Of a stretch of 64,000 bases of DNA, positions 1-64,000 are shown piece by piece. The translations under genes were made by a program, and so were the position numbers. The DNA comes from Candidatus Moraniibacteriota bacterium (GTDB taxonomy: Bacteria; Patescibacteriota; Minisyncoccia; Moranbacterales; UBA2206), in the NCBI GenBank assembly GCA_037137555.1, contig JBAXKA010000002.1, positions 3,133-67,132 on the forward strand. The letters run 5' to 3'. The notes below the pieces were generated by a model that saw only the letters and a program-made list of their open reading frames with translations, ran no database searches and was not told the origin of the DNA. Within the stretch, counting starts at the first letter, position 1; the number at the start of each line of letters is the position of its first letter.

Positions 1-1
1 G

Positions 2-553
2 GGAGAAAAAGACAAGCTTTTTTTTAAGCAGATTGTGAAAAAATATAAATTTAAAAAAATCTTAAGCATAATTTCTGGCGGAAAAGAAAGGCAAGATTCT
101 AGTTATGCTGGAATTGATTTTGTGGATAGTTTTGCTGATAAGAATAAACAAAATAAAGCTAACTTGATTTTACTTTTTCACAATGGAGCAAATCCTTTTG
201 TAACTCAGGCGGAGATTTCTGCTTGTATTGCTGAAGCCAAGAAACGCGGAGCTTGTGCCGTGGCGCACAAAACTAAAGATACAATTCGTGAAGTCAATGC
301 TCATGGAATTTCTATGCAAGTGCTGGACCGATCAAAACTTTGGAATATGCAAACTCCTCAAGCGATTAAATTTACCCTCGCCAAAAAAGCTTTTCAAAAA
401 GCTAACACGGAAAATTTCTTGGGCACAGACGATGTTAGTTTGGTGGAAAGATTGGGAGGGAAAGTCAAAATAATTGAAGCTTCAAAAAATAATTTTAAAC
501 TAACAACACCGCTTGATCTGGAATTGGCCAAAATAATTCTGAAAAAGCGTTAA
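2..553 (+). CDS. ispD: 2-C-methyl-D-erythritol 4-phosphate cytidylyltransferase (IspD), 5'-truncated by the window edge
   Basis: The frame is open from nt 2. 'IISGGKERQDSSYAGI' and 'KLTTPLDLELAKIIL' align to E. coli IspD 'VVDGGDERADSVLAGL' and the C-terminal 'VTRPEDLALAEF'. The N-terminal nucleotide-binding motif is missing because the gene starts upstream of the window. Confidence 0.8.
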   Translation, partial: GEKDKLFFKQIVKKYKFKKILSIISGGKERQDSSYAGIDFVDSFADKNKQNKANLILLFHNGANPFVTQAEISACIAEAKKRGACAVAHKTKDTIREVNAHGISMQVLDRSKLWNMQTPQAIKFTLAKKAFQKANTENFLGTDDVSLVERLGGKVKIIEASKNNFKLTTPLDLELAKIILKKR

Positions 554-561
554 AAAAATTT

Positions 562-1050
562 ATGTTTCGTATTGGCTTTGGACAAGACTCTCATCGATTT
601 TCAAAAGATGAGCATAAAAAATTAATTTTAGGTGGCTTGGAAATTGCAGGCGAAAAAGGCTTGGAAGCCAATTCAGATGGCGATTTAATTTTGCACGCAC
701 TTTGTTCGGCTATCGAACAAGCCTTGGGTCGAAGTTTTTTTTCAGTTTATGCTGATGAACTTTGCAAAAATGGCATCACCAACAGTGGCGAATATTTAAA
801 AATCGCACTAGTTCACATCAAAGAAGCTGGCTATGTTATTAATAATTTAGGCGTTTCAATTGAAGCTAAAAAACCCAAGATTCTTCCACTCGAAGAGCAA
901 ATTAAAAACAACTTGGCTAAAATATTAAAACTAGAGAAAAATAAAATTGGCATCAATGCAACGACTGGTGAGGAATTGACTAGTTTTGGAAAAGGCGAGG
1001 GCATGCAAGTATTTGTAATTATTAGCTTAATCAAAGATGAAAAAAATTAA
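562..1050 (+). CDS. ispF: 2-C-methyl-D-erythritol 2,4-cyclodiphosphate synthase (IspF)
   Basis: N-terminal 'RIGFGQDSHRF' and 'NSDGDLILHAL' match the IspF metal-binding motifs. The gene lies between ispD and ispE. Confidence 0.8.
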   Translation: MFRIGFGQDSHRFSKDEHKKLILGGLEIAGEKGLEANSDGDLILHALCSAIEQALGRSFFSVYADELCKNGITNSGEYLKIALVHIKEAGYVINNLGVSIEAKKPKILPLEEQIKNNLAKILKLEKNKIGINATTGEELTSFGKGEGMQVFVIISLIKDEKN

Positions 1051-1882
1051 AGCCCAATCTCCAGCCAAAATAAATTTAACGCTGGAAGTAATAAAAAAAC
1101 TGCCTAATGGTTTTCATGAACTTCGCACTATTATGCTTAAAACAAAGAATCTTTTTGATGAAATTGAAATTATTTTTGCTGAAAATAAAACCGGCATTGA
1201 AATTATTTGTGATAATCCGGCGGTTCCAAAAGACGAAAAAAATATTTGCTGGAAAATCGCCGAACAATTTTTTAAAGCAACAAAACAACGAGTGGGATTG
1301 ATAATAAAAATTAAAAAGAATATTCCACTTGCTTCTGGCATGGGTGGAGGCAGTTCTAATGGTGCCGTGGTAATTTTGGCACTTAATGCTTATTATAAAA
1401 ATATTTTATCCGAAAAAAAACTTGTGGAACTTGCCAGTGCAGTGGGAAAAGATATTCCTTTTTTTATTTCCAAAGCTACTGTGGCTTATATTTCTGGAAT
1501 GGGCGAAAAAATTAAACCACTGAAAAAATTTCCCCAATTAAATATTTTATTAATCAATCCGGCTGGTGAAATTTCCACGCCATGGGCATATTCCCAGTTA
1601 GATCAAGATTTAATTTTCATGAATGATTTTAATAGAAAAAATATCTCTCAAGCATTTATAAAAAATAACTGTTTATATAATGATTTTTCAATTATCGCTA
1701 AGAAAAAATATCCTGAAATTGAAACTCTGGAAAAAGCGTTGTTAACTTTTGGTGCAATAGGCACTTCGATTAGTGGAAAAGGACCGACGGTTTTTGGAAT
1801 TTTTTCCACAAAAAAAACCGCACTTCGAGCAAAAAATATTCTTAAAAAATATTACCCACAATTTTTTATTGAGCTAGCTTGA
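1037..1882 (+). CDS. ispE: 4-diphosphocytidyl-2-C-methyl-D-erythritol kinase (IspE, GHMP kinase)
   Basis: 'AKINLTLEV' N-terminus and the GHMP 'PLASGMGGGSSNGA' ATP-binding motif. Confidence 0.85.
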   Translation: MKKIKAQSPAKINLTLEVIKKLPNGFHELRTIMLKTKNLFDEIEIIFAENKTGIEIICDNPAVPKDEKNICWKIAEQFFKATKQRVGLIIKIKKNIPLASGMGGGSSNGAVVILALNAYYKNILSEKKLVELASAVGKDIPFFISKATVAYISGMGEKIKPLKKFPQLNILLINPAGEISTPWAYSQLDQDLIFMNDFNRKNISQAFIKNNCLYNDFSIIAKKKYPEIETLEKALLTFGAIGTSISGKGPTVFGIFSTKKTALRAKNILKKYYPQFFIELA

Positions 1883-1960
1883 TGATGCGAATATTTGACA
1901 CTACTATTAAACCTTGCTACCTTGGAATACTACCTAGAAAGCTAATTTTCATTTTTCCCT

Positions 1961-3088
1961 ATGAGTCTGCCACCCCAAGAACAATTTCACAAATTTATTA
2001 CGAATGCCAAAAATGTAATTATATTTATGCCTGATAATCCGGGTTTTGACGCTATCGGAAGTGCCTGGGCGTTAAACTTTTTTCTGGAAAATAATAATAT
2101 TCTTGCCACGATTGTTTCAATTAAGCCACTGGCTGAAAATAAATTCAATTTTCTTCCTCACCCAAAAAACATTACTACTGAAATCTCTGGTGCACGAGAA
2201 TTTGTTTTGTCTTTTGATACTAGTCGCAACAAAATTCTTGGCTTGCGTCAAGAAACAATTGGTACGGCTTTCAATGTTTATCTTACTCCAGAAAAAGGCT
2301 CGATTGATCCACGCGACTTTTCTTTTATTTTAGCCAAATTCAAATATGATTTAATTGTTGTTTTTGACAGTCCAGATTTAGAAAGCCTGGGAAATCTTTA
2401 TCTTAATAATTCTGACTTATTTTTTGAAGTGCCGGTAATTAATATTGATCATCATAGTAACAATGAAAATTTTGGTCAGATTAATTTGGTTGATATTACA
2501 GCTTCATCTTGTGCGGAAATTCTAAAATCAAGTTTAGAAAATATTTCTCCTTCCAGTTTTGATAAAAATATTGCCACTTGTCTTATGACGGGAATTATTG
2601 GTGCAACTGGAAATTTTCAAAAGAAAAACACCACACCAAAAGCTCTTTTAGCAGCAGCTGATCTTATGGATAAAGGCGCTGATCAACAAGGCATCGTTCG
2701 TTGGCTCTATAAAACACAGCCACTTGCTATATTAAAATTACTTGGGCGAGTTATGAGTAAGCTAAATTGGGAAGAAAAAACTAAATTAGCTTGGGCCAAT
2801 TTAACCTTAGAAGATTTTGTGCAAAGTCGAAATACACCAGAAAGCTTGCCAATAATTTTGGAAAAATTACAAGAAAATTATAGCGATGGTCAAATTTTTA
2901 TGCTCCTCTATAATGACACACCAGTTACCACATTGGCTTTTATCAGAATTAGTGATATTGAACTTTTACGAAAACTTGCAACACTTTTTAATGTCCCAAC
3001 TCATGCTGAATTTTTGAAAATTAAATTACCCGAGAGCGATTTATCCTTGGTAGCAAAAATCATTCAAGATAAAATTGAAAATATCTAA
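1961..3088 (+). CDS. DHH/DHHA1 family phosphoesterase (NrnA-like nanoRNase / pAp phosphatase)
   Basis: 'NIDHHSNN' DHH motif, N-terminal 'IIFMPDNPGFDAIGSAWAL', 375 aa. Confidence 0.7.
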   Translation: MSLPPQEQFHKFITNAKNVIIFMPDNPGFDAIGSAWALNFFLENNNILATIVSIKPLAENKFNFLPHPKNITTEISGAREFVLSFDTSRNKILGLRQETIGTAFNVYLTPEKGSIDPRDFSFILAKFKYDLIVVFDSPDLESLGNLYLNNSDLFFEVPVINIDHHSNNENFGQINLVDITASSCAEILKSSLENISPSSFDKNIATCLMTGIIGATGNFQKKNTTPKALLAAADLMDKGADQQGIVRWLYKTQPLAILKLLGRVMSKLNWEEKTKLAWANLTLEDFVQSRNTPESLPIILEKLQENYSDGQIFMLLYNDTPVTTLAFIRISDIELLRKLATLFNVPTHAEFLKIKLPESDLSLVAKIIQDKIENI

Positions 3089-3110
3089 ACACGAGAAGAA
3101 TTTTTAAAAA

Positions 3111-3148
3111 ACAAGCTTAAAAAAATTAGCTTGTTTTTTGTTTTTTGT
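3111..3148 (+). terminator. intrinsic terminator downstream of the DHH phosphoesterase gene
   Basis: Hairpin acaagct/agcttgt followed by the run ttttttgttttttgtttt. Confidence 0.6.
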
Positions 3149-3215
3149 TTTCATGCTAAAATAAAAATAAAGTTATTAAAAATAAAATTTGCGTAGTTAA
3201 TGAGTCTAAAAAAAT

Positions 3216-6200
3216 ATGATAAAAATTACAAAGAAGGCCACTGGAACAGAAGAAGAAAAAAAAGCTATTTCCAATAAATTAGTTGCGAATGTGCAACATC
3301 ACTCAGAAGAAGAAGAGACATCTAAATTTGCTGACACGCTTGAATTGCCTTATATTGACACCAATATCGTGCCTATTTCTGTTGATAGCTTGAAATTATT
3401 AACCGAACAAGATGCACGAAAATTTAGCATAGCCACTATTCAAAGAAAGGGCAAACTCGTGACAGTTGTTGCGACTGATCCAACAAAAGAAGCTACAAAA
3501 GAATTTCTCAAAAATTTTTCTGAAAAGTTAGGAGTAAAAATAAAACTCTTTGTTATTTCTCACTACAACTTTGAAAAAGTTTTAGAAAAATATAAAAAGA
3601 TTATTTTTTCTGAAGTTCTTGATCAATTAAATTTAACTATTTCTGACAAAGATTTAAGTGCGTTTGAAGTGGCTCTTAAAAATTTAGTCACGCTCAAAGA
3701 AAGAGTCAAAGAAATGCCTATAACCGAGGTAATGAATATTATGATGGCCGGAGCATACACACTCGGAGCATCTGATGTGCATATTGAGCCGGGAGAAAAC
3801 GAATTCCGCTTGCGTTATCGTATTGACGGTGTTTTGCAAGATGTGGCTTTTTTTCCATTAAATATCCATAAAAGAATTGCCACCAGAATTAAAATGATGT
3901 CTGGCATGAAACTTAATCTAGCCGATATGGCCCAAGACGGAACATTTGAAGTTAATTTGGCGGACAAAAAAATTGCCATTCGTGCATCTTCTATTCCTGG
4001 CAGTTTTGGCGAATCAATTGTAATGCGACTTCTTGATCCTGATTCAATTAAAGTTAATATTGAACAGTTGGGCTTGCAAGGCCTTGCTTATGAAATAATT
4101 CAAAGACAAATTGAAGCCCCTAATGGCATGATTCTCACAACAGGACCAACTGGCAGTGGAAAAACAACAACACTTTACGCCATCATCAATAAATTAAATA
4201 CGCCGGACAAAAAAATTATTACGATTGAAGATCCGATTGAGTATCAACTAAAAGGCGTTTCTCAAACTCAAATCGAAAGATCGCGTGGTTATACTTTTGC
4301 TACTGGTCTGCGGGCAATTGTGCGACAAGATCCAGATATTATTTTGGTTGGTGAAATTCGTGATGATGAAACTGCTGACATTGCTATTAATTCTGCCCTC
4401 ACTGGTCATCTCGTGCTTTCCACCTTTCACACAAATAGTGCGATCGCTTCCATTCCTCGTCTCGTTGAAATGGGTGTTAAACCATCTTTTATTGCACCAG
4501 CCGTTAATGCCATTATTGGACAACGCTTAGTGCGAAAACTCTGTGACTGCAAAGAAGAATATATACCAGCCAAAGAAACCACCGACTCATTAAAAAAAGT
4601 ATTATCCATTATTTCTCCCCGAGCTAAAGTAGATATTCCTAAAAATATTGAAAAACTTTATCGACCAAAAGGCTGTCTCAAATGTGGCAATACCGGCTAT
4701 AAAGGTCGTATGGGAATTTTTGAAGTATTAACGCTCAGTCCCGAAACAGAAAAATTAATTCTTGATTTAGCTGGAGAAACAGAAATCACAATGGCCGTTC
4801 TGGAAGAAGGTATGGTGACAATGCTTCAAGATGGAATCCTAAAAGCTGTTACGGGCATCACTTCAATCGACGAAGTAAAAAAAGTGACCGGTCAAGGAGA
4901 ATTTTTAGAAAATATCTATGAAAAATTAATGTCTCAATTGTTGGGAAGTAGCTTGCCCATTAAAAAAGAATTTTATACTAAAACAGAAGCTTGCGTAAAT
5001 GATTTTTCCAAAATGCAAACACTTTTAACGGGAACAAAAATCACCGATACCATAAAAATTATTTTTTCCGCCGCTCAAATTCTTGGTGTTGGAGATATTC
5101 ATATTGAACCGGAAAAGGAAAGTGTTAAGATTCGTTTTCGTATTGATGGAATTTTGCAAACAGTCGCTTCACTTCCACTCACGGAATATACAACTTTTCT
5201 AGGACAAATTAAATTGCTCAGTGGTGTAAAAACAGAGGCGAGACAAGGCGTCATTGATAGTCGTTTTAGTATTAGTTTTGATGAAGAGTTAGTTGAATTA
5301 AAAGAAAAATCAGTTGACATTCGTGTTTCAATTATTCTTGGTGGTTTTGGTGAAACAGTTGTAATGCGACTACTCAGTAAATCTTCTGTGGAATTAAACT
5401 TGGACAAGCTGGGCATCAGAAAACAAAATCTGGAAAAAATTAAACGAGAAGTTTCAAAACCCAATGGTGTGGTTTTAAATACCGGACCAACTGGTAGTGG
5501 AAAAACGACAACGCTCTATGCTATTTTAAATTTAATTAAAAATCCAGAAATAAAAATCATCACCGTGGAAGATCCAATTGAATATCAAATGGAAGGAATT
5601 TTGCAAACTCCTGTTAGTGAAAAAGATGGTTATACTTTTTCCACAGCTCTTCGGGCTCTGCTTCGTCAAAATCCAGATATTATGATGATTGGTGAAATCC
5701 GCGATAATGAAACGGCGCTAATTGCTGTTCAAGCAGCGCTAACTGGTCATCTTGTGCTTTCTACTTTGCATACCAATAATGCTTCTGGCGCAGTTGCCAG
5801 AATGCTCAATATGGGCGTGAAACCGGAAGATATTGTCTCTGGTGTTAATGCTTTTATCGCACAACGACTTGTGCGCACTCTTTGTGATTGCAAAACAAAA
5901 ATTGCTCCCACTGAAGAAGAAAAACAAAAAATCGAAACAGTCCTAAAAACTATTAGTCCAAAAACACAAGTTGAAATTCCGCAATTAACCGAAATATATA
6001 AACCCAATGGCTGTGATAAATGCAATCACATTGGCTATAAGGGTCGCACAACAATTAGTGAAATATTTTTGCTCTCGCGTGAAATTCAAGAAGCAATTAT
6101 GCGTGGAGCTATTACTTCAGAACTTAATCAAAAAGCCATGGAAGAAGGCATGATCACAATGCCACAAGATGGAATTTTGAAAGTGTTGGAAGGTGAAACA

Positions 6201-6236
6201 ACATTAGAAGAGGTGGAGCGAGTAACCGAAATTTAG
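3216..6236 (+). CDS. tandem-duplicated GspE/PilB-family secretion ATPase (N1 domain + two complete N2-ATPase-Zn modules)
   Basis: Two full copies of Walker A 'TGPTGSGKTTTLYAI', Asp box 'EDPIEYQ', Walker B '(L/M)(V/I)GEIRD', His box 'TGHLVLST(F/L)HTN', and a tetracysteine motif (CDCK...C(L/D)KC..GYKGR). An N-terminal T2SSE_N-like region appears only once. Confidence 0.85.
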   Translation: MIKITKKATGTEEEKKAISNKLVANVQHHSEEEETSKFADTLELPYIDTNIVPISVDSLKLLTEQDARKFSIATIQRKGKLVTVVATDPTKEATKEFLKNFSEKLGVKIKLFVISHYNFEKVLEKYKKIIFSEVLDQLNLTISDKDLSAFEVALKNLVTLKERVKEMPITEVMNIMMAGAYTLGASDVHIEPGENEFRLRYRIDGVLQDVAFFPLNIHKRIATRIKMMSGMKLNLADMAQDGTFEVNLADKKIAIRASSIPGSFGESIVMRLLDPDSIKVNIEQLGLQGLAYEIIQRQIEAPNGMILTTGPTGSGKTTTLYAIINKLNTPDKKIITIEDPIEYQLKGVSQTQIERSRGYTFATGLRAIVRQDPDIILVGEIRDDETADIAINSALTGHLVLSTFHTNSAIASIPRLVEMGVKPSFIAPAVNAIIGQRLVRKLCDCKEEYIPAKETTDSLKKVLSIISPRAKVDIPKNIEKLYRPKGCLKCGNTGYKGRMGIFEVLTLSPETEKLILDLAGETEITMAVLEEGMVTMLQDGILKAVTGITSIDEVKKVTGQGEFLENIYEKLMSQLLGSSLPIKKEFYTKTEACVNDFSKMQTLLTGTKITDTIKIIFSAAQILGVGDIHIEPEKESVKIRFRIDGILQTVASLPLTEYTTFLGQIKLLSGVKTEARQGVIDSRFSISFDEELVELKEKSVDIRVSIILGGFGETVVMRLLSKSSVELNLDKLGIRKQNLEKIKREVSKPNGVVLNTGPTGSGKTTTLYAILNLIKNPEIKIITVEDPIEYQMEGILQTPVSEKDGYTFSTALRALLRQNPDIMMIGEIRDNETALIAVQAALTGHLVLSTLHTNNASGAVARMLNMGVKPEDIVSGVNAFIAQRLVRTLCDCKTKIAPTEEEKQKIETVLKTISPKTQVEIPQLTEIYKPNGCDKCNHIGYKGRTTISEIFLLSREIQEAIMRGAITSELNQKAMEEGMITMPQDGILKVLEGETTLEEVERVTEI

Positions 6237-6501
6237 TAATAATCTGCAGGCAAAACTCTCGAACTAGGAGCCCAAGAAAAGGAACTGTATCGAGGAATAA
6301 CTCAGCCAATTTGCTAAGAGCAAACTAACCATTTTACCCATGTCTTGAAAAAAGTTCCCCATATTGATGACAAAAGATAGAAGTCACCAATTGCCTGCAA
6401 TTTACTGCTAGCCACTGTTTTTTAATAAAAATAATAAAACACTGACTTGTCAATCTAGCATGTCCTTGGAGTTTTGTCAAATCAGGTATATACTGTTTTT
6501 A

Positions 6502-7500
6502 ATGATTACAAACTCCCACGAACAAATTGAAGACTTGAATCTAGACAATACTTTGCGTCCGCAAAGCTTTTTGGAATATGTTGGACAAGAGAAAGTTAAA
6601 AAAAATCTGGATATTCTTATTCAAGCTGCCAAAAAAAGACAAGAACAAATTGAACATGTTCTATTATATGGTCCGGCCGGATTAGGCAAAACAACGCTGG
6701 CTAATATTATCGCCAAAGAATTGGGCGTAAGCATTAAAACGACTTCTGGTCCAGCGATTGAAAGAGTTGGTGATTTTGGATCCATTCTCACAAATTTGCA
6801 AGACGGCGATATTCTTTTTATTGATGAAATTCATCGCTTAAATAAATCCATCGAGGAAGTGCTTTATCCGGCCATGGAAGATTTTAAATTAGATATTGTT
6901 ATTGGCAAAGGTCCATCAGCACGCACCATTCAATTGGATTTGCCAAAATTTACCCTGATTGGAGCAACCACAAAACTGGGATCACTTTCCAATCCACTGC
7001 GAAATCGTTTTGGTGCCATTCATCGTTTGGAATTTTATGAAACTGGTGAAATAGAAAGAATTTTGCGTCGTTCCGGAAAAATTTTAGCCGTGCCCGTTGA
7101 AGACACAGGACTTTCTGAAATTGCTAAATGTGCCAGATGCACACCTCGCGTTGCTAATCGTCTTTTGAAACGAGTGCGGGATTTTTCTCAAATAAAAAAT
7201 TACACCACAATTGATAGCGTCCGTGCCAGAGAAGCTTTGGAAATGATTGATGTTGATGAGTTGGGACTTGAACCGGCCGATAAACATATATTGCGCACGA
7301 TTATTGAAAAATTCGGTGGCGGTCCAGTGGGACTTTCCACTGTTGCCGCTGCTACTTCGGAAGAAATAAAAACCATCGAAGATGTTTATGAGCCTTATCT
7401 TTTGCAAATCGGTTTTCTCACTCGCACTCCACGCGGAAGAGTTGCCACTGAATCGGCTTATAAACATTTGGGCATTAAATTTCCAGACAAGGTGGTTTGA
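6502..7500 (+). CDS. ruvB: Holliday junction branch migration helicase RuvB
   Basis: Near full-length colinear match to E. coli RuvB ('[22 protein letters not shown]', 'LFIDEIHRL', 'RTPRGR'). The ORF is open from 6460, but the ATG at 6502 fits the RuvB N-terminus. Confidence 0.93.
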
Positions 7501-7781
7501 ATTTTATTTATTTTAATTTAATTTTTTTATATTATCTATTTATGCTTGTCATTGTCATTGGTCTTTATGCTTTATTTGTTTTTAGCTTCATTTTAGTTTC
7601 TTTTTTTGTCGCCTATCATCTTGTCAAATTTTCAATCAATCAAAAATTTAGTCGCACTTTTGTTTTGCTTTTCCTAGTTGTTTCATTTTTCCTATTACTT
7701 TCCAATTTAGTTTTATTTTTTGCAGTTGATTGGAATGCAACTATCGCCAATTTTATTCCTAATAATTTCACTACTTTTTAA
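7497..7781 (+). CDS. hypothetical small hydrophobic protein (possibly not coding)
   Basis: Phe/Leu/Ile-rich translation of a very AT-rich stretch. There is no recognisable motif. Confidence 0.25.
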
Positions 7782-7783
7782 TT

Positions 7784-8371
7784 ATGCAAACTTTCAATCA
7801 ATTTCATTTTAAAGGACAAAAGGACGGCGAAGAAATATTATTAGTCGTGCACAGGCATTGGTTTGATATTTTAAGCCAATTTTTTATTATCCTGATGATG
7901 CTTATTTTGCTTTTTAGTAGCCTAATTTTTGCCTCACCAATTTTAGATTTTTTCAATGGCAATGTCAGTATAAATTTTTTACTTTTTGCAGAAAATATTT
8001 TTTTTATTTTTATCTGGCTCTTTTTTTTCATCATTTGGATTGATTATTATTTTGATGTATGGATTGTGACAAATGAACGAATTGTTAATATTGAACAGTT
8101 TGGTCTTTTTTCTCGCGATGTCAGCGAATTAGAATTAGAAAATGTGCAAGATATAACTGTGGAAGTTTTGGGAATTATTCCAACTTTTCTTAACTATGGC
8201 CATCTCTATGTGCAAACGGCTGCTGAAAAAGAACGCTTTGTTTTTAAACATGTGCCAAATCCTTATACGATTAAAGATCTTGTGATGAACTTGCAAAAAA
8301 GCTATGAAAAAAAAGAAGCTAGCGATCTTGGTGCAGTCATTCGCAAAGAAATTCATGATGAATTGAATTAG
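7784..8371 (+). CDS. membrane protein with bacterial PH (bPH_2/DUF304-like) domain
   Basis: 'GEEILLVVHRHWFDIL' followed by two TM helices, then a 'WIVTNERIV' PH-like region. Confidence 0.55.
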   Translation: MQTFNQFHFKGQKDGEEILLVVHRHWFDILSQFFIILMMLILLFSSLIFASPILDFFNGNVSINFLLFAENIFFIFIWLFFFIIWIDYYFDVWIVTNERIVNIEQFGLFSRDVSELELENVQDITVEVLGIIPTFLNYGHLYVQTAAEKERFVFKHVPNPYTIKDLVMNLQKSYEKKEASDLGAVIRKEIHDELN

Positions 8372-8438
8372 TTAGTTTTAAAACTAATTATAATATGCTA
8401 TGCTTTAAAATAGTGGTTTAATTTTTACGAAACTAATA

Positions 8439-9038
8439 ATGAAAAATGAGATAAAAAACATTGAAAATGACTTAGAATTTGTAAGAAATATCTATTTTAA
8501 ACTTTTAGCTATTTTGCCAAGTTTTAACATTACTGATAGCAAGATATTGCCATATGGATTAAAGGCACACACAAGATCCGTGAGCTGGTTAGTTGAGCAA
8601 GTTATTACACAGCAAACAAAATATAATGCAAAAAAACTTGGCATTGATGATGTCAATTTTGATTTTCCTGACACTTCCTTGCATGATTGTGAAATAATTG
8701 TAGGTGGGAAAAGTTATTTTGTTAATATAAAAACCCACAATATAGTGGGGAAAGAAAATAAAAATGATATTTCTGCAGTAGAAAAACTTTATTTTCAATA
8801 TAGTGTCAATATGAATTACACGATAATTTACGCCTGCTTTGGTATTAAATTTGAAAATATAAATATAAGCTTCGTTAAGGATTATTTGGAAATTTTTTCA
8901 CCACAATTTTTGCCAATCTATATAAATCCAAGAAATGATAAAATTCAAGCAACTTACAGGCATGATCAAATCCATAGAACACGAGAAGAATTTTTAAGAA
9001 TGCTCCGAGAAAAATCAAAAAGTATTATTTTAAAATAA
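8439..9038 (+). CDS. hypothetical protein, candidate Type II restriction endonuclease
   Basis: 199-aa ORF co-oriented with the methyltransferase and ending 4 nt before it. It is even more AT-rich than the surrounding sequence. There is only a weak PD...(D/E)xK-like stretch ('FPDTSLHDCEIIVGGKSYFVNIK'). Confidence 0.4.
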   Translation: MKNEIKNIENDLEFVRNIYFKLLAILPSFNITDSKILPYGLKAHTRSVSWLVEQVITQQTKYNAKKLGIDDVNFDFPDTSLHDCEIIVGGKSYFVNIKTHNIVGKENKNDISAVEKLYFQYSVNMNYTIIYACFGIKFENINISFVKDYLEIFSPQFLPIYINPRNDKIQATYRHDQIHRTREEFLRMLREKSKSIILK

Positions 9039-9042
9039 AATT

Positions 9043-9876
9043 ATGAATAAAATTTTTAATGAAGATGTTTTGCTGGGAATAGATAAAATTAGTGATAATT
9101 CCATTGATTTGATATTGACCGATCCGCCATATTGTCTAGGAAAGGATTATGGCAATGACTCGGATCAGAAATCGTCAGAGGATTATTTAAATTGGACGTA
9201 TCAATGGATTGATGCGGTTTTGCCAAAGTTAAAAAAAACTGGCAGTTTTTACATTTTTTTAAGCTGGCAATATTCTCCAGAAATTTTTGTTTACCTAAAA
9301 AAGAAAATTAGAATGGCTAATGAAATCATCTGGGATAGGCGAGTTCCGAGCATGGGAGGCTCTACTAGAAAGTTTTCTTCCGTGCATGATAATATAGGAT
9401 TTTTTGTAAAAAGCAATGATTATTATTTTGACATTGATAGTATAAGAATTCCATATGATGCTGAAACTAAGAAAGCAAGAACGAGATCGATTTTTGTTGG
9501 CAAAAAATGGTTAGAGATTGGTTACAATCCAAAAGATTTATGGAGCACTTCTAGGATACATGCACAAGCACCAGAAAGAGAAAAACACCCAACACAAAAA
9601 CCACTAGAAATAATCGAACGCATGGTAAAAGCAAGTTGTCCTAAGAATGGCATCGTGCTAGATCCATTTATGGGGACAGGGACAACGGCTATTGCTTGCT
9701 TGGCAAATGACAGACAATATGTTGGATTTGAAATAAATAAGGATTATCATAAATTAATATTAAATAGAATTAAAAAGTATAATAGTTGTCCTACATTATT
9801 CAACCAACAAACTCAAGAGCTAATTAGTTTAGTTAAAAATGTTCAATGTCAACCACATCACTTATCACTAAACTAA
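9043..9876 (+). CDS. DNA methyltransferase, beta-class amino-MTase (N6-adenine or N4-cytosine)
   Basis: Motif IV 'LILTDPPYCLG' precedes motif I 'LDPFMGTGTTAIAC'. 'HPTQKPLEIIERMV' is a typical ParB-MTase/N6_N4_Mtase signature. Confidence 0.85.
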   Translation: MNKIFNEDVLLGIDKISDNSIDLILTDPPYCLGKDYGNDSDQKSSEDYLNWTYQWIDAVLPKLKKTGSFYIFLSWQYSPEIFVYLKKKIRMANEIIWDRRVPSMGGSTRKFSSVHDNIGFFVKSNDYYFDIDSIRIPYDAETKKARTRSIFVGKKWLEIGYNPKDLWSTSRIHAQAPEREKHPTQKPLEIIERMVKASCPKNGIVLDPFMGTGTTAIACLANDRQYVGFEINKDYHKLILNRIKKYNSCPTLFNQQTQELISLVKNVQCQPHHLSLN

Positions 9877-9918
9877 AAAAGATATTTCTTTTTTTAAGTT
9901 TCTCATAAAAAACAAAAA

Positions 9919-11910
9919 GTGAAAAATAAAAATATAAAAACGCAATTATACCTATTTTTGCTTTTTTTAATAGTAGCTTTGTTTTGTTTTGGGGAAAAAA
10001 TATTCGCGCAAACTATTCCTGATGTTATTTTTAGTGCCGTTCAAACGAGTGGCTTATCATCAAACGATGATTTTATAGAACTTTACAACACTACCTGCGT
10101 AGCCATTGATTTATCCGACTGGAAAATAATAAAAAAAACAAAAACGGGAATAACAGAAACTCCAATTGGAACATTAAAAAAATCTATCCCTGCAAAAGGC
10201 TACTTTCTCTGGGAAAACATAAAAGATGGCTTGACTGGAGTTCCTGACTATACTACAAAAACATATTATTTATCTGATGATTATAGCATCGCTCTTTTTA
10301 ATAAAGATGAAAAACAAATAGACTCAATTACTTGGGGAATAAATCAAAATCCTTTTGCAAATACATTGACATATTCAAACAATCCCAAAAAATTAGAAAC
10401 ATTAAAAAGATCGTTGGATAATATTTTTTCAATTACAGAAAATTATTCACCAAAAGATTCTTCACTTACTGAAATAGGCGAAATTGCTTTATGTCAAAAA
10501 ACAGAACCCCCAAAAGAAGATTTGCTTGTTGAAAAAAATTATTCTGACAAAATAATAATCAACGAATTATTTCCGGCACCAACTGCTGATTCTGGAAATG
10601 AAGAATTTATTGAATTATATAATTTAAGCGAAAAAGATGAAAATCTTTCTGGTTGGATTTTGCGAGACTCATCAAAAACGGGAAAATATACTTTTCCTGA
10701 AAGCATAACAATAAAAACAAAAAGTTTTTTAGTTGTTGCTAAAAAAGATTTTGAATTTGCTCTGAATAATTCCGGTGGAGAAAAAGTTTTGCTTTTTAAT
10801 CCAGCTGAAAAAGAAATTTCTCGTGTAGAATATACTTCTTCTGCCAAAACTAATTATTCTTATGCTTTCAATGGAACAGCTTGGCAATGGACAAGCAAGG
10901 CTACTAAGGGAGCGGAAAATAAATTTGATGAAGTGCTTTCTGGGGAAATTAAAAAAGATAAAATAATTTATGTTAATATGTATGCTAATTTCGAAGCAAC
11001 GACTGATGATAAGGCCAAGCATTTTACTTGGAATTTTGGTGATGGGCATAAAAGTTATCTTAAAAAAACACGCCATAAATACGAAAAAACGGGAAGATAT
11101 TTAGCCTCGCTAAAAGTTACTGGCGAAGGTGCTGATAATTTAATTAATTTTGAAGTGGTAGTGGAAAAATTTGGCAAAGCCAAAGTGCAGATTATTTCGC
11201 TTTCACCAAATCCCAAAGGACTTGATTCTAAGAATGAATGGCTAGAAATTTTAAATGCGACTAAGAAAAAAATTGATCTTAAAGGCTGGAGCGTTGCCAC
11301 TGGCTGGAAAAATTTAGCCAATCATCCTATCACTAAAAAATTTATTTTAAAATCCGGTGAGGCAAGAAAATTGACACGCGATTTTTGCGCTTTTTCTTTG
11401 GGAAATAAACAAGCGAAAATTGAATTGCGTTATCCTGATGGAAAAGTAGCCGATAAAATTAAATATGATCGCAAAGATGATTCGATTGCGGAAGATGAAA
11501 TTTATCAAAAAGAAAACGCTGATTGGCAATGGCTGGAAACACAAAAAGTAATTGTTGAAGAAAAAGCTCCGGCATTGTCAGAAGAAATAATAGAAAAAAT
11601 AGAACCAAAAAAAGAAACTGTGCCAGAAGAAGAAAATAAAAATAATTTTCCAGAAATAAACCAAGAAAATGCTGATTTTGATTTGGCCGATTTGGGAAAA
11701 TATAGCGAAGATCCTATTTGGCGACAAAAACAAGCAAGACAAAATGCGCTACTTTTTGCGGGATCAAACATTTCACCAGAAAAAATATTATTTCAAAACC
11801 AAAGTCGAGTATTGGGAGCTTCTTCGATAATTATTCCTGCCACAAAAAATTCGGATCAATTCTGGAAAAGAATCAATGCTAAGTTGAATGAGTTTATTTG
11901 GTTTTTTTGA
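9919..11910 (+). CDS. secreted protein with three lamin-tail domains (LTD) and one PKD domain
   Basis: Signal peptide. LTD signatures 'NDDFIELYNTT...LSDWKI', 'GNEEFIELYNLS...LSGWILRD' and 'KNEWLEILNAT..IDLKGWSVA'. PKD-like 'HFTWNFGDGHKSYLKKTRHKYEKTGRYLASLKVTGEG'. Confidence 0.75.
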   Translation: MKNKNIKTQLYLFLLFLIVALFCFGEKIFAQTIPDVIFSAVQTSGLSSNDDFIELYNTTCVAIDLSDWKIIKKTKTGITETPIGTLKKSIPAKGYFLWENIKDGLTGVPDYTTKTYYLSDDYSIALFNKDEKQIDSITWGINQNPFANTLTYSNNPKKLETLKRSLDNIFSITENYSPKDSSLTEIGEIALCQKTEPPKEDLLVEKNYSDKIIINELFPAPTADSGNEEFIELYNLSEKDENLSGWILRDSSKTGKYTFPESITIKTKSFLVVAKKDFEFALNNSGGEKVLLFNPAEKEISRVEYTSSAKTNYSYAFNGTAWQWTSKATKGAENKFDEVLSGEIKKDKIIYVNMYANFEATTDDKAKHFTWNFGDGHKSYLKKTRHKYEKTGRYLASLKVTGEGADNLINFEVVVEKFGKAKVQIISLSPNPKGLDSKNEWLEILNATKKKIDLKGWSVATGWKNLANHPITKKFILKSGEARKLTRDFCAFSLGNKQAKIELRYPDGKVADKIKYDRKDDSIAEDEIYQKENADWQWLETQKVIVEEKAPALSEEIIEKIEPKKETVPEEENKNNFPEINQENADFDLADLGKYSEDPIWRQKQARQNALLFAGSNISPEKILFQNQSRVLGASSIIIPATKNSDQFWKRINAKLNEFIWFF

Positions 11911-11974
11911 TATTTATAAAATTCATGCTATATTTATTATAAGTTTAATAAAAAAATAATTTAATAAAAAAAAT

Positions 11975-12178
11975 ATGTCGCATCCAAAACATTTATACAT
12001 CACGGGTTTTGTTACTGGCACAATCTCGGGACTACTTTCATCACTAACAGCTTTTAGTATGATCGTATTTATTTCTGACGGAAACAGTGTGGCAAGTCTT
12101 TCTATTATAACAACAGTAGTTGGGGCATTAGTCGGACTTTTTGTAGCCTTCGTAATCCACAAAACATCAAAGGCCTAG
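11975..12178 (+). CDS. small membrane protein (2 TM), hypothetical
   Basis: 67 aa with two hydrophobic helices. Its composition is not typical of AT-rich junk ORFs. Confidence 0.4.
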   Translation: MSHPKHLYITGFVTGTISGLLSSLTAFSMIVFISDGNSVASLSIITTVVGALVGLFVAFVIHKTSKA

Positions 12179-12291
12179 AAAGCGCCAAAAAATTAACTTT
12201 CTTTTAAAAAAGAAATGTCCCTGGCAAGATTGCTAGTGGCATGTTTTTCATGAGATTTTTTGTAATCAACATAAGCACATTTTTAATAATA

Positions 12292-12703
12292 ATGGACCCA
12301 CGAAAATTCAAAAATAAATACACAGCAAGCTCCGTCAGATTAAAAAATTATAATTACGCTCAAGACGGATTATATTTCGTGACGATTTGCACTAAATAAT
12401 CAATCATTTACTGGTGTTCTGACGCTGGGTAGAGACACATTGCAATGTGTCTCTACGGGTACTACACAACATAAAAATAAATTTGGCCCGCAAATAAATA
12501 ATTTATCATCAATTATTAGAGGATTTAAAGGTGCCGTAACAAAGCATACGAATATGTATTACCCACATTCCTTATGGCAACCAAAATTCTATGACCACAT
12601 AATCCGCAACGATGAAACATTGAATAAAATCCGTGAATATATAATCAAAAATCCGGAAATGTGGGAACGAAATAAAAATAATATAGAAAATATATTTATC
12701 TGA
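12292..12703 (+). pseudogene. degenerate IS200/IS605-family Y1 (RAYT/TnpA_REP-like) transposase: N- and C-terminal fragments, catalytic HUH core deleted
   Basis: N-fragment 'MDPRKFKNKYTASSVRLKNYNYAQDGLYFVTICTK*' (12292..12399). C-fragment 'IRGFKGAVTKHTNMYYPHSLWQPKFYDHIIRNDETLNKIREYIIKNPEMW' (within the 12440..12703 ORF). The HxH-containing middle is absent. Confidence 0.7.
12429..12456. repeat. 28-nt perfect palindrome GTAGAGACACATTGCAATGTGTCTCTAC (REP-like hairpin) at the deletion junction of the transposase pseudogene
   Basis: The palindrome was read directly in the sequence. Its outer arms GTAGAGAC/GTCTCTAC are shared with the element at 50662..50690. Confidence 0.8.
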
Positions 12704-12770
12704 AAAAATGTCTTGAAATTATTTTCATAAGATGCTAAGCTGGAAATAGAAAAATAATTACAACTTTTTT

Positions 12771-13487
12771 ATGTCTGGACACTCACATTGGGCGGGAATA
12801 AAACAACGAAAAGGAATTAACGATGCCAAGCGCGGTAAAATTTTTACTAAATTTGGAAAGTTAGTCACGATTGCGGCACGAGATGGTGGCGGAAAATTAG
12901 ATGCTAATTTTCAGTTGCGTATGGCGGTTGATCGTGCGCGCGAAATGAATATGCCCAAAGAAAATATTGAAAGAGCGATCAAGCGAGGAACGGGTGAAAT
13001 TAAAGGTGCAATGATTGAAGAAATATTATATGAAGCAGTTGGACCAGGTGAATTAATGTTGCTTATTTCTTGCACAACAGATAATAAAAATCGCACAGTG
13101 TCTGAAGTAAAAACTATTTTAACAAAAAATAACTCCAAGCTCGGCGAAAAAGGCAGTGCTATGTGGAATTTTGAACAAGTTGGCAATATCAGCCTTGCTC
13201 TTGAAAATAAAGATGTGACGGAATTGGAAATGCTCGCGATTGAAGCTGGTGCTAAAGATACAATGCGAGAAGATGATTTGCTAAATATAATCACAGAAGT
13301 AAAAGATTTTGCTCGTGTGCGGGAAAGTCTTGAAAAAGAAAAATTAAAAATAATTGATTCTGGTTTAATTTATTTGCCAAAAAATACTATTACGGTCGAT
13401 GAAAAAGCTCGTGAAAGCTTTGAAAATCTCATGGAACTTTTGGATGATCATGATGATGTCAGTGAAATTTATAATAATTTAGCATAA
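12771..13487 (+). CDS. yebC: YebC/PmpR family DNA-binding transcriptional regulator
   Basis: 'MSGHSHWAGIKQRKG' N-terminus and overall YebC architecture. Confidence 0.9.
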   Translation: MSGHSHWAGIKQRKGINDAKRGKIFTKFGKLVTIAARDGGGKLDANFQLRMAVDRAREMNMPKENIERAIKRGTGEIKGAMIEEILYEAVGPGELMLLISCTTDNKNRTVSEVKTILTKNNSKLGEKGSAMWNFEQVGNISLALENKDVTELEMLAIEAGAKDTMREDDLLNIITEVKDFARVRESLEKEKLKIIDSGLIYLPKNTITVDEKARESFENLMELLDDHDDVSEIYNNLA

Positions 13488-13489
13488 CC

Positions 13490-13984
13490 ATGAAAATTTT
13501 AGGCATAGATCCTGGCACAGCCACAACTGGCTGGGGAATTATTGAAATACAGGGAGGCAAGCTTTTGCCTTTGGCTTATGGTCATATCAGCACTTCAAAA
13601 GATAACAGCGACGATGAAAGAATTCTAGAAGTTTCGCTAGATTTAGAAAAAATAATTAAAGAACATAAACCGGAAGAAGCTGCCATTGAAAGTTTGTTTT
13701 TTTTTAAAAACCAAAAAACCGTTATTCAAGTTGCTCAATCGCGTGGAGCAATTCTCTTGACTTTAAAGCAAAATGATGTTAAGGTTTTTAGTTACACTCC
13801 ACTCCAAGTTAAGCAAGCACTCACGGGTTACGGCCGAGCAGAAAAAAAGCAGATGCAACAAATGATTAAAAATATTCTGCATCTGGGCTCTGTGCCAAAA
13901 CCAGATGATGTCGCTGATGCACTGGCTATTGCTGTGTGTCATGCCAATAGTCGTGCCATAATTAGTTTAAGAAAAAACGCATGA
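13490..13984 (+). CDS. ruvC: crossover junction endodeoxyribonuclease RuvC
   Basis: 'MKILGIDPGTATTGWGIIE' and C-terminal 'DDVADALAIAVCHA'. Confidence 0.92.
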   Translation: MKILGIDPGTATTGWGIIEIQGGKLLPLAYGHISTSKDNSDDERILEVSLDLEKIIKEHKPEEAAIESLFFFKNQKTVIQVAQSRGAILLTLKQNDVKVFSYTPLQVKQALTGYGRAEKKQMQQMIKNILHLGSVPKPDDVADALAIAVCHANSRAIISLRKNA

Positions 13985-14646
13985 ATGAATTTAATTTTAG
14001 CATTAGCCCAATTTTAACTTTCTTTTTAAATACTGGCGTGCCATTTGAAACAATCAAATTAATTTTAATGCTTCCAATTATTGCCACTTTTATTGCTTTT
14101 TTGCGTCAGGTTGTGGGAATAAAAGCCTTTGGAATTTATACTCCCCTACTTATAACTTTTGCTTTTCTAGCGACTAATGGCATCAAATATGGCATCGCAA
14201 TTTTTATAATTATTATTCTTATTGGCATGCTGATGAGAATTGCACTTAAATCTTTTCGTTTGCTTTATCTTCCCCGCGTTGCCATCATGCTCACTATTGT
14301 TGCTTTGTCTATTTTAATTATGCTCGCTATTGGCGGAAGCTTAAAAAGAACTGGTCTGGCGTCTGTGTCAATTTTTCCAATCCTAATTATGATTACGCTA
14401 GTGGAAAAATTTATTGCTGTTCAAATTGAAAAAGGCGACCGAGCAGCGATCTTTCTAGCAACCGAGACTTTAGTTATTTCTATTTTAGGTTTTTATCTCG
14501 CTAGCTGGGAAACACTGATTCATTTTGTAACTTTTTATCCTTGGGTTATTCTGCTCACTATTCCGCTCAATGTTATACTTGGCAAATGGACCGGATTGCG
14601 TTTGAGTGAATATTTGCGTTTCGGAGAAATTATAAAAAGAAGTTAG
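13981..14646 (+). CDS. 7-TM integral membrane protein (7TM_transglut-like, without a transglutaminase domain)
   Basis: Seven predicted TM helices. The start overlaps the ruvC stop (ATGA). It is immediately followed by ATP-grasp genes, as in the RimK-like/7TM neighbourhoods described by Iyer et al. Confidence 0.6.
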   Translation: MNEFNFSISPILTFFLNTGVPFETIKLILMLPIIATFIAFLRQVVGIKAFGIYTPLLITFAFLATNGIKYGIAIFIIIILIGMLMRIALKSFRLLYLPRVAIMLTIVALSILIMLAIGGSLKRTGLASVSIFPILIMITLVEKFIAVQIEKGDRAAIFLATETLVISILGFYLASWETLIHFVTFYPWVILLTIPLNVILGKWTGLRLSEYLRFGEIIKRS

Positions 14647-14650
14647 GCCT

Positions 14651-16045
14651 ATGTTTGAATTTATTAAAAAAAGTCGGGGCATCTTAGGAATGAATTCTAG
14701 AAATTTGGAATATATCCGTCCCTATAATCGTGCTTGTGCCAAAAAATTGGCCGACAATAAATTGCTGAGCAAGAAAATTCTCAAAAAAAATGACATTGCT
14801 GTTCCAGCACTTATTGCTCAAATTAAAACACTGGAGGATTTGGATATTTTTGATTGGCACGCTTTGCCTGATAGTTTTGTCCTAAAACCTAATCGGGGAT
14901 TTGGTGGTGAGGGAATTATTGTGATTTATGGTCGCAAAAAAAATCGCACAGATGTTTGGGTGAAAGCTGATGGATCGAGTATTTCCATTGATGACCTTAA
15001 AAATCACACCAGAAATATTCTTGATGGATCATATTCATTGTCTGGTATTCCTGATATTGCTTTTTTTGAGGAACGCTTAAAACTTTTAAAACTTTTCAAG
15101 CCTTATGCTTTTAAAGGAATTCCGGATATTCGTATTATTGTTTTTAATAAAATGCCGATCATGGCAATGCTTCGCCTTCCTACTAAAGGCTCACACGGAA
15201 AAGCTAATTTAGCACAAGGTGCCATTGGTGTTGGTATCGACTTGGCTTCTGGCGTAACCACAACAGCAGTACTGGGCAAACAAAAAATTATTGAATATTT
15301 ACCAAACACAAAACTCTTGCTTTCTGGAATTAAAATTCCCTACTGGCTAGATATTTTAACTTTAGCTGTGCGATCGCAAGAAATTTCTGGATTAGGTTTT
15401 CTTGGTGTGGATATAGCGATTGATAAAGATCGCGGACCAGTAATTTTGGAACTTAATGCTCGGCCAGGATTAGCTATTCAAGTGGCTAATCTTGATGGAC
15501 TAAAAAGACGCTTAAAAAAAGCCGCTGGCATTAAAATCAAAACGACTAAAAAAGGCATTCGTGTTGGTATGGATCTTTTTGGAGGAGAAATTGAAGAAGA
15601 GTTGGAAGAAATTTCTGGAAAAAAAGTCATTGGCACTGTGGAAAAAATAAAACTAATCGGCAAGGACGGAAAAGAAATTGAAGTGGAAGCAAAAATCGAT
15701 ACTGGTGCTGACTGGTCATCAATTGATAATGAACTGGCCAAAAAATTAGGCTTCACGGAAACAATTGAAGAATTTGAAAAATTAAAAATGCCCTATGAAA
15801 ACTTAAAAAATTTAGACAAAGAAAAACGCTGGGAAATTTATAAAAATATTCCTCATATTGCCTCGACCATTCCAGTTAAGTCTTCCAACGGTTACACTTA
15901 TCGGCCAATGATTAATATCGAATTCGTTATGGACAGCATAGCCGTATCCACGAAAATAACTGTAATTGATCGTTCTCATATGCAATATCCTATGATTATC
16001 GGAAAAGTTAATTTGAAAAAGTTTTTAATTGATACAAGCAAATAA
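14651..16045 (+). CDS. RimK-family ATP-grasp ligase fused to a C-terminal retropepsin-like (PF05618 'Zn_protease'-type) domain
   Basis: ATP-grasp motifs 'LKPNRGFGGEGIIV', 'DIRIIVFN', 'GKANLAQGAIGVGIDL', 'ELNARPGL'. C-terminal 'AKIDTGADWSSI' and 'DRSHMQYPMIIGKVNLKKFLIDTS' match the retropepsin-like domain signature. Confidence 0.75.
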   Translation: MFEFIKKSRGILGMNSRNLEYIRPYNRACAKKLADNKLLSKKILKKNDIAVPALIAQIKTLEDLDIFDWHALPDSFVLKPNRGFGGEGIIVIYGRKKNRTDVWVKADGSSISIDDLKNHTRNILDGSYSLSGIPDIAFFEERLKLLKLFKPYAFKGIPDIRIIVFNKMPIMAMLRLPTKGSHGKANLAQGAIGVGIDLASGVTTTAVLGKQKIIEYLPNTKLLLSGIKIPYWLDILTLAVRSQEISGLGFLGVDIAIDKDRGPVILELNARPGLAIQVANLDGLKRRLKKAAGIKIKTTKKGIRVGMDLFGGEIEEELEEISGKKVIGTVEKIKLIGKDGKEIEVEAKIDTGADWSSIDNELAKKLGFTETIEEFEKLKMPYENLKNLDKEKRWEIYKNIPHIASTIPVKSSNGYTYRPMINIEFVMDSIAVSTKITVIDRSHMQYPMIIGKVNLKKFLIDTSK

Positions 16046-16049
16046 GCCT

Positions 16050-16949
16050 ATGCTCCTTATTCTCAGAAGTAAAAAAAGAATTTTAAAAAAAGTTAAAAAA
16101 TTCAACGAACTAATCTCTCATCATCTAAAAAACGCAGGGGTTGATTTTTCTTTTGCCAGTTTTGAAGACATTGAAATTTTTATGGAAACTGGCAAGATAA
16201 ATCTTCTTATTGATGACAAGCCACTGCAAAACTGGAAAACTATTTATCCACGAAAGGTTGGAGAATATCGAATATTAGCCTTTATTTTGGCAAACTTAAG
16301 CAAGAAAAATAAACTAATTTTTATTGATCGCTTTTTGGAAAATTCTTCCTCCACAACTAAAATTGTTCAGATGTTTCAATTTGCTCAAAATAAAATACCC
16401 ATTCCAAAAACATACTACACGACAACATATTCACGAAAGCAATTAAGCTCTGCCGTTAAGTTCTTAGGACTTCCTGTTGTAATAAAAAAATGCAACACAT
16501 CGCAAGGATCAGGAGTGTTTCTAGCTAAAACCGTTTCAGAATTAAACAAATCAATAAAAGCTCTTTTGAAAAGCAAAAATAATGGGTCTATTTTTCTCCA
16601 AGAATTTATTCCAAATGATTTTGAATATAGAATATTTGTGACCGGAAATAAAATTGGGGCCGCCGAAAAAAAGATCAGAACGAAGGCTGGCGAATTTAGA
16701 AATAATGTTCACCTGGGAGCCAGAGAAGAGTTTGTGAAAATATCTGATGTTAAAAAAAATATTCTCAAAATAGCTCTAAAAGCTTCGCACATTTCCAATA
16801 TTCAGGTCTCGGGTGTAGATATTGTTGAAGCAAATGGACGAATAGTTGTGTTTGAAGCAAATAGTTGCCCCGGATTAACTTTTGATGAAAAAATATCGCC
16901 AGAATTAAAAAGCCTAGCTAACTACCTCGAAGAATGCGAAAAAAAATAA
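16050..16949 (+). CDS. RimK-like alpha-L-glutamate ligase (ATP-grasp)
   Basis: Colinear with E. coli RimK: 'LPVVIKKCNTSQGSGVFLAKT', 'DFEYRIFVTGNKIGAAEKKIRTKAGEFRNNVHLGA', 'VSGVDIVEANGRIVVFEANSCPGL'. The ORF is open from 16029. Confidence 0.85.
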   Translation: MLLILRSKKRILKKVKKFNELISHHLKNAGVDFSFASFEDIEIFMETGKINLLIDDKPLQNWKTIYPRKVGEYRILAFILANLSKKNKLIFIDRFLENSSSTTKIVQMFQFAQNKIPIPKTYYTTTYSRKQLSSAVKFLGLPVVIKKCNTSQGSGVFLAKTVSELNKSIKALLKSKNNGSIFLQEFIPNDFEYRIFVTGNKIGAAEKKIRTKAGEFRNNVHLGAREEFVKISDVKKNILKIALKASHISNIQVSGVDIVEANGRIVVFEANSCPGLTFDEKISPELKSLANYLEECEKK

Positions 16950-17872
16950 TTATGTATTATGGACAAGAAAAAACCGGACCAGATCCGTTTTTTAATTTTG
17001 GCCACAAAAAAAGTGTCTATTATTATTTTTTCGAATATGGCAAAAAAATGGGCTTCGATATGTTTTTAGCGAGTGGTAAAAAAAATTATTTAGGCGAGTT
17101 GAATTTTAAAAATCCTCTTTTTTTTGATGGATTAAAATTCAAGCCTACGCAAGAGGCTATTCAAGTTGACGCCGTTTATGACAGAAGTGGCGGATTGAAT
17201 TTTCCCTCACCAGAAATTAAAAAAATACTTAATAACTTAAAATTTAAAACGCTCTGTAATAATAAAAATAGTATGTATGTTTTATTGGGAAAGTTTATGC
17301 CCAAAAGTATTGAAATAAAAAATCAGACTGAATTAAAAACAGCCTTACTAAACTTTCCTGCAAAAAAAATTGCTGTCTTGAAACCCGCAGCTGGACTTGG
17401 TGGAAAAGGCATTGTAATTGACCTTCCTCAAAATTTAGCCAAAGTAATCTTAGAAGAAAAAAAGGAATATGTTTTGCAACAATTCGTGGACACTTCGCAT
17501 GGCATAAAAAATATTACCAAAGAAAAACATGATTTAAGAATTATTATTATTGATGGAGAAATAATTATGGCTAGCGTTAGAACGCCAAAAGAAGGTAGTT
17601 ACTTGGCAAATGTTGCTCAGGGCGGAAAAATACAAGAAATTGATATTAAAAAAATTCCAGCAAAAGCACTTGTGCTAACAAAAAAAATTCAGAAAATTCT
17701 CGACAAAAAATATAATTACCCGTTATATTCTATCGATCTTGGATTTGAAAATGAACAGCCTTATGTTTTTGAATTAAATGATCAAATTGGCTTTCCTTCA
17801 GAAAAAATGCCTGGACATAAAATTTTTATGCATAAATTAATAAAATCATTAGAAAAAATAGCTAACTCTTAA
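16934..17872 (+). CDS. ATP-grasp ligase, RimK/GshB-like paralog
   Basis: 'VLKPAAGLGGKGIVIDL' and 'DLRIIIIDGEIIMASVRTPKEGSYLANVAQGGKIQEI', similar to the RimK core. Confidence 0.7.
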   Translation: MRKKIIMYYGQEKTGPDPFFNFGHKKSVYYYFFEYGKKMGFDMFLASGKKNYLGELNFKNPLFFDGLKFKPTQEAIQVDAVYDRSGGLNFPSPEIKKILNNLKFKTLCNNKNSMYVLLGKFMPKSIEIKNQTELKTALLNFPAKKIAVLKPAAGLGGKGIVIDLPQNLAKVILEEKKEYVLQQFVDTSHGIKNITKEKHDLRIIIIDGEIIMASVRTPKEGSYLANVAQGGKIQEIDIKKIPAKALVLTKKIQKILDKKYNYPLYSIDLGFENEQPYVFELNDQIGFPSEKMPGHKIFMHKLIKSLEKIANS

Positions 17873-17884
17873 TAAATAAATATT

Positions 17885-18856
17885 ATGCAAAAAAATTCAG
17901 CTATCATTAAAAAAATTGTTCGTGAGATGGGTGGAACAATTGAAAAAATAGTGCCAGAGAGAAGTTGTTTTTTAATTAAAATTGCTGGTGAAAAAATATT
18001 ATTTTCCAGAAAATTTCAAATTGCTAGCGACTTTTTTTCCGGCAGAGCTTTGACTGCCCATAAAGATTTAACTTATGTTGCTTTAAAAGAAAACGATCTT
18101 CCAACTCCAGGCTCTGTTTGTTTTTATAAAAAATCTATTAGCACAAAAAACATAGCAACCGAACTTGCTTTGTTGAATTATCCAATCGTAATAAAAGATG
18201 CTAACGGCTCAAATAGCAAAGGCGTTTTTGTTAATATTAAAAATTTAGTTGAAGCAAAAGAAATAATCTTTCAAGAAATAAATAATTTTCCCTACTTAAT
18301 TGCTCAGGAAATGGTTTTTGGCAAAGAATTTCGCGTGCTAGTTTTGGGAAATAAAGTTATCGGCGTTTTAGAGATGATTCCTTCAAGAGTTTTTGGAAAT
18401 GCCAAAAATACTATCCGCGAGTTAATCGAAATAAAGCAACTGAAAATGAGCCGGAAAACTGCTTGCGATATTACATTAAATAAAATATTAGAACTTCAGG
18501 GGTTTAATCTTGAAAGTATTTTAAAAAAAGATCAGACCGTTTTTATAAAAAATAATGCTTGCTTGGCTGAAGGAGGTGAAACAAAAGATGCAACCAGTTT
18601 AATAAATCTAAATATAGAAATTCTTTGTGTCAAAGCCGCAAAAGCAACTGGAAAAAATCTGGCTGGAATTGATATTATTTGTGATGATATTAGTAAGAAT
18701 CCTAGCGAGCAAGCGTTTAGTATTTTAGAAATAAATGGCAAGCCTGATCTCTATATTCACTACAACCCCACTCACGGAAAAACTCAAAATGTGATAAAAC
18801 CAATTATTGATTTCATTTTAAGCTTAAAAAAGACCGGAATTTCTTCGGGTTATTGA
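17885..18856 (+). CDS. ATP-grasp ligase, cyanophycin-synthetase-N-domain/RimK-related paralog
   Basis: 'YPIVIKDANGSNSKGVFV' and 'GKEFRVLVLGNKVIGVLEMIPSRVFGNAKNTIRELIE', similar to the CphA ATP-grasp region. Confidence 0.65.
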   Translation: MQKNSAIIKKIVREMGGTIEKIVPERSCFLIKIAGEKILFSRKFQIASDFFSGRALTAHKDLTYVALKENDLPTPGSVCFYKKSISTKNIATELALLNYPIVIKDANGSNSKGVFVNIKNLVEAKEIIFQEINNFPYLIAQEMVFGKEFRVLVLGNKVIGVLEMIPSRVFGNAKNTIRELIEIKQLKMSRKTACDITLNKILELQGFNLESILKKDQTVFIKNNACLAEGGETKDATSLINLNIEILCVKAAKATGKNLAGIDIICDDISKNPSEQAFSILEINGKPDLYIHYNPTHGKTQNVIKPIIDFILSLKKTGISSGY

Positions 18857-18942
18857 TTGTGGGATTTTTATTTCTCCTTGATATTCCTCCAAAAAAATGC
18901 TAGTCTGCAAACTAGATAAGCCTGTATAAAAAATTCATCTTT

Positions 18943-21513
18943 ATGCAAAATATTTTTTCACCTAAAAATTCTAGCTATCCTAAAAAAGCTAGATTTAGCA
19001 TGCCCTGGAAAAAACTTTTTATTTTTTTTGGTATTTTAGTTGGCACTGGAATTGTGACTGCTGTTGGTGTTTTTATTTATTTTTCCAAAGACTTGCCTGA
19101 CCCAGGAAAAATAAACACGCGTTTTTTGGCGGAATCAACAAAAATCTATGATCGCACTGGCGAGCATTTGCTTTATGAAGTTCATGGTGAAGAAAAAAGA
19201 ACAAAAATTGCTTTTGCGGAAATGCCTGAAGTTTTAAAATTTGCCACAATCAGCCTAGAAGATCAAGATTTTTACAATCATTACGGAATCAAGTTAAGTT
19301 CTATTTTGCGTTCCATTTTCAAAGATCTTATCAATCTTGGCAAAGCTCAAGGCGGATCAACCATCACCCAACAATTTGTCAAAAATTCCCTACTCACCAA
19401 TGAAAAAACGCTAATCAGAAAAGTTAAAGAAGTTATTCTTTCGCTCGAACTAGAAACAAAATTTTCTAAAGATGAAATTTTAGCCATGTATCTCAATGAA
19501 ATTCCCTATGGCTCAAACGCCTATGGCATTGAAGCGGCCGCTCAAACTTTTTTTGGCAAACCGGCCAGAGAATTAACACTTGATGAAGCGGCTTTAATTT
19601 CTGCTTTGCCTCAGGCAACTGCCTATTATTCTCCGTATGGTTCACATCTTGATGCGTTAATTGGACGAAAAAACTTCGCCCTAAAAACGATGGCTCGTTT
19701 GGGTTATATTACTCAAGAACAATCCGATGAAGCAATAAACACGATGACACTTAATAAAATAAAACCACAAAAAAATATTTTTGCCGCACCGCATTTCGTA
19801 ATGTATATTAAAGATTATTTACAACAAAAATATGGCGATAAGGCCGTGGAGCAAGGTGGACTAAAAGTTTATACCACGCTCGATTGGGACAAACAACAAC
19901 TCGCTGAAAAAGTTGTCAAAGAAGGTGCCGAAAAAAATGCAAAAACATATGGAGCGGGCAATGCTGGTCTCGTAGCAATGGATCCAAAAACGGGACAAAT
20001 TCTTGCGATGGTTGGGAGTAAGGATTATTTTGCGGAAAGTGAACCGAAAGGTTGTACGCAAGGAAAAAATTGTGTCTTTGAACCAAATGTAAATATTGCC
20101 ACTTCGCTTTTGCAACCAGGATCTTCTTTTAAGCCCTATGTTTATCTCACTGCTTTTGAAAAAGGTTTCACACCGGAAACAAATATTTGGGATGCAGATA
20201 CCAATTTCAGCACCGAGGATGGAAAAATCTATAATCCAAAAAATTACGATGGCAAAAATAGCGGTCTCTTGCAAATGAAAGATGCGCTGGCAAGATCCTT
20301 GAATGTTCCTGCCGTTAAAACACTTTATTTAGCTGGTGTAAAAAATTCTGTTGCTACTGCAAAAAAAATGGGAATTACAACGCTCAATGAACCAGCTCGT
20401 TATGGACTTTCTTTAGTGCTTGGTGGCGGTGAAGTAAAATTATTGGATCATGTTAATGCTTTTTCTACTTTTGCCACTGGCGGAATTCGTCATAATAAAA
20501 CAGCGATTTTGCGTATTGAAGATAGTAAAAATAATATACTTGAAAAATATATTGCTAATCAGGGAGAAAAAGTTATTGAAGAAAAATATATTGCCATGAT
20601 TGATTATATTCTTTCTACAAATAGTCTTCGTGCTCCAGTTTTTGGCGACAAAAATGCTCTTAGTTTTGAGAATCGTCCAGTGGCTGCAAAAACAGGAACA
20701 ACAAATGAGTGGCGTGATGGTTGGACGATGGGTTATACGCCATCATTAACTGTGGGCGTTTGGGCTGGCAATAACGATCATTCCACTATGAAACAAGGTG
20801 CTGATGGAATTTTTGTGGCGTCTCCAATTTGGCGTAGCTTTATGGATGAAGCTCTAAAAAACACAGCCACTGAAAATTTTCCTAAATATGAACCAGAAGA
20901 AACTGGCAAGGATATTCTTGATGGCAAACTAGAAATAAAAAAAGAACTTAAGGTTTGTGAGATTCCCGACGAAAATGATAAATATTGCCTCGTTAATGAT
21001 TTTTGCCCGGAAAATAAAATTAAGAAAAAAAAGTTTTCTGACGCGCATAGTGTTTTATATTACATCAATAAAGATGATGTCAGAGGAGATGCGCCAAAAG
21101 ATCCCAAGAGCGATCCTCAATTTGAAAGCTGGGAAAAAGGTATAAAAAGTTGGCTGAAGGATCAAGATTATTCCACAGACAGCGCACCAAAAGATGAATG
21201 TAAAGAAAAAGATTTTTCTGATTATAAGCCAAGTGTAGAAATAAAATCACCATCAAATGGCGAAACGATAATCGCCACTTCTTTCACGATTTCTGTTAAA
21301 ATTTCCGCTCCCTATGGAGTTAAAAATTCTACAATCAGTGTTAATGGCAATAATATCTCATCTAGTAATAATGATTCTTTTAGTAATAACTACATAATTC
21401 CAGATGACAAAAAAAATTCCAGCTTAAATATAAAAGTTGAAACTACTGATAATAATGGCAACACAGATTCAAAAAGTATTACAGTTAATACTAATGTTCC
21501 GGCGATACCTTAA
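18943..21513 (+). CDS. class A penicillin-binding protein (PBP1A; glycosyltransferase + transpeptidase) with C-terminal extension
   Basis: N-terminal TM. GT51 motifs 'EDQDFYNHYGI' and 'GGSTITQQFVKN'. Transpeptidase 'SSFKP' and 'KTGTTNE'. Confidence 0.9.
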   Translation: MQNIFSPKNSSYPKKARFSMPWKKLFIFFGILVGTGIVTAVGVFIYFSKDLPDPGKINTRFLAESTKIYDRTGEHLLYEVHGEEKRTKIAFAEMPEVLKFATISLEDQDFYNHYGIKLSSILRSIFKDLINLGKAQGGSTITQQFVKNSLLTNEKTLIRKVKEVILSLELETKFSKDEILAMYLNEIPYGSNAYGIEAAAQTFFGKPARELTLDEAALISALPQATAYYSPYGSHLDALIGRKNFALKTMARLGYITQEQSDEAINTMTLNKIKPQKNIFAAPHFVMYIKDYLQQKYGDKAVEQGGLKVYTTLDWDKQQLAEKVVKEGAEKNAKTYGAGNAGLVAMDPKTGQILAMVGSKDYFAESEPKGCTQGKNCVFEPNVNIATSLLQPGSSFKPYVYLTAFEKGFTPETNIWDADTNFSTEDGKIYNPKNYDGKNSGLLQMKDALARSLNVPAVKTLYLAGVKNSVATAKKMGITTLNEPARYGLSLVLGGGEVKLLDHVNAFSTFATGGIRHNKTAILRIEDSKNNILEKYIANQGEKVIEEKYIAMIDYILSTNSLRAPVFGDKNALSFENRPVAAKTGTTNEWRDGWTMGYTPSLTVGVWAGNNDHSTMKQGADGIFVASPIWRSFMDEALKNTATENFPKYEPEETGKDILDGKLEIKKELKVCEIPDENDKYCLVNDFCPENKIKKKKFSDAHSVLYYINKDDVRGDAPKDPKSDPQFESWEKGIKSWLKDQDYSTDSAPKDECKEKDFSDYKPSVEIKSPSNGETIIATSFTISVKISAPYGVKNSTISVNGNNISSSNNDSFSNNYIIPDDKKNSSLNIKVETTDNNGNTDSKSITVNTNVPAIP

Positions 21514-21519
21514 TATAAA

Positions 21520-21801
21520 TTACTTTAATTTAATATCCTCCACCACATCATCACCAACCTCTTGATTGATTTTTTTAATGATGCGTGTTTTGTTTGTCCA
21601 AAGCTCGGCTGACCAGATGGAATTTTCCGCTTTAATAAATAAAGTTTTGTGTGCAAAATACTCTGGATTAAATTTTTGCTTTCCAATTAAGCCAAATTCA
21701 TCACTAATTACTTTTTTAAAAACAAAAAAGACAGTTTTATCATCCAACTGTTGTATTTTTTTAATTTTTCGTTGCCCTAAGATATCACCAAGCGCTTTCA
21801 T
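21520..21801 (-). CDS. DUF721/DciA-like protein
   Basis: 93 aa immediately downstream of dnaN. 'HKTLFIKAENSIWSAELWTNKTRIIKKIN' resembles the DUF721 core. Confidence 0.5.
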   Translation of the reverse strand: MKALGDILGQRKIKKIQQLDDKTVFFVFKKVISDEFGLIGKQKFNPEYFAHKTLFIKAENSIWSAELWTNKTRIIKKINQEVGDDVVEDIKLK

Positions 21802-21810
21802 TTTTTTATT

Positions 21811-22971
21811 CTAGTTTTTTATAGGCATGATAATATAAGTAAAATCAATTAAGACAGCGCTAGTGCTTTCAGAAAATTCTCGAATCGCCACTGGCGATGA
21901 ATCACTATTGGCCAATAGGGCGATCTTATCTGTTGTCACAACATTAATTCCTTCTGTTAGATATTTCAAATTAAAAACAATCTCTTGTGACTCACCAAGA
22001 ACTTCAAATTTGATTTCTGTTGAGTTTTCCCCCACCTCAACGCTCCTAGTATCAATTAATATATTTTTCTTCTCTGCGTCAATTTTTAAAACTATTTCCT
22101 TGGATTTTTCACTCACAAAAACTCCTGCCATTTTTAAGGCGTTTTGAAGAACTCGCTTATCACCAATTATTGTTGTTTTATATGTTTGTGGCATTATGTG
22201 TTTATATTCTGGATATTTTCCATTAATCAAGCGAGAAACTATCTTCATTCCACCGAGCTCAAAGAAAATCTGACCATCCTCGATAAATATTTCAATAATA
22301 GTGTCGGAAATATTATTAGAAATAATTCGATTTAATTCTGTTAATGTGTTTATTGGTATAATAATATTTTTAGTTTTCTCTTTTAGTTCGTTATATTTTT
22401 CTCGATTAACCTCTTTTTCACTTATTTTTAAAATATATTCCGATAAACGAAAGCCATCTGTGGCCGCAAAAAATAATTCACTCTCACCAAAAACAATATT
22501 CATACCAGTCAATTCTTGCCGTGCCTCATTGTGCGCAATAGCAATAAGTAGTTTAGAAAAAATATCTTTTAATTTATTGATTTCAATTTTAAATATAAAT
22601 TCTGTGCTTTTTTGTGGAATTAAAGGAAAATCCTCAGCAGAAAAACTTTTTATCTTAGCTTTAGTTTGCCCGTTTGTTATTTTTAAGTTTTGATCTACTG
22701 TCTCTATGTCCATATTTTCTTCTTCAGAGAGATTTGTAGAAAAATTACTTAGTAATTTCGCAGGAACCGTGATCACGCCTTCTTGTTCAACTTTTGCTCC
22801 GATTTTAATTTCAATTCCAATTTCTAAATTAGTCGCTGCTATTTTCAAATAACCTGCATGCGCTTCTAGTAGAATATTATTTAAAATCGGTAATGTATTT
22901 TGTTTAGATACAATTCGTTCAGAATTGATAATAGCTTTTTTAAAATTCTCTTGTGTGCAGATTAGTTTCAT
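21811..22971 (-). CDS. dnaN: DNA polymerase III beta sliding clamp
   Basis: 'MKLICTQENFKKAI...LPILNNILLEA', three-domain length, downstream of dnaA. Confidence 0.9.
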   Translation of the reverse strand: MKLICTQENFKKAIINSERIVSKQNTLPILNNILLEAHAGYLKIAATNLEIGIEIKIGAKVEQEGVITVPAKLLSNFSTNLSEEENMDIETVDQNLKITNGQTKAKIKSFSAEDFPLIPQKSTEFIFKIEINKLKDIFSKLLIAIAHNEARQELTGMNIVFGESELFFAATDGFRLSEYILKISEKEVNREKYNELKEKTKNIIIPINTLTELNRIISNNISDTIIEIFIEDGQIFFELGGMKIVSRLINGKYPEYKHIMPQTYKTTIIGDKRVLQNALKMAGVFVSEKSKEIVLKIDAEKKNILIDTRSVEVGENSTEIKFEVLGESQEIVFNLKYLTEGINVVTTDKIALLANSDSSPVAIREFSESTSAVLIDFTYIIMPIKN

Positions 22972-23234
22972 AGGAGTTATATTATATTTTATTAATTAAA
23001 TTAACTTATTATTGTTATTATAAATGGGATTAATGTGGATAACTAGTTTTTAAGGCTTTAATGTTGAGAAATAATGCAATATAAACTGTGGATAATTATT
23101 ATTTTTTAACTAAGATAAGTTGGGTGATTTTTTAGCTAAATAATTAAGTGTAATTATTATACTAAAATAACAAACAGTCTGTGATAGTTAATTGAGGGTG
23201 TTTTTAGTGGGTATATAAACAAGTTATTAACAGT
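22972..23234. promoter_or_regulatory. probable chromosomal replication origin (oriC) in the dnaA-dnaN intergenic region
   Basis: Two perfect DnaA boxes TGTGGATAA (= TTATCCACA on the minus strand) at 23034..23042 and 23087..23095. The flanking sequence is an AT-rich unwinding-like tract, next to dnaA/dnaN and rpmH-rnpA-yidC-jag. Confidence 0.7.
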
Positions 23235-24614
23235 TTATTCTATTTTATACAGATCTTCACAGATTTGATTGATTTCTTCTGAGAGCGTTTCGTCGGATAA
23301 ACGATTTTTGGAAATTTTATCAAAAGCGTGAATAGCGGTTGAATGATCTCTTCCGCCTAATTTTTCTCCAATGCCGGGAAAAGAGAATTGTAATTCACTA
23401 CGCATAAGATACATAGCAATTTGCCTGGGCTTAACAACCTCTTTTTTTCGATTTTTTAAAATTAAATCATCGGGATTTATATCATAAAAAGAAGAAACCG
23501 CTTTTAGGACATGTTTATATGTAACACCCTTTTTTTTGCCACTGGAAATTAATTCGGATAGTTGGCCTATAGTAAACTCAAGTGTAATTTCTTTTTTAGC
23601 TAATTGAGCGGAAACAATAATCCGATTTAATGCCCCTTCTAGCTCCCGAATATTATTTTTAATATTAGTGGCAATAAAAACTAACGCTTCTTGGCTAATT
23701 TCTATACTTTCATCGATAACTTTTTTTTGCAAAATGGCTAGTCTTGTTTCGAGATCGGGCTTAGAAACATCAGCTATCATACCACCCTCAAAACGAGAAC
23801 GCAATCTTTCTTCCAGGATGCGAATGGCTTTTGGTGGGCGATCACTACTAAGAACAATTTGTTTATTTAATTGATAGAGATGGTTGAAAATATGAAAAAA
23901 TTCCTCTTGTGTTTTTTCTTTATCGGAAATAAATTGAATATCGTCAATAATTAAGATATCAATTTTTTGATAATATTCTTTAAATTCGTTTATTTTATGG
24001 TTTTGTAGGGCGTCAATTAGGTTGGCGGTAAATCTTTCTGAAGTGATATATTTTACTCTAAAGTTTGGATCTTTTCGTAATATTTCATTGCCAATAGATT
24101 GAATTAAATGCGTTTTTCCCAAACCTACGCCACCATAAATAAATAAAGGGTTATAAATTTTCCCCAGATTTTGAGAAACAGCGATACAAGCGGCATTAGC
24201 TAGTTCATTATTTCCACCAACGATTAAATTTTCAAAAGTATATTTAGGATTAAGATTGTTTTCAAGGTTTATTGCAAATACTTTTTTTTCAATTTTTTTT
24301 TGCGTATAATTTTGAGGAGCAATAATAGCATCGAGCATGTTTTCTTTTCTGATTATTGAGCCCTCTTTTGGAGCGGCAATTACACATGAAACAGTTTTTA
24401 TGTCCGGTTGAATATTGCGAAGGGCTTTTAGAATATAGGAATTGTATTTATTCTCTAGCCATTCTTTGGCAAAACCAGTAGGAACACTAAGAATAATAAT
24501 TCCATCGGTATTGGAAATAATCTTTGTGCTTCGAAACCAGGTTGCAAAATTTGCTCTGGAAATATAAAGCTCTATTTCATTGAGGGCTGTTTGCCAGAGT
24601 TCTTCATTGAGCAT
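23235..24614 (-). CDS. dnaA: chromosomal replication initiator DnaA
   Basis: AAA+ 'LFIYGGVGLGKTHL' and 'IDDIQF', C-terminal domain IV, classic synteny. Confidence 0.95.
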   Translation of the reverse strand: MLNEELWQTALNEIELYISRANFATWFRSTKIISNTDGIIILSVPTGFAKEWLENKYNSYILKALRNIQPDIKTVSCVIAAPKEGSIIRKENMLDAIIAPQNYTQKKIEKKVFAINLENNLNPKYTFENLIVGGNNELANAACIAVSQNLGKIYNPLFIYGGVGLGKTHLIQSIGNEILRKDPNFRVKYITSERFTANLIDALQNHKINEFKEYYQKIDILIIDDIQFISDKEKTQEEFFHIFNHLYQLNKQIVLSSDRPPKAIRILEERLRSRFEGGMIADVSKPDLETRLAILQKKVIDESIEISQEALVFIATNIKNNIRELEGALNRIIVSAQLAKKEITLEFTIGQLSELISSGKKKGVTYKHVLKAVSSFYDINPDDLILKNRKKEVVKPRQIAMYLMRSELQFSFPGIGEKLGGRDHSTAIHAFDKISKNRLSDETLSEEINQICEDLYKIE

Positions 24615-24859
24615 TTTTTTGGATAAAAAGTTTAATAAAAGCTATTTTAAAGATTAAAATAAATATAGCACGGAAGAAAAATAATTGATAGCGGTAAAAG
24701 GTGAATAAACTGTTAGTAAGTCTAAGTGGTAAGTTAAAGTTAGTATAAGAAAGTTAAAAAAGCAAATATTTTCTTGTGATTGGCTTTTTGATTGACTTAT
24801 TAAAGAATAATTGGTAAGCTTTCAATTAGTTAGTTTTAAATATTTAACTCAAGAAATAA

Positions 24860-24997
24860 ATGAGCGTAACATATAAACCCAAAAGTATAAAGAGAAAAAG
24901 GAGTCATGGCTTTATTGAAAGAAATAGTACTGCTTCTGGCCGAAATGTTTTAAAAGCAAGAAGAAGAAAAGGTCGTGCTAAACTGACAACAGTTTAA
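24860..24997 (+). CDS. rpmH: 50S ribosomal protein L34
   Basis: 45 aa '[45 protein letters not shown]', close to the L34 consensus. It was not in the ORF track because it is under 60 aa. Confidence 0.9.
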
Positions 24998-25021
24998 TTT
25001 TTTAATTTTTAAAATCAGGCA

Positions 25022-25369
25022 ATGCTACCAAAAAAGCATCGAATTAGAAAAAACGCTGATTTTGAATTGATTTGTCGCTATGGAAAGACTATTTCTTGCG
25101 ACAAGCTGATTTTAAAAATTAAAAAGAATAATCTAGCCGTAACTCGACTAGGAATATCAGTTGGATTAAAATTTTCCTCAAAAGCGGTTGCTAGAAATAG
25201 GATTAGACGGCAGGTGCGGGCGTTTTTTGAAAAAAATTTTAAAAAAATACAAATTTCCTGGGATATTATAGTAATCGTGCAAAAAGGGGCTGATAATGAT
25301 GTGAAAATGCTGGCTGAGCTGGAAAATAGTTTAATCAAAAATGGCCTAATTAATAACGCATTAAAATAA
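25022..25369 (+). CDS. rnpA: ribonuclease P protein component
   Basis: Basic 115-aa protein immediately after rpmH, with an 'RLGISVGLKFSSKAVARNRIRRQVR' RnpA-like motif. Confidence 0.85.
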   Translation: MLPKKHRIRKNADFELICRYGKTISCDKLILKIKKNNLAVTRLGISVGLKFSSKAVARNRIRRQVRAFFEKNFKKIQISWDIIVIVQKGADNDVKMLAELENSLIKNGLINNALK

Positions 25370-25370
25370 A

Positions 25371-26159
25371 ATGTTTTTATTTAACGAATTTGTTTATCGC
25401 CCCATCTATAACTTATTGATTTTTATTTATAATTTTATGCCATTGCATGATTTTGGCATTGCAATTATATTGGTGACTATAATAATCAAGCTTTTACTTA
25501 TTCCCCTCAGTCGCAAACAAATTGAATCACAAAAGAAAATGCAGGAATTACAGCCAAGAATAAAGGAAATTCAAGAGAAGCATAAAAATGACAAAGAGAA
25601 ACAAAGCCGGGCTTTAATGGAATTTTATAAAGAAAATAAGGCTAATCCATTTTCCGGTTGTCTTCCAATGATTTTTCAATTAGTGTTTTTGATTGCTATT
25701 TATCGCGTTTTATTTAATATTTCTCAAAATGGATTGCGAGTGAACGAGGCAGATTTATACACTTTTATAAGCAACCCGGGGCAAATTAAGCATCTTTTCT
25801 TGGGGTTGATTGATCTTTCCAGTATCGTGGACTTTAAAAATTATAGTGCAACAAATATTGCACATATCATTTTGGTGATTATGGCGGCCGGAGCACAATA
25901 TGTTCAAACGAAAATGCTCATGGCAAAAACAAAAAAACTTAAAAATGAGAAAGTTGATGATAAAAAAGATAATAAAGAACAAGACTTTGCTCAAATTATG
26001 TCCAAACAAATGCTTTATCTAGCCCCTGTGATGACTTTATTTATTGGTGTTAAATTTCCAGCTGGATTGGCATTGTATTGGTTAGTTTCCACTTTATTTA
26101 TGATTGCGCAACAAGAATATTTGGAAAAAAAGAGTATGCAAGTATTGATTAGTAAATAA
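25371..26159 (+). CDS. yidC: membrane protein insertase YidC/Oxa1 (short form)
   Basis: 'IAIILVTIIIKLLLIPL' and 'ANPFSGCLPMIFQLVFLIAIYRVL' YidC core. Synteny after rnpA. Confidence 0.9.
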   Translation: MFLFNEFVYRPIYNLLIFIYNFMPLHDFGIAIILVTIIIKLLLIPLSRKQIESQKKMQELQPRIKEIQEKHKNDKEKQSRALMEFYKENKANPFSGCLPMIFQLVFLIAIYRVLFNISQNGLRVNEADLYTFISNPGQIKHLFLGLIDLSSIVDFKNYSATNIAHIILVIMAAGAQYVQTKMLMAKTKKLKNEKVDDKKDNKEQDFAQIMSKQMLYLAPVMTLFIGVKFPAGLALYWLVSTLFMIAQQEYLEKKSMQVLISK

Positions 26160-26197
26160 TATTTAGATAATTAACAGTTTAAATATAGTTAAACCAT

Positions 26198-26677
26198 ATG
26201 GAACAGAAACAGGAAAATGTTGAAGGTGTGATCGTGGCAATAGTGGAAAGTTTGCTTTCTAGAATGGGTTTTTCCGCTAGCGTTGAGGCTAAGAAGGCAG
26301 AGGGTGTGGACGGTGCGATTGTTTGTGATATAAAAACAGAAGACTCTAGTTTTTTAATTGGTCAATATGGTTTAAATTTGCAATCATTGCAACATATTGC
26401 CAGAGTAATGATTCGAAAAAAGATTGTTCAACCAATTAATTTTATCCTTGATGTTAACTCTTATCGGCAAGAAAAAAATGATTCTGTTATTCGCTTAGCA
26501 AAAAACCTAGCTCAAGAAGCAATAATTGAAAAGCGTGAAATAACTATGCGGCCAATGACGGCCTATGAAAGACGCATTGTGCATATGGAATTATCGAAAA
26601 ACGATCAAATTAAATCAGAAAGCATTGGCGAGGGTGAATCTCGGCGCATCGTGATTAAGCCATTAGAAATAGTTTAG
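26198..26677 (+). CDS. jag: Jag/KhpB-like RNA-binding protein (KH + R3H)
   Basis: C-terminal R3H 'AYERRIVHMELSK' and position after yidC. Confidence 0.8.
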   Translation: MEQKQENVEGVIVAIVESLLSRMGFSASVEAKKAEGVDGAIVCDIKTEDSSFLIGQYGLNLQSLQHIARVMIRKKIVQPINFILDVNSYRQEKNDSVIRLAKNLAQEAIIEKREITMRPMTAYERRIVHMELSKNDQIKSESIGEGESRRIVIKPLEIV

Positions 26678-26705
26678 TAAAGTTTATTTTTTTAGATATT
26701 TTATT

Positions 26706-28124
26706 ATGGTTATTGCCAGAAAAATAGCCTATAATGTGCTTGTAAGTAGCATCTCAAAAGTGCTTTCTACGGCGCTTGCTTTGGTTTCAATTGGTTTTAT
26801 TACACGCTATTTAGGCAAGGAAGGTTTTGGTGATTATGCAACAGTTTTAGCTTTCTTGGCTTTTTTTTCAGCCATTTCCGATTTAGGCTTATATCAATTT
26901 TCAACAAGAGAAATTTCTCGTCCTGGTGCGAATATTGAGAAAATTATGGGCAATGCTTTCGCTATGCGGGTGGTTTCTTCACTAGTTATTTTTTTGTTTT
27001 CATTTGTTTTAATTATATTTTTACCTTATTCGCAAGAAGTGAAATATGGCGTCGTGATTATTGCGGCGTCTTTTATTTTTTCTTCTGGCTATCAAATCCT
27101 CAATGGCGTGTTTCAAAAAAATTTAGCTATGGATAAAGTTGCTATCTCAGAACTTCTGGGAAAAATTGTGCAATTAGCCGTGGTGATTTTAGCCGTTAAA
27201 CTTAAGCTTGATTTCTCATGGATTATTGCCTCGTTGCTGTTTAATATGCTAGTTAGTTTTGTGTTGGTTTATTTTTGGTCAAAGAAATATCTCAAATTAA
27301 GCTTTCATTTTGATATCGCTTATTGGAAAAAATTTCTTTCTGAATCATACCCAATTGGCATAATGGCTATTGTGGTTTTTGTGTATTTTAAAGTTGATAC
27401 AATACTTTTGTCCTTTATTAAAAGCAATACCGAGGTGGGAATTTATAATGTGGCATATAAGGTTTTGGAAAATATCTCTTTTTTTCCCGCGATGATCATG
27501 GGGCTTATTTTCCCGATTATATCCCAGCATATTTTCAGCGATAAAAAAAGCTTTCTTGCTATTTCGAATAAAACCTTCAAGGTTTTTATGTTGCTGGTTG
27601 TGCCGTTGCTGGTGGGGACGCTTTTTCTTGCTAGTGATTTAATTTATTTAATTGGTGGAGCGGGCTTTTCTGAATCAATAGTTGTTTTGCAAATTCTTGT
27701 TTTTGCCTTAGTGGCAATATTTTTTGGTAGTTTCTTTAATGCTATTTTGATTGCTGGAAATTTACAAAAAAAATTAGTGTTTATTTTGTCAGCCGCGGCG
27801 ATTTTTAATGTTCTGGCTAATTTAATTTTTATCCCGTCTTTTTCTTATTTAGCGTCTGCTACGATTTCGGTTATTACAGAAATTTTTGTGGCGGTAGCAG
27901 CGGGATATTTAGTGTTTAAAAAACTTAATTACTTGCCGAGAGCAGAAAAAATTGGCAAAATATTTCTTTCTGGCTTAGTAATGGCAATTTTTTTGTTTAT
28001 TTTTAGAACAAGCAATTTTTTTATTATAGGCTTTAGCAGTGTTTGCATATACTTGTTCGCATTAGGCATATTTCGAGCAGTGGAAATTTCTGAGATAACT
28101 AGTATAATTAATAAACATGAATAA
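26706..28124 (+). CDS. polysaccharide/O-unit flippase (Wzx, MOP superfamily)
   Basis: About 12-14 TM helices and N-terminal 'YATVLAFLAFFSAISDLGLYQFSTREISR', typical of polysaccharide biosynthesis proteins. Confidence 0.75.
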   Translation: MVIARKIAYNVLVSSISKVLSTALALVSIGFITRYLGKEGFGDYATVLAFLAFFSAISDLGLYQFSTREISRPGANIEKIMGNAFAMRVVSSLVIFLFSFVLIIFLPYSQEVKYGVVIIAASFIFSSGYQILNGVFQKNLAMDKVAISELLGKIVQLAVVILAVKLKLDFSWIIASLLFNMLVSFVLVYFWSKKYLKLSFHFDIAYWKKFLSESYPIGIMAIVVFVYFKVDTILLSFIKSNTEVGIYNVAYKVLENISFFPAMIMGLIFPIISQHIFSDKKSFLAISNKTFKVFMLLVVPLLVGTLFLASDLIYLIGGAGFSESIVVLQILVFALVAIFFGSFFNAILIAGNLQKKLVFILSAAAIFNVLANLIFIPSFSYLASATISVITEIFVAVAAGYLVFKKLNYLPRAEKIGKIFLSGLVMAIFLFIFRTSNFFIIGFSSVCIYLFALGIFRAVEISEITSIINKHE

Positions 28125-28986
28125 TCCATATCCTAAAGTTAATATTGTTGTTTTGAATTACAATGGCAAGCAGTGCTTGCCTGGTTGTTTAAAGAGTCTT
28201 TTTCAAGTAGATTATCCTAATTTTGAAATAGTTGTGGTGGATAATAATTCAGATGATGGATCGCTTGAACTGGCGAGGCAAAGTTTTTCCCGAGCGACAT
28301 TTATTAAAAATGAACAAAATCTAGGTTTTTCAGCTGGCAATAATGTGGGAATAAAATATTCCTTAGAAAAAATGGCTGACTTTGTGCTTTTGTTAAATAA
28401 TGATACGGAAGTGAAGAAGGATTTTTTAAAACAATTAATTCTCGCTACAAAAACAAATGACGCTGGTATTCTTGGTGCTTTGATTTTTTCTGGTAATAAT
28501 AAAGACATCTGGTTTTCTGGTGGAAAGATTGATTGGTTGCGTATGAAAGCGTTGAATGAGCAAGTATTAATAAAAAATAATAATAATTTTCCTGATTTTA
28601 TTTCTGGTTGTGCGATGTTAGTGCGAGCGGAAGTTTTTGCAAAAATTGGATTATTTGATGAGGACTTTTTTCTCTATTGGGAGGATGTGGATTTTAGTGT
28701 AAGAGCAAAAAAGGCTGGATTTGCACTTTCGGTTGTGGCAAACTCACATGTTCGCCACTTAGAATTAAGTGAAAACAAAAAAGCTAAAAAAATTTATTGG
28801 CTAGTGCTTTCTGGTTTGATTTTTTTTAGAAAAAATTCTGAAAAAATGCTTGGCTTTTGGGTTTTTGTTTATACGGTTTTGCGGAGAATAAAAAACTGGA
28901 ATGATGTACGAAAAAATAAAACAGCAATAAATTTGGCTGTGCAAAAGGCTTATGGGGATTTTGGAAAAGTGAAATGCGAAAAATAA
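28117..28986 (+). CDS. family 2 glycosyltransferase
   Basis: 'IVVLNYNG', 'EIVVVDNNSDDGS', 'NLGFSAGNNVGI' and a DxD-like 'NNDTEV'. Confidence 0.85.
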   Translation: MNNPYPKVNIVVLNYNGKQCLPGCLKSLFQVDYPNFEIVVVDNNSDDGSLELARQSFSRATFIKNEQNLGFSAGNNVGIKYSLEKMADFVLLLNNDTEVKKDFLKQLILATKTNDAGILGALIFSGNNKDIWFSGGKIDWLRMKALNEQVLIKNNNNFPDFISGCAMLVRAEVFAKIGLFDEDFFLYWEDVDFSVRAKKAGFALSVVANSHVRHLELSENKKAKKIYWLVLSGLIFFRKNSEKMLGFWVFVYTVLRRIKNWNDVRKNKTAINLAVQKAYGDFGKVKCEK

Positions 28987-29762
28987 AGCTTTCAATTATT
29001 ATTGTGAATTATCAGAGCCGAGCTTATTTGGAAAAATGCTTGGCTTCTATTTTTGCGAAAATTAATCTTACTTCGTCCTATGAAATTATTGTGGTCAATA
29101 ACGACATAAAAAGCGAACTTGATGGTTTGAATATTTTATTTCCCACTATAAAAATTATTCAGAACTCTAAAAATAATGGTTTTGGTAGTGCCAATAATCT
29201 TGGAGCAAAAGAGGCGCGAGGCGAAGTTTTATTATTTCTTAATCCCGACACGGAAATTATTACGCAAAATATTTCAAGTGTGTTGGCGGAATTTGAAAAT
29301 AATCAAGCACTGGGAATCTTAGGTTCTCGTATTATAACGACTGATGGAATGGTGCAAAGCTGGATTGCAGGAGCAAAAATAGATCTCTTGAGTGTTTTGG
29401 GTAATAATTTTAAAAAAACAAAAAACAAGCAATGCTGGCAAAACACAAAACAAACAGAAGTGTTTTGGGTGGCAGGAACAGCGATGTTTATCACTGAGAA
29501 ACTTTTTGGGCAACTTGGTGGCTTTGATGAAAAATTTTTTATGTATTTTGAAGATGTTGATCTTTGTAATCGAGCGCAGGCATTGAATAAAAAAGTGATT
29601 TATTTTCCAGATTTTTCTGTGTTGCATCACAGCGGAAAAAGTTTTTTGGCTAAAAAAAAGCAAAAAAAATGCTATTATCTTTCGCAGGATTATTATTTCA
29701 GAAAACATTTGGGTTTTTTTCAAGCAACGCTTTTAAAGCTATTGAGATTTTTTAGTTTTTGA
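28974..29762 (+). CDS. family 2 glycosyltransferase
   Basis: 'SIIIVNYQS', 'NGFGSANNLGA', 'LFLNPDTEI'. Confidence 0.85.
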   Translation: MRKIKLSIIIVNYQSRAYLEKCLASIFAKINLTSSYEIIVVNNDIKSELDGLNILFPTIKIIQNSKNNGFGSANNLGAKEARGEVLLFLNPDTEIITQNISSVLAEFENNQALGILGSRIITTDGMVQSWIAGAKIDLLSVLGNNFKKTKNKQCWQNTKQTEVFWVAGTAMFITEKLFGQLGGFDEKFFMYFEDVDLCNRAQALNKKVIYFPDFSVLHHSGKSFLAKKKQKKCYYLSQDYYFRKHLGFFQATLLKLLRFFSF

Positions 29763-31036
29763 TTTTTAATAAAATGTTGATTAAATTATTTTTTATTTTT
29801 TGTGCCTATTTACCATTTCAATTAGCACTAAATCCTAGTGCTGGTGTGGATATGGCAAGTGCTCGCGTTTTTATTCTCGTGTTATTTTTTGCGTGGTTGG
29901 CGGAAAAATTAAAGCAAAAAAAACTAGTGGTGCAAAACAATAAAACAAATTTTTTTCTAATAAGCTTTCTTTTTTTGAATCTTTTTTCTATAGTTGTTTC
30001 GCAAAACAGTGATTGGTCAGTGCGAAAGTTATTATTTTTATTTTCTGTTTTTCCGCTTTATTTTGTGGCATCAAACATAATCAAGACAAAAGCGCAGATG
30101 ACAAAAGCGCTTAAAATTTTAGTTTGGAGTGGTTTTTTTGTGGCAATATTGGGAATAATTCAATTTATTTCGCAGTTTATTTTTGGATTAAATGCGACAT
30201 ATCAATTTTGGGCAAATTATATTTCGCCAGTATTTTTAGGTGCGAATGTGACTGAAGCAGTCTTAAAAAATCCCAGTTGGCTGGTGAATATTTCCGGAGC
30301 GACTTATTTGCGATCAATCGCAACTTTTCCCGATCCACATATGTTGTCGTTTTTCTTGGGCATGCTTTTGCCTTTTGCTTTGGGACTTTTTTGGAAATTT
30401 AAAACTAAAATTTATTTAATTATTTTCTGCACGATGCTGGTGGCGGATTTACTGACTTTTTCTCGCGGGGGTTATCTTGGCTTGTTTGCCGGAATTTTAG
30501 TCACTATTTTTTTAGTATTAAATAAATTAAAAAAAGAAAATAAATTAAAAATTTTCTTGGCCAGTCTTGCGCTAGCTAGTTTTTTAATAATTCCGGGACC
30601 AATTTCTGAAAGATTTTTTTCTAGTTTTAATTTTAGCGAAGGTTCTAATCAAGGAAGAATTGAAACTTGGAAAAAAGCGATTGAAATTATTATTAACCAT
30701 CCGGCTTTCGGTGTGGGCATTGGTAATTACGCGCTGGAAATTAGTGCTACTGCCAATTATCGCGATCCAATTTATGCCCATAGCAATTATTTGGATATTG
30801 CGGCAGAAACTGGATTGTTGAATCTTTTTTTGTGGCTAGGCTTTCTTGGCTCTGTATTTTTTATGTTTTTGAAAAAAGCAAAAGATAGTTTATTTTTCTG
30901 TGCTAGTATTAGCATAATAATCTTTATGGCACATTCAGTCGTGGAAACCTCAATTTATTCACCAGTAGTTTTGCCATTATTTTTAATTATTGCCAGTTTT
31001 AATCATTTAACACAGCTTGATGAAAAAAATATTTAA
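29759..31036 (+). CDS. O-antigen ligase/polymerase-like (Wzy_C) membrane protein
   Basis: Polytopic protein. 'SRGGYLGLFAGILV' and 'AHSNYLDIAAETGLL' match the Wzy_C signature. Confidence 0.7.
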   Translation: MIFNKMLIKLFFIFCAYLPFQLALNPSAGVDMASARVFILVLFFAWLAEKLKQKKLVVQNNKTNFFLISFLFLNLFSIVVSQNSDWSVRKLLFLFSVFPLYFVASNIIKTKAQMTKALKILVWSGFFVAILGIIQFISQFIFGLNATYQFWANYISPVFLGANVTEAVLKNPSWLVNISGATYLRSIATFPDPHMLSFFLGMLLPFALGLFWKFKTKIYLIIFCTMLVADLLTFSRGGYLGLFAGILVTIFLVLNKLKKENKLKIFLASLALASFLIIPGPISERFFSSFNFSEGSNQGRIETWKKAIEIIINHPAFGVGIGNYALEISATANYRDPIYAHSNYLDIAAETGLLNLFLWLGFLGSVFFMFLKKAKDSLFFCASISIIIFMAHSVVETSIYSPVVLPLFLIIASFNHLTQLDEKNI

Positions 31037-32183
31037 GCTAGAGAATTTAATTTATTTAACTATTTTTGCTTTGCCGACTTATCTTTTGCGGTTTAATTTA
31101 GGTGGTTTGCCTGTGAATATGTTAGATTGTTTGCTTTTTATGTCTGTTCTTCTCGGGCTAGTTATTTATCGCAAAAAAATACAAGCTAAGTTGTTTTTTG
31201 AAAAAAATAAATTAATCTTTTTTTCTGTCAGCTTAATTTTTCTGGGCTTAATACTTTCGGTTTTAATTAATAAGAATTATGCTTTAAGTCTGGGAATAAT
31301 CAAGAGCTGGTTTGTTTTGCCAGTTTTGTTTGCTTTAATTGTGCGTTGTTTGCCGGGAGAAGCTAAATTTAAAAATATTTTTTGGGCATATTATTTAAGT
31401 GCTTTTTTTGTGGCATCAATTTCGCTTGTCTATTATTTTTCAGGCTTTATAACTTATGATCTGCGACTGCAAGGGTTTTATAATTCTCCAAATTATTTGG
31501 CGATGTATTTGGCACCAGCAATTTTTGTGGGTTATTATTTATTCTCAGAAGTCAAAATAAAAACAAAAGCTAAGTTATTAAGCTTGTTTTTTAATTTAAT
31601 TATTCTTTTTGCTTTATATTTAACTTATTCCTATGCTAGTTGGCTAGCAATTTTAATTGCGTTTGGTTTTGTTTTGTTGCTGGAAAAAAAACTAAACTGG
31701 AAAAAAAGCTTGTTTGTCGCCTTCTTTGCGCTGATGTTGTTTTTTTCTCAGCTAGAAAATAATAAATTTTTTAATCTCATGAATTTCAATGGTCGCTCAT
31801 CTTTTTCTTCGCGAATAATGATTTGGCAGTCGGCCGAAAAAATAGGGAAAGATAATTGGTTTTTAGGCATTGGCATTGGCAATTTTCAAGAAAAATATCT
31901 AGCTTATCAAAAATATTTTCCAACTTATTTGGAATGGGACGTGCCTCATCCACATAATTTATATTTGGCATTTTGGCTTTATGGTGGAGTTTTCGGCTTG
32001 GCTGGTTTTCTAGGTTTAATTTATATTTGGTTTTCTGGTATTGTAAAAGCCAAAATAAATCCCAGCCTAAGATTTATGGTGCTGGGAATTATGTTCTATA
32101 TTTTATTGCATGGCCTAGTGGACACAACTTATTTTAAAAATGATTTGGCTGTGATTTTTTGGCTTTTATTCTCCTTGCTTTAA
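31017..32183 (+). CDS. O-antigen ligase/polymerase-like (Wzy_C) membrane protein, paralog
   Basis: Polytopic protein. 'HPHNLYLAFWLYGGVFGL' matches the Wzy_C-type motif. Confidence 0.65.
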   Translation: MMKKIFKLENLIYLTIFALPTYLLRFNLGGLPVNMLDCLLFMSVLLGLVIYRKKIQAKLFFEKNKLIFFSVSLIFLGLILSVLINKNYALSLGIIKSWFVLPVLFALIVRCLPGEAKFKNIFWAYYLSAFFVASISLVYYFSGFITYDLRLQGFYNSPNYLAMYLAPAIFVGYYLFSEVKIKTKAKLLSLFFNLIILFALYLTYSYASWLAILIAFGFVLLLEKKLNWKKSLFVAFFALMLFFSQLENNKFFNLMNFNGRSSFSSRIMIWQSAEKIGKDNWFLGIGIGNFQEKYLAYQKYFPTYLEWDVPHPHNLYLAFWLYGGVFGLAGFLGLIYIWFSGIVKAKINPSLRFMVLGIMFYILLHGLVDTTYFKNDLAVIFWLLFSLL

Positions 32184-32189
32184 GCTTTT

Positions 32190-33341
32190 TTAAAGCGTTA
32201 TTTTGTATAGCTTGCCGTCTGTGCGATTAGTAAAAAATAAAAGACTTTCATTGGCGTTAAGAAAAAGTTTTGTGGCATCATATTTGCTGGTGATTTTATT
32301 TAGATCTACAATGCGACTTTTTTCTCCTGTGGTGGTATCTATTTTCCAAAAAGTATCGGCTGTATGAAATTTTTCTTGATCATAATCATTAGGCATGATC
32401 GCAGAAGCAGGAATTTCTCCTGGCAGAGCACAATAAAGCGCTTTATTATTTGCCAACCAAACACATTTTGAAACAAGTGTCGGCAAATCAAGATTGTGAA
32501 ATTCCCCACCATTGGAATTAACAACGGAAAGTTGAATTTTTGTGCCACCTTTGACATCGCTATGACTAACCAGCGCTAGACTTCCATCATTGTTCCAGAG
32601 ATAATTAGCCCCAAAGACGCCTTTTAAAATAATTTTTTCTTCCCCGCCAATTATCGGAGCAGACTTGAAAGCGGTTTCAGAAAAAGCATCTGGTTTATTC
32701 CAAAAAGAAACGAGACTGCTTTTTGGAATTTGAGCGATGGAAATATCCCGAAAAGTAATATCGGCCAGCTTTATCCAATTAGTTCCATCTGGATCAGAAA
32801 TATTAAGTGTTGTTTTTTTGCTAGCCGAGTCAGAATATTTATAGAAAATACGATTATTGCTATCTTGCCAGGCAACTTCATCAACATTATTTTTTAGTGA
32901 AAAATTAGTTAGATCAGTGTAATTGTAATAATAAAGACTAGCTAATCCGGCACGGACGAATTTCGTGATCACTTTGTTTTTATCCGGCGACCACGAAACA
33001 AAAGTAAGTCCAAGCAATTCTTTGTCAGAAAAAGTTCTTTTATTATTGCCATTAAAATCAATTTGATAAACTCGCCCACTATTTTTAGCATAATATTTTA
33101 TGGCTTCTGTTCCATTGGCAAGCGTTGGTGCAAGCACAGCCTCATCTGAAAGCGCCACAATCGCTTCAGTGCTAATTTTTGGCTGAACAGTTGGTAGGAT
33201 AACTACCGGTGCTTCTTTTTTTGGTGTTAGCGGAATTTCTTCGGCTGGAGATTTAAAGGCTAAATTATAAATACCAAAAAATAAAAGAGCAACGCAAAAA
33301 AGCGTGAGAGAAATAAAAAAGATTTTTTTATTTAGTGACAT
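32190..33341 (-). CDS. membrane-anchored exported hypothetical protein
   Basis: N-terminal TM/signal followed by a 340-aa hydrophilic domain. It is the last gene of the minus-strand secretion island. Confidence 0.5.
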   Translation of the reverse strand: MSLNKKIFFISLTLFCVALLFFGIYNLAFKSPAEEIPLTPKKEAPVVILPTVQPKISTEAIVALSDEAVLAPTLANGTEAIKYYAKNSGRVYQIDFNGNNKRTFSDKELLGLTFVSWSPDKNKVITKFVRAGLASLYYYNYTDLTNFSLKNNVDEVAWQDSNNRIFYKYSDSASKKTTLNISDPDGTNWIKLADITFRDISIAQIPKSSLVSFWNKPDAFSETAFKSAPIIGGEEKIILKGVFGANYLWNNDGSLALVSHSDVKGGTKIQLSVVNSNGGEFHNLDLPTLVSKCVWLANNKALYCALPGEIPASAIMPNDYDQEKFHTADTFWKIDTTTGEKSRIVDLNKITSKYDATKLFLNANESLLFFTNRTDGKLYKITL

Positions 33342-33350
33342 AAAACAAAA

Positions 33351-34298
33351 TTAATTATTTTGGCATTTTGTGGTGCTGACATGAATATGATTATATGATA
33401 CTGCTTCATCTTTCCAATATCCAGCCCCAGAATTTTTAGCGGCGGTAATGATGTTGTCAGCGGTCAGTCCTGTTGCAGTAGAAACATCAATTGCTTCAGA
33501 TTTTCCACCAACAGTCCCACCATAATGGCAAGAACTTTTTTTATGATGACAACACTCCGTGCTTGAATCATTAGTGCATTGTTTCCAAGTTGGGTTGTTT
33601 CTGTAACAGTCTACCCCACCACCATTATTATCAGAAACTGAATTGATCATCATTTTATCTCCAAGTAGATTCTTCATTTTTAACATTAATTCTTGCAATT
33701 CAGGAGAGGCATCGTTGCATTGAGCCTTAATGCTAGTTGTTTGAAATTTGAAATCTTCACACTTGAAAGTTGTTGTTGTTGGCGTTGTTGTGGTTGGTAA
33801 TACTCCAGTGGAAGAGCTTGTTGTGGTGCAAGAGAAAGTATGCCAATCTGTTTTTTCAATGCCAAGATCTGTTTTTGCTGAAAATAATGTGATAATAATT
33901 GTGTTAACAATAAGCCAAGCACCCAACATTAAAGCGAAGCCAATCAAAACAGCCCCAACAATGTCTTTGGCTTGTTTGGTGAGTGTTGGGTTACCGGAAG
34001 AAACAATATAAATTATACCTGCAATGGAGATTGCAGTAATAGAAAGAGGAATTAATAAAGTATTCATTGCCCAATCGAGGATGCTCTGAATACCAACAAT
34101 TAAATGACAAAGTGTGCAGGGATCGGTAGTAGTAATTCCACAAGAAACAATACCAGCACTTGCAATTCTTGGCAGAGCAAAGAGAAAAATAAAAATACTA
34201 AAAAATAAAAAGACAAATTTATTGAGGCTAATTTTTTTAAACATAATATTTTTTTTAGGTTTTTTAACTATTTTGGAAAAGTTTTTCCGTTGGGACAA
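33351..34298 (-). CDS. pilin-like (TrbC/VirB2-type helical hairpin) protein fused to a Thr-rich linker and a Cys-rich LAS/M15-like peptidase-like domain
   Basis: Signal/TM, then 'AISIAGIIYIVSSGNPTLTKQAKDIVGAVLIGFALMLGAWLIV', paralogous to the hairpin in 34732..35622. The C-terminus has 'SCHYGG...SEAIDV' and 'NHIHVS' (H...D, HxH). Confidence 0.5.
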   Translation of the reverse strand: MSQRKNFSKIVKKPKKNIMFKKISLNKFVFLFFSIFIFLFALPRIASAGIVSCGITTTDPCTLCHLIVGIQSILDWAMNTLLIPLSITAISIAGIIYIVSSGNPTLTKQAKDIVGAVLIGFALMLGAWLIVNTIIITLFSAKTDLGIEKTDWHTFSCTTTSSSTGVLPTTTTPTTTTFKCEDFKFQTTSIKAQCNDASPELQELMLKMKNLLGDKMMINSVSDNNGGGVDCYRNNPTWKQCTNDSSTECCHHKKSSCHYGGTVGGKSEAIDVSTATGLTADNIITAAKNSGAGYWKDEAVSYNHIHVSTTKCQNN

Positions 34299-34708
34299 AA
34301 ACTGAGACGATAATTTATTCCGGAGGCATTTTCATTCACATCAAATGGCACACCCAGAGAAACTTTTAATTTACAGGCATCTGCTTGGCTTATATTTAAG
34401 GTGGTTAATAAATCTTTTTCTGCCATGTCTCTGGCTAATTGAATATCAGTATTAAGTATAGCAATAATAAATCCCTGATCTTGCGGATAGTAATCAATGG
34501 AGTAATTAGCATTTTCTTTAAAATTGACACCACTCAATGAAAGCGGTTTTTTATTTGGAAGCGTGGCGGGATTGATAATAGAAACTTTTCCTGTTGGTGT
34601 TTTGATGGTTAGCTGGTTGCTATTTTTTGAAAAAATAAAATAAAAAATTAAAATTAATAATAATCCGCCAAACGAGATAAACAAAATTTTAGCTGTTTTT
34701 GTGTGCAT
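34268..34708 (-). CDS. small exported hypothetical protein
   Basis: N-terminal TM/signal, 146 aa, inside the island. Confidence 0.45.
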   Translation of the reverse strand: MHTKTAKILFISFGGLLLILIFYFIFSKNSNQLTIKTPTGKVSIINPATLPNKKPLSLSGVNFKENANYSIDYYPQDQGFIIAILNTDIQLARDMAEKDLLTTLNISQADACKLKVSLGVPFDVNENASGINYRLSFCPNGKTFPK

Positions 34709-34731
34709 ATTGTTTTTTTAAAAAAAAATGA

Positions 34732-35622
34732 TTATTTGGGAAATCCGCACTTACTATTTGCTCCCCATGGCCCCCATTTTGCTCCATTATTAGAAAGCTT
34801 ACAGGCTGTTTGAATATTGCAAGCAGCGGTTGTGGCAGCGGTTACGCAACTTGCATAATTTGATTTTTGAGTACAATTATGATTAGCATTCTTACCGCCA
34901 GTATACATTGGTGCTGCGGCAGAAGTGGCACAGGTTGTTGTTGGACAGGAACTGCCACTAAGATTATGAGCAGAAAGATTTATTTGAAATAAACCAAGAG
35001 AAACAGGAAAATTATCAGGTTGACATTTGTCTCCACTTTGCTTGCTTTCTTTTCCAGAGCTTTCTCCCATACAAATCGCCGAAGCCATTGCAGCATTGTC
35101 ACCAAAGCAAGTTTTTCTAAGATTTTCAATAGAGCATGGTCCGGAAGCGGCTGGTTCGCATTTTCCTGTTCCGCTAGTGCTGCCACTGCCACTCCCGCTC
35201 CCACTACTTCCACCGGTGCTTCCACCACTACTGCTTTGTGGCAACGAAATACCTACAATATTAACCAATTCAGGATTGATAGTATAAAGAAGCACATACG
35301 AAGTGAGTGCAAGGATTAAGCCAGCAATAGCATCAAAAATAATTCCTTTAGCTTTTCCTGTGGCACTGGTATTTCCGGCACTGGTAATATACATAAAAGC
35401 ACCAACAGAAATCATCAACATCGCCGAGATGCCAACTGTCCACAAACCAAATTTATAAATTGTTAAAATATATAACTCATAGGAATCCGGCCGACCAAAT
35501 CCAGGAATTTCTTCCATTGGGGAATACTTATAAGCATCCACTGCTAATACTAAAAGAGGACTAAAAAGCAACACAAAGAAAAGTGCGATGGTTGCGATTT
35601 TTTGTTTTAGTTTAAAATTCAT
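34732..35622 (-). CDS. pilin-like (TrbC/VirB2-type helical hairpin) protein fused to a Gly/Ser linker and a Cys-rich lysozyme-like/lytic-transglycosylase-like domain
   Basis: 'MISVGAFMYITSAGNTSATGKAKGIIFDAIAGLILALTSYVLLY' hairpin. The C-terminus has 'MGESSG....VSLGLFQIN', resembling the SLT ES...GLMQI motifs. Confidence 0.5.
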   Translation of the reverse strand: MNFKLKQKIATIALFFVLLFSPLLVLAVDAYKYSPMEEIPGFGRPDSYELYILTIYKFGLWTVGISAMLMISVGAFMYITSAGNTSATGKAKGIIFDAIAGLILALTSYVLLYTINPELVNIVGISLPQSSSGGSTGGSSGSGSGSGSTSGTGKCEPAASGPCSIENLRKTCFGDNAAMASAICMGESSGKESKQSGDKCQPDNFPVSLGLFQINLSAHNLSGSSCPTTTCATSAAAPMYTGGKNANHNCTQKSNYASCVTAATTAACNIQTACKLSNNGAKWGPWGANSKCGFPK

Positions 35623-38581
35623 TGGTGTTTGTTTTGGGTAAAATAAAAAAAATAATTTTTATGGCAAGAATAATGGCGAAGCCGGAAAGAACAATGCGGA
35701 AAAGAAAAGCGATATAGTTGGGAATGCCGGAAGAAACAGTGGCAAAAATTTTCTTGGAAGAAGTTTCTTTTTGAGCTAGTGGAGCAATATCCGTCATTTC
35801 AATTTCAATATTGTGTGTCAGCTTCTTCTCATAGAATTCATTATAACTGATATTCCAATATTTGTTAAGTTGTTTTCTTATGGGATTTTCTGCTTTATAG
35901 ATAGTGGCAAAAGAAATAAGATATTTTTCGCCACTTTCTTTGGGCGGAAGGGTTAATTTTCCATAATTTTGTGTGTCGATTTTATAGCCATAAGTTGTGG
36001 CATTGTCGGCATTAATGATTACGCCGTCAATATTCCATTGATAGGGACAAGTAGATAGCCCATCTTCCTTGTCGGCATCACCATCATTATTATCACCATT
36101 AGTAAATTCTTTTTTTGCCGCTGTTCCTGAAAAATCTGGAGTTAGAACGATATCATAGCCCACTAAGGCTTGAAATTTTATTTCACTGCGATCTTCATAG
36201 TATTTGTTATCAAAATCCTGGTAGTCGCCTAGTTTAATGCCCCTGCAAGTTTGATTGCCGGAAGCATCTTTATTGTCAGTGTCCGTGGCTTTTGTGCTAT
36301 CATATTTTGGCACAATTTTTACTTCAGGAACGGTAATCTGAAAAACTTTTGTTAATTCAATTCTTTTGCCGGTTTCTTTATTGAGTGCGGACAACCCGAT
36401 CGTATATTTGTCGCCGATACCTTTGAGAATTGGAAAATAAGTGCGGTTTGTGGATTTTCCAATGTTGTCAGTAGTAGTAGTGCCATCATCAATGCATTTT
36501 TCGAATTGTTGATCTGGGCAAACTTGAGTAGCGCCATCGAGCGTCCAAAGAAACTCAGTGTATTTTTCTGTGCCAGTATTATCAAAAACTACTCCAATCA
36601 TTTCATCTTTTGCGACTTCGCAAACAGCTGCTTGTGGAAATGTTAAAGTAATTTTTCCGTCAGCGTCTTTCGTTGGAAGTGTAGTGAGGCATCTTTCTCC
36701 CGCTAGTTCGCCATCGTAGGTGCTTTCGGCTGATGGTTTTGGTGCTAGGTAAATAATTTCTGGTTCATTCGGATCTTTCGTTTTATATACTGCTGTGGCT
36801 GTATAAACCCTGAGTGTTTCCGTGGAAGAAGATATTGACAGTGTTACATCGGCATGTCCTTCTCGTTCACCACCTTCCGAAAGTGTTTCCTTGGCGGTTA
36901 CTTTTATTTTAAGATATTTTGGCAGTTTGTCTGTAGTTGTGATATCTTCAAAATCATCATCCTTAAAATTAAGATTAAATTTAAGCGTAGTTACGCCTAG
37001 TCCGGACATTTGCGTGGCGCTAATATCTTTTGGTATTTCTTTAAGTGCTATCCAATTGTCTGGATCAGCTGGATCTTCGCCAGCAAAAATTTCCCAAGTA
37101 TAATTAAGGGCATTTTCATTGGTGGGATTAGTTGTCGACGAGGTGAAAGTTACTTCATCACCGTTTTTGCTGTCGCTTGTATCATTGATGGGATTTTCTG
37201 GCAAATATTTCAGTGAGACATCTAGTTTTTCAGTTGTGCCACCACCTTCGGAAGGAGAAACAAGATTGCTTTCAAGGCAAGCATTTAAATCATTATCATC
37301 CATGCCTGTTGATCTGATTGTTATATTAGTATCGGAGCCTGTGCAGGTATATGTGGCACCGTCTTCATTTATTGTTCCGCCCTGAGTATATGTGCTTGTT
37401 GGGCAGGTTGAAGTATAATTGAATAAATCTGGTGGAATGATGGTGGTTATGAGCGTGGCCGGGTTAGTGTAGGACACAACGGTTTTAGTGATGGTCATTG
37501 TTCGGAGCATAATATTGTCATTGATTTTTGTGTCAGGAAGGGTTTTTTGCGTGGTAGTAGTTGTAACAGTGGAAGTATAGTTTGTTTCTGAGTGTTGGGT
37601 TGGTGGTGTTCCGTCTGTGTGCGTGTTTAGAAAAACTTGTGTTGTTGGACCAATTATTTTTGGATAACCAGTAGAAGGATCCATGTCCTTTGGTTCGCAA
37701 GTATTTTTGCTAAATGCCCACATTGTTCTGTATGATGAATCTGGCTCTTGGGTTGGTTGAATGGCGGCACCTTCCACAACAACACCAACTTGATCTCCAG
37801 CCGTAAAAGGAAAAGTGATTGTGTTTGCACCGAGTCCGGCAACATTAGCTTCGTCAGTATTTCCAGTGCTGGCAGTATCTTTGTTATTGGGATTAGTATG
37901 CCAAAACTGTTCTTCACTAAGACTAAATTTACCATTCGATCCGCCAGTTGTATCTCCGGGTGCATTAGGAAAAAGATGCTTGCACTCTTTTAGTTCATAG
38001 TCATCACCAGTTTTAACATTGTGCACAAAACAGTGCTCTGGTTTTCCTCGTTGATCATCACCACCAAAAACTGCTTTATAACCATCATCATCAGTATCTG
38101 CTTTATACACATCTGCTGGCGGTTGCCAAACAAAATCATCATTAGCGAGAATGCGGGCGGCTCTAACTTTATAATCTTCGATATCAACTTTGCCATTACC
38201 ATCTGAATCACATTTCGCTTTGTCCTCAGGGCAAGCGGCACCTTTAATATACCAAGTAAAATAAAGATTTTCAGTGGTGTTGATGAAATAGGTTGGCATG
38301 GCAGTGACGGTGACTTTTTCTCCCGGGACGGGATCAGCAGGATCGAAGGTGAGTGAAACCATTGGAGGATTTATTTTTCTCCTCGCAACATTAATGGTTT
38401 TCATGGTGTTTTTTAACTCATTTTTATCAACACCCAGATCGCTCATAACTGAATCTGTTACTTCGGTAGGATTTGCTAGTGAAAAAAGAGCAGCATAGGC
38501 AGGTAAGGCTGTAAGTGAGAAAATATTTAAAATAACCAAGCAGGTGATGATTATTTTTTTTAATTTTTTTTTAATTTTCAT
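35612..38581 (-). CDS. large (989 aa) Thr-rich surface protein with signal peptide and C-terminal TM anchor
   Basis: N-terminal 'LTALPAYA' signal, a Ca-binding-like 'DSDGNGKVDIEDYK', long Thr/Asn-rich segments and a C-terminal hydrophobic anchor. Confidence 0.6.
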   Translation of the reverse strand: MKIKKKLKKIIITCLVILNIFSLTALPAYAALFSLANPTEVTDSVMSDLGVDKNELKNTMKTINVARRKINPPMVSLTFDPADPVPGEKVTVTAMPTYFINTTENLYFTWYIKGAACPEDKAKCDSDGNGKVDIEDYKVRAARILANDDFVWQPPADVYKADTDDDGYKAVFGGDDQRGKPEHCFVHNVKTGDDYELKECKHLFPNAPGDTTGGSNGKFSLSEEQFWHTNPNNKDTASTGNTDEANVAGLGANTITFPFTAGDQVGVVVEGAAIQPTQEPDSSYRTMWAFSKNTCEPKDMDPSTGYPKIIGPTTQVFLNTHTDGTPPTQHSETNYTSTVTTTTTQKTLPDTKINDNIMLRTMTITKTVVSYTNPATLITTIIPPDLFNYTSTCPTSTYTQGGTINEDGATYTCTGSDTNITIRSTGMDDNDLNACLESNLVSPSEGGGTTEKLDVSLKYLPENPINDTSDSKNGDEVTFTSSTTNPTNENALNYTWEIFAGEDPADPDNWIALKEIPKDISATQMSGLGVTTLKFNLNFKDDDFEDITTTDKLPKYLKIKVTAKETLSEGGEREGHADVTLSISSSTETLRVYTATAVYKTKDPNEPEIIYLAPKPSAESTYDGELAGERCLTTLPTKDADGKITLTFPQAAVCEVAKDEMIGVVFDNTGTEKYTEFLWTLDGATQVCPDQQFEKCIDDGTTTTDNIGKSTNRTYFPILKGIGDKYTIGLSALNKETGKRIELTKVFQITVPEVKIVPKYDSTKATDTDNKDASGNQTCRGIKLGDYQDFDNKYYEDRSEIKFQALVGYDIVLTPDFSGTAAKKEFTNGDNNDGDADKEDGLSTCPYQWNIDGVIINADNATTYGYKIDTQNYGKLTLPPKESGEKYLISFATIYKAENPIRKQLNKYWNISYNEFYEKKLTHNIEIEMTDIAPLAQKETSSKKIFATVSSGIPNYIAFLFRIVLSGFAIILAIKIIFFILPKTNTNEF

Positions 38582-39249
38582 CGCGTAAGATAAATAATAT
38601 AACTATCCAAAATTATTATAGCAAAAATACTCATAAAATACGAATAGAAAAATGATTTTGTTTTGTAGGCGAGAAATCCGGCTGTGACGGAAAGCAAAAT
38701 GAAGGGAGCGGATTGCCAAGAAAAAGCATTTGTGAGAAAAAGTGTAGCAAGAAATAAGCTTGTTTGAGCGGAAATTGCCAAAGAAGCTATTTTTTTTTGA
38801 AAAAGTGAAAGAATAAAACCTTGAAAAAAATAACTAAAAATAAAAATACTTAAATTGACAATAAATAATTCATAAACTAAAAATAACCAGAAATTGTTTT
38901 TGATATAATTTGGCAAAACATAAACAGTATTGAAATCTGTATAATTAAGCATTAAATAAAAAAGCAAAAGAGTGAAGAAAAAAGTGCCTATTCCCCAGAT
39001 CAAGCCAATTGATTTATTTTTTAGATTCCAGCCAAAATCAGCCAGCTTTTTTTGGAGAATGATTTTTGTGTAAGCCACTGGCAGAAGAATAAGAAAAAAT
39101 AAATTAGCCGTTATTTTTTGGGCGGAATTTTGGGTGGGAAAAACAAGACTAAAAAAAAGGCAAAGGGCAATCACGCCAAGACTAACCAAAAATTCTCGGT
39201 CAAGCCAAGAAAGTTTTTGTTTTTTTTGTGGGTAGATTGGTTGATACAT
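38578..39249 (-). CDS. polytopic membrane protein, hypothetical
   Basis: About 6 TM helices, inside the island. Confidence 0.45.
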   Translation of the reverse strand: MYQPIYPQKKQKLSWLDREFLVSLGVIALCLFFSLVFPTQNSAQKITANLFFLILLPVAYTKIILQKKLADFGWNLKNKSIGLIWGIGTFFFTLLLFYLMLNYTDFNTVYVLPNYIKNNFWLFLVYELFIVNLSIFIFSYFFQGFILSLFQKKIASLAISAQTSLFLATLFLTNAFSWQSAPFILLSVTAGFLAYKTKSFFYSYFMSIFAIIILDSYIIYLTR

Positions 39250-39258
39250 GTGGTTTTT

Positions 39259-39795
39259 TTAATTTTCTTCTTCTTGCTCCTCGGCTTGTTCTGATTGGGT
39301 TTCTTTTCTTTCTTGTAAAATAAAAACATAAATCAAAAAAGTTGTAACGGTTTCCAGTGGCAAGAAATTCAAAATAGGAATCATCTCAAGCAGGTTGCCA
39401 AGAAAAAGGGTGATGAGTTTTTTTTTCCCAAAAAATTTTTTCACTCCCGAAACGAGCATTGCCATAATGGTCATAATGAATAGAAAAGGCGTCAAGAGTG
39501 TTCCAATAAAACCAGCATCAAAAATATCTTTAAGTCCGGACAATATAATAGTCAACAGAAAAAATATATCGATAACTTGAATAAAGCTGATCAGAGAGAC
39601 TGCTGACGAAACATCTTTAGCTATTTTTTTGGCATTTTTGGCCATTGACTTCAAACTTTTTTTGGGTTTATTGTCTTCATCAGCGGTTTTGTTCTGATCT
39701 TGTTTCTCTGCGTCTTTTTGTTCTGGTTGTTCGGCTTGTGGCGTAGATCGTTCTTGTTCTAGATTTTTTTTATGGTCGTCTTCTTCTTGAGACAT
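39259..39795 (-). CDS. membrane protein with acidic/lysine-rich N-terminal tail, hypothetical
   Basis: An N-terminal charged low-complexity region followed by 3 TM helices. Confidence 0.45.
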   Translation of the reverse strand: MSQEEDDHKKNLEQERSTPQAEQPEQKDAEKQDQNKTADEDNKPKKSLKSMAKNAKKIAKDVSSAVSLISFIQVIDIFFLLTIILSGLKDIFDAGFIGTLLTPFLFIMTIMAMLVSGVKKFFGKKKLITLFLGNLLEMIPILNFLPLETVTTFLIYVFILQERKETQSEQAEEQEEEN

Positions 39796-39806
39796 AAGGT
39801 TTAATT

Positions 39807-41657
39807 TTAAGCTTGCTCTTCTTCGCTAAATTCTTTTTTGGCTTTTTCAATATCCAAAAGTTGTGATGGATCGGTGGTGATGATTTGATCTTCAGAATAG
39901 GACGCCACAACTTTAATCGCAACATGATTTGTGCCAGCGAAAAAAATACCTTCGCCAACATTACTTTCTAGGAGCAAAAATTTCTCTTGATCAGTCAAAT
40001 AGAAAGTATCGGAAATAACATCAATACCGGCTGGAGATTGTTTTAATAATAATTGCAAAGAAGAATTGGTCACAATTGCTTTGCCATAACGAGAAGACAA
40101 AAAGTCATTAACATCTTGCGTAATAGTTGTGAGGCCAGTGAAATATTTGCGACAACGCTTAGCAAGACCAAACAAAAATGAAGCGGCGTCTTCATATTTC
40201 ATCATAACCCAAGCTTCATCAACCAGAACAATGCGTTTTTTTACATTAGTGCGCATTTCATTCCAAACAAATTGTAGGATAATATACATCGCCACTGGAC
40301 GCAATTCTTCTTCCATATCGCGGATATTAAAAACAACGAGCTGGTTATCAACTTTAATGTTTGTGGCGTGATTGAGAAAGCCAGCAAAAATTCCTTCCGT
40401 ATATTTTTCCAAACGAACTGCTAAAACTTCTCCGCCGTCCAGACTACGCAAAACTTGATAGAGATCAGACATTGTGGGAAAAGCATCTTTTCCCAGTGTG
40501 TTGAAATCGGCTTCGGCTGTTATGTCTTTGATGCTGTATGTTTCATGAATAGCCCGATCCAAAACAGAATCTTCTTCTGGTGTAATTGATCCGAGCATAA
40601 TATGCAAAAGTCCCAAAAGATTGGCAATATTATTACGCAATATATCTTCCGGATCGTCATCTTCACCAACGCGAGGAAGATCAAAAGGATTGAGATGGCT
40701 GTTGGAATTGAGTGAAATTTTAATAAAAGTGCCTTCGATCGTCTCGCAAAGATGTTTATATTCATTTTCCGGATCAATAATAATCACATCAGTGCCGATC
40801 ATAATTGAACGCAAAACTTCCAGCTTGACAGTATAACTTTTTCCAGCACCAGATTTAGCAAAAACAACCATGTTGGCATTTTCCATTTGAAAACGATCAA
40901 AAATAATCAAACTATTATTGTGGCGATTGACGCCATATAAAATTCCCGTGTTAGATGAAAGCGTCGATGAAACAAACGGAAAGGTTGTGGAAAGTGGAGA
41001 ACTATTCATATTCATTCCCACATCTAATTCGTCATTAGCGAGAGGCAAACAAGAATTAAAACCTTGTTCGGATTTAAAAACGGCTGGTTTGACATAGATC
41101 AATTGAGCTTCAAGAATGGCTTCGATGCTTTTGATGCTTTTCGTTACGGCCTGTTCACTGTCGCCATAAGCGGTGATATAAAGTGAAAAACGAAAGAATT
41201 TTTCTGTGCCTTGTTGCAACTTATCTCGCAGTTCATCAATATCTTGTTGGGCAGTTTCCAAAGAAGGATCACGAATTAAACCTTTGCTTTGTTCGATTTG
41301 GATTTGCGATTCAACTTGCGTAGCACTTTTTTTGAGCGTTTTCAAGATATCATAAGTATCCACTGGATGGATAAACATAGAAATATCAATTGGCATATCA
41401 ATATTGATGATTGGAGAAAACCAATTGCTGTGCAAATATCTCGGATAAGCAATAATAAAAATTGTTTGGGCGATTGTTTCCCCGATGCGAATGGATTTTG
41501 GCATAATTTGAATGGCAGCGGGAGCAATAATATCATTGAGTCTGGCAAGGCCTTCTTGATAATATTTTTCTGATTCCAAAACGCTATCTTGCGGAGGAGC
41601 AATTTTTTTTTCCGAAGCGATATCAGTCGCATCTTTTTTGGCGAAAGGGTTGAGCAT
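39807..41657 (-). CDS. virB4: VirB4/TrbE/CagE-like type IV secretion ATPase, ATPase portion
   Basis: Walker A 'FAKSGAGKSYTV', Walker B-like 'RIVLVDEAW' and overall VirB4 C-terminal domain architecture. Confidence 0.8.
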   Translation of the reverse strand: MLNPFAKKDATDIASEKKIAPPQDSVLESEKYYQEGLARLNDIIAPAAIQIMPKSIRIGETIAQTIFIIAYPRYLHSNWFSPIINIDMPIDISMFIHPVDTYDILKTLKKSATQVESQIQIEQSKGLIRDPSLETAQQDIDELRDKLQQGTEKFFRFSLYITAYGDSEQAVTKSIKSIEAILEAQLIYVKPAVFKSEQGFNSCLPLANDELDVGMNMNSSPLSTTFPFVSSTLSSNTGILYGVNRHNNSLIIFDRFQMENANMVVFAKSGAGKSYTVKLEVLRSIMIGTDVIIIDPENEYKHLCETIEGTFIKISLNSNSHLNPFDLPRVGEDDDPEDILRNNIANLLGLLHIMLGSITPEEDSVLDRAIHETYSIKDITAEADFNTLGKDAFPTMSDLYQVLRSLDGGEVLAVRLEKYTEGIFAGFLNHATNIKVDNQLVVFNIRDMEEELRPVAMYIILQFVWNEMRTNVKKRIVLVDEAWVMMKYEDAASFLFGLAKRCRKYFTGLTTITQDVNDFLSSRYGKAIVTNSSLQLLLKQSPAGIDVISDTFYLTDQEKFLLLESNVGEGIFFAGTNHVAIKVVASYSEDQIITTDPSQLLDIEKAKKEFSEEEQA

Positions 41658-41682
41658 ATTTTTAAGCTTATTTTTTTTAAAT

Positions 41683-42369
41683 TTATTTTAGTTCCATTTT
41701 TTCTGTGTCGATATAGCCCTTAGTATCAAAGACTGTTGGGTTATAGGCATTGAATAATAATTCAATCAATTCTGGTGTTTTGAGTGGGGCGATGCGAACT
41801 CCAATGCCAGAAAGTCCGGCCGTGAGATGATCAACTCTTTGAAAAATTTGGCTCTTGTAGGTTTCAAAATTTTCTCTTTTTTCTAGAATATTTCTCTTGG
41901 GATTGAGCATGCTGGAAAAATTACTGAAAAAACTTTTTTCTTGATTTTCAATTGGAGCAAATGGCACAACTAAATAAAAAGTTTTGTCCATAATGTCAGA
42001 CATAGAAACCAATTGAGTGATAAAATTTTTATATTCAGAAATTTGCAAACGCATCAATTCGGTTTTTTGTTGTTTTTCTTTTTCGGTTAAAAACTCCACA
42101 TAAGAATCAATATTTAATTTTCGTGAGCTGATGAGGATTTGCAGGGGAAAATCAACCGAGTTGAGAAAATTTTGATATTGACTAATGATGGCTTCTTGTT
42201 CGTCAGTCGCTTTCAATTCAAAATTGATAGCAGAAACTTCCAGCACCGCCCGTAGCGATCCATTTTTGAGAACAATTACATCTTCTTTGACTTCCGCGAC
42301 ATCCAAATATTGTTGTGTTGGTGAAGCGGCTGCTTGTTTGGCGAGTTTTTGTGAATAAAGTTTTTCCAT
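41683..42369 (-). CDS. VirB4-like N-terminal domain encoded as a separate ORF
   Basis: 'VIVLKNGSLRAVLEVSAINFELKATDEQEAI' resembles the VirB4/TraC N-terminal region. It ends 25 nt upstream of the ATPase ORF, in a different frame. Confidence 0.55.
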   Translation of the reverse strand: MEKLYSQKLAKQAAASPTQQYLDVAEVKEDVIVLKNGSLRAVLEVSAINFELKATDEQEAIISQYQNFLNSVDFPLQILISSRKLNIDSYVEFLTEKEKQQKTELMRLQISEYKNFITQLVSMSDIMDKTFYLVVPFAPIENQEKSFFSNFSSMLNPKRNILEKRENFETYKSQIFQRVDHLTAGLSGIGVRIAPLKTPELIELLFNAYNPTVFDTKGYIDTEKMELK

Positions 42370-42373
42370 AGTT

Positions 42374-42769
42374 TTATTTTAGTCTTGTGTCTAATAATTT
42401 GGAAACATCAGCGACTCGTTGTGAATCAAATCGCTTTTTTTCAATTACAGGTATTGAAACTTGTTTGACGGCATCTCGTTGAATTTTTTCTGGTGTGCGA
42501 TGCCAAAGATATCTTTTTGGTCGAGTGGCAAACATAACAGATGAAATAATAAATTTAATCAGTGGTTGATTGTATGGTCGATAAAAAGCCAGTGAGCCAA
42601 AAATTAAACCAACAATGATAGCGGAAATAACAAAAGCGGATTGATCAAAAAGTCCATAGCAGAATAATAAAATAACGGCTCCGGCTGCGAGCCAGCCGAG
42701 TTGTTTGGCGGTGAGTGGTCCGACAATTTTATCTTCAATATCAATAAATTGGGGAACGCTGAAGATCAT
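42374..42769 (-). CDS. PrgI/VirB3-like small membrane protein
   Basis: 'IVGPLTAKQLGWLAAGAV' followed by two TM helices, positioned immediately upstream of VirB4 as in Gram-positive T4SS. Confidence 0.6.
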   Translation of the reverse strand: MIFSVPQFIDIEDKIVGPLTAKQLGWLAAGAVILLFCYGLFDQSAFVISAIIVGLIFGSLAFYRPYNQPLIKFIISSVMFATRPKRYLWHRTPEKIQRDAVKQVSIPVIEKKRFDSQRVADVSKLLDTRLK

Positions 42770-42793
42770 AAGCTTTATTTAAAAAATATTTTT

Positions 42794-44008
42794 TTATTCC
42801 TCTCTTAAGTCTAACACATTTTTGGGAACTTGTCTCGGAGCAGAATAATTTATGCGAGCAACTGGCAAGCGGGAGGGATAATTTTTTTGAATTGGTTGGA
42901 TTGTTTGCGGAATTTCCGGTGGTTTTTCAGTGGATAATGTTTGCGGTGAAGAAAAATGAATGTTGCTGGTGGTGTTTTCAATTTTGTTTTCAGCTATATT
43001 TTTATTTTCCAGTATTTCTTTTTGGGGCAAGTCTCTTCTCCAGGCACTGATGCGATCTTCATCAGATTGAAATTTTTGTTGTGGTTGAGAAACTTTTTGG
43101 GTGGGATAATAATTTTCTTGACCGCGTCGGATTTCGGCTGGTTCCAGTTCATTATTGCGAAAATTAGGTCTAAATGGCGGTCTTTTTAGTGCTTGTGGTT
43201 GAGCAATAACTTTTTTTTCTGGCAAACTAAAAAGGACTTGTTTGGTGACAGTATTCACTGTGAGCGGAATATTATTTTCAAGAGAATCAATAATAATAGT
43301 TAATTTTTCACGATCAGTTTCTGAAAGTGTGCGAGTGTTTTCATTTTTGAAAAGATAATTTCCTCGCACGATTGGATCGTGGTTGCTGATGCCAACAGTA
43401 AAAGTGTAATCAGAAAGCCAATTTTTAATCGATGGTCGCACTGGTTCAGGAAAAATTTTCAATTTAATGTGTGCCGAAGTGATCAACTGTTCACCAAGCG
43501 CCGCATATTTTTCGATAGCGATTGAGATGGGGAGTTTTTCGAGTTGAGCTTGTTGTTTTTTTAATGTTTCTTCTTCTTTTCTTCGTTCTTGTGCTTTTTC
43601 TTTTTCTTCTTCCATGATCCATGGTTCTAATTCTAGAACTTTTTTCCACGCTTCATCTTCAGAAAGTAACGGAGCTGATTTTTTCTTTGACCATTCTTCG
43701 AGCAAGCCTTGTGCATCTTTGAAAAAATCGGGAAAACGAGCATAAATTCGATTGTTTATTTCATACGAAATACCAAAAATAATTTGCTCGGCTTGTTTCA
43801 AGTCTTTGGCGATTATTGCTGGATAATCTTTTAGTTTTATTTCGTCGATGAAAATAAGGGCGATTGGACTAGACAAAAAAGCAACAAAATTTTCTTCTAG
43901 CCCATACATAAAACAAACTTTTTCAACTTCAAAATACGGGATATCTGATGAAAGAAAATCTTGTAATATTTTCGGCAGTTTACTTTTTTTCTCTAAATAA
44001 TTATTCAT
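42794..44008 (-). CDS. hypothetical protein (coiled-coil, Gln/Pro-rich C-terminus)
   Basis: 404 aa, no TM helix, Lys/Glu-rich central region. Confidence 0.45.
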   Translation of the reverse strand: MNNYLEKKSKLPKILQDFLSSDIPYFEVEKVCFMYGLEENFVAFLSSPIALIFIDEIKLKDYPAIIAKDLKQAEQIIFGISYEINNRIYARFPDFFKDAQGLLEEWSKKKSAPLLSEDEAWKKVLELEPWIMEEEKEKAQERRKEEETLKKQQAQLEKLPISIAIEKYAALGEQLITSAHIKLKIFPEPVRPSIKNWLSDYTFTVGISNHDPIVRGNYLFKNENTRTLSETDREKLTIIIDSLENNIPLTVNTVTKQVLFSLPEKKVIAQPQALKRPPFRPNFRNNELEPAEIRRGQENYYPTQKVSQPQQKFQSDEDRISAWRRDLPQKEILENKNIAENKIENTTSNIHFSSPQTLSTEKPPEIPQTIQPIQKNYPSRLPVARINYSAPRQVPKNVLDLREE

Positions 44009-44028
44009 TGTAGATGTGAAAAAAATAA

Positions 44029-46299
44029 TTAGGTCCTATGGCGTAGGTCTGGATCCCCGTTCGCTCTTGCAAGATTTTTTGCCCCTCTTGTTCCAGCATT
44101 AGGATTAGCTAATGCAGTGGCGTTAGTTCTTATGGCAGTAAATAATGCAGATTGAGCTACTCCATCGTTGGCATTAATAATATCTTTTATTTTACTAGGA
44201 TCTAGATTGTTGGCGAACTCAGCCATTAGACCTGCATTGTTGGTTGTGGTTGTATCCATTCTTTTTGCTGTATCACCATTAAATCTTTGCATGAGATAAG
44301 CCCTCGTGGCAACATCATTTGCGCTATTAGAGGAAATACCAGCATGAAATGTTCCGGTTTGAGCAAAATGTGCTGTTTGAACTCTTGTGGCTGTTTGAAG
44401 CTGATCATCAAGAGCTAGCCATGCAGCACTTCCTTTTGTTTCTAAATTTCTCAATGCATTGATTCCCGAGATATTTTGTAGGTCAGGAGCGCTGGCTGCG
44501 TTGTCAAGAGAAGCGGCGATCGCTCTTGTATAAGCAGGGCCTTTCTTCCTTGCTTTTTCCAAGTCATCGTTACTAAGAGCTCCAGTTCTAAGTCCAATAT
44601 CCATTACCCTATCGTTTCTAAGTGCATCAGCACCTAATTTATCAGGATTAAAATTGTCGCTTTGCATGTAGCGCGTTAATCCTGCTTCATCAAGAACGCC
44701 ATTGTGCGTGAAAACAGCTTCAGGGGCAGAGGCCTTCATTTTGCTTTCTAATTGCCTAGTTACTTGACTGTCATTGCCAAATTGTTGACGCACATTATTC
44801 AATTGTGCTCCTGTTGCTAAGCCTCTTGCTGCGAGTTCTATTGTAGCAGCTGCTCTTTCAAATTTATTTCCTGATGTAGCCAATAGCTCCAAGTCTAAAT
44901 CTTCTGCTGTTGCGACAGCATTTTGCTCTCCTGCCTTTTTCATTTTTGCTGCTTGATCAGATTCATACCGCAATCTCGCATCTGTCCCACCAATAATTTT
45001 TCCTCGCAAGCGATCTTGTTGACTTCCCAAATTTCCGCCAAGTTTATTTGCCCAAGAATCTTCTTTGGCTTTGGCTCTTCTTGAGCTATAAGCTTTGTGA
45101 GTGTCTTTGATAAATTGTCCACCACTCACTTTCATACCAACATTCTTCATCAACTTCGTCCCCGCACCCACCACCGCTTTCGCCCCATGAATTCCCGACT
45201 CTTGTGCTTTGATGATGCCGAGCCAAAGAATGATGATTGGGATTGCGAAAAAAGAAGCGGAGGCAATAAATTTTCCAAGCGTATCTCCGAAACCACCTTG
45301 ACCAGCAACGGTTTGTAGTCCAGCTATTTTTTTCATACTTCCGCCGGAATCAGAAATGGCTATAATCATTTGCGTGGCAACATAAAGCATAAAAACCATA
45401 ATCGGCCCGGCGAAACATTGTTGCATAAAATCTTTCCACCATTTGCTTCCAGCTTCAGCTAATGCTGTGCCGGGTAGAATTGATCCTACAAAAGCAATTG
45501 GGGAAAAAATAACATAAACAGCAAGCGTGATTGTTCGGATAACCAAGAGAACAGCAATGATGAGTAGTGTGATAGCGAAAATAAAAGTAAAAATAACTAC
45601 AGACAAAAGAAAAAGAGTATCCGTATTTTCGGTGGTAGGTGCAAAAATTTGATCAAGACCGCTCGCATCAATAATTGTCATAAAAGAATTTGATCCGCCG
45701 ATTTTTCCGAGGAAGCCATACATCATCATATTTGATGCATCAATAATAAAACGGGCAATGGGATAGCTGAAATTGACAAGCAGTGCCATGATGACAAGAT
45801 TGAGTAAAACTTTTTTGTAATTAAAGTTGGCAGCGGATTGAAAAATTGTAGCAAAGGCGGAAAACAAAAGCACCATAATAAAAGCGACATTAAAAACATC
45901 GCGAACGGTGCGCCATATTTGATAGATAATTTTATTGTCAATCACCGCCTTCATATTAGTTGGATTGACAATCCATTGAAATATTGTTTCAGCTAGTGAA
46001 AGAAGAAAGCCCGTGAATTTTAGTGCCAGCTTGAGAATTGGAATGATAATATATTTTTCTCCCCATGTTACTGACGAATCACCAGCAATCTCCGTATTTG
46101 TTTTTATTTGCTCAGGGGCTGTTGATCCGAGTTCTGCAGATGAATTGTCTCCAGAAAAAACATTAGCAGAAATTATCTTGGTGGAACTTATAAACGGCAA
46201 AATAAACGCAACAAAAAAAATCGCTAACAAAATTGTTTGTTTGTTTTTTTGAAAAAAAGTATTAACCTTTTTTTGTTTTAGCTTTGAGAAAAAAAACAT
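44029..46299 (-). CDS. VirB6/TrbL-like polytopic membrane protein with long C-terminal hydrophilic extension
   Basis: Signal/TM, then at least 6 TM helices, then a ~330-aa Ala/Gln/Asn-rich tail. It lies next to VirB3/VirB4-like genes. Confidence 0.5.
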   Translation of the reverse strand: MFFFSKLKQKKVNTFFQKNKQTILLAIFFVAFILPFISSTKIISANVFSGDNSSAELGSTAPEQIKTNTEIAGDSSVTWGEKYIIIPILKLALKFTGFLLSLAETIFQWIVNPTNMKAVIDNKIIYQIWRTVRDVFNVAFIMVLLFSAFATIFQSAANFNYKKVLLNLVIMALLVNFSYPIARFIIDASNMMMYGFLGKIGGSNSFMTIIDASGLDQIFAPTTENTDTLFLLSVVIFTFIFAITLLIIAVLLVIRTITLAVYVIFSPIAFVGSILPGTALAEAGSKWWKDFMQQCFAGPIMVFMLYVATQMIIAISDSGGSMKKIAGLQTVAGQGGFGDTLGKFIASASFFAIPIIILWLGIIKAQESGIHGAKAVVGAGTKLMKNVGMKVSGGQFIKDTHKAYSSRRAKAKEDSWANKLGGNLGSQQDRLRGKIIGGTDARLRYESDQAAKMKKAGEQNAVATAEDLDLELLATSGNKFERAAATIELAARGLATGAQLNNVRQQFGNDSQVTRQLESKMKASAPEAVFTHNGVLDEAGLTRYMQSDNFNPDKLGADALRNDRVMDIGLRTGALSNDDLEKARKKGPAYTRAIAASLDNAASAPDLQNISGINALRNLETKGSAAWLALDDQLQTATRVQTAHFAQTGTFHAGISSNSANDVATRAYLMQRFNGDTAKRMDTTTTNNAGLMAEFANNLDPSKIKDIINANDGVAQSALFTAIRTNATALANPNAGTRGAKNLARANGDPDLRHRT

Positions 46300-46301
46300 A
46301 A

Positions 46302-47327
46302 TTATTTTTTATATAATGCACCTGGGCCATAAGCGTTGACTTTTTTGTTGACTTGATTAACGGCTTTGTCTGTTACTTTATTAACTTCTTTGTTGATTTT
46401 ATTTTCTACACCAGAAATTGTTTTGTTCACGGCTCCGGCAATGGCCTTGGAAACAGTGGCAGCCACTAATTCGCCAATACTTGTGGCACTGGAAATGGCT
46501 AGGTTTGGTAGATTCTCCATATTTGCTTCCATTTCTTTATATAATATACCAGGCTTTGCGATCATGCCGTCGATTTTTTCACTAAGAAATCCTCCACCAG
46601 CAATACCTTCAGCTGTGGCTGTGGCTTTTTCCTTGGCAAGAGCTGTGTTGTATTCTGCTCTGATAGCTGAATCGGCATCCCAGATTGTATTGCCTCCATT
46701 GCCATCACCCATTAAGTAGAGATTCATATTGGCAAGCGAATCACTTTGAAACATTTCAGCTGGATCTCCGTCGTAACTTAATCGCCATTCTTTTGGTTCA
46801 GTTATATTTTCTCCCAATGTTTGAATATTTTCAGAGAGACTGCTACTGGTAATGTCAGCTGCATCATCGCCCAAGACAGCGCCTCTGCCAAAACCTTCAC
46901 CGGCAATGGTGCTGGCGCCGAGGACAGAATTAGAGGCTTTTTTATAATTAACACTACCTCTGCCAGAAGTAAGGCGACTAATATAGTCGTTGGCATAGTT
47001 TGTGGCATTTCTTTTAGGATTATTGACCAAATAATCTTCCCAGTTGGTAATAAATCTGGCGCCATTGCCACCGACACCGGAAATAAAACGATCCATTTGT
47101 TTGGAAAGCATTTTGATGGCGGCTTGTTTCAATGATCCCATCATCATGCCCTTGATTGAATAGGAAATTTCTGCTACGACTGTTTCATAGACAGAAGCAG
47201 CCATTGCATCCCAGGCTTGAGCTTTTTTAGGACAGGAAAAAGAAAATAAGATTAATAAAAAAATAAAAAAACCAGAAATAATTTTTTGGGAAAAATAAAC
47301 TTTTTGTTTTAGTGGGTTTTTTTGCAT
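46302..47327 (-). CDS. exported hypothetical protein
   Basis: Signal peptide. The C-terminus has a repetitive 'VNK..' region. Confidence 0.45.
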   Translation of the reverse strand: MQKNPLKQKVYFSQKIISGFFIFLLILFSFSCPKKAQAWDAMAASVYETVVAEISYSIKGMMMGSLKQAAIKMLSKQMDRFISGVGGNGARFITNWEDYLVNNPKRNATNYANDYISRLTSGRGSVNYKKASNSVLGASTIAGEGFGRGAVLGDDAADITSSSLSENIQTLGENITEPKEWRLSYDGDPAEMFQSDSLANMNLYLMGDGNGGNTIWDADSAIRAEYNTALAKEKATATAEGIAGGGFLSEKIDGMIAKPGILYKEMEANMENLPNLAISSATSIGELVAATVSKAIAGAVNKTISGVENKINKEVNKVTDKAVNQVNKKVNAYGPGALYKK

Positions 47328-47343
47328 GAAATTTTGTGTTTTG

Positions 47344-48456
47344 CTATGGGGTTGTTGTTTCTGTTGTCGTTGTTGCTGTTGTGTTGGTTGTTTGCAGTGC
47401 TTCTAGTTCGCTTAAATCTTTTGGTGCGTTGATGCCATAACTTTTTAATTTATTTTGGACTGTTTCGTCATAAGTTAAACCATATTCGGCTATTTTACTT
47501 TGGGCTTCGGTGGCAAAATCACTAAAAATAGTAATGAAGCCTTGCAATTTGGAAAGATTAGCAATGTCGCCCATCGGATCATCACCTTTAGATTGAAAAA
47601 GTGTGCCAATATTTGCAGTATAGAGTGCAAAGCGCAAGGCCTTTTTGTGAATTGCTAGAAAATCTTCTGGCACTTCCACCGCCATTAATTGTTCAACGAT
47701 CTTTTTTTGACTAGCGACAAGATCTTTTAATCCAGAAGCACTTTGTGTTGTGATGGCCGTTGTGATTATGGAAGTGATGTTGGAAAGCATGCCAGATGCA
47801 TCTGTGATTGAGGTGATTGGTTTTGGCGAATTGCTGGTGAAAATATAAGTTACGGCGGCAATATAATCCAAGAAATCTTCTTTCTTTTTGGCTTTGGCTT
47901 TTTCTTCGCTGAGCTTGCTATAATTTTGTTTTTTTATTTTTATGGCTGATTCGTCAATCTCAGGCAGATCACTTTCAGAAATTATACTGGGAGACATAGC
48001 TTGATCGATGGTTGCTTGCAAATCGTCTAGTGAAATTGGTTTTCCGTCAGCATTGGATTTGTCGGTCAGTTCGGCTAATTTTTGAGCAACATCTTCAGTG
48101 AGATTTTTTTCTGAAGAATCGCCAAGCACATCACTAATATTTTCTGCATTTACTGGTGCGGAAATTGCGTTTGATGCTGGCGTCTGAATAAGTTTGTCGC
48201 CTGGTGCTTTTTTTAGGGGGTCGTAACCACTACGAACTTCCGTTCCATCAGAATAGCCATCGCCATCAGTATCGGGATTGGCCGGATTGGTGCCATAAAT
48301 TTTTTCTTCTTCATCAGACAAACCATCTTGATCACTATCAAGAAAAATACTTTTTGTTGTTGTATTTTCAGCGCCAACATAAAAAGCAAAACTGGAAAGA
48401 ATCAAGCTCGAAAGAATGAAAAAAGCAAAGTTGATATTTTTTATTTTCATATACAA
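47344..48456 (-). CDS. exported protein with thrombospondin type-3-like Ca-binding repeats
   Basis: Signal peptide followed by 'DSDQDGLSDEEEKIYGTNPANPDTDGDGYSDGTE'. Confidence 0.55.
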   Translation of the reverse strand: MYMKIKNINFAFFILSSLILSSFAFYVGAENTTTKSIFLDSDQDGLSDEEEKIYGTNPANPDTDGDGYSDGTEVRSGYDPLKKAPGDKLIQTPASNAISAPVNAENISDVLGDSSEKNLTEDVAQKLAELTDKSNADGKPISLDDLQATIDQAMSPSIISESDLPEIDESAIKIKKQNYSKLSEEKAKAKKKEDFLDYIAAVTYIFTSNSPKPITSITDASGMLSNITSIITTAITTQSASGLKDLVASQKKIVEQLMAVEVPEDFLAIHKKALRFALYTANIGTLFQSKGDDPMGDIANLSKLQGFITIFSDFATEAQSKIAEYGLTYDETVQNKLKSYGINAPKDLSELEALQTTNTTATTTTETTTP

Positions 48457-48533
48457 AAATTATAGCACACTAAGTGTTAAGTTGTGAAGAGCTGAGTGCT
48501 TTATTTTTTTGGGCATTTGGGTATAATTAAGTT

Positions 48534-50144
48534 ATGCAAAAATTACGCCAATTTAGCGAGGAGATTATGGGGAAAAAAATCGAGCCAATTTTTTGGTTTG
48601 TGAATTTTTTTGGCATTATTGTGTTGCGATTATATTTGGATAAATTTATTGCCAAATCCAGCACGCCTTTGTTTGATTTGATTATGGATGTGCATAATTT
48701 ACTGTTTTTTTTCTTGGCTTTTTCTCTGGTTTGGCTTGTGGCAAGTAAAATACTCAGAAAAACGCCTTTTGATTTAGCTTATTTAATGCTCCTTGCATCG
48801 TTGGCAATTATCTTTCCACCAATTTTTGATTTAATTAAAACGGGCAAAGAAGTTTTTTGGAGTTTTTATTTAATCAGTTCGCCGAGTGATTTACTTTGGC
48901 AATACGGCACTATTTTTGGTCATCTTCCTCCCGGAATTATTTATTTTGGCACAAAAATTACTTTTATTCTGGGAATCTTGGCGATAGCGAGTGTGGTATT
49001 TTTGAAAACTAAAAAAATTTCTAAGACAATTTTGACAGCCATTGGAACATATTCAGCTTTATTTTTGATGGCTGCCTTTCCGTCATTGTTTTATTATGTT
49101 GCACGATTATTTTCAGAAAAAAATGGTTCTGCGCTATATTCATTTGAAATTATCCAATTTTTTGCACAAGCAAGATTTTTTGCTATCGAGTTGGCCGATC
49201 CGATCTATGCCTTGGCGTATAATTTGAATTTGATTTATTTTCCATTAAGTATTGCGGTGTTAAGTTATTTTTTTTGGAAATCAAAACCGAAAATGTTTTG
49301 GGCGGTTGTGTATAATCTGCGTTATCCACAGGTTATCTTTCACAGTGGACTGTTGTTTCTAGGCTTAGGGATTGGTTTTGTGGTCTATCCAGAAAATTTT
49401 AGTTTGAATTTATTTTCTGTGCTGGCGGTTTTGGTTATTTTAATCAGTGTTTTTTTAGCTTGGGAAGCCTCGGTGATTGTGAATGATATTTTCGATTATC
49501 GCGTTGATCTTTTGTCCAATCCGGAAAGGCCATTGCAGAAAGAAATTTTTACTTTTAATCAATATGCTCAATTGGGAGCGTTATTGTTTTTTTTGTCAAT
49601 CATTGGCGGGCTTTTAGTGCAATATAAATTTGGAATTTTACTTTTTGTGTATCAAATTCTCGCTTGGTTTTATTCAGCCGAGCCATTTCGCCTAAAAAGA
49701 TTTACGCCACTCGCCTCTTTGCTCAGCGCCTTGACCTTGCTCACCGTCTTTTTCTCGGGTTTTATTTTTTTCTCGCCTGGTCAAACTATTGAGCGACTTT
49801 CTTGGCGAATTATTTTTCTATTGTTGATTGCTTATACGATTTCTCTGCCAATTAAAGATTTTAAAGATATTGAAGGTGATAAAAATGATGGTGTCAGAAC
49901 GATTCCAGTTATTTTTGGCGAGGAAAAAGGTCGCCTAATTATTGCCGTGGGTTTTTTTGTTTCGTTTATGTTAAGTGTTTTTTTTCTGAACGAATTTCGA
50001 CTTTTTTGGTGGGCGATTTTGTTTGGTAGTAGCTCTTTTTTAATTATGCTTAATAAGAAAATCCACCCGAGAAAAGTTTTTTGGTGGATTTTGCCCGTTG
50101 TTGCAATTTATGGTTTTCTAGCAGTAAAAATTATTTTTTTCTAG
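48534..50144 (+). CDS. UbiA-family prenyltransferase with large N-terminal polytopic extension
   Basis: C-terminal half carries 'NDIFDYRVD' (NDxxDxxxD) and 'KDFKDIEGDKNDG' (second Asp-rich motif). About 15 TM helices overall. Confidence 0.65.
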   Translation: MQKLRQFSEEIMGKKIEPIFWFVNFFGIIVLRLYLDKFIAKSSTPLFDLIMDVHNLLFFFLAFSLVWLVASKILRKTPFDLAYLMLLASLAIIFPPIFDLIKTGKEVFWSFYLISSPSDLLWQYGTIFGHLPPGIIYFGTKITFILGILAIASVVFLKTKKISKTILTAIGTYSALFLMAAFPSLFYYVARLFSEKNGSALYSFEIIQFFAQARFFAIELADPIYALAYNLNLIYFPLSIAVLSYFFWKSKPKMFWAVVYNLRYPQVIFHSGLLFLGLGIGFVVYPENFSLNLFSVLAVLVILISVFLAWEASVIVNDIFDYRVDLLSNPERPLQKEIFTFNQYAQLGALLFFLSIIGGLLVQYKFGILLFVYQILAWFYSAEPFRLKRFTPLASLLSALTLLTVFFSGFIFFSPGQTIERLSWRIIFLLLIAYTISLPIKDFKDIEGDKNDGVRTIPVIFGEEKGRLIIAVGFFVSFMLSVFFLNEFRLFWWAILFGSSSFLIMLNKKIHPRKVFWWILPVVAIYGFLAVKIIFF

Positions 50145-50156
50145 CAGTAAGAATTA

Positions 50157-50975
50157 TTATAATAATTCTGCTATTTTTTTCCAGTCTTCAAGTGTTAATT
50201 CTTGGGCTCTTTGTTTGGCGGAGATATTTATTTGCTTTAATTTTTGTTCAACAATAGTTTTTTCTAGTTTTAAGCTATTAGAAAGATTATTGATAAGCGT
50301 TTTTCTTTTAGCAGAAAATCCGGCCTTAATAAGTTTGAAAAATTTTTTCGTAACTTCTTGTTCTTCGCGGTTTGTATTTAATGTTATGTGAATAATGGCG
50401 CTGTCCACAGCAGGAACAGGTGCAAAAGCGGTGCGAGGAACTAAAAAAAGTAATTCAGCGGTTGCATAATATTGCACGGAAAGTGCAAGGATGCTTAATT
50501 TTCCCGCCTTAGCACAAATTCGCTCAGCCACTTCTTTTTGCACCATCAAAAACATTTCTGTGGGTGGATATTTTGTTTCCAAAAACAAACGAATGATTGG
50601 CGAAGTAATATAATAAGGAATATTGGCAATGACTTTGTATGGGTGGTTAATTTTATTATCTGTAGAGACGAGGCAATGCCTCGTCTCTACCGTTTCTGCA
50701 CTAATCAATTCCGGTAAATTAATTTTTAAAATATCAGCGTTAATGATTTTTATCTTGTTATTCCCGCGTAGACGGGAAGCTAATTTCACTGCTAACTCTT
50801 GATCAATTTCAATTGCAATAACTTTTTTAGCGTGTTTTATTAGTTGTTCTGTTAACACTCCTTCGCCGGGACCAACTTCGATCACAAAATCAGTCGAGCT
50901 TAAATTGGTAGCTTGAATAAGCTTATCTAAAATAAGCGGATCTTTCAAAAAATTTTGACCTAATTTCGTGGGCAT
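50157..50975 (-). CDS. ksgA: 16S rRNA (adenine1518/1519-N6)-dimethyltransferase RsmA/KsgA
   Basis: 'LGQNFLKD', 'VIEVGPGEGVLTEQL', 'VIANIPYYITSPII'. It contains an extra 'VETRHCLVST' loop encoded by a palindrome. Confidence 0.92.
   Translation of the reverse strand: MPTKLGQNFLKDPLILDKLIQATNLSSTDFVIEVGPGEGVLTEQLIKHAKKVIAIEIDQELAVKLASRLRGNNKIKIINADILKINLPELISAETVETRHCLVSTDNKINHPYKVIANIPYYITSPIIRLFLETKYPPTEMFLMVQKEVAERICAKAGKLSILALSVQYYATAELLFLVPRTAFAPVPAVDSAIIHITLNTNREEQEVTKKFFKLIKAGFSAKRKTLINNLSNSLKLEKTIVEQKLKQINISAKQRAQELTLEDWKKIAELL
50662..50690. repeat. 29-nt hairpin palindrome GTAGAGACGAGGC-AAT-GCCTCGTCTCTAC embedded in-frame in ksgA
   Basis: 13-bp perfect stem with a 3-nt loop. It shares the 8-bp outer arms and the central CAATG with the palindrome at 12429..12456. 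Confidence 0.8.
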
Positions 50976-50994
50976 AGATTTGATTTTATGTATT

Positions 50995-51942
50995 TTAATT
51001 TAGCACTTCTTCAACTTTAACGCCAATTACTCCCGCACCAAGTGAAGCAATTTTAGCAAAAGCAATTTTGTCGAGATCGATAATGCGACCTTTGCCTTGT
51101 GGACCATAATCATTAATTTGAACTATAACTGATTTTCCATTAGCAGTATTTGTTACTCTGGCATAATTTCCTCGGGCGATTGTAGTACTGGCAGCAAATA
51201 AGCCACCCTTGAAAGCATACCAAGTGCCTTGACCTTTTTTGGCAGTGCCAGTCTTGACATAAGTTCCTTGCATAATAATTTCAGTCGAAGGTTCTTTGGT
51301 AACTTTTTTTTCCAACACAACACGAGAAATTTCTTTTCCATCTTTATATGTAATCTTATATTTTATTTCGCGAATGCCTTTTTCTCCTGCCACTTCCGTT
51401 TTTTTCTCACGCCAGCCGAGCTTGTTGTCAGTTTTTGTGATAGTTTTAAATTCAATTTCTGCTGGAATGCTTTTTTCTTCCACATTAATACGAGTAACTG
51501 TGATTTCCAGATTATTTTCCACGAGACCATTTAAGCTTGGAGTGATCTTGTCTAATCGGCCAAGTGTGACTGAATTTTCTTGCAGAACTGTGGATAACTT
51601 GTTGGCTAATGTGTAATTTTCAATCTTTTTTCCATCCACCAGTATTTTTATTTTGACAGCTCGGCGAATTTTAATATTTATCCCTGAAAAAAGCAAACTT
51701 GATTTGTCCGGAATGATTTCATCTTGCTGGGAAAGATTGATTTTTTGCTCTTTCAATAAGTTGTCCACAGTTTTTGCAGTAGTTTCTAGCTTTAATTCAA
51801 GATTATTATCCAGCAGTGCAATTGTTTTTGCTTGATTTTCAAAAGAAAGTTCTCTTTTTGGGGAATTAAAAAAAACTTTACTTAAAATTAAAAATAGCAA
51901 GACTAAAAAAAGAAACTTTAAAAAAAATTTAATAAAACGCAT
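50995..51942 (-). CDS. YabE/RpfB-like protein (DUF348/G5 + C-terminal 3D/RlpA-like double-psi beta-barrel domain)
   Basis: N-terminal TM. C-terminal 'INDYGPQGKGRIIDLDKIAFAKIA' matches the 3D-domain Asp pattern. Adjacent to ksgA as in Firmicutes. Confidence 0.65.
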   Translation of the reverse strand: MRFIKFFLKFLFLVLLFLILSKVFFNSPKRELSFENQAKTIALLDNNLELKLETTAKTVDNLLKEQKINLSQQDEIIPDKSSLLFSGINIKIRRAVKIKILVDGKKIENYTLANKLSTVLQENSVTLGRLDKITPSLNGLVENNLEITVTRINVEEKSIPAEIEFKTITKTDNKLGWREKKTEVAGEKGIREIKYKITYKDGKEISRVVLEKKVTKEPSTEIIMQGTYVKTGTAKKGQGTWYAFKGGLFAASTTIARGNYARVTNTANGKSVIVQINDYGPQGKGRIIDLDKIAFAKIASLGAGVIGVKVEEVLN

Positions 51943-51965
51943 AGAGCTTTTTATTTTCTAGAAAA

Positions 51966-53492
51966 TTATTCACTTTTAAAACGATATTGAATCGCTTCGG
52001 CGATATGAATGGGCAATATATTTTCGGCTTCTTCAAGATCAGCGATAGTTCTGGCAACTTTAATGATGCGGAAATAGGCTCGGGCGCTGAGAAAAAAACG
52101 AGAAAGTGCCGTCTTCATTAATTCTGTTCCAGCAGAATCTAGTTGACAATATTTTTTGATTTGCTCGCTCTCCATTTCCGAGTTAGCAATTATTTTTGAT
52201 TCCGAAAAGCGTGCCTTTTGAATTTTACGGGCTTTTTCCACTCGCAATCTAATACTATCAGAACTTTCTTGCTGGCTGTCTTCGGAAAGTTTTTCAAATT
52301 TCAAACGAGGAACTTCAATGTGCAAATCGATGCGATCAAGAATTGGTCCAGAAATTTTAGCTTGATAGCGAATAATATTTGCGGGACTACAGGAACAAGT
52401 TTTTTCCGGATCGGTGGCATTACCGCAAGGACAAGGATTCATCGCTGCGACTAATGTGAAGCGGGCGGGAAATTCTAGTGTGCCTTGAGCACGAGAAATA
52501 GTGATGATGCCATTTTCCAATGGTTGTCGCAAATTTTCAAGAACAGCACGAGAAAATTCGGAAAACTCATCTAGAAATAAGATGCCCCGATGCGCCAAAC
52601 TGATTTCGCCTGGTCGGGGAAATGTTCCGCCACCAACCAAGGAAGCAGCACTAGCACTGTGATGAGGAGAACGGAACTGTCTTTTTGTAATTAAACTATT
52701 TTCTTTGGGCAAATAACCGGCGACAGAAAAAATCTTTGTTACATCAAGGGCTTCTTGCACTGTAAGTCTGGGCAAAATGGAAGTCATTGTTTTGGCGAGG
52801 AGTGTTTTGCCTGATCCAGGTGGACCATTCAGCAAAATATTATGTGCTCCAGCAGAAGCAATTTCGAGTGCTCGCTTGGCATGCTCTTGTCCTTTGATAT
52901 TTTTCATATCAAAAAGATGATCGTCTTCTTGAAAAAGTTTTTCTAAATCAGTTTTAGGAAAAGAAGTAACTAAAGCTATATTTTCCAGATGATTTAATAA
53001 TTCTTTGAGTGTGGAAACAGCGATGATATCAATGTCTTCGATGATGGAAGCTTCTTTGGCATTTTCTAGCGGAACAAAAAGCGTTTTAATATTTTTTTCT
53101 TTAGCAAGTAATGCAACAAGCAAAACGCCTTTGACTGGTCGAATTCTGCCGTCCAGTGAAAGTTCTCCAATGAAAAGTTTATCTGTGTGATCAAAAATAG
53201 TTTGCTTAGTAGCTAATAAAAATCCCAGTGCGATTGGCAGGTCATAAAGTGGTCCAACTTTTGGCAAATCGGCTGGTGCGAGGTTGACGGTGATTCTACC
53301 ACAGCGATGCGGAGCAATGAGACCACTATTTTTTATGGCCGAGCTAACACGATCTTGTGATTCCTTGATGGCAGTGTCAGGCAATCCGACAATATTAAAA
53401 TGATGCATTCCGGCGGAAAGCGTATCGACTTCTACTTCAACAATAGCACTTTTTAATCCGATAACGGCGGCAGAAAAAACTTTTGATGACAT
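51966..53492 (-). CDS. comM: YifB/ComM family Mg-chelatase-like AAA+ ATPase
   Basis: N-terminal Lon-like 'GLPDTAIKESQDRV', Walker A 'LLNGPPGSGKT', C-terminal 'Mg chelatase' region. Confidence 0.9.
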   Translation of the reverse strand: MSSKVFSAAVIGLKSAIVEVEVDTLSAGMHHFNIVGLPDTAIKESQDRVSSAIKNSGLIAPHRCGRITVNLAPADLPKVGPLYDLPIALGFLLATKQTIFDHTDKLFIGELSLDGRIRPVKGVLLVALLAKEKNIKTLFVPLENAKEASIIEDIDIIAVSTLKELLNHLENIALVTSFPKTDLEKLFQEDDHLFDMKNIKGQEHAKRALEIASAGAHNILLNGPPGSGKTLLAKTMTSILPRLTVQEALDVTKIFSVAGYLPKENSLITKRQFRSPHHSASAASLVGGGTFPRPGEISLAHRGILFLDEFSEFSRAVLENLRQPLENGIITISRAQGTLEFPARFTLVAAMNPCPCGNATDPEKTCSCSPANIIRYQAKISGPILDRIDLHIEVPRLKFEKLSEDSQQESSDSIRLRVEKARKIQKARFSESKIIANSEMESEQIKKYCQLDSAGTELMKTALSRFFLSARAYFRIIKVARTIADLEEAENILPIHIAEAIQYRFKSE

Positions 53493-53511
53493 AGTTTTAT
53501 TTTATTAAAAT

Positions 53512-53925
53512 TTATTTTGACAAATGTTTGTATTTTATAATCAGAAAAAATGCACCAAGGCAAATAGAAATATCTGCTAGATTAAAAACTGGCCAGATCT
53601 TGAGATTAATAAAATCAATAACACAACCAAAGTATAGCCTATCCAGTAAATTAGAAAAAGCGCCGGCTAAAATAAGGATAATGGCATATTTTTGAAAAAT
53701 ATTTTTTATTGCAATTAGTTTAAATAATAATAAAAAAATAATACTAGCCCAGAGAAAATAAAAAAATAACAATGGCACTGTTAATCCAAAAGCCATTCCT
53801 TTATTACAAATATAAAATCCGCCAGAAGAGCGGATAAAATATTTAGTTACTTGATCAGCAATGATTATAAAAAAAGCAGTAAAAAGCAAAACAAGATTTC
53901 TTCTGATTTTTTGGATAAACAGCAT
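53512..53925 (-). CDS. lspA: lipoprotein signal peptidase II
   Basis: 'NKGMAFGL' and 'FNLADISI' LspA signatures. The ORF is open to 54024, but the start at 53925 avoids overlap with the upstream gene. Confidence 0.85.
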   Translation of the reverse strand: MLFIQKIRRNLVLLFTAFFIIIADQVTKYFIRSSGGFYICNKGMAFGLTVPLLFFYFLWASIIFLLLFKLIAIKNIFQKYAIILILAGAFSNLLDRLYFGCVIDFINLKIWPVFNLADISICLGAFFLIIKYKHLSK

Positions 53926-53938
53926 TTGGTTTTTATTT

Positions 53939-54286
53939 TTAGCATTTAATGCAAGTTTTAGCGCTGGGATTGACACGCAATCTTTCAATGTCAATTTCTT
54001 TTTGGCAGTTTTCGCAAAAACCATAAGTGCCTTGGGCTATTTTATCCAAAGCAAGAATGACTGCTTGTAATTTTTTTTCTAGCGTTAGTTCTATTGGCAA
54101 ATTTTCAGTGTATTGATCGACTTCTGTCGTGTTGTCTTCACGATCAGTGCCAATATTTTCAAAAACTGTTTCATAGTCGCCCTTTTCTTTATCGATTGGT
54201 CGTGCAATACGAGTTAGGTTTTCTTCAAGATCGTTTTTTTCTTTTGCTAAGAGAGCTTCGAGTTCGACGAGAATTTTTTTGTCCAT
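53939..54286 (-). CDS. DksA/TraR-family C4 zinc-finger protein
   Basis: C-terminal 'CENCQKEIDIERLRVNPSAKTCIKC' four-Cys finger with an N-terminal coiled-coil. Confidence 0.75.
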   Translation of the reverse strand: MDKKILVELEALLAKEKNDLEENLTRIARPIDKEKGDYETVFENIGTDREDNTTEVDQYTENLPIELTLEKKLQAVILALDKIAQGTYGFCENCQKEIDIERLRVNPSAKTCIKC

Positions 54287-54360
54287 AGTTGTTATTTTAA
54301 TTGATTATTCTCTTATGCTTTAAGTTTAGCAAAAAAGCAGATTGTTGTCTATGTTTAAAA

Positions 54361-54747
54361 TTAAAGTGCTTCAATATGTTTAATCTTAGCTCGTCTCGTT
54401 TCAAGATTAATCCAAAGTGCGATGATATCAAAGCGATAAGCTTGATCAGTGAGATCGTTTTGTTTTAAATAGAAATAGGCGATCTTATTTAATTTTTGCA
54501 ACTTGCGGTAGTCAACATTTTCTTCAGGATTTGTGTCTTTAAATTTTTGCATCGTTCTGGCTTTGACTTCCACGAAAACTAATTCAGATTTTTTCAAATC
54601 GCGAGCGATGATATCAATTTCTCCCAGTCGTTGACCGCTTGTGTTGGCATAATTAAGGGCAATTATTTTGTAGCCTTTTTGTTTGAGGTAATTAGCGGAA
54701 ATAGTTTCGCCTAAATTGCCCAATGTTTTTTTTGTGGTTAGTGTCAT
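54361..54747 (-). CDS. yraN: YraN/UPF0102 family endonuclease
   Basis: 'LGETISANYLKQKGYKIIALNY...GEIDIIA....LVFVEVKAR' pattern. The ORF extends to 54867, but only by reading through an upstream terminator, so the start is placed at the internal ATG (54747). Confidence 0.75.
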   Translation of the reverse strand: MTLTTKKTLGNLGETISANYLKQKGYKIIALNYANTSGQRLGEIDIIARDLKKSELVFVEVKARTMQKFKDTNPEENVDYRKLQKLNKIAYFYLKQNDLTDQAYRFDIIALWINLETRRAKIKHIEAL

Positions 54748-54772
54748 TTGCGAAGTATAGCAAACTTTTTTT

Positions 54773-54805
54773 AAAAAACAAAAAAACACCCTTTCTTTGG
54801 TGTTT
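54773..54805 (-). terminator. intrinsic terminator (minus strand)
   Basis: Minus-strand transcript: stem AAACACC / GGTGTTT, an 8-nt loop, then a U-run of at least 7, ending 26 nt before the yraN start. Confidence 0.6.
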
Positions 54806-55285
54806 ATGTATACTAATTCTCTCCCTGATTCCTTTGAGGTATGGAAACCAGGGCGTTCGACGCCCAATAAAAAAATAAATTTGGCTGAACGCCCCAGTGT
54901 TTGTCATATACTAACAGGTTATGCGGAAACGATTTAGTCGGGTGAGAGACATCGTCGTTATAACAAGCCTGTATTTTATGCGTATGACTCAAGTTTATCT
55001 CCAGTCTGATTGTTGAAGATGTTGTTTTACCATTCTCTGGTGAATTTTCACCTTTGAATGTGAAGGTACAATGCTAGACGATGCTAGCGTTTTTTATTTT
55101 TTGTTTTTATATTTTTACAAAAAATTTTGTTTTTATTTTGGGGTCTCTGATATCAGAAATCAGAGCGGCTATCGCTCGTTGGCGATAACACTTGAACAGT
55201 AAAACAATTTTCAATCACAGATGAATGACTAACTGTGATTGAAAATTGTTTTACCGTTCTGATTTGCAAGTTTTTAATGTTCAAT
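54773..55285 (-). ncRNA. candidate ~500-nt non-coding RNA of unknown class
   Basis: Consensus sigma70 promoter TTGACT-17nt-TATAAT upstream. Contains a 21-bp perfect hairpin (55200..55253) and a stable GGGCG-UCGAA-CGCCC hairpin, ends at an intrinsic terminator, and has no ORF longer than 13 aa that does not read through the terminator. RNase P (GGAAAGUCCGGG) and tmRNA (5' GGGG / 3' CCA) signatures are absent. Confidence 0.35.
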
Positions 55286-55291
55286 ATATTT

Positions 55292-55320
55292 ATTATAGCA
55301 GTAAAAAAGTTTCGAGTCAA
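55292..55320 (-). promoter_or_regulatory. near-consensus sigma70 promoter (TTGACT -35, 17-nt spacer, TATAAT -10)
   Basis: Plus-strand agtcaa at 55315..55320 and attata at 55292..55297, reverse-complemented. Confidence 0.55.
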
Positions 55321-55454
55321 CAAGAATATTTTTTTGGCTTGAATAGCGATTTATTTGATAGCTTTTTTTGTAATTTTTTTTAGCTATTTTCTATTTTTTT
55401 TATAACTTTTTTAAAGTAATTCTCTTTTTTTTCTTTCTGACAAGCCGTTATTAT

Positions 55455-56762
55455 TTATTCGAGTGGATTATTAGCAGGATCCATGGTTATGATTGGCGCT
55501 GTTTCTGTTTGTGTGTTTTTTGTTGTCATATTTAGTCGATCAATCATTGACCACATAGTTAATTTTGTTGTCCCGATGATTAACTTGTTTTGATAGATAG
55601 CATAATCAACCGAGAGCATGTCAGGAGAGATTATATTTTGAAAGCGAATTTTTGCATCGCCGTATTTATTATCGGAAAATAGCATGTCGGCTTTGTAGGT
55701 AGAAGTGAAAAAAAGTGATTCGATTTGCTTGGCTAATGTTTTTTCTTCTCGCAGAAGAGTTTTATTAGTAGTTAAGTTATTTTTCAATTCAATTGCTAAG
55801 CCAGTTTTTGGACCAGTGGAGTCATTATAAATATAAAAGCTAAAATTATCTCCCAATGAATTTGCGATTCCAGTGGAAAAGTTTAATTTAAATAGCCCTG
55901 AAAAAGCCTTGAAAGTAAGCGGTTTGTTTTGAATATCAGTTATAATAAATTCGACTGGTTTTGTGTAGCCTTCTTTGGTAACTTTTTCCATAGCAACTTT
56001 TATGTCAGTGGCAATTAAATTTCCATCTTCTATGCGAAGATAGTTGGGAGTGGTTTCGGAATAAGTTAAAATTGGCTTTGGTGCTGGCTCGATGATAACG
56101 GGTATTTCTACTGGTGGTGTTGGTTCGGCTATTACGATAGGTTCTTGAATAGCAATGGGTCTATTTTTTATAAAATAAAAACCAGTGGCTGATATAGCGA
56201 GCAATAAAACAAAAGAAAGGCTGGAAAATAAAATAAATTGTCTGTTGGATTTTGTTGGGAGAATATTTTTTGGTAAAGGTTGTTCGACATTTTTTGGCAG
56301 AGGTGGGTTGACATTTTTTGGTAATGGCGGAGCTATATTTCTAGCAGGAATGATTATCGGCATAACTTTTTCTGGTTTTTCTACAGTTTTTGTTTCAATT
56401 TTAGCAGAAATAAGATTGCTTTTTTCTTTTTGAGGTACTATATTTGCGTTGAAAGTATTCAATGGCCTTGGAGCTTCTGGTTTTTTTATTTCTTTTTCTT
56501 CAAGTAGTGTTCTTTTATGCCAAGAATCCTCATCACTAATCATAACGGGATTTATTTTCTGCTGTTGGTTTAAATCTGATTGGGTATTTTTTTGTTTTTC
56601 TATGCTTTGTTGAGCATTGGGATTTTTTAATTTTTCTAAGTCATCTTGCATCGTATGAATGGGAGTGTCTTCTAATACGAAATTTTTTGGTTGAACTTGA
56701 CCAGGAATATTATTTTTGTTTTCTTCTTGTTTTTGAATAGGTTTTTTTGTGAGACCAAACAT
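55455..56762 (-). CDS. hypothetical membrane-anchored protein with tandem proline-rich 'PPLPKN' repeats
   Basis: 'NIAPPLPKNVNPPLPKNVEQPLPKNILP' followed by a TM helix and a 230-aa C-terminal domain. Confidence 0.5.
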   Translation of the reverse strand: MFGLTKKPIQKQEENKNNIPGQVQPKNFVLEDTPIHTMQDDLEKLKNPNAQQSIEKQKNTQSDLNQQQKINPVMISDEDSWHKRTLLEEKEIKKPEAPRPLNTFNANIVPQKEKSNLISAKIETKTVEKPEKVMPIIIPARNIAPPLPKNVNPPLPKNVEQPLPKNILPTKSNRQFILFSSLSFVLLLAISATGFYFIKNRPIAIQEPIVIAEPTPPVEIPVIIEPAPKPILTYSETTPNYLRIEDGNLIATDIKVAMEKVTKEGYTKPVEFIITDIQNKPLTFKAFSGLFKLNFSTGIANSLGDNFSFYIYNDSTGPKTGLAIELKNNLTTNKTLLREEKTLAKQIESLFFTSTYKADMLFSDNKYGDAKIRFQNIISPDMLSVDYAIYQNKLIIGTTKLTMWSMIDRLNMTTKNTQTETAPIITMDPANNPLE

Positions 56763-56846
56763 GTTTTTATTTTTATTTAATTAAAAAAATAGAAGTGGAA
56801 AATATCCACTTCTATTATATAGTATAATTTGAAATTTGACTAATTT

Positions 56847-58955
56847 TTATTCCGGTTGTTTCACAAGTCTTGCGGAAAGGTTTATTCTGCCTTGCGAATC
56901 AACCTCTTTGACTTTAACTGGAACGACATCTCCAACACTTAAAACATCTTCTACTTTTTCAATTCTGCGATCAGCGATTTCAGAAATATGAATTAATCCT
57001 TCTTGTCCTGGAAGAATTTCAGCAAATGCTCCGAAAGCCATGATGCGAGTTATTTTCGCATCAAAAAGTTCTCCGGCTGCAACTTCATGGGTTAAATTAT
57101 CAATCCATTGCTTTGCTTTTTCACCAGATTCTCCATCAGGAGAAGTGATAAAAATCATACCGCTATCTTCAATATCAATTTGCACACCAGTTTTGTCAAT
57201 AATTTCATTGATAATTTTGCCACCTGTTCCAATGACATTGCGAATTTTTTCTGGATTAATTTGCATCGTGATAATTCTTGGTGCATATTTGGACATTTCG
57301 GTTCGTGGAGCTGGCAATGTGTCAGTTATTTTTTTCAAAATTTCTAGGCGATTGCCGTGAGATTGTGTGAGAACAGCTGAAAGCATTTCCAATGTAACTC
57401 CATCAACTTTCACATCCATCTGCATTGCTGTAATGCCTTTTTCTGTTCCAGCTACTTTAAAATCCATGTCGCCATAATGATCTTCAAGACCTTGAATATC
57501 GGTGAGAATTTTAAATTTATTATTTTCTCCGACAATAATTCCCATGGCAATTCCGCTAACTGGTCGTTTGATTGGCACGCCAGCATCCATCAGTGATAAT
57601 GTTGATCCACAAGTGGAAGCCATAGAAGATGAACCATTAGAAGAAAGAATTTCAGAAACTAATAAAATAGTGTAGGGAAAATCTTCTTTTGATGGTAAGA
57701 CTGGTACAAGAGCTTTTTCGGCCAGAGCGCCATGACCAACTTCGCGTCGGCCTGGTCCACGCATTGGACGAACTTCACCAACAGAATATGGTGGAAAATT
57801 ATAATGATGAATATAGCGTTTTTTCATATCAACTTCCATTGTGTCAATAATTTGTTGATCTCCAGGAGAACCAAGTGTTGTGACCGTGAGCGCTTGAGTT
57901 TCTCCACGAGTGAAAAGTCCCGTGCCATGAGTGCGTGGCAAAATTCCTGTGCGACATTCAATATGACGAATTTCATCTAGTCTTCGCGAATCTGGTCGCA
58001 ATTCTTTTTCGAGAATATTTTTATGCACGATTTCATCAGACACTTCTTCAAAAACAATCTCAGCAACTTCTTTTAATTTATCAGCCTCTTCTGGAAAAGT
58101 TGCTTTAATATATTTTTTAACTTTATCTTGAATCGCACTTAATTTTTCTTCAATTACTTTTTTATCTTTATCATAAAGTGCTTCGGCAAGATTTTCAGCC
58201 AGCAAAATTTCTTTTACTTTAGTTTCAAATTCAGCCGATCCTGCCACAAGTGCTGGAATGCTTTTGGTTTTACCAACTTCTTTTTGGATTTCTAAAATAA
58301 AACTAACAATTTGTTTGATAGCTTCTTGTCCAAACGAAAAAGCACGGAGCATTTCTTCTTCTGAAATTTCCATCGCACCACTTTCGATCATATTTATTTT
58401 ATCAATACTGCCAGAAATCAAAAGATCCAACTCGCCTTCAGCCAATTCCTCATTCGTAATAGGATTTAAAACAAATTCATTATTAGTTTTTCCCACACGA
58501 ACAGCAGCGACTGGTCCGTTCCAAGGAATATTGGAAATAGCCAATGCGGTTGATGCAGCGACGATAGCTAGTGTATCAGGATCATTTACGCCATCATAAG
58601 AAAGCACGGTTACAATTACTTGCACATCGTTTCGCATGCGGTGATTAAAGAGTGGTCGCACTGTGCGATCAACTGCTCTTCCTGAAAGCACAGCGTCGTC
58701 AGATGGACGACCTTCTCGTTTAATAAAACGAGAGCCTTTAATTTTGCCTGCAGCGTAGTAGCGTTCTTCAAAATCTACCATCAAGGGAAAATAACCACTG
58801 ATGCGAGACGCCTTTTTGCTCATAACGGCAGTAGCGAGAACGATTGTTTCGCCATAACGCACTGTTACGGCACCATTGGCCTGACCAGCCAAAAGACCGG
58901 TTTCAATTTCCAAAATCCGTCCTCCAATTGGGAGTGACCATTTTTTTTGTTCCAT
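56847..58955 (-). CDS. pnp: polyribonucleotide nucleotidyltransferase (PNPase)
   Basis: Two RNase PH-like domains plus KH and S1. 'GGRILEIETGLLAGQANGAV' N-terminus. Confidence 0.95.
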   Translation of the reverse strand: MEQKKWSLPIGGRILEIETGLLAGQANGAVTVRYGETIVLATAVMSKKASRISGYFPLMVDFEERYYAAGKIKGSRFIKREGRPSDDAVLSGRAVDRTVRPLFNHRMRNDVQVIVTVLSYDGVNDPDTLAIVAASTALAISNIPWNGPVAAVRVGKTNNEFVLNPITNEELAEGELDLLISGSIDKINMIESGAMEISEEEMLRAFSFGQEAIKQIVSFILEIQKEVGKTKSIPALVAGSAEFETKVKEILLAENLAEALYDKDKKVIEEKLSAIQDKVKKYIKATFPEEADKLKEVAEIVFEEVSDEIVHKNILEKELRPDSRRLDEIRHIECRTGILPRTHGTGLFTRGETQALTVTTLGSPGDQQIIDTMEVDMKKRYIHHYNFPPYSVGEVRPMRGPGRREVGHGALAEKALVPVLPSKEDFPYTILLVSEILSSNGSSSMASTCGSTLSLMDAGVPIKRPVSGIAMGIIVGENNKFKILTDIQGLEDHYGDMDFKVAGTEKGITAMQMDVKVDGVTLEMLSAVLTQSHGNRLEILKKITDTLPAPRTEMSKYAPRIITMQINPEKIRNVIGTGGKIINEIIDKTGVQIDIEDSGMIFITSPDGESGEKAKQWIDNLTHEVAAGELFDAKITRIMAFGAFAEILPGQEGLIHISEIADRRIEKVEDVLSVGDVVPVKVKEVDSQGRINLSARLVKQPE

Positions 58956-59133
58956 GCTTTTTTTGAAGTCTTATTTGAAGCGTTCACGCCAAAAAAATAA
59001 TAAAGCGTATGACGATGATTTACGAATTAGGAATCACAATTTTTTGCAAACCTTAATTCATAAATCTTCATACTTCGGCGTTTATCACACTTCAAGAAAG
59101 ACTTTTATAAATAATTAACTATTCAAGTCTAGC

Positions 59134-59592
59134 TTAGATTTGGGTTTTTGGCAAGTTTTTTGAAAAAGCCAAATAACCAGGAATAACAAGATTAAGCGGG
59201 GAAATAATCATAAGAATTCCTAGCCATTCTTGCTTGCCAAGCGTTTTTGAAATTCCCATCCAAACTAAAATATAAGCCACGACATTAGCGAGAGGAATGA
59301 AAAACCAAACGATCCACCATGTTGGTTTTTGGGCAATTTGAAGAGCTAAAAGCATATCGAGAATAGGAATCCAAGCAAACCAAGCATTTTCCGTATTGGT
59401 TTTTTTAGCAATCTTCGAAAGACAGATTGACATATAGATATAATAAACCAAAAGAAAAAGCAAAATACAAGCAATCACGATTCCTGCGACTGACAGCATG
59501 GCAAGCGCATCATGATTAGAGATATTTCCGCCATCAGGAAGTATTGTCGGTGGCTGTAGTTGTATGTCAGGAAGAGTTTTTGTTGGTTGCAT
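59134..59592 (-). CDS. membrane protein, hypothetical
   Basis: Four predicted TM helices, 152 aa. Confidence 0.45.
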   Translation of the reverse strand: MQPTKTLPDIQLQPPTILPDGGNISNHDALAMLSVAGIVIACILLFLLVYYIYMSICLSKIAKKTNTENAWFAWIPILDMLLALQIAQKPTWWIVWFFIPLANVVAYILVWMGISKTLGKQEWLGILMIISPLNLVIPGYLAFSKNLPKTQI

Positions 59593-59615
59593 ATTTTTAT
59601 TTTTTAAAAATTAAA

Positions 59616-59888
59616 TTAAAATTCATCAGAACTAGAGCCACAAAGCATTGAGTTTGAGGCGAGGTTAAGCGCGTAAATAATAAAAGCGACAAAAATAATA
59701 ATAAATATAATCAAGGCTTTTGCTTGCCAGCTTTTAGTTGACTTTTTTAAAGTTAGACCTATAAGCAAAAGAGAAATTGTTAAAATAGTCCAATTAAAAT
59801 ATGGAGATTTAATTCCGTATCCACCTCCCCCACAAGCTGAAGTTAAGTTGGGAAACAATAATAACATTGAAATGAATATTTTTTTCAT
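59616..59888 (-). CDS. small membrane protein, hypothetical
   Basis: 90 aa with signal/TM plus one further TM. Confidence 0.35.
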   Translation of the reverse strand: MKKIFISMLLLFPNLTSACGGGGYGIKSPYFNWTILTISLLLIGLTLKKSTKSWQAKALIIFIIIFVAFIIYALNLASNSMLCGSSSDEF

Positions 59889-59891
59889 AAA

Positions 59892-60389
59892 TTAAATTAA
59901 AAACTTTTTCTTATTTTCACTTAAATTTATAAAGCTATCTAATTCTTCAACTAGTTTATTGCTGGTTGATTCCATAAAAGCTGCGCCTTCTACGCGACAA
60001 CCAGTGGTTGATTGAATGTATTTAACAAGTGGAATATAGTCGCCGTCTCCAGAAACCAAAACGATTGCATCAAGTGTTTTGGACATTTTAATTGCATCAA
60101 CGGCAATTCCCACATCCCAATCGCCTTTTTTGGCTCCACCGGGAAAAATTTGCAAATCTTTTGTTTTAACTTCATAGCCAACTTTTTCCAGAGCTTCAAA
60201 AAATTTTTCTTCTTGACCTTCGAGAGTTTTGATGCCATAAGCAATAGCCCGAATCAATTTGCGATCGCCTACTGCAGATTTTAAAACTTGATCAAAATTA
60301 ACTTTTTTCTGATAAAGCACTTTGGCACTATAATAAAGATTTTGAATATCAACTAAAACGCCAATCCGTTGTTCTTTGTATATGCTCAT
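59892..60389 (-). CDS. NYN/LabA-like (PIN-fold) domain protein
   Basis: 'IGVLVDIQNLYYS' and 'IVLVSGDGDYIPLV' LabA/NYN signatures. The start is set at the internal ATG. Confidence 0.7.
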   Translation of the reverse strand: MSIYKEQRIGVLVDIQNLYYSAKVLYQKKVNFDQVLKSAVGDRKLIRAIAYGIKTLEGQEEKFFEALEKVGYEVKTKDLQIFPGGAKKGDWDVGIAVDAIKMSKTLDAIVLVSGDGDYIPLVKYIQSTTGCRVEGAAFMESTSNKLVEELDSFINLSENKKKFLI

Positions 60390-60465
60390 AGTTTTTTGTT
60401 TATTTGTTAGATACTTTTTACAGTGAAAAAAAGCAAAATGCGGAAACATTTTGCTTTTGGCTTAA

Positions 60466-60735
60466 CTAGCCTTTTAATTCCAGTTTTTTAATTAAGACTT
60501 TGTAATCTTTTTCGTTAGTTTTTTTCAAATAATCCAGTAGGCGCTTTCTCTTTGATACCATTTTTAAAAGTCCACGACGAGAATGAAAATCTTTTGGATT
60601 CTTTTTGAGATGCGTGGTTAGTTTTTTAATTTGTTCTGTGAAAAGTGCCACTTGATATTCTGGAGAACCAGTATCTTTGTCGTGTCTTTTGACTTCGCTA
60701 GTTACTTTGTCTTTTTGCTTTCCTGTGAGAGCCAT
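60466..60735 (-). CDS. rpsO: 30S ribosomal protein S15
   Basis: 89 aa. 'GSPEYQVALFTEQIKKLTTHLKKNPKDFHSRRGLLKMVSKRKRLLDYL'. Confidence 0.93.
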   Translation of the reverse strand: MALTGKQKDKVTSEVKRHDKDTGSPEYQVALFTEQIKKLTTHLKKNPKDFHSRRGLLKMVSKRKRLLDYLKKTNEKDYKVLIKKLELKG

Positions 60736-60857
60736 ATAGTTTTTTTCGGCAAAACAGAAGTTGCGTTATTTCGCGTCAACTGATGTTTGCTAATGCTAAA
60801 TTATTATAAATAAAGTATAAACCAGAACTTTGGTTTTGGCAAATTTTTGAAATTTAG

Positions 60858-61769
60858 TTAGTTTTTCGGAAATTGCTTACTTAAGTCTGGAAATTTTTTA
60901 AAGGCGAGTGCTTTTAATGCTAATGGTTTTTCATGTCCGCCGTTGCGTATATTTTTTACGGCTATTAGCATCTGTTCTTCTGATGTTGCACCTGCAACTT
61001 CTCCATCAGAGAGTTCGTCCCATTTTTTTTCTGCAATAGTTTTGCCTTCGTTAGTTAGATAAAAATGAGCTTCTGTTATATCTGCAATATTGTTTAAGTT
61101 AGTTGCAATTTCATTTGAGCAATCGCTCCAAGCTTTCTCAGCCTCTGCATCAAAGTTGCCACGGTTGCGAGCATTAAAAAGTTTTGTTAATTTTTCTAAT
61201 GACAACGAGTCTATTCGTTCGGCACTTTCTTGTTTCACTGGCTCTGCATTTTCAGTTGATTTTATTTCTGATGTTAAATTGCCACTTTGGATTTTTTCTA
61301 GCAATAGTGCTGCTTTTTTTGCATCTGCTTCGGCTGACAGTCTCACCTCTTCGGCAAATTTTGCTTGTTCTTGAGCTTTCGCTTCGGCAGCTTTTGCTTC
61401 GTCAATTTCTTTATTTATTCCCAATGCTTCTTCGTGATCTTTGTCTTTCTTAAATTCCGCGTTCATTTCCAAAGCTTCTCCGTGCGCCTTATCTTTATCA
61501 AAAGCGGTATTCATTTCAATCGCTTCGTCTTGATCTTCGCTTAATTCTTCTTGTTTTACGCCAGCCTCTTCTGCTTTTAATATTTCACCTTGTTCTTGCA
61601 ATTTTTTTCCAAGTGCAATCATGTCCTCTGGCGATTTAGCGCCCATAATTTTATCCGCTAGTTCTTTTTTGGCATTTTCAAACTTCTCTGAAAACTTCTT
61701 GCGCATTTCCTTGGCGCCTTGTGTAATTTTTTCCGCCACATTTTTCACTCCCTCGAACATTTTTCCCAT
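60858..61769 (-). CDS. hypothetical coiled-coil protein (Lys/Glu/Ala-rich)
   Basis: 303 aa with an internal repeat 'AHGEALEMNAEFKKDKDHEEALGINKE'. Confidence 0.45.
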   Translation of the reverse strand: MGKMFEGVKNVAEKITQGAKEMRKKFSEKFENAKKELADKIMGAKSPEDMIALGKKLQEQGEILKAEEAGVKQEELSEDQDEAIEMNTAFDKDKAHGEALEMNAEFKKDKDHEEALGINKEIDEAKAAEAKAQEQAKFAEEVRLSAEADAKKAALLLEKIQSGNLTSEIKSTENAEPVKQESAERIDSLSLEKLTKLFNARNRGNFDAEAEKAWSDCSNEIATNLNNIADITEAHFYLTNEGKTIAEKKWDELSDGEVAGATSEEQMLIAVKNIRNGGHEKPLALKALAFKKFPDLSKQFPKN

Positions 61770-61895
61770 ATAATTATTTTTAAAAAATTAAAATAAATCT
61801 AACTAATGCAAGCATAGCAGAGATTATATTTCAGGGCAAAGAAAAAGATGACAATATTTTTTTCTAAAAATTTCCTCTTGTGCTACAATACTTTT

Positions 61896-64000
61896 ATGAC
61901 TAATATCTTAGAAAAATTAAATCTTTCGCAAAGAGAGGCTGTTGAGACGACTGAAGGTGCGGTGCTTGTGATTGCTGGGGCAGGATCAGGCAAAACACGA
62001 GCGTTGACTTTTCGCACGGCCTATTTGATTTGCGATAAAGGTGTGCGACCAGGGCAAATTTTGGCGGTTACTTTCACAAATAAAGCCGCCAAAGAAATGC
62101 AAGAGCGAATCGCTCAGCTATTGGCAGAATATAATTTTAAGGGACAGCTTCCATTAGTAGGAACTTTTCATTCTATTTGTGCTAAAATTCTTCGTGCGGA
62201 AATAGGCAAATTGGGATATGCGAGCAATTTTAATATTTTTGATTCGCAAGATCAGTTGAGTCTCGTTAAAAAAACCATGAAAGAGTTGGATATTGATTTA
62301 ACGCAATTTCGTCCACAAAGTATTTTGGGTGCAATTTCAAAGGCGAAAAATGAATTGATAAACACGCAAATGTTTCAACAGGCAACGGCTGGTTATTGGG
62401 AAGATATTGTAGCAAAAATTTATGTAGCGTATCAAGAAAGACTTAAAAAAAATAATGCGTTGGATTTTGATGATATTTTAATGCTGTTGGTTCAGATTCT
62501 GCGAACATATCCAGAAGTGCTGGAAAAATATCAAAATATTTTTCGCTATATTATGGTAGATGAATATCAAGATACGAATCATGCTCAATATGTGTTGATT
62601 AAAATGCTAGCCGATAAACATAAAAATATTTGTGTTGTGGGAGACGACTGGCAAGGTATCTATTCTTGGCGTGGAGCAAATATTCAAAATATTTTGGACT
62701 TTGAAAAAGATTATCCAACAGCAAAAGTTGTAAAACTGGAACAGAATTATCGCTCAACTCAGCAAATTTTGGATGCAGCCTATGGGGTGATTTCTAAAAA
62801 TATCAACCGCAAAGATAAAAAAATTTGGACGGACAATAAGGCTGGTCATCTTTTGGTGTCCTATGAAGCTCAAGATGAAAGTGATGAAGCACAATTTATT
62901 ATTTCTGAAGTAATTTCTTTGCGTAATAAGGGAATTAAATTAAATAATATTGTTGTGTTATATCGCACAAATGCCCAGTCGCGAATTATTGAAGAGGCTT
63001 TATTGGGCGACTCAATTCCCTATCGCATTATTGGCGGATTGAAATTTTATCAAAGAAAAGAAATTAAGGATATTATTGCTTATTTGCGTTTAATCGAAAA
63101 TTTTAAGGATGAAATATCGCTTGAGCGAATTATTAATGAACCAAAAAGAGGTATTGGCGATAAAACCGTTTCCAAGTGGGTGGAATTTGCAAAAATAAAT
63201 AATTTGGATCTGATAACGGCCGGTGGAGAAATTTTAAATGACAAAATTAGCAAAACGCGAATTGAAAGTATTGTAAGTTTTTGTGAATTTATTAAAAAAA
63301 TGCAGGAAGTGAAAAATAATTTAACGCTGGCGGAGTTTATTCAAAAAGTTTTTTTTGAAAGTGGTTATGAAAAACAATTGCTGGATGGCACAGATGAAGG
63401 ACAAATGCGTCAAGAAAATGTGCGTGAATTATTAACAGTCGCTAAAAAATATGATAAATTTTCCGAAGGAGATGGTTTGCGAATGTTTTTGGAAGAAGTG
63501 GCGCTTGTGGCTGATACTGATAATATTGATCAATCCAGTGAAGCTGTACATCTGATGACACTACATAGTGCCAAAGGCTTGGAATTTCAATTTGTTTTTA
63601 TTGTGGGCTTGGAGGAAGGCATCTTGCCTCATTCAAGAAGTATGCTCAGTGAAGCTGAAATGGAAGAAGAAAGACGGTTGATGTATGTGGGAATTACACG
63701 AGCAAAAGAAAAAGTTTATTTATTGTTCACTAAAATGCGAACGATTTATGGCTCAACGCAAATCAATGCGCCTTCGAGATTTTTGGATGATATTCCGGCT
63801 GAGTTAGTGGAAGATGCTGAAATATCTGCAATAAATACGCAGGCAGAAAAATTTATGTCCGGACATAAAAAAACTATTTTAACTACAATGAAAGTTTGCT
63901 ATAAGGGCGGTGAAAGAATTGCACATGAAAATTTTGGCGAAGGCTTAGTGATTTCTTCTCAAGGCGATATTATTACCGTTGCTTTTAAATCAGTCGGATT
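61896..64000 (+). CDS. pcrA: ATP-dependent DNA helicase PcrA/UvrD, 3'-truncated by the window edge
   Basis: 'VIAGAGSGKTRALTFR', 'ILAVTFTNKAAKEM', 'IMVDEYQDTN', 'VVGDDWQGIYSWRGA', 'QNYRST'. It was not in the ORF track because there is no stop codon in the window. Confidence 0.9.
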   Translation, partial: MTNILEKLNLSQREAVETTEGAVLVIAGAGSGKTRALTFRTAYLICDKGVRPGQILAVTFTNKAAKEMQERIAQLLAEYNFKGQLPLVGTFHSICAKILRAEIGKLGYASNFNIFDSQDQLSLVKKTMKELDIDLTQFRPQSILGAISKAKNELINTQMFQQATAGYWEDIVAKIYVAYQERLKKNNALDFDDILMLLVQILRTYPEVLEKYQNIFRYIMVDEYQDTNHAQYVLIKMLADKHKNICVVGDDWQGIYSWRGANIQNILDFEKDYPTAKVVKLEQNYRSTQQILDAAYGVISKNINRKDKKIWTDNKAGHLLVSYEAQDESDEAQFIISEVISLRNKGIKLNNIVVLYRTNAQSRIIEEALLGDSIPYRIIGGLKFYQRKEIKDIIAYLRLIENFKDEISLERIINEPKRGIGDKTVSKWVEFAKINNLDLITAGGEILNDKISKTRIESIVSFCEFIKKMQEVKNNLTLAEFIQKVFFESGYEKQLLDGTDEGQMRQENVRELLTVAKKYDKFSEGDGLRMFLEEVALVADTDNIDQSSEAVHLMTLHSAKGLEFQFVFIVGLEEGILPHSRSMLSEAEMEEERRLMYVGITRAKEKVYLLFTKMRTIYGSTQINAPSRFLDDIPAELVEDAEISAINTQAEKFMSGHKKTILTTMKVCYKGGERIAHENFGEGLVISSQGDIITVAFKSVG

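Follow-up and report, generated by a model that had tools for sequence, protein, structure and literature searches.

Comparison with described assembly ATPases

The best matches among solved structures to the protein described here are the type IVa pilus assembly ATPases PilB of Geobacter metallireducens (5TSG/5TSH) and Myxococcus xanthus (3JC8) and PilF from Thermus, in which the domains are ordered N1D, N2D and CTD, the last of these carrying a tetracysteine Zn site. GspE/EpsE, the T2SS ATPase (Vibrio cholerae 4KSR/4KSS/1P9R; 4PHT), comes from the same clade and shares the motifs of the protein. The tetracysteine motif and an inter-chain arginine are markers of the PilB/GspE clade, the tetracysteine not being found in the PilT/PilU clade, and in the closed PilT-like ring each module packs its N2 domain against the CTD of its neighbour (PMC5424180). 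The GspF/PilC platform follows the logic proposed for the protein presented here, as a chain duplicated in tandem makes up a ring of three chains and six domains in the trimer model of PulF, where the six Cyto domains alternate and each is modelled to bind one ATPase N2D (PMC10790770); unlike the double ATPase, however, the platform is the presumed partner and not the motor.

Canonical PilBs encoded in operons of CPR bacteria (loci L094 and L105-L150, and the single PilB of L088) belong to the same family and in some Parcubacteria share the wider surroundings, with LTD, bPH_2, RuvB and RuvC genes, but they consist of a single module with a strong MshEN domain, contain RLPQDGR and QDPD, and have a pilC gene overlapping or abutting their own. 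Saccharibacteria TM7x offers a precedent within Patescibacteria both for multiple PilBs in a genome and for recombination genes in a pilus locus, as two PilB paralogues serve two pili and one of the loci carries recAX; these PilBs are nonetheless ordinary, each lying beside its own pilC, pilM, pilN and pilO, and no fused ATPase was reported (PMC12206443). A full-text literature search likewise found no description of a tandem or fused PilB or GspE. Natural or engineered ring ATPases with linked modules are known elsewhere, namely the two-ring AAA+ proteins p97 and NSF, tandem KaiC and single-chain ClpX constructs. As in the double ATPase, their joined modules allow non-equivalent sites and module-specific mutagenesis, but they come from other superfamilies and mostly form two stacked rings instead of alternating modules within one.

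When compared to these systems, the protein encoded at the locus investigated here resembles PilB in its domain order and in having all of the nucleotide-binding, catalytic, arginine-finger, His-box, pore loop 1 and inter-chain residues. It differs from PilB in that two N2D-CTD units on one chain share a single, weakly matching N1D, in that its gene has neither PilC nor a pilin encoded beside it, and in that the second module carries fixed substitutions.

Architecture and catalytic residues of the tandem ATPase

The gene occupies positions 3216..6236 (+, stop codon included) of the window, by which we mean the whole 64-kb stretch of DNA that was analysed. ORF listing and translation gave a single uninterrupted reading frame of 1006 aa with an ATG start and no internal stop, and Pfam located T2SSE twice (E 8.6e-228) and MshEN once (aa 42-126) in the protein, which bears out the original prediction of one N1 domain followed by two full N2-ATPase-tetracysteine modules in one polypeptide. 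The modules share 45–49% sequence identity (45% over a 439-residue BLASTP alignment, E 3e-138); those of P0131 share 74%. The N1 domain (MshEN/T2SSE_N; 3339..3593, +) is present in a single copy and barely exceeds the Pfam cutoff (PF05157, E 2.3e-5, 24.7 bits vs 23.1), and a Pfam scan of the protein gave no N1 domain ahead of module 2. We take this N1D to be without the N-terminal helical c-di-GMP-binding motif that the canonical CPR PilB of L088 presumably has. The public entry for the identical protein (P0001; NCBI, JGI, ENA) reads ‘GspE/PulE family protein [Candidatus Moraniibacteriota bacterium]’ and nothing more specific.

For a residue map, the window protein was aligned to PilB from G. 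metallireducens (PilBGm), using the residues named for that enzyme (PMC5424180). Each of the named catalytic or inter-subunit residues was present in both modules, and overall their equivalents are invariant or nearly so across the double-PilB family. In module 1, the N2 domain (~aa 166-273; 3711..4034, +; boundaries transferred from PilBGm N2D 181-288) contains the arginine fingers R256 and R271, and the C-terminal ATPase domain (~aa 281-555; 4056..4880, +; placed by motifs and residue map) contains the Walker A box GPTGSGKT (aa 310-317; nt 4143-4166, +), the Asp box E338/E342, the Walker B catalytic E380, the His box H398/H405, the inter-chain R440 and the Zn cysteines 443/445/487/490 (CDCK, aa 443-446, and CLKC, aa 487-490; +). 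Module 2 follows the same plan: the N2 domain (~aa 609-720; 5040..5375, +; from the residue map) has kept the arginine fingers R703 and R718, and the C-terminal ATPase domain (~aa 728-1006; 5397..6233, +; motifs and residue map) holds a second GPTGSGKT (aa 757-764; nt 5484-5507, +), E785/E789, the catalytic E827, H845/H852, R887 and the Zn cysteines 890/892/933/936 (CDCK, aa 890-893, and CDKC, aa 933-936; +). Both Zn motifs were found just as predicted, and both Walker A boxes exist, their starts being exactly 4143 and 5484 instead of the approximate 4141 and 5485 given at first.

Translated into PilBGm numbering, the Mg-coordinating Asp-box Glu E357 corresponds to E342 and E789, the atypical Walker B catalytic Glu E395 to E380 and E827, and the arginine fingers R271 and R286 to R256 and R271 in module 1 and R703 and R718 in module 2, the arginine fingers of both modules occurring in 100% of the sequences examined. 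The His-box residues T411, H413 and H420 are represented by T396, H398 and H405 in module 1 and by T843, H845 and H852 in module 2, and the clade-specific inter-chain R455 by R440 and R887. Across the family, the Walker A Lys, the Asp-box Glu, the catalytic Glu, the arginine fingers and the His-box His are invariant in both modules, and the tetracysteine Zn motif is conserved in both CTDs; the catalytic Glu, Walker B and arginine fingers, whose integrity in both halves had been left to be checked, are thus all present.

The modules are joined by a linker (~aa 556-608; 4881..5039, +) that is predicted to be helical and is conserved across the double-PilB family. It is homologous to the helices connecting N1 and N2 (aa ~125-165), as BLASTP aligned aa 130-186 with aa 567-626 and the helix-strand-helix order of the linker in the AF2 secondary structure matches that of aa 116-166.

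The residue complement points to an assembly-type ATPase of the PilB/GspE clade rather than a PilT/PilU retraction ATPase. The whole-protein scores with the NCBIfam models of PilB (TIGR02538, 875.7 vs a cutoff of 675.65) and GspE (TIGR02533, 885.2 vs 630.25) are both above the cutoffs but, being inflated by summation over the two modules and high with either model, they do not separate PilB from GspE. The top PDB match of module 2 alone is GspE (4pht, E 7e-88). PilT models matched just part of each module, and an AIRNLIRE-like motif, as in PilT, was not found in the protein. PilT/PilU enzymes are ~350 aa in length and have neither N1 nor the tetracysteine, both of which occur here. A fusion of PilB with PilT was considered and discarded on account of the PilB-clade markers in both modules, the missing AIRNLIRE and the fact that the modules are mutually closest (the module tree being a neighbour-joining tree only). 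Neither an outer membrane nor a secretin is known from CPR bacteria (PMC6744442), so a classical T2SS role for the double ATPase is unlikely.

Distribution, genomic context and relation to canonical PilB

The same architecture of ~1005 aa was found in more than 120 full-length protein clusters with 66–100% sequence identity, and at least 80 loci from GTDB species representatives carry the double gene, mostly at full length and with a few cut by contig ends. The titles of the double-PilB clusters nearly all refer to Moranbacteria, Parcubacteria or Patescibacteria. Furthermore, 13 additional 50%-identity clusters (978–1018 aa) each contain two Walker A motifs, and more divergent double-module proteins extend to 38% identity. 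Among the carriers of the gene are long contigs, for example JGI Ga0453684_0000042 (683 kb) and LBYD01000002 (393 kb), next to the 68.7-kb contig of the window. The fusion is real and lineage-wide in Moranbacteria-type CPR bacteria.

As originally described, the gene sits between a DHH-family phosphoesterase gene (1961..3088, +; Pfam DHH) and ruvB (6460..7500, +; Pfam RuvB_N, lid and C domains), and the order 3' of RuvB in the window is bPH_2, LTD/PKD, YebC and RuvC. The DHH gene is directly upstream in 57 of the 70 evaluable species-representative loci, RuvB lies no more than 2.5 kb downstream in 57 of 68, and the RuvB linkage is retained down to relatives at 44% identity, the conserved locus type being TsaE/DHH-PilB-RuvB-YebC-RuvC. 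Between the DHH gene and the ATPase gene, a terminator-like hairpin with a 13-bp stem and a U-run was seen in the sequence (3105..3140, +; fold energy -12.8 kcal/mol, z = -2.88), which suggests that transcription of the PilB gene is initiated separately; with a loop of 10 nt, the hairpin was not flagged by a terminator consensus scan. A promoter scan of the window performed no better than on shuffled sequence, and an Rfam scan of the window returned no matches. The window also encodes a ComM-type ATPase.

An HMM search of the 64-kb window gave no PilC, a motif search of the same stretch gave no prepilin, and no other T4P Pfam family was detected among the 40 window ORFs scanned (of ~59), in keeping with the earlier remark that no pilC, pilM/N/O or pilin gene adjoins the ATPase gene. 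The same holds more widely, as no PilC (by HMM), PilM/N/O or PilD was detected within 10 kb of any of 93 related loci, and the sole pilin found in that range is a type IV pilin directly after the double PilB in L077. The initial designation ‘orphan’ is apt as far as the absence of partner genes from the locus is concerned, but the locus as such is old and conserved.

With regard to fused and single forms, whose distribution had also been raised for checking, the more than 120 clusters of doubles belong to a wider series, as PilB at the TsaE/DHH-PilB-RuvB locus is built of a single module, of two or, in the one instance of P0015, of three. Module 1 of the window protein shares 54% identity with a RuvB-linked single PilB. 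PilBs from PilB-PilC operons share 56–64% identity with one another and 43–51% with the same module, and in other Parcubacteria the genes that flank such canonical PilB-PilC-pilin operons are again LTD, bPH_2, RuvB and RuvC. On these identities, the lineage at the TsaE/DHH-PilB-RuvB locus is evidently paralogous to the canonical operon-encoded PilB. Two other candidates for related forms were set aside: ‘single’ CPR PilBs of 700–860 aa are not decayed doubles, their tails being low-complexity or helical repeats with no ATPase remnants, and P0143, which combines T2SSF with two T2SSE modules, is unrelated and was fused independently, its contig not being CPR-like.

Since related CPR bacteria possess a canonical PilB lineage with an adjacent PilC, the double PilB may be something other than the main pilus assembly motor. 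It could be a specialised second motor that coexists with the canonical operon PilB and powers another filament or task, for instance a DNA-uptake (competence) pilus tied to its recombination neighbours, or a replacement for a PilT-type retraction motor; a three-chain ring would still be possible in that case. We regard such a role as rather unlikely, though it deserves serious weight. The closer relationship of the operon PilBs to each other than to module 1 speaks for it, as do the linkage to RuvB, YebC and RuvC conserved to 44% identity, the ComM-type ATPase in the window and the paired PilB paralogues of TM7x, one with recAX at its locus (PMC12206443). A canonical single PilB also directly follows the double in L088 and L091, but these are the only loci for which both paralogues were seen together in one genome. 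Fragments of canonical PilB labelled Moranbacteria do exist, having been matched with the N-terminus of canonical PilB as query, and the one assembly of this kind that was inspected (DAONNR01) was absent among the double-PilB loci returned; the PilC fragment of L094, used as query, matched only PilCs of Paceibacteria and Kaiserbacteria. Weighing against a second motor, housekeeping gene order is often conserved in small genomes without shared function, ComEC and ComEA were not found beside the double-PilB gene, and the markers in both modules are of the PilB and not the PilT type.

Proposed six-module ring

The reading that we favour, with moderate confidence, is that the protein is an assembly motor of the PilB/GspE clade with a tandemly duplicated N2-CTD, and that three chains form a six-module ring driving a PilC-type platform. 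The N2-CTD motor unit would have been duplicated in tandem within one gene together with its preceding linker, giving a chain with one N1 and two ATPase modules that are predicted from their residues to be catalytically competent. Three such chains, or two in the case of the triple-module relative, would then make up a ring of six modules, and this three-chain, six-module stoichiometry is the best reading of the sequence. One-, two- and three-module proteins share the same locus, and six is divisible by both 2 and 3; a trimer-of-dimers ring is a reasonable proposal that the module series fits. The two module types would alternate round the ring, opposite positions would always be taken by one module 1 and one module 2, and each ring would have three N1 anchors only. 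Driving a PilC-type platform encoded elsewhere, it would lead to the polymerisation of type IV pilin. A connection with pili is indicated by the pilin gene behind the double in L077 and by the flanking genes shared with the canonical operons of other Parcubacteria.

A more tentative extension concerns the platform itself. Each of the two diverged N2 domains may have become specialised for one PilC cytoplasmic domain. Alternating N2 domains would then dock 1:1 on Cyto1 and Cyto2 of a PilC trimer in a 3:3 complex, and sites of the two types would fire in fixed pairs across the ring; we consider this pairing possible but doubtful. The AF2 monomer model (pLDDT 76.8, pTM 0.42) gives no inter-module packing or geometry.

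The modules could also form two stacked hexameric rings of six chains and twelve modules, since tandem P-loop ATPase modules stack in this manner in other families (p97, NSF, ClpB), and the helical linker of ~50 residues would permit either geometry. This arrangement appears improbable, as a triple-module homologue would need three stacked rings and both modules have retained their inter-chain residues (R440/R887 and T396/T843), which fits a position of both in ordinary ring interfaces. In addition, the PilT-like ring closes by the packing of N2 on the neighbouring CTD (PMC5424180), and no stacked form was encountered in the PilT-like ATPase literature that was compared.

Divergence of module 2 and selection on both modules

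Compared to module 1, module 2 carries a signature in which R224 is replaced by Q664, QDG by IDS (I680-D-S682), P261 by L708 and D372 by N819, the last taking the place of the first Asp of ‘QDPD’; G626 also belongs to the module 2 N2 signature, and this N2 domain has a 7-aa insertion in addition. Four of the five signature positions are inside N2D-2. Where the fixed substitutions fall, single PilBs show at least 85% conservation, and the module 2 counterpart of R224 is Q, E or K across the family. The strings ‘EDPIEYQM’ and ‘IMMIGEIRDNE’, which had been singled out as substitutions of module 2, are indeed there, but the changes are conservative and leave every catalytic residue in place, and they are no sign of decay; the signature lies elsewhere, mostly in N2. 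Module 1 shows a change of its own in the Moranbacteria subclade, with T243 where PilBGm has R257. This is not a family-wide asymmetry, as it is restricted to that subclade and the ‘QDGR’ Arg is itself only ~79% Arg in single PilBs.

Strong purifying selection acts on both modules, with a dN of 0.03–0.06 in each while dS exceeds 1 (ω ~0.02–0.05). The N1 domain evolves faster than the ATPase modules (dN/dS ~0.1–0.2), and the linker gave values of ~0.05–0.24.

These data bear on whether one module might be a degenerate regulatory pseudo-ATPase that scaffolds or gates an active one, which we hold to be highly improbable. The departures of module 2 at nearly invariant positions (R224 to Q/E/K, QDG to IDS, P to L, D372 to N) and the loss of the R257-equivalent Arg from module 1 in the Moranbacteria subclade could be read in this way, and the unrelated double P0143 has truly lost the Walker A motif of its first module; on the other hand, the nucleotide, catalytic, arginine-finger and His-box residues are invariant in both modules of the double PilB, and dN/dS is equally low in the two. 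Lastly, the possibility that adjacent pilB genes were joined by a sequencing or assembly error, through a missed stop or a frameshift, can be rejected with near certainty because the same uninterrupted full-length frame, including a conserved linker sequence, recurs in upwards of 120 clusters and in 80 species representatives, which stem from many independent projects and assemblers; no observation spoke for such an error.

Implications for pilus motors and for CPR bacteria

PilB/GspE motors have been studied as six identical chains, and how the work is divided among their sites is debated from crystal and cryo-EM snapshots, the points at issue being C2 versus C3 symmetry, whether opposite pairs fire together, and the coupling to a dimeric or trimeric PilC. 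The natural fusion described here would provide a linked-subunit ring motor of the kind that otherwise has been engineered for other ring ATPases. With two intact and distinguishable modules, and with relatives of one and three modules at the same locus, one class of sites could be altered independently of the other, and the stoichiometry would be readable from the native mass. If the 3:3 reading is true, the orthologues with one, two and three modules would constitute a natural ‘single-chain’ set showing how many non-equivalent sites a rotary motor of the PilB type needs, and the modules of a type IV pilus motor could for the first time be mutated one by one. For the organisms themselves, a major group of CPR bacteria keeps a second PilB lineage apart from the pilus operons and beside Holliday-junction genes, and this lineage bears on how episymbionts use pili in attachment or DNA uptake.

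Domain architecture of the double PilB

The double PilB gene (3216-6236, + strand) starts with ATG and runs for 1006 codons with no internal stop; the public record of the identical protein is titled 'GspE/PulE family protein [Candidatus Moraniibacteriota bacterium]'. Pfam assigned one MshEN/T2SSE_N domain (aa 42-126) and two T2SSE domains, and NCBIfam models for GspE, PilB and related families each matched two stretches. The uninterrupted polypeptide thus comprises one N1 domain followed by two complete N2-ATPase-tetracysteine modules, as in the original prediction, whose sequence details were all right to within 2 nt. The Walker A box GPTGSGKT is found at aa 310 (nt 4143, +) in module 1 and at aa 757 (nt 5484, +) in module 2, and the Cys motifs are CDCK…CLKC (aa 443-490) and CDCK…CDKC (aa 890-936), respectively. 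The proposed pairwise alignment of the halves gave 45% identity over 439 aligned residues (E 3e-138), with catalytic residues in both; as it begins at approximately aa 130, the duplicated unit took in the helical linker preceding the N2 domain. The protein has the sequence features of the PilB/GspE clade, among them the N1 domain, the tetracysteine motif and the inter-chain Arg; the clade trait missing at its locus is the company of PilC and pilin genes.

Genomic context and relationship to canonical PilBs

The gene order TsaE/DHH-PilB-RuvB-small TM protein-bPH_2-LTD/PKD-YebC-RuvC-7TM_transglut-ATP-grasp recurs in relatives at 86% and 66% identity, and its core is still present at 44% and 38%. 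Among 80 loci from GTDB species representatives, RuvB lies within 2.5 kb downstream in 57 of the 68 evaluable cases and DHH upstream in 57 of 70. The PilB encoded at this DHH/RuvB-linked locus can have one module (P0138, 565 aa, at a DHH-PilB-RuvB locus), one module with a low-complexity tail (P0153), two modules, or three (P0015). A hairpin with a 13-bp stem followed by a U-run 3' of the DHH gene (3105-3140) suggests that the PilB gene has its own transcription start. The 224-bp PilB-ruvB spacer (6237-6459) holds two hairpins (6331-6303 and 6278-6256) whose T-runs are confined to the minus strand, and it gave no Rfam match; in relatives (e.g. locus L001, 13316-13585), gene calling places a short minus-strand ORF at the equivalent position. 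Between the bPH_2 and LTD/PKD genes (8439-9876, +), the window has a 199-aa ORF lacking a Pfam match and an N6_N4 DNA methylase, probably an inserted restriction-modification module, at a position that in relatives is either occupied by a NUDIX gene or empty.

The predicted lack of pilC or pilM/N/O beside the gene was borne out: an HMM built from 53 CPR PilCs detected no PilC in the window, nor in the 10 kb around any of 93 loci (1.67 Mb), and a Pfam scan of 40 of the approximately 60 window ORFs detected no PilM, PilN, PilO or PilD. Exceptions to the usual surroundings are locus L077, with a genuine type IV pilin (N_methyl, 13024-13521) between the double PilB and RuvB, and loci L088 (13052-14836) and L091 (5145-5957), where a canonical single PilB directly follows the double, so that two genes together encode three ATPase modules. 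The L088 single PilB carries the canonical motifs RLPQDGR and QDPD together with a strong MshEN domain, and in its relatives an overlapping pilC gene comes next. In 33 of the 55 metagenomic loci found with it, PilC comes directly after PilB, usually with one or more pilins next, and several of these PilB-PilC loci are also preceded by an LTD gene, with bPH_2, RuvB and RuvC at a distance of 7-10 kb.

Over the ATPase part, the operon PilBs share 56-64% identity mutually and 43-51% with module 1, to which the RuvB-linked single PilB is 54% identical. The operon enzymes are thus closer to one another than to module 1, and on these identities the double PilB is placed in a RuvB-linked paralogue lineage apart from canonical PilB. 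Fragments of canonical-type PilB also carry Moranbacteria labels, one of them following a two-component system. Saccharibacteria have two PilB paralogues for two pili, with recAX at one of those loci (PMC12206443), a precedent both for PilB paralogy and for pilus genes beside recombination genes. The double PilB could be such a specialised second motor, a possibility of some substance though on balance unlikely, and one compatible with the same three-chain ring architecture as proposed below.

Functional residues and a proposed six-module ring

Residues were mapped onto Geobacter metallireducens PilB (PilBGm), of which residues 171-564 were rebuilt from the PDB alignment; a 20-residue tag offset recovered all functional residues named by McCallum et al. 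2017 (R257, R271, R286, T327, E357, E395, D398, E400, T411, H413, H420 and R455; PMC5424180). In modules 1 and 2, respectively, the arginine fingers (PilBGm R271, R286) correspond to R256, R271 and R703, R718, the Asp-box Glu (E357) to E342 and E789, the catalytic Glu (E395) to E380 and E827, pore loop 1 (D398, E400) to D383, E385 and D830, E832, the His box (T411, H413, H420) to T396, H398, H405 and T843, H845, H852, and the inter-chain Arg (R455) to R440 and R887. Across 119 family members and the deeper representatives, these positions and the eight Zn cysteines vary little or not at all. The catalytic Glu and arginine fingers, flagged for checking in the original prediction, are intact in both halves, and the PilT motif AIRNLIRE is absent from the protein, which is therefore read as two PilB-type units; a PilB-PilT fusion is ruled out on the same grounds. 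Both modules look active.

Of the positions at least 85% conserved among 126 single PilBs, module 1 retains essentially all, and module 2 departs at S186→G626, R224→Q664, Q240-D-G242→I680-D-S682, P261→L708 and D372→N819. Four of these five signature positions lie in the N2 domain of module 2 (N2D-2). All first modules and 117/126 singles have Arg at the R224 position, and the second and third modules of the main family have without exception lost it; no role for R224 (PilBGm R238) was found described in the literature examined. Thr243 in module 1, replacing PilBGm R257, is limited to the Moranbacteria subclade.

The PilB ring is made of 'packing units', each formed by the N2D of one chain on the C-terminal ATPase domain of the following chain; nucleotide is clasped between units, and pairs of sites facing each other across the ring act together (PMC5424180). 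Because the ring-interface residues are present in both modules, and two and three both divide six, we infer a six-module ring, which would be assembled from three chains of the double PilB or two of the triple P0015. Modules 1 and 2 would alternate in the former, so that every opposite pair would consist of one of each; in the triple-module ring, identical modules would occupy opposite positions. GspF has been modelled as a trimer, with cross-linking support, presenting six alternating Cyto1/Cyto2 domains with one ATPase N2D on each (PMC10790770). Such a platform would be matched chain for chain by three double PilBs whose N2D-1 and N2D-2 alternate, and this would account for the clustering of the module-2 signature in N2D-2. 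The AF2 monomer model (pLDDT 76.8, pTM 0.42) has two equivalent folds and a helical linker and carries no packing information; that the modules form two stacked rings we consider improbable.

Against relatives at 78-90% identity, dN was 0.03-0.12 in both modules, with dS saturated (>1 in nearly all comparisons); for the closest relatives ω was approximately 0.02-0.05 and equal in modules 1 and 2. The N1 domain and linkers evolve three to five times faster than the ATPase modules. An active unit paired with a dead one is ruled out by the retained functional residues and equal ω, and a regulatory pseudo-module is very unlikely, as the Walker A Lys, Asp-box Glu, catalytic Glu, arginine fingers and His-box residues are kept in both modules under the same ω.

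Distribution and evolution

The best 120 of the clusters found, drawn from NCBI, JGI, ENA and Logan assemblies, are 1004-1055 aa long with 66-100% identity at full coverage, the sole exception having 1460 aa. Searching 50%-identity representatives added 13 clusters (978-1018 aa, two Walker A motifs, 38-51% identity), below which ordinary PilBs of approximately 550 aa followed. A scan of GTDB species representatives yielded 135 relatives, and the double form was present in all 80 loci kept (51-90% identity), mostly full-length with a few cut by contig ends. Their titles are nearly all Moranbacteria, Moraniibacteriota, Parcubacteria or Patescibacteria, and one deep cluster is labelled Paceibacterota. 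With the full-length fusion recurring across these assemblies and species, an artefact can practically be dismissed, and the tandem is solidly real. The Moranbacteria-type gene and its usual neighbours also occur in MAGs titled 'uncultured Bdellovibrionales' or 'Candidatus Bathyarchaeia archaeon' (L043, L047, L048, L057, L059-L061, L077, L082), titles that probably reflect taxonomic mislabelling or bin contamination.

A neighbour-joining tree of 176 modules separated the main family's first and second modules into a pair of sister clades, which points to one old duplication; the tree is too coarse to decide in which direction module number changed. P0015 (1460 aa; L007, 10001-14383), seen as one cluster on one contig at a DHH-linked locus like that of the double PilB, has an N1 domain and three complete ATPase modules, with Walker A boxes at 314, 761 and 1211; its second and third modules both fall within the module-2 clade and bear its signature. 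In P0131, whose modules share 74% identity, and in P0127 (57%), the R224 position is still as in module 1; these two appear to stem from more recent duplications or from gene conversion. Losses are possible as well, since the module-1 clade also contains some single-module proteins.

Other architectures were seen among the homologs. In P0143 (1047 aa; L010, 10001-13144), an independent platform-motor fusion, a PilC-type T2SSF domain is joined to two T2SSE modules, the first without Walker A; its contig, with sulfatases and an ECF sigma factor, is not CPR-like. Many single-module CPR PilBs (P0164, P0179, P0193, P0197, P0200, P0219, P0238 and P0261) carry C-terminal tails of 140-300 aa with a helical motif repeated twice, e.g. 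'LVDYLDMLEQEQ..P.IG.A.KI..I...I'; these are not ATPase remnants, and to our knowledge the motif has no Pfam match.

Other features of the window

A Gram-positive-type type IV secretion-like cluster (33354-48456, minus strand) encodes a protein weakly matching T4SS_pilin (33354-34298), an SLT_3 lysozyme also with a weak T4SS_pilin match (34735-35622), a TraG/VirB4-like P-loop ATPase (39810-41657), PrgI (42377-42769), a TSP3-repeat protein (47347-48456) and proteins of 989 aa (35615-38581) and 756 aa (44032-46299) without Pfam matches. A ComM/YifB-type Mg-chelatase-like AAA+ protein, with homologues linked to competence in other bacteria, is encoded 45 kb from the double PilB (51969-53492, minus strand). 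The region 21811-25369, with dnaN and dnaA on the minus strand, rnpA and yidC on the plus strand and a 407-bp gap between the pairs (24615-25021), probably represents the origin of replication, and DciA is encoded at 21523-21801.

Significance

The PilB/GspE family is already known, and a full-text literature search found no published description of a tandem double PilB. Three features are new: the conserved covalent tandem with its triple-module relative, the RuvB-linked paralogue lineage as its home, and the fixed module-2 signature. The double PilB is potentially useful for dissecting pilus motors.

What the first reader, a model, noticed from the sequence alone, without database searches (positions are those of the whole stretch)
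13981..18856. 7TM membrane protein plus four consecutive RimK-family ATP-grasp ligases (one fused to a retropepsin-like domain), translationally coupled to ruvC
Directly after yebC-ruvC there is a 7-TM protein, with the ruvC stop and the 7TM start overlapping as ATGA. Four ATP-grasp paralogs follow in the same orientation, separated by 4- to 16-nt gaps or overlaps. The first carries a C-terminal 'AKIDTGA...DRS..YPMIIGK' retropepsin-like domain. The second aligns colinearly with E. coli RimK. The fourth resembles the cyanophycin-synthetase ATP-grasp module. A 7TM + RimK-like ATP-grasp + retropepsin triad has been predicted computationally as a peptide-tagging or peptide-synthesis module and is essentially uncharacterised. 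An expansion to four amidoligases suggests stepwise, non-ribosomal assembly of a peptide or poly-amino-acid product at the membrane, in a reduced genome that can afford little.
Basis: partly seen in the sequence, partly recalled or inferred. Interest (0 to 1): 0.78.

Follow-up and report, generated by a model that had tools for sequence, protein, structure and literature searches.

The report
Rlo-type membrane peptide-ligase module in Moranbacteria
A tiny-genome candidate-phyla bacterium carries a strongly conserved pair of genes (a seven-helix membrane protein, and an ATP-dependent amino-acid ligase fused to a retrovirus-like protease) related to the recently named Pseudomonas Rlo envelope-stress system, followed by a set of extra ligase genes that differs from species to species.

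Summary
All five ORFs, the ruvC/7TM ATGA overlap, the domain assignments and intact catalytic motifs are confirmed. The interpretation needs revising.

(1) The triad is no longer uncharacterised. It is the rloABC system of Pseudomonas (2025 genetics and structures: hypo-osmotic tolerance, cell shape, β-lactam sensitivity; RloA cleaves poly-Glu).

(2) The window is from Candidatus Moranbacteria (CPR) and holds a distinct variant:
- the 7TM protein lacks the inactive transglutaminase domain;
- the retropepsin is fused, without a signal peptide, to the C-terminus of the RloC-type ligase.

(3) Only 7TM plus the fusion form a conserved core. In 80 species-level genomes they sit between yebC-ruvC and PBP1a, and they are usually the best-conserved genes there.

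(4) The three further ligases are one state of a variable slot. It spans 167 nt to 6 kb and holds 0-6 genes. An ATP-grasp gene is present in 69 of 70 slots, drawn from about 15 subfamilies, sometimes with Mur-ligase-like, MATCAP, GT4, GNAT or YdjC genes. G2-G3 behave as a locus-dedicated pair. G4 relatives also occur alone elsewhere.

The most likely function is ribosome-independent building and trimming of an acidic peptide at the membrane for the envelope, diversified by the cassette. It is a new variant of a known, mechanistically unsolved system.

The parts
12771..13487 (+). yebC (conserved upstream flank, not part of the module proper)
   Evidence: Pfam TACO1_YebC_N and Transcrip_reg. Upstream of ruvC in most of the 80 species loci.
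13490..13984 (+). ruvC. Conserved upstream neighbour; its stop overlaps the 7TM start (ATGA).
   Evidence: Pfam RuvC 6.2e-50. ATGA overlap read directly. ruvC precedes the 7TM gene in at least 71 loci, but the gap varies from about -18 to +401 nt.
13981..14646 (+). RloB-like 7TM membrane protein, 7TM-only form (221 aa, no transglutaminase domain)
   Evidence: PF14402 2.3e-32. The NCBIfam RloB model matches only positions 312-507 of 508, at 89.6 bits against a cut-off of 900. AF2 model has pLDDT 88.4 with seven long TM helices and short C-terminal helices. Invariant residues cluster in the C-terminal tail: G201, G205, R207, E210, R213, F214. Median 64% identity across species.
14651..16045 (+). 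G1: RloC-type ATP-grasp ligase fused to a C-terminal retropepsin (464 aa, no signal peptide)
   Evidence: ATPgrasp_ST 2.5e-68. TIGR02291 scores 295.7 bits against a cut-off of 314.2. RloA/RimB-like domain over residues 322-460. 557 species genomes encode a relative, and the best 80 are full-length fusions at 60-94% identity. Most conserved gene of the block.
14669..15526 (+). G1 ATP-grasp domain (residues 7-292)
   Evidence: TIGR02291 alignment 7-292. K79, the G83-G88 loop, D254, E267 and N269 are invariant in alignment A1.
15581..15619 (+). Acidic linker GGEIEEELEEISG (residues 311-323), found only in the fused form
   Evidence: Invariant in A1. Unfused RloC-like proteins end at '...LFG', just before it. 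The L163 and L165 fusions have looser acidic linkers.
15614..16030 (+). G1 retropepsin domain (residues 322-460); catalytic D350-T-G-A at 15698-15709
   Evidence: Sequence match to the RloA structure 9G58 at 1.3e-8, with K348/D350/R418/R441 aligned to RloA K46/D48/R114/R137 (PMC12239564). AF2 pLDDT about 85. Foldseek hits to Ddi1 RVP, HIV-1 protease, RloA 9G58/9G59 and 2PMA.
16050..16949 (+). G2: RimK-like ATP-grasp ligase (299 aa; alternative TTG start at 16029). First gene of the variable cassette.
   Evidence: RimK Pfam 6.9e-30. TIGR00768 scores 103 bits against a cut-off of 143. Pseudomonas RimK 7QYS 1e-18. Catalytic motifs are invariant among 11 orthologs. Orthologs are present in 10 of the 69 other slots analysed, and 9 of those 10 are followed by G3.
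16952..17872 (+). G3: divergent ATP-grasp ligase (306 aa; alternative ATG start at 16934), partner of G2
   Evidence: GSH-S_ATP, RimK, ATPgrasp_ST and YheCD at about 1e-8 to 1e-10. PDB match to RimK only at 0.07. The family has only 154 clusters at E<=1e-5. Three of three distant homologs lie in the same locus after a RimK-like gene.
17885..18856 (+). G4: stand-alone ATP-grasp ligase of the cyanophycin-synthetase G-domain / GshF / Ngg type (323 aa)
   Evidence: TIGR02068 positions 210-472 at 1.2e-48, scoring 165.9 bits against a cut-off of 850. CphA1 7LG5 residues 215-479 at 1.9e-31. Orthologs fill the slot in 14 of the 69 other slots analysed, and relatives also occur alone in unrelated contexts.
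18943..21513 (+). Class A PBP (PBP1a-like). Conserved downstream boundary of the variable slot.
   Evidence: Transgly 7.6e-56 and Transpeptidase 1e-23. Downstream of the slot in 69 of the 80 species loci, and also in L165 and L168-L170.

Best explanation
This is the Moranbacteria (CPR/Patescibacteria) form of the Rlo module.

Core: a two-gene unit. The first gene encodes an RloB-like seven-helix membrane protein stripped of its extracellular domain. The second encodes a cytoplasmic RloC-type ATP-grasp ligase fused at its C-terminus to a RimB/RloA-type retropepsin.

Inferred mechanism:
1. The ligase domain uses ATP to add amino acids, most likely glutamate or another acidic residue, one at a time to a free carboxylate, without a ribosome.
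2. The fused dimeric aspartic protease, which keeps the basic substrate channel that binds poly-Glu in RloA, trims or recycles the chain. This controls chain length, as RimB does for RimK.
3. The 7TM protein, whose invariant residues lie in its predicted cytoplasmic C-terminal tail, docks the enzyme at the membrane and passes the product to, or anchors it in, the envelope.
4. These organisms are thought to have no outer membrane and hence no periplasm (general knowledge). A fused intracellular protease therefore replaces the secreted RloA of Pseudomonas.

The three further ligases (G2 RimK-like, its dedicated partner G3, and G4 of the CphA-G-domain type) are this genome's version of an exchangeable cassette. 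The cassette extends or decorates the same product and so makes it lineage-specific.

Shown here: homology, architecture, intact catalytic residues, core co-conservation, and cassette variability.
Inferred: the substrate, the direction of transport, the physical 7TM-ligase contact, and the envelope role.
For: Homology:
- 7TM_transglut, TIGR02291 and RloA models match.
- The retropepsin domain matches the RloA crystal structure 9G58, and K348/D350/R418/R441 align with RloA K46/D48/R114/R137. The last two are required for poly-E cleavage and for complementation (PMC12239564).
- The retropepsin fold is confirmed by Foldseek.

Genetics elsewhere:
- rloB or rloC deletion rescues the triple rloA mutant. 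RloB/RloC therefore make or export something that the protease must remove (PMC12239564).
- RimB stimulates poly-alpha-Glu synthesis by RimK, and a RimB-RimK hybrid is active (PMC11957791).

Core conservation:
- 7TM and G1 are adjacent in every locus that has upstream DNA.
- One or the other is the best-conserved of five syntenic genes in 47 of 54 loci.
- 7TM identity tracks G1 identity (Spearman rho 0.74).
- The 7TM + ATPgrasp_ST pair persists in distant CPR lineages, with the protease fused (L163, L165), encoded separately (L166) or absent nearby (L167).

Cassette:
- 69 of 70 slots hold at least one ATP-grasp gene, from about 15 clusters.
- Some slots add a second ligase/peptidase pairing (MATCAP, fused to an ATP-grasp in L165), Mur-ligase-like genes, GT4, GNAT or YdjC. 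This fits an envelope-directed, amide-linked product.
- All four ligases keep invariant catalytic motifs.
- G4 identity is uncoupled from G1 identity (rho 0.26). In L086, G3 and G4 are 73% identical to the window while G1 is 64%. This fits cassette exchange.

7TM model: confident, helical and transporter-like.
Against: - No product, acceptor or amino-acid specificity is known for any RloC-type ligase, including in Pseudomonas.
- The ATP-grasp part of the G1 model was poor (pLDDT below 60), so no domain arrangement can be read from it.
- Synteny among the 80 loci is within one class and could partly reflect shared ancestry. The block lies about 5 kb from dnaA, in a generally conserved origin region.
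- G4 relatives work in other contexts, so G4 need not act on the same product.
- The acidic linker is not a contiguous poly-Glu. RimB needs at least 5-6 contiguous Glu and RloA at least 8. No self-substrate is therefore evident.
Confidence: 0.55

Rival explanations
1. First reader's model. The five genes form one fixed assembly line in which four amidoligases act in sequence to build a defined peptide at the membrane.
For: Same strand, 2-12 nt spacing and no internal terminator. All four ligases are catalytically intact. The same G2-G3-G4 order recurs in metagenome contigs L085-L087.
Against: The R-Y-C combination is found in 1 of the 70 slots analysed, and that slot is the window's own. L008, L011 and L012 carry the same three genes in a different order. 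Many species have only one accessory ligase, and L082 has none. The G4 family also occurs alone in unrelated contexts.
Confidence: 0.15
2. Reversible C-terminal tagging of a protein, such as ribosomal protein S6 or a membrane protein, rather than synthesis of a free or exported peptide. The ligases add residues to a protein C-terminus and the peptidases remove them, as in RimK/RimB or the tubulin TTL/MATCAP cycle.
For: G2 is the closest relative of RimK here. The protease is cytoplasmic like RimB, not secreted like RloA (sequence). MATCAP-family carboxypeptidases occur in 7 of 70 slots and are fused to an ATP-grasp in L165. Clusters c0 and c6 give TTL hits.
Against: This does not explain the obligatory 7TM partner. 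No rpsF or acidic-tailed candidate lies in the window. G2 falls below the RimK family and equivalog cut-offs. GT4, YdjC and Mur-ligase-like neighbours point to envelope chemistry.
Confidence: 0.25
3. The core and/or the cassette modify peptidoglycan precursors, either the stem peptide or the cross-bridge. ATP-grasp D-Asp ligases in enterococci (from memory) and ATP-grasp/Mur-type ligases in pseudomurein synthesis (PMC11915815, abstract only) are precedents.
For: The slot is bounded by a class A PBP in 69 of the 80 species loci and in more distant loci. Mur-ligase-like genes occur in some slots, with two copies in L163. Rlo mutants show defects in cell shape, β-lactam sensitivity and hypo-osmotic tolerance, which the authors link to peptidoglycan (PMC12239564).
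Against: Adjacency to PBP1a may be inherited origin-region synteny. No NCBIfam hit to known cross-bridge ligases appeared. The retropepsin's basic channel suggests a long acidic substrate rather than a short stem peptide.
Confidence: 0.2
4. G4, with or without the others, makes a cyanophycin-like storage polymer.
For: G4 aligns with the CphA1 G domain at 1.9e-31. Mur-ligase-like (M-domain-like) genes accompany G4-type genes in L007 and L012.
Against: G4 covers only the G domain, residues 215-479 of 879. It has no N or M domain and scores 165.9 bits against a cut-off of 850. No Mur-ligase-like gene is in this window's cluster.
Confidence: 0.05
5. A ribosomally made peptide (graspetide-type RiPP) cross-linked by ATP-grasp enzymes, with the protease removing a leader and the 7TM protein exporting the product.
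For: The combination of ATP-grasp, protease and membrane protein superficially resembles RiPP clusters.
Against: There is no room for a precursor gene: intergenic gaps inside the block are 2-12 nt, and the gap to PBP1a is 86 nt. The core is syntenic and housekeeping-like across species rather than sporadic. The ligase families are RloC, RimK and CphA types.
Confidence: 0.03

Closest known systems
rloABC operon of Pseudomonas aeruginosa/fluorescens (RloA retropepsin, RloB inactive-transglutaminase-7TM protein, RloC ATP-grasp; Lormand et al. 2025, PMC12239564)
   Same: The same three protein families are linked: PF14402 7TM, TIGR02291/ATPgrasp_ST ligase, and PF05618 retropepsin with DTG and the basic residues K46/R114/R137. 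The ligase is cytoplasmic. The biochemical product is unknown in both.
   Different: The 7TM protein lacks the periplasmic inactive transglutaminase domain; sister CPR lineages carry PKD domains instead. The protease is fused to the ligase C-terminus with no signal peptide, so it is intracellular. The gene order is B-C/A. The host is a CPR bacterium, although RloB was reported as 96% proteobacterial. The core is followed by a variable ATP-grasp cassette.
RimK-RimB and the RimBK hybrid (Little et al. 2025, PMC11957791)
   Same: A ligase and a retropepsin in one cytoplasmic system, sometimes in one polypeptide. The protease is specific for Glu runs and modulates poly-alpha-Glu synthesis. G2 is RimK-like.
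   Different: In RimBK the protease is N-terminal and the ligase is a true RimK. Here the protease is C-terminal and the ligase is of the RloC/ATPgrasp_ST type. RimK systems have no 7TM partner. An S6 target is not shown here.
Cyanophycin synthetase CphA1 (G domain) and the related GshF and Ngg ATP-grasp modules
   Same: G4 aligns along the whole G (ATP-grasp) domain with catalytic motifs intact.
   Different: G4 is a stand-alone 323-aa protein without the N (primer-binding) and M (Mur-ligase-like, Arg-adding) domains.
Computationally predicted amidoligase/peptide-tagging systems (Iyer, Abhiman, Burroughs & Aravind 2009, Mol Biosyst; cited from memory and; the paper is not held)
   Same: Association of ATP-grasp ligases with 7TM-transglutaminase proteins, aspartyl peptidases, DUF1704/MATCAP peptidases and sugar-transfer genes.
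   Different: As far as I could find, the CPR fusion architecture and the species-variable cassette between the core and PBP1a are not described.

Membership tests
Rlo system (RloA/RloB/RloC) | An RloC-type ATP-grasp (TIGR02291 / PF14397) encoded next to a PF14402 7TM protein | tested here: met
   TIGR02291 3.4e-88 (295.7 bits, just under the 314.2 cut-off). PF14397 2.5e-68. PF14402 2.3e-32. The genes are 4 nt apart.
Rlo system (RloA/RloB/RloC) | RloB carries an N-terminal periplasmic inactive transglutaminase domain | tested here: not met
   The protein is 221 aa. The NF052267 model matches only positions 312-507 of 508, at 89.6 bits against a cut-off of 900. No Transglut_core hit.
Rlo system (RloA/RloB/RloC) | RloA is a separate, secreted (signal-peptide) retropepsin | tested here: not met
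   The retropepsin is residues 322-460 of the ligase polypeptide. The N-terminus MFEFIKKSRGILGMN has no signal peptide or TM segment.
Rlo system (RloA/RloB/RloC) | Retropepsin catalytic D-T-G and the basic residues that bind poly-Glu (RloA K46, R114, R137) | tested here: met
   K348, D350-T-G, R418 and R441 align with them in the 9G58 alignment. D350, T351, G352, R418 and R441 are invariant, and residue 348 is K or R, across 15 orthologs.
Rlo system (RloA/RloB/RloC) | Role in hypo-osmotic tolerance, cell shape and β-lactam tolerance | not testable with these tools
   This needs genetics in a cultivable host. Only contextual hints are available (PBP1a adjacency).
RimK (S6:glutamate ligase) | Score above the family or equivalog cut-off | tested here: not met
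   G2: TIGR00768 103.3 bits against 143.4; PRK10446 72.2 against 331. G1, G3 and G4 score lower.
RimK (S6:glutamate ligase) | Ribosomal protein S6 with a Glu-Glu C-terminus as acceptor | not tested
   No rpsF lies in the 64-kb window. The rest of the genome is not available.
RimBK hybrid | RimB domain N-terminal to a RimK domain | tested here: not met
   The order here is ligase then protease, and the ligase is of the ATPgrasp_ST/RloC type.
Cyanophycin synthetase CphA1 | N, G and M domains in one enzyme | tested here: not met
   G4 matches only positions 210-472 of 862 in TIGR02068, at 165.9 bits against a cut-off of 850. There is no Mur_ligase domain in the window's cluster.
ATP-grasp superfamily (all four ligases) | ATP-binding Lys with Gly-rich loop, hinge Glu/Gln, conserved Arg, and the Mg-binding D...E.N triad | tested here: met
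   These are present in G1-G4 and invariant among 15, 11, 12 and 15 orthologs respectively.
Graspetide-type RiPP cluster | Adjacent short precursor-peptide gene | tested here: not met
   There is no intergenic space (2-12 nt) and no conserved small ORF in the block.
Anti-phage defence systems (PADLOC) | Match to a defence-system model | tested here: not met
   None of the five proteins has a hit at E<=1e-3.

The most novel reading that the evidence does not exclude
Moranbacteria and related CPR lineages carry, next to their main peptidoglycan synthase and close to the replication origin, a peptide-based counterpart of an O-antigen or capsule locus. An invariant Rlo-type core (a membrane platform plus a ligase-protease) starts and trims an amide-linked chain. 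A recombining cassette of ATP-grasp ligases, with occasional Mur-type ligases, carboxypeptidases and glycosyltransferases, writes a lineage-specific non-ribosomal peptide onto the cell envelope. This could matter for attachment to hosts or for evading phages and hosts.
Probability: 0.25. Interest if true: 0.8.

Novelty: new variant of a known kind. Interest (0 to 1): 0.6.

Why it matters
The Rlo system is clinically relevant in Pseudomonas (β-lactam tolerance, biofilm, osmotic survival), yet its chemistry is unknown. The CPR form is a minimal natural version. It has no transglutaminase domain, the protease and ligase are in one chain, and there is probably no periplasm. This narrows what the core must do and gives simple constructs for biochemistry.

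In organisms with roughly 1-Mb genomes, the two core genes are conserved as well as, or better than, ruvC, yebC and PBP1a. That argues for an important and so far unrecognised envelope function in a large uncultivated lineage.

The species-variable ligase cassette, if it acts on the same product, would be a new way of generating surface or cell-wall diversity without ribosomes or NRPS enzymes.

Tried and rejected
- Acidic linker GGEIEEELEEISG as an autoprocessing site or pseudo-substrate. It is invariant in close relatives and specific to the fused form. It is only loosely acidic in L163 and L165 and never has the 5-8 contiguous Glu needed by RimB/RloA. Kept only as a minor idea.
- Structure of G1. 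The AF2 model with 15 sequences gave mean pLDDT 54.6. Only the retropepsin domain is usable.
- Defence system: no PADLOC hits.
- RNA elements in 11.8-25.5 kb: no Rfam hits at E<=0.1.
- rpsF in the window: none.
- Recent paralog expansion: rejected, since the ligases are no more than 28% identical.
- Iyer et al. 2009 (PMC3268129) could not be read.
- Conserved translational coupling to ruvC: rejected, since the gaps vary from about -18 to +401 nt.

Full report
OBSERVATION.

The ORF table shows, on the + strand:
- yebC 12771-13487
- ruvC 13490-13984
- a 221-aa membrane protein, 13981-14646
- four ATP-grasp genes: G1 14651-16045; G2 16050-16949 (or from TTG 16029); G3 16952-17872 (or from ATG 16934); G4 17885-18856
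- a class A PBP, 18943-21513

The ruvC stop and the 7TM start share ATGA. The other junctions are TAG-GCCT-ATG, TAA-GCCT-ATG, TAA-TT-ATG and a 12-nt gap. No convincing terminator lies inside the block.

- The 7TM protein matches 7TM_transglut at 2.3e-32.
- G1 matches ATPgrasp_ST at 2.5e-68 and TIGR02291 at 3.4e-88. Its C-terminal domain (residues 322-460) matches Zn_protease/RimB-like/RloA models.
- G2 matches RimK at 6.9e-30. It also matches Pseudomonas RimK 7QYS at 1e-18 and E. coli RimK 4IWX at 1.4e-15.
- G3 gives weak RimK and GSH-S matches. Its only PDB match is RimK at 0.07.
- G4 matches the cyanophycin-synthetase G domain: TIGR02068 at 1.2e-48, and CphA1 7LG5 residues 215-479 at 1.9e-31.

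The four ligases are no more than 28% identical to one another. They are four distinct subfamilies, not a recent duplication. The ATP-binding Lys with its Gly loop, the hinge residue, the Arg and the D..E.N metal triad are present in all four. These motifs are invariant among 11-15 orthologs of each.

SOURCE AND WHAT IS KNOWN.

Identical or near-identical proteins are annotated as Candidatus Moranbacteria/Moraniibacteriota (Parcubacteria, CPR) MAGs.

NCBIfam names the families RloA and RloB, and the literature search found the source. In P. aeruginosa the rloABC operon encodes three proteins: a secreted retropepsin (RloA), an inactive-transglutaminase-7TM inner-membrane protein (RloB), and a cytoplasmic ATP-grasp protein (RloC).
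- Loss of all three RloA paralogs causes hypo-osmotic lethality, aberrant cell shape, β-lactam sensitivity and biofilm defects.
- Deleting rloB or rloC rescues these defects.
- RloA cleaves runs of at least 8 Glu. K46, R114 and R137 line a basic channel.
- The product of RloC is unknown.

The related RimB protease trims poly-Glu tails and stimulates poly-alpha-Glu synthesis by RimK. A RimB-RimK hybrid, with the protease N-terminal, is active. A Shewanella rloB homolog affects membrane-vesicle production.

The triad is thus no longer 'essentially uncharacterised', although its chemistry is still open.

HOW THE WINDOW'S VERSION DIFFERS.

(i) The 7TM protein matches only the last 196 positions of the 508-position RloB model. 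It has no extracellular domain. Its AF2 model is confident (pLDDT 88.4, pTM 0.84), with seven long helices and two short C-terminal helices.

Across 32 homologs down to 31% identity, the invariant residues are P32, G46, G71, P187, G205, R207, E210 and F214. The nearly invariant ones include G201, L206 and R213. Most of these lie in the C-terminal tail. By the positive-inside rule and by RloB's topology, that tail should be cytoplasmic. I infer that it is a docking surface for the ligase.

(ii) The retropepsin is fused to the C-terminus of the ligase, and the protein has no signal peptide. The protease therefore works inside the cell.
- It aligns with the RloA crystal structure 9G58 at 1.3e-8. 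K348/D350/R418/R441 fall on RloA K46/D48/R114/R137.
- Its AF2 domain has pLDDT of about 85. It hits Ddi1 RVP, HIV-1 protease, RloA 9G58/9G59 and 2PMA.
- A substrate that is a long acidic peptide is therefore the best guess.

(iii) Unfused RloC-like proteins end at '...LFG'. The fusion adds an acidic linker (GGEIEEELEEISG) that is invariant in close relatives and looser in L163 and L165. It lacks the contiguous Glu run that RimB/RloA need. I do not think self-cleavage is indicated.

COMPARATIVE GENOMICS.

A scan of one genome per GTDB species found 557 genomes with a G1 relative. The best 80 are all full-length fusions at 60-94% identity.

Mapping the window's proteins onto these loci shows yebC-ruvC-7TM-G1 ... 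PBP1a on one strand almost everywhere.

Median identities to the window:

| Gene | Median identity |
|---|---|
| G1 | 66% |
| 7TM | 64% |
| ruvC | 64% |
| PBP1a | 61% |
| yebC | 54% |

G1 or 7TM is the best-conserved of the five in 47 of 54 complete loci. 7TM identity tracks G1 identity (Spearman rho 0.74). The ruvC-to-7TM gap, however, runs from about -18 to +401 nt. The ATGA coupling is therefore a local feature.

The stretch between G1 and PBP1a is a variable slot. It is 167 nt to 6.0 kb long and holds 0-6 genes. Clustering and Pfam scans of cluster representatives give these counts over 70 slots:

| Content | Slots |
|---|---|
| At least one ATP-grasp gene (about 15 clusters at 38% identity) | 69 |
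| G3-like ATP-grasp | 45 |
| G4-like ATP-grasp | 34 |
| RimK-like ATP-grasp | 31 |
| GT4 glycosyltransferases | 13 |
| MATCAP/DUF1704 metallocarboxypeptidases | 7 |
| YdjC | 4 |
| GNAT | 3 |
| Mur-ligase-like genes | 3 |

The window's order (RimK-like, G3-like, G4-like) occurs in only one of the 70 slots, the window's own. L008, L011 and L012 have orthologs of all three in the order G4-G2-G3. Metagenome contigs L085-L087 share the window's order.

G2 and G3 travel as a pair in 9 of the 10 other slots that have a G2 ortholog.

The G3 family is tiny, with 154 clusters at E<=1e-5 among 5.8 billion. All three distant members that I looked up (46-53% identity) lie in this same locus directly after a RimK-like gene.

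G4 behaves differently. Of 80 metagenome loci found with a G4 alignment, roughly 35 have G1 immediately upstream. About 40, at 44-52% identity, lie in unrelated and mutually different contexts with no 7TM or G1 within 7 kb.

G4 identity is also uncoupled from G1 identity (rho 0.26):
- Relatives with G1 at 82-91% have G4 at only 56-57%.
- L086, with G1 at 64%, has G3 and G4 at 73%.

This fits cassette replacement by recombination between the conserved flanks.

BEYOND MORANBACTERIA.

An exhaustive HMMER search with the 7TM protein found 1601 representatives at E<=1e-3. The nearest long relatives (510-530 aa, 50-56% identical in the 7TM part) carry N-terminal PKD domains, not a transglutaminase domain.

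Their contexts are:
- L163/L164: yebC-ruvC-PKD-7TM-fusion (503 aa)-RimK-like, followed in L163 by two Mur-ligase-like genes and three GT4 genes; L164 ends before these.
- L165: yebC-ruvC-7TM-fusion (440 aa), then an 891-aa MATCAP + ATP-grasp fusion, a tRNA synthetase and PBP1a.
- L166: PKD-7TM, an unfused ATPgrasp_ST and a separate retropepsin, with no ruvC. This contig reads UGA as sense.
- L167: 7TM + ATPgrasp_ST with no protease nearby.

The invariant unit across CPR is therefore 7TM + RloC-type ligase. The protease is usually present, either fused or separate. The extracellular domain of the 7TM protein is interchangeable or absent.

MECHANISM (INFERENCE).

Four lines of evidence combine:
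- The Pseudomonas epistasis shows that the B/C product is harmful unless the protease removes it.
- RimB/RimK biochemistry shows a ligase working with a trimming protease.
- The basic channel of the protease domain is conserved.
- The 7TM partner has a conserved cytoplasmic tail.

The most economical model is ATP-driven, ribosome-independent extension of an acidic peptide at the inner face of the membrane. The fused protease controls chain length or turnover. The 7TM protein hands the product to the envelope.

CPR bacteria are generally thought to lack an outer membrane (my knowledge). A soluble periplasmic RloA would not be retained in such a cell. This rationalises the fusion.

The accessory ligases would extend or branch the chain. 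In other species, Mur-type ligases, MATCAP peptidases, GT4, GNAT and YdjC genes would play similar parts. The G2-G3 pair is dedicated to the locus. G4 is a more promiscuous module of the type that adds an amino acid to a peptide carboxylate (CphA G domain, GshF, Ngg).

I cannot decide whether the acceptor is a free peptide, a protein C-terminus or a peptidoglycan/lipid-linked precursor. The constant PBP1a neighbour and the Rlo phenotypes favour an envelope or cell-wall target. The cytoplasmic protease and the MATCAP/TTL-like genes keep protein tagging alive as a rival.

VERDICT.

It needs correcting on three points:
- The system is already named and genetically studied.
- The 'four-ligase expansion' is a variable cassette rather than a fixed pathway.
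- The coupling to ruvC is not conserved.

I found no paper that describes the CPR architecture or the cassette. I rate it a new variant of a known kind, with interest 0.6.

Noticed in passing
L166:3034-6763: A low-GC (27%) contig in which the 7TM, ATP-grasp and retropepsin genes read through 7-13 in-frame stops under table 11 but are open under tables 25 and 4. This fits a UGA-recoded CPR lineage of the Gracilibacteria/SR1 type. Its 743-aa 7TM protein has a hyper-acidic N-terminal region of about 200 aa (long Glu/Asp runs) before the PKD domain.
   Followed up: partly
L165:3443-6118: An 891-aa fusion of a MATCAP (DUF1704) metallocarboxypeptidase with an ATP-grasp domain, directly after the core. 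This is a second ligase + peptidase pairing in one polypeptide. Stand-alone MATCAP genes occur in 7 of 70 slots.
   Followed up: partly
L170:7001-8392 (P0423): A G3 ortholog fused to a C-terminal GNAT acetyltransferase domain (463 aa). Separate GNAT genes occur in 3 of 70 slots.
   Followed up: no
window 21811-24614 (- strand) and beyond: dnaN (21811-22971) and dnaA (23235-24614) lie just downstream on the opposite strand. rpmH-rnpA-yidC follow on the identical contig L001. The whole locus is therefore within about 5 kb of the probable replication origin. The same layout is seen in L168-L170.
   Followed up: partly
window 9919-11910: A 663-aa protein with three Lamin-Tail domains and a PKD domain lies upstream of the block. 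Similar LTD/PKD proteins sit upstream of yebC in L164 and L168.
   Followed up: no
window 12440-12703: An 87-aa ORF in the 860-nt gap before yebC has no Pfam hit. From memory, its sequence resembles the C-terminal part of REP-associated/IS200-like tyrosine transposases, so it may be a gene remnant. This was not verified.
   Followed up: no
L116, L125, L127-L130 (around 7001-7948): Solitary G4-family ligases (about 50% identical to G4) recur next to a protein that looks to me like a rubrerythrin (167 aa, no family scan run), a 403-aa protein of unknown function and one that looks like an ABC-F-type ATPase (483 aa, no family scan run). This is a different, partly conserved neighbourhood with no 7TM or G1.
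   Followed up: partly
L027:2787-3644: The ATP-grasp gene right after the core appears split into two ORFs (187 + 133 aa). This could be a frameshift, a pseudogene or an assembly error.
   Followed up: no
window 14644-14653 and 16043-16052: The 7TM/G1 and G1/G2 junctions use the same 10-nt motif, TA(G/A)-GCCT-ATG. This may be chance or a shared re-initiation context.
   Followed up: no

Follow-up and report, generated by a model that had tools for sequence, protein, structure and literature searches.

Gene content and secretion core

Fourteen tightly packed genes on the minus strand fill positions 32190-48456 of the 64,000-nt stretch of DNA analysed here (the window), and all of the ORFs in the consecutive series described in an earlier, sequence-only reading were confirmed at their coordinates. 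Neighbouring genes are separated by at most 25 nt or overlap slightly, so a single operon-like unit is plausible. Because homologues in the same order are found in up to 80 related genomes, we consider the island ORFs to be real genes. The organism is a member of Candidatus Moraniibacteriota, in line with the earlier supposition that it belongs to the CPR. Housekeeping genes flank the island (dnaN, dnaA, rpmH, rnpA and yidC, plus ksgA and the PNPase gene), with dnaA/dnaN/oriC approximately 9 kb away and PNPase and a ComM-like gene no more than 10 kb away. A promoter-like site (48459..48488, minus strand; TTCACA-18-TG-TATAAT) lies directly upstream of g14, the first gene of the unit. It was the best sigma-70-like site of the region in a consensus scan, with 11 of 12 matches and an extended -10, and is putative as a consensus match only.

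Judged by its sequence, the product of g8 (39807..41657) is a catalytically intact VirB4 ATPase of the monoderm (MPF_FATA-like) type, as the sequence-only reading had proposed. It matched Pfam P-loop_TraG (1e-30), as well as AAA_10 and the C-terminal part of TraC_F_IV, and in the PDB it matched 4ag5 (3e-51) far better than TrwK (4e-4). The Walker A (AKSGAGKS) and Walker B (IVLVDE) motifs are both intact. Its nearest relatives are monoderm VirB4s, with E-values of 8e-48 for PrgJ and 1e-46 for TrsE among the Gram-positive proteins. The small membrane protein encoded by g10 (42374..42769), with two TM helices, is of the PrgI/TrsC type and VirB3-like (Pfam PrgI 1.3e-9, 38.9 bits against a gathering score of 27; blastp 5e-3 to pSK41 TrsC), and is present in 75 of the 80 loci. 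Its identity had been recognised previously, but the gene does not lie directly upstream of virB4 as had been stated: g9 (41683..42369) is located between them. This gene encodes a TrsD-like protein that stands alone but is homologous to the N-terminal domain of VirB4; it is found in 78 of 80 loci and is always about 228 aa long. Its NCBIfam matches, to TrsD (NF041427; 6e-8) and to VirB4 N-terminal regions (6e-9 to 1e-4), are all far under the curated whole-protein cut-offs; comparison with pSK41 TrsD gave 1e-5 by blastp and 2.7e-6 by HMM. The series g10-g9-g8 is collinear with trsC-trsD-trsE of Gram-positive pGO1/pSK41-type systems.

Profile searches identified the VirB3-like protein directly and the VirB6-like protein only indirectly. 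Family evidence and a predicted fold support the assignment of g12 (44029..46299) as an extended VirB6/TrbL-like polytopic membrane protein with about eight TM helices. The protein itself had no Pfam or NCBIfam match, and PF04610 (TrbL) was weakly matched by 3 of 38 members of its family, at best with an E-value of 1.5e-5 (25.3 bits against a gathering score of 25.9). Its AF2 model (pLDDT 78) resembles TrwI/VirB6 of R388 (7o3v_J) in a Foldseek search (probability 1.00, TM(target) 0.52, but E 0.27), and comparison with pSK41 TrsL, of the TrbL family, gave an hhalign E-value of 1e-3, the second best among 420 pairs. The C-terminal tail, previously put at ~330 aa, measures ~390 aa; it is all-alpha and ARM/HEAT-like, its model resembles armadillo repeats (Foldseek), and it is predicted to be cytoplasmic by the positive-inside rule. 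Across loci, the VirB6-like protein and VirB3 are strictly conserved alongside VirB4.

Two neighbours of g12 are uncharacterised. Between the PrgI-like and VirB6-like genes, g11 (42794..44008) encodes a soluble cytoplasmic protein lacking a TM segment, with a conserved core at approximately residues 145-290 and a Pro-rich tail bearing a conserved C-terminal motif. Present at this position in 60 of 80 loci, it belongs to a family with 782 representatives (50% clustering) and has no match in Pfam or the PDB. Upstream of g12, g13 (46302..47327) encodes a 341-aa protein that an N-terminal hydrophobic segment marks as exported or N-terminally anchored; it is conserved in 34-35 loci and had no match in Pfam, NCBIfam or the PDB.

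Pilin-hydrolase fusions and exported products

Two proteins previously described as pilin-like are, by their sequences, probably pilin modules that each bear a peptidoglycan-cleaving domain. In g4 (34732..35622), a VirB2-like pilin module consisting of a signal peptide and two TM segments is followed by a C-terminal SLT-type lysozyme-like domain (Pfam SLT_3 7.7e-9, or 1e-9 for the domain alone; 36.3 bits against a gathering score of 27), in which the catalytic ES motif lies at position 187 and GLFQI at position 210. In g2 (33351..34244; NCBI WCK16_00575, 100% identity), for which ATG 34244 is likely the true start, a similar module is followed by a C-terminal LAS (Hedgehog/DD-peptidase-type) zinc-peptidase-like domain. 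H258, D271, H304 and H306 of g2 are invariant in the family alignment, the top 23 matches of the family profile against the PDB are all Hedgehog N-domains (E 0.008) with the zinc ligands aligned, and one relative matched HH_signal. The pilin assignment holds at the level of the family, in which 67 of 73 members matched T4SS_pilin (PF18895) and 10 of 73 matched SLT. The two proteins' own scores, 19.2 and 16.5 bits, are under the gathering score of 26.6, the lower being that of g4 and the match of g2 having an E-value of 1.3e-3. Pilin modules occur joined to many different extracellular domains, either N- or C-terminal, and could be a mere two-helix membrane anchor for VirB1-like enzymes. The fused enzyme domains, like the TrsD-like g9, were overlooked in the sequence-only reading.

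The remaining products include surface and small membrane proteins. The first gene, g14 (47344..48456; likely start ATG 48450), encodes an exported protein with an N-terminal hydrophobic segment, two TSP3 repeats and a helical region, conserved at the same position in 35 loci. The TSP3 call made previously is borne out by a TSP3_bac match of 4e-15 (55.7 bits against a gathering score of 25); thrombospondin type 3 repeats bind Ca. The 989-aa surface protein noted before, g5 (35612..38581), has a signal peptide and a C-terminal TM anchor by hydropathy, and its AF2 model (pLDDT 74) is an array of Ig-like beta-sandwich domains. Foldseek matched this model to NCAM, S-layer proteins, the PrgB Ig domains (8beg) and SiiE with E-values of 1e-8 to 1e-6 and low TM-scores. 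Homologues of g5 are confined to Moranbacteria/Parcubacteria and contain no Pfam domain; the model makes g5 a candidate adhesin or extracellular scaffold. The last gene, g1 (32190..33341), is convergent with Wzy2 across a 6-nt gap and occupies the same position in 31-32 loci. Its product is either exported or held in the membrane by its N terminus and contains a TolB-like beta-propeller, the top 12 matches of its family profile against the PDB all being TolB (best E 6e-4). By hydropathy, g7 (39259..39795), immediately downstream of VirB4 and found in 46-49 loci, encodes a small protein that crosses the membrane 3-4 times and has charged termini, and g6 (38578..39249), found in 57-60 loci, a polytopic protein that has 6-7 TM helices and lacks histidines; neither had a significant match in Pfam or NCBIfam. 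The small exported protein g3 (34268..34708) is N-terminally anchored by hydropathy, had no family match and is poorly conserved, occurring in only 7 loci. All non-core products of the island bear Sec-type N-termini and hence could leave the cytoplasm without the T4SS.

Inheritance and function of the locus

The order ksgA-UbiA-g14...g1-Wzy2-Wzy1 is common to about 40 Moranbacteria genomes with VirB4 identities of 74-94%, and the core genes are retained down to 67% VirB4 identity. The GC content of the island is close to that of the rest of the window (0.375 vs 0.341), codon usage is similar (RSCU r 0.92), and the GC and GC3 offsets do not exceed one standard deviation of gene-to-gene variation. 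The 58 larger ORFs of the window, 53 of them searched with Pfam, include no VirD4, relaxase or integrase, as the sequence-only reading had stated, and the further 3.2 kb to the left, where a mobility cassette could have lain just outside the window, contains none of them. Within 32 kb (+3.2 kb) to the left and 15.5 kb to the right there is no tRNA gene or att-like flanking repeat; within the locus, no VirB8-like component was identified and VirB11 is absent. These searches cover this contig (~68.7 kb in all), and a VirD4-like gene may be present elsewhere in this genome. VirD4-like homologues occur in most Patescibacteria, distant from virB4, and relaxases in only 103 of 3,035 genomes surveyed (PMC12102498). 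The locus is inherited vertically, chromosomal and not a mobile element.

It is therefore very improbable that the island is an ordinary integrated conjugative element, or what is left of a plasmid, with its relaxase, coupling protein and integrase just out of view. The VirB4/TrsD/PrgI triad does share homology and gene order with the conjugation genes of pSK41/pGO1, and the GC content of the island is slightly above that of its flanks, but this interpretation is largely refuted by the shared housekeeping flanks and gene order, the lack of mobility features on either side, the small compositional offsets and the rarity of relaxases in the 2025 survey. The 16-kb block is a chromosomal relaxase-less T4SS of Patescibacteria in a Moranbacteria genome. 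Systems of this kind, located near the replication origin, are carried by almost all ultra-small CPR/Patescibacteria and are thought to link epibionts with host cells. Since they were described in 2023-2025 (PMC10633639, PMC12102498), the T4SS call is correct and not new; the previously suggested chromosomal, non-conjugative contact or pilus machine agrees with these publications, with the housekeeping flanks by oriC and with the vertical conservation.

We consider it very probable that this is a resident, non-mobile T4SS of the Patescibacteria type. In such a system, VirB4 docked via VirB3/TrsD onto VirB6 would pull pilin modules out of the membrane, and a wall-spanning filament or channel would be assembled where the cell touches a host bacterium. 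The fused muralytic domains would open the wall of the cell itself and probably that of the host too, and g5, g1 and g14 may stabilise host contact. The activity would be that of a contact conduit or pilus for macromolecule exchange with the host, not conjugation. Since the locus comes with neither a coupling protein nor a relaxase, we infer that its essential activity does not depend on a coupling protein. A preprint on a cultivated representative of the phylum (bioRxiv 10.64898/2026.06.21.733656) reports tubular structures at the parasite-host interface.

Several interpretations bear on what such a conduit would carry. One possibility, which we hold tentatively, is import: the T4SS and pilus would pierce the host envelope and take up host RNA, DNA or other cytoplasmic material, feeding an organism that lacks nucleotide biosynthesis. 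Muralytic domains carried on pilin modules fit this proposal, as does the lack of a coupling protein to recruit cytoplasmic substrates for export. Import has been proposed in PMC11665869 and PMC12857230, and the 2026 preprint reports host-RNA uptake along with the tubules and finds that VirB4/PNPase form monophyletic clades in the phylum. The PNPase and ComM-like genes nearby could be taken as further support, but their position is ordinary housekeeping synteny. Any evidence linking the T4SS of Patescibacteria to uptake is indirect, and the sole precedent for import is the distantly related ComB system. Export is the most common direction for a T4SS, and Wang 2023 (PMC10633639) suggests protein export or an alternative capacity. 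A second possibility, raised speculatively for Saccharibacteria, is that the system subverts the host bacterium by injecting effector proteins into it or placing them on its surface; the ARM-like cytoplasmic tail of VirB6 and g11 could then receive the substrates instead of a T4CP. We regard this as unlikely, given that neither the locus nor its immediate surroundings yielded candidate effector genes or secretion signals, that the T4CP homologue of Southlakia is dispensable whereas its T4SS is essential, and that the Sec-type N-termini of the non-core products make a T4SS unnecessary for their exit. It is more doubtful still that the VirB4 core serves only adhesion or wall remodelling, inserting or displaying pilin-anchored hydrolases and adhesins without forming a channel for translocation. 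The pairing of pilin modules with varied extracellular domains, the Ig-like adhesin-like protein and TolB-like propeller, and the absence of VirB8, T4CP and VirB11 together favour such a role; strict conservation of the VirB6-like channel subunit and VirB3 with VirB4 argues against it, as does the adhesion already supplied by type IV pili in these organisms (PMC10633639).

Comparison with known systems

Bordetella Ptl and Brucella VirB work without a cognate coupling protein and have Sec-exported components or substrates. The analogy with them is functional only, as these are diderm MPF_T machines of an unrelated lineage with VirB7/9/10 outer-membrane cores. Enterococcus pCF10 Prg/Pcf shares PrgI, the VirB4 PrgJ and a muralytic enzyme, PrgK, and the Ig-like domains of its adhesin PrgB are resembled by the g5 model, a generic fold rather than homology. 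However, PrgJ keeps its own N-terminal domain, no similarity between g12 and PrgH was detectable, and pCF10 is pheromone-regulated and has the T4CP PcfC and relaxase PcfG, of which the island has no counterparts. The Trs system of Staphylococcus pGO1/pSK41 (MPF_FATA subclass) has the same order of core genes, a VirB4 without the N-terminal domain that TrsD encodes separately, a membrane protein and a cell-wall hydrolase downstream, and a TrbL-family protein. Unlike the island, pSK41 is a conjugative plasmid with a relaxase, T4CP (TrsK), topoisomerase and SSB; it lacks large pilin-hydrolase fusions, is not chromosomally fixed, and its VirB4 is only ~25% identical to g8.

Another counterpart is the T4SS locus of Southlakia epibionticum ML1 (SEML1_0006-0019), nearly all parts of which are essential for epibiotic growth (Wang 2023, PMC10633639). 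Although Southlakia belongs to a different class (Saccharimonadia), its locus also adjoins dnaA/dnaN and contains VirB4 (matching 4ag6), TrsD, PrgI, TrbL/VirB6 with an ARM-repeat tail, PF18895 pilins, and lysozyme-like and Hedgehog/DD-peptidase domains downstream of VirB4. In Southlakia, those hydrolase domains belong to large proteins of their own (643 and 1113 aa) and not to pilin modules, and the six pilins are short, stand-alone proteins encoded in a divergent array. Southlakia also has an NTF2-like (VirB8-like) protein, none being identified here, and no equivalents of g11 or g5 by name.

The same kind of relaxase-less locus was found in 2,407 Patescibacteria assemblies (Quinonero-Coronel 2025, PMC12102498), and in Paceibacteria it lies near dnaA/dnaN/rnpA/ksgA. 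The arrangement here is alike: VirB4, TrsD, PrgI/VirB3, VirB6 and PF18895 VirB2-like pilins are clustered near dnaA, dnaN, rnpA and ksgA, with no relaxase or nearby T4CP. It differs from that survey in that the VirB6-like g12 is missed by sequence profiles, so that fold or family evidence is needed, and in that pilin modules are fused to muralytic domains, fusions that the survey text does not describe; the conserved partners g5, g6, g7, g11, g13, g14 and g1 are likewise unnamed in it. Of all parts of the locus, the fusions of pilin modules with hydrolases and the cytoplasmic orphan g11 have been described least.

Chromosomal setting and conservation of the locus

Fourteen consecutive minus-strand ORFs, numbered g1 to g14 from low to high coordinate, occupy positions 32190-48456, with gaps of no more than 25 nt or with slight overlaps between neighbours. 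ORF calls bear out the 14-gene island described in the sequence-only reading, and we regard g1-g14 as real genes, since up to 80 related genomes carry homologues arranged in this order. A consensus scan placed the region's strongest sigma-70-like site immediately 5' of g14, the first gene. At 48450-48488 (minus strand), a promoter-like -10 element stops only 9 nt before the probable g14 ATG, which suggests that g14 may be leaderless or near-leaderless. The last gene, g1, converges with a plus-strand O-antigen-ligase-like gene across a gap of 6 nt.

The organism is a monoderm-type CPR bacterium. We place it in the CPR because its VirB4 relatives, 67-94% identical, come from MAGs named Candidatus Moraniibacteriota, Moranbacteria, Parcubacteria or Patescibacteria, and because g2 and NCBI protein WCK16_00575, from a Candidatus Moraniibacteriota MAG, share 100% identity. 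This settles the proviso, "if the organism is CPR", under which relevance to an episymbiotic lifestyle had been proposed. The 80 best genomic relatives (67-94% identity) are titled as CPR/Patescibacteria MAGs or have uninformative or probably mislabelled titles, a pattern consistent with, though short of a phylogenetic test of, a place for this VirB4 in the monophyletic Patescibacteria VirB4 clade.

Pfam was run on 53 of the window's 58 larger ORFs (five short ORFs were left out), and the matches place the locus among housekeeping genes. Its left flank comprises isoprenoid genes, a tandem PilB-type ATPase, ruvABC, an ATP-grasp cluster, a PBP gene, dciA, dnaN, dnaA, rpmH, rnpA, yidC, jag and a polysaccharide cluster; its right flank comprises UbiA, ksgA, a G5/DPBB protein, a ComM-like ATPase, lspA, PNPase and UvrD. 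The dnaN-dnaA spacer, in a probable oriC region (22971-25022), has two perfect DnaA boxes (23034 and 23087), and the island therefore begins about 9 kb from the probable origin. The rpmH gene (24860-24997) is upstream of rnpA. Over the whole window, DnaA-box-like 9-mers are enriched (32 observed, 17 expected).

Several other features of the flanks were observed. A 1006-aa protein (3216-6236, plus strand) combines an MshEN domain with a tandem pair of complete T2SSE (PilB/GspE-type) ATPase domains and resembles a type IV pilus/T2SS motor doubled by fusion. At 9043-11910 (plus strand), an N6/N4 DNA methylase without an obvious restriction partner precedes a surface protein of 663 aa that contains three lamin-tail domains and one PKD domain. 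Positions 13981-18856 (plus strand) encode a 7TM_transglut membrane protein and, after it, four ATP-grasp (ATPgrasp_ST/RimK-like) proteins, of which one has a fused Zn_protease domain; this cluster may be a peptide-ligase or modification system. On the minus strand, 4-12 kb from the secretion locus, 51966-53492 and 56847-60449 encode a ComM-like Mg-chelatase ATPase, PNPase and an NYN-domain RNase, which are conserved neighbours in related genomes and figure in a 2026 hypothesis of host-RNA feeding (bioRxiv 10.64898/2026.06.21.733656). ORFs of 435 and 303 aa (55455-56762 and 60858-61769, minus strand) have no Pfam match.

An integrated conjugative element is one alternative to a resident chromosomal locus. 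Conjugative MPF_FATA systems and ICEs carry a relaxase, a coupling protein (T4CP), an integrase and att repeats or a tRNA target, and occupy variable sites; none of these was found at the island or in the scanned ORFs of the window. Pfam detected no relaxase domain, either among the ORFs scanned across the 64-kb window or in the adjoining 3.2 kb, and no VirD4/TcpA-type coupling ATPase or integrase among the scanned window ORFs, the only weak T4CP likeness in the window being that of g8 to TrsK (E 0.1). The sequence-only reading, which reported no VirD4, relaxase or integrase, was therefore correct for the scanned ORFs. A matching contig extends the sequence 3.2 kb further left, and none of the three was among the genes called there. 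The window has no tRNA genes, no Rfam matches and no att-like flanking repeats, only AT-rich imperfect repeats.

Composition and synteny, two of the checks that the sequence-only reading had proposed, point the same way. GC (0.375 vs 0.341), GC3 (0.296 vs 0.267) and codon usage (RSCU r 0.92) set the island only slightly apart from the remainder of the window. The full order ksgA-UbiA-g14-g13-g12-g11-g10-g9-g8-g7-g6-g5-g4-(g3)-g2-g1-Wzy2-Wzy1-GT2, in which Wzy2 is the gene converging on g1, recurs in about 40 genomes with VirB4 identities of 74-94%, and the core g12-g11-g10-g9-g8-g6-g5 is retained down to 67%. Flanks of the locus are constant across the compared genomes. One subclade of related loci (L042-L058) is rearranged: its pilin genes precede PrgI-TrsD-VirB4-g7, and comM-G5-ksgA comes immediately after. 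None of these loci has the VirB6-like gene next to this block; one of them, L052, shows a match to it about 9 kb downstream of VirB4. In related loci the median identity of VirB4 is 75%, compared to 30-50% for the exported proteins. On composition and synteny, we reject recent horizontal transfer of the island. The recurrence of the order in about 40 genomes, the persistence of the core to 67% identity and the far stronger conservation of VirB4 than of the exported proteins indicate that the locus is chromosomal, old, inherited vertically and under selection, and is not an integrated element. The earlier suggestion of a chromosomal, non-conjugative machine agrees with the housekeeping flanks, the site fixed in about 40 genomes and the absence of mobility genes nearby.

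The predicted secretion core

We assign g8 as a VirB4 ATPase most like those of monoderm (MPF_FATA) systems, in agreement with the sequence-only reading. It matches P-loop_TraG (1e-30), AAA_10 and the C-terminal part of TraC_F_IV in Pfam, and its Walker A (AKSGAGKS) and Walker B (IVLVDE) motifs are both intact. Its best solved relative is the VirB4 of the monoderm Thermoanaerobacter (4ag5, 3e-51), compared to 4e-4 for R388 TrwK; against prototype proteins, it matches pCF10 PrgJ (8e-48) and pSK41 TrsE (1e-46), and TrwK at only 5e-8.

The PrgI/VirB3-like protein g10 scores 38.9 bits against PF12666 (PrgI), over the gathering score of 27. This confirms its earlier identification but not its position directly upstream of VirB4, since g9, which the sequence-only reading had not recognised, lies between them. 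We compared family profiles with single pCF10, pSK41 and R388 proteins by hhalign; matches were weak overall, and only g9 with TrsD and g12 with TrsL stood out. The match of g9 to NF041427 (TrsD/TraD family; 6e-8) is far under the curated whole-protein cut-off, and g9 also matches the N-terminal region of VirB4 models and pSK41 TrsD (1e-5; HMM 2.7e-6). Adjacent to virB4 in 78 of 80 loci, g9 is the VirB4 N-terminal domain encoded as a separate protein, as is typical of systems of the pGO1/pSK41 type. A single frameshifted VirB4 spanning g9 and g8 was ruled out by the split being kept in 77 loci and by the matches to TrsD and TrsE.

The VirB6/TrbL-like protein g12, the least secure assignment of the sequence-only reading, has no Pfam or NCBIfam match of its own, and a sequence-profile search with g12, g13 and g11 found no match in the PDB. 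Three of 38 relatives of g12 score just under the TrbL/VirB6 gathering score; a precomputed table lists PF19590, presumably TrbL_3, for g12 relatives. The AlphaFold model (pLDDT 78) contains a bundle of membrane helices, for which Foldseek gave a match to R388 TrwI/VirB6 (7o3v_J) with probability 1.00 and TM(target) 0.52, but with an E value of 0.27. Against pSK41 TrsL, annotated as TrbL family, the g12 family profile gave an hhalign E value of 1e-3, second-best of 420 profile-to-prototype comparisons. The model has an all-alpha, ARM/HEAT-like C-terminal tail of about 390 aa, longer than the roughly 330 aa first estimated and predicted to be cytoplasmic by the positive-inside rule; the VirB6 of Southlakia epibionticum has an ARM-repeat extension like it. 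Given the near-threshold relatives, the fold and TrsL matches, the tail and the Southlakia parallel, we accept g12 as a probable extended VirB6-like protein below curated thresholds.

Between the PrgI-like and VirB6-like genes lies g11 (42794-44008, minus strand), a conserved, soluble cytoplasmic protein of a large uncharacterised family, which comprises 782 representatives when clustered at 50%. Neither Pfam nor the PDB holds a relative of g11; across the family, a P..NW..G..N..L..F core is invariant and an NVVNLKE-like motif is conserved at the C terminus.

Pilin modules and other exported proteins

Both proteins first read as pilin-like, g2 and g4, have a signal peptide and two hydrophobic helices. 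Their own scores against PF18895 (T4SS_pilin), 19.2 and 16.5 bits, are each under the gathering score, but 67 of 73 members of their family in related loci match it (best 1.7e-19). At the family level, putative VirB2-like PF18895 pilin genes are present near virB4. Both proteins also carry fused domains that the sequence-only reading did not include. The C-terminal domain of g4 is SLT_3 lysozyme-like (1e-9) and contains two motifs characteristic of lytic transglycosylases, ES and GLFQI. That of g2 is cysteine-rich; in the PDB, its family profile retrieved only Hedgehog N-terminal domains (top 23, E 0.008). Because the zinc ligands H..D..HxH align with Hedgehog and are invariant in the g2 family, they indicate a LAS or Hedgehog/DD-peptidase fold for this domain. 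Relatives of g2 and g4 carry SLT (10), SLT_3 (6) or other domains, either N- or C-terminal of the pilin module.

The surface protein g5 is predicted from hydropathy, an AF2 model and Foldseek to have a signal peptide, then several Ig-like beta-sandwiches in an array, and a membrane anchor at its C terminus. Its family is confined to Moranbacteria/Parcubacteria, and a single-sequence search of the PDB gave no match. The g1 family profile matched only TolB beta-propellers in the PDB, and Pfam confirmed the TSP3 repeats noted earlier in g14. Pfam and NCBIfam yielded nothing for g12, g5, g1, g3, g6, g11 or g13. A CPBP protease was ruled out for g6, which has no histidines or motif residues. None of g3, g7 and g13 could be identified as a partner of the VirB8, VirB5 or PrgF type.

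Proposed function and relation to known systems

From the observed parts list, gene order, topology, conservation and lack of conjugation genes nearby, and from established T4SS biology, we infer the following scheme. VirB4, tethered through VirB3/TrsD to VirB6, would power the extraction of VirB2-like modules, which would be assembled into a wall-spanning filament or channel. The fused muralytic domains would cut open peptidoglycan, and g5, g1 and g14 would add to contact. The essential activity is most likely the building of a contact conduit, not T4CP-dependent substrate export, because the core has no coupling protein beside it and because in Southlakia the T4CP homologue is dispensable and the T4SS is not. 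Reviews (including PMC11665869 and PMC12857230) describe the role of these T4SSs as unknown; the speculations they offer are that effectors are delivered or that molecules of the host are taken up. A 2026 preprint on a cultivated member of the phylum describes tubules where parasite and host meet, as well as host-RNA uptake (bioRxiv 10.64898/2026.06.21.733656).

A further proposal, which we consider improbable, is that the enzyme-bearing pilin subunits (g4 SLT-type, g2 Hedgehog/DD-peptidase-type) form a pilus and that a gate of the VirB6 tail and g11 replaces the T4CP. As the pilin modules are covalently fused to enzymes, such a pilus, if polymerised, would show muralytic domains along its shaft or at its tip and cut through the host wall; the ARM-like VirB6 tail and the widespread g11 would be a cytoplasmic gate in place of a coupling protein. 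Neither is stated in the Patescibacteria T4SS literature cited here.

The Patescibacteria T4SS is among the few machines known to be essential to the CPR epibiotic lifestyle, and this window gives a well-resolved Moranbacteria (Paceibacteria) case with a complete 14-gene parts list. The less-described details are the pilin-hydrolase fusions, a VirB6 component that eludes sequence profiles yet appears identifiable from its predicted fold, and the widespread cytoplasmic g11 and Ig-like g5 that accompany the core. These are targets for structural and genetic work, and they leave the current picture unchanged.

Outside the phylum, the gene order has a parallel in pSK41/pGO1, where trsC-trsD-trsE corresponds to g10-g9-g8. 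RefSeq labels pSK41 trsB (25115-25432 of the pSK41 sequence compared) a "CagC family type IV secretion system protein", that is, VirB2-like, at odds with the statement that Gram-positive T4SSs are without pilin genes; this label may bear on the origin of CPR pilins. ComB-type DNA uptake, by contrast, uses an MPF_T VirB2-B10 set with an outer-membrane core of VirB7/9/10 that is not matched here, and no island protein resembles the R388 prototypes of VirB8, VirB9 or VirB10.

The locus is a Moranbacteria example of the already described Patescibacteria T4SS. A survey found VirB4 in 2,417 of 3,035 Patescibacteria assemblies, mostly in a monophyletic clade inside MPF_FATA that occurs with TrsD, PrgI/VirB3, VirB6 and PF18895 pilins; relaxases are nearly absent, T4CP homologues are mostly distant from virB4, and in Paceibacteria and Microgenomatia the locus lies near dnaA, dnaN, rnpA and ksgA (Quinonero-Coronel et al. 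2025, PMC12102498). This description fits the present window, where dnaN, dnaA, rpmH, rnpA and ksgA were all found. The T4SS locus of Southlakia epibionticum, the only species in which it is known to be essential for epibiotic growth, encodes VirB4, TrsD, PrgI, an ARM-tailed VirB6, a lysozyme, a Hedgehog/DD-peptidase and six pilins (Wang et al. 2023, PMC10633639). In Saccharibacteria, the wall-degrading activities reside on separate giant proteins, whereas here they are fused to the pilin modules.
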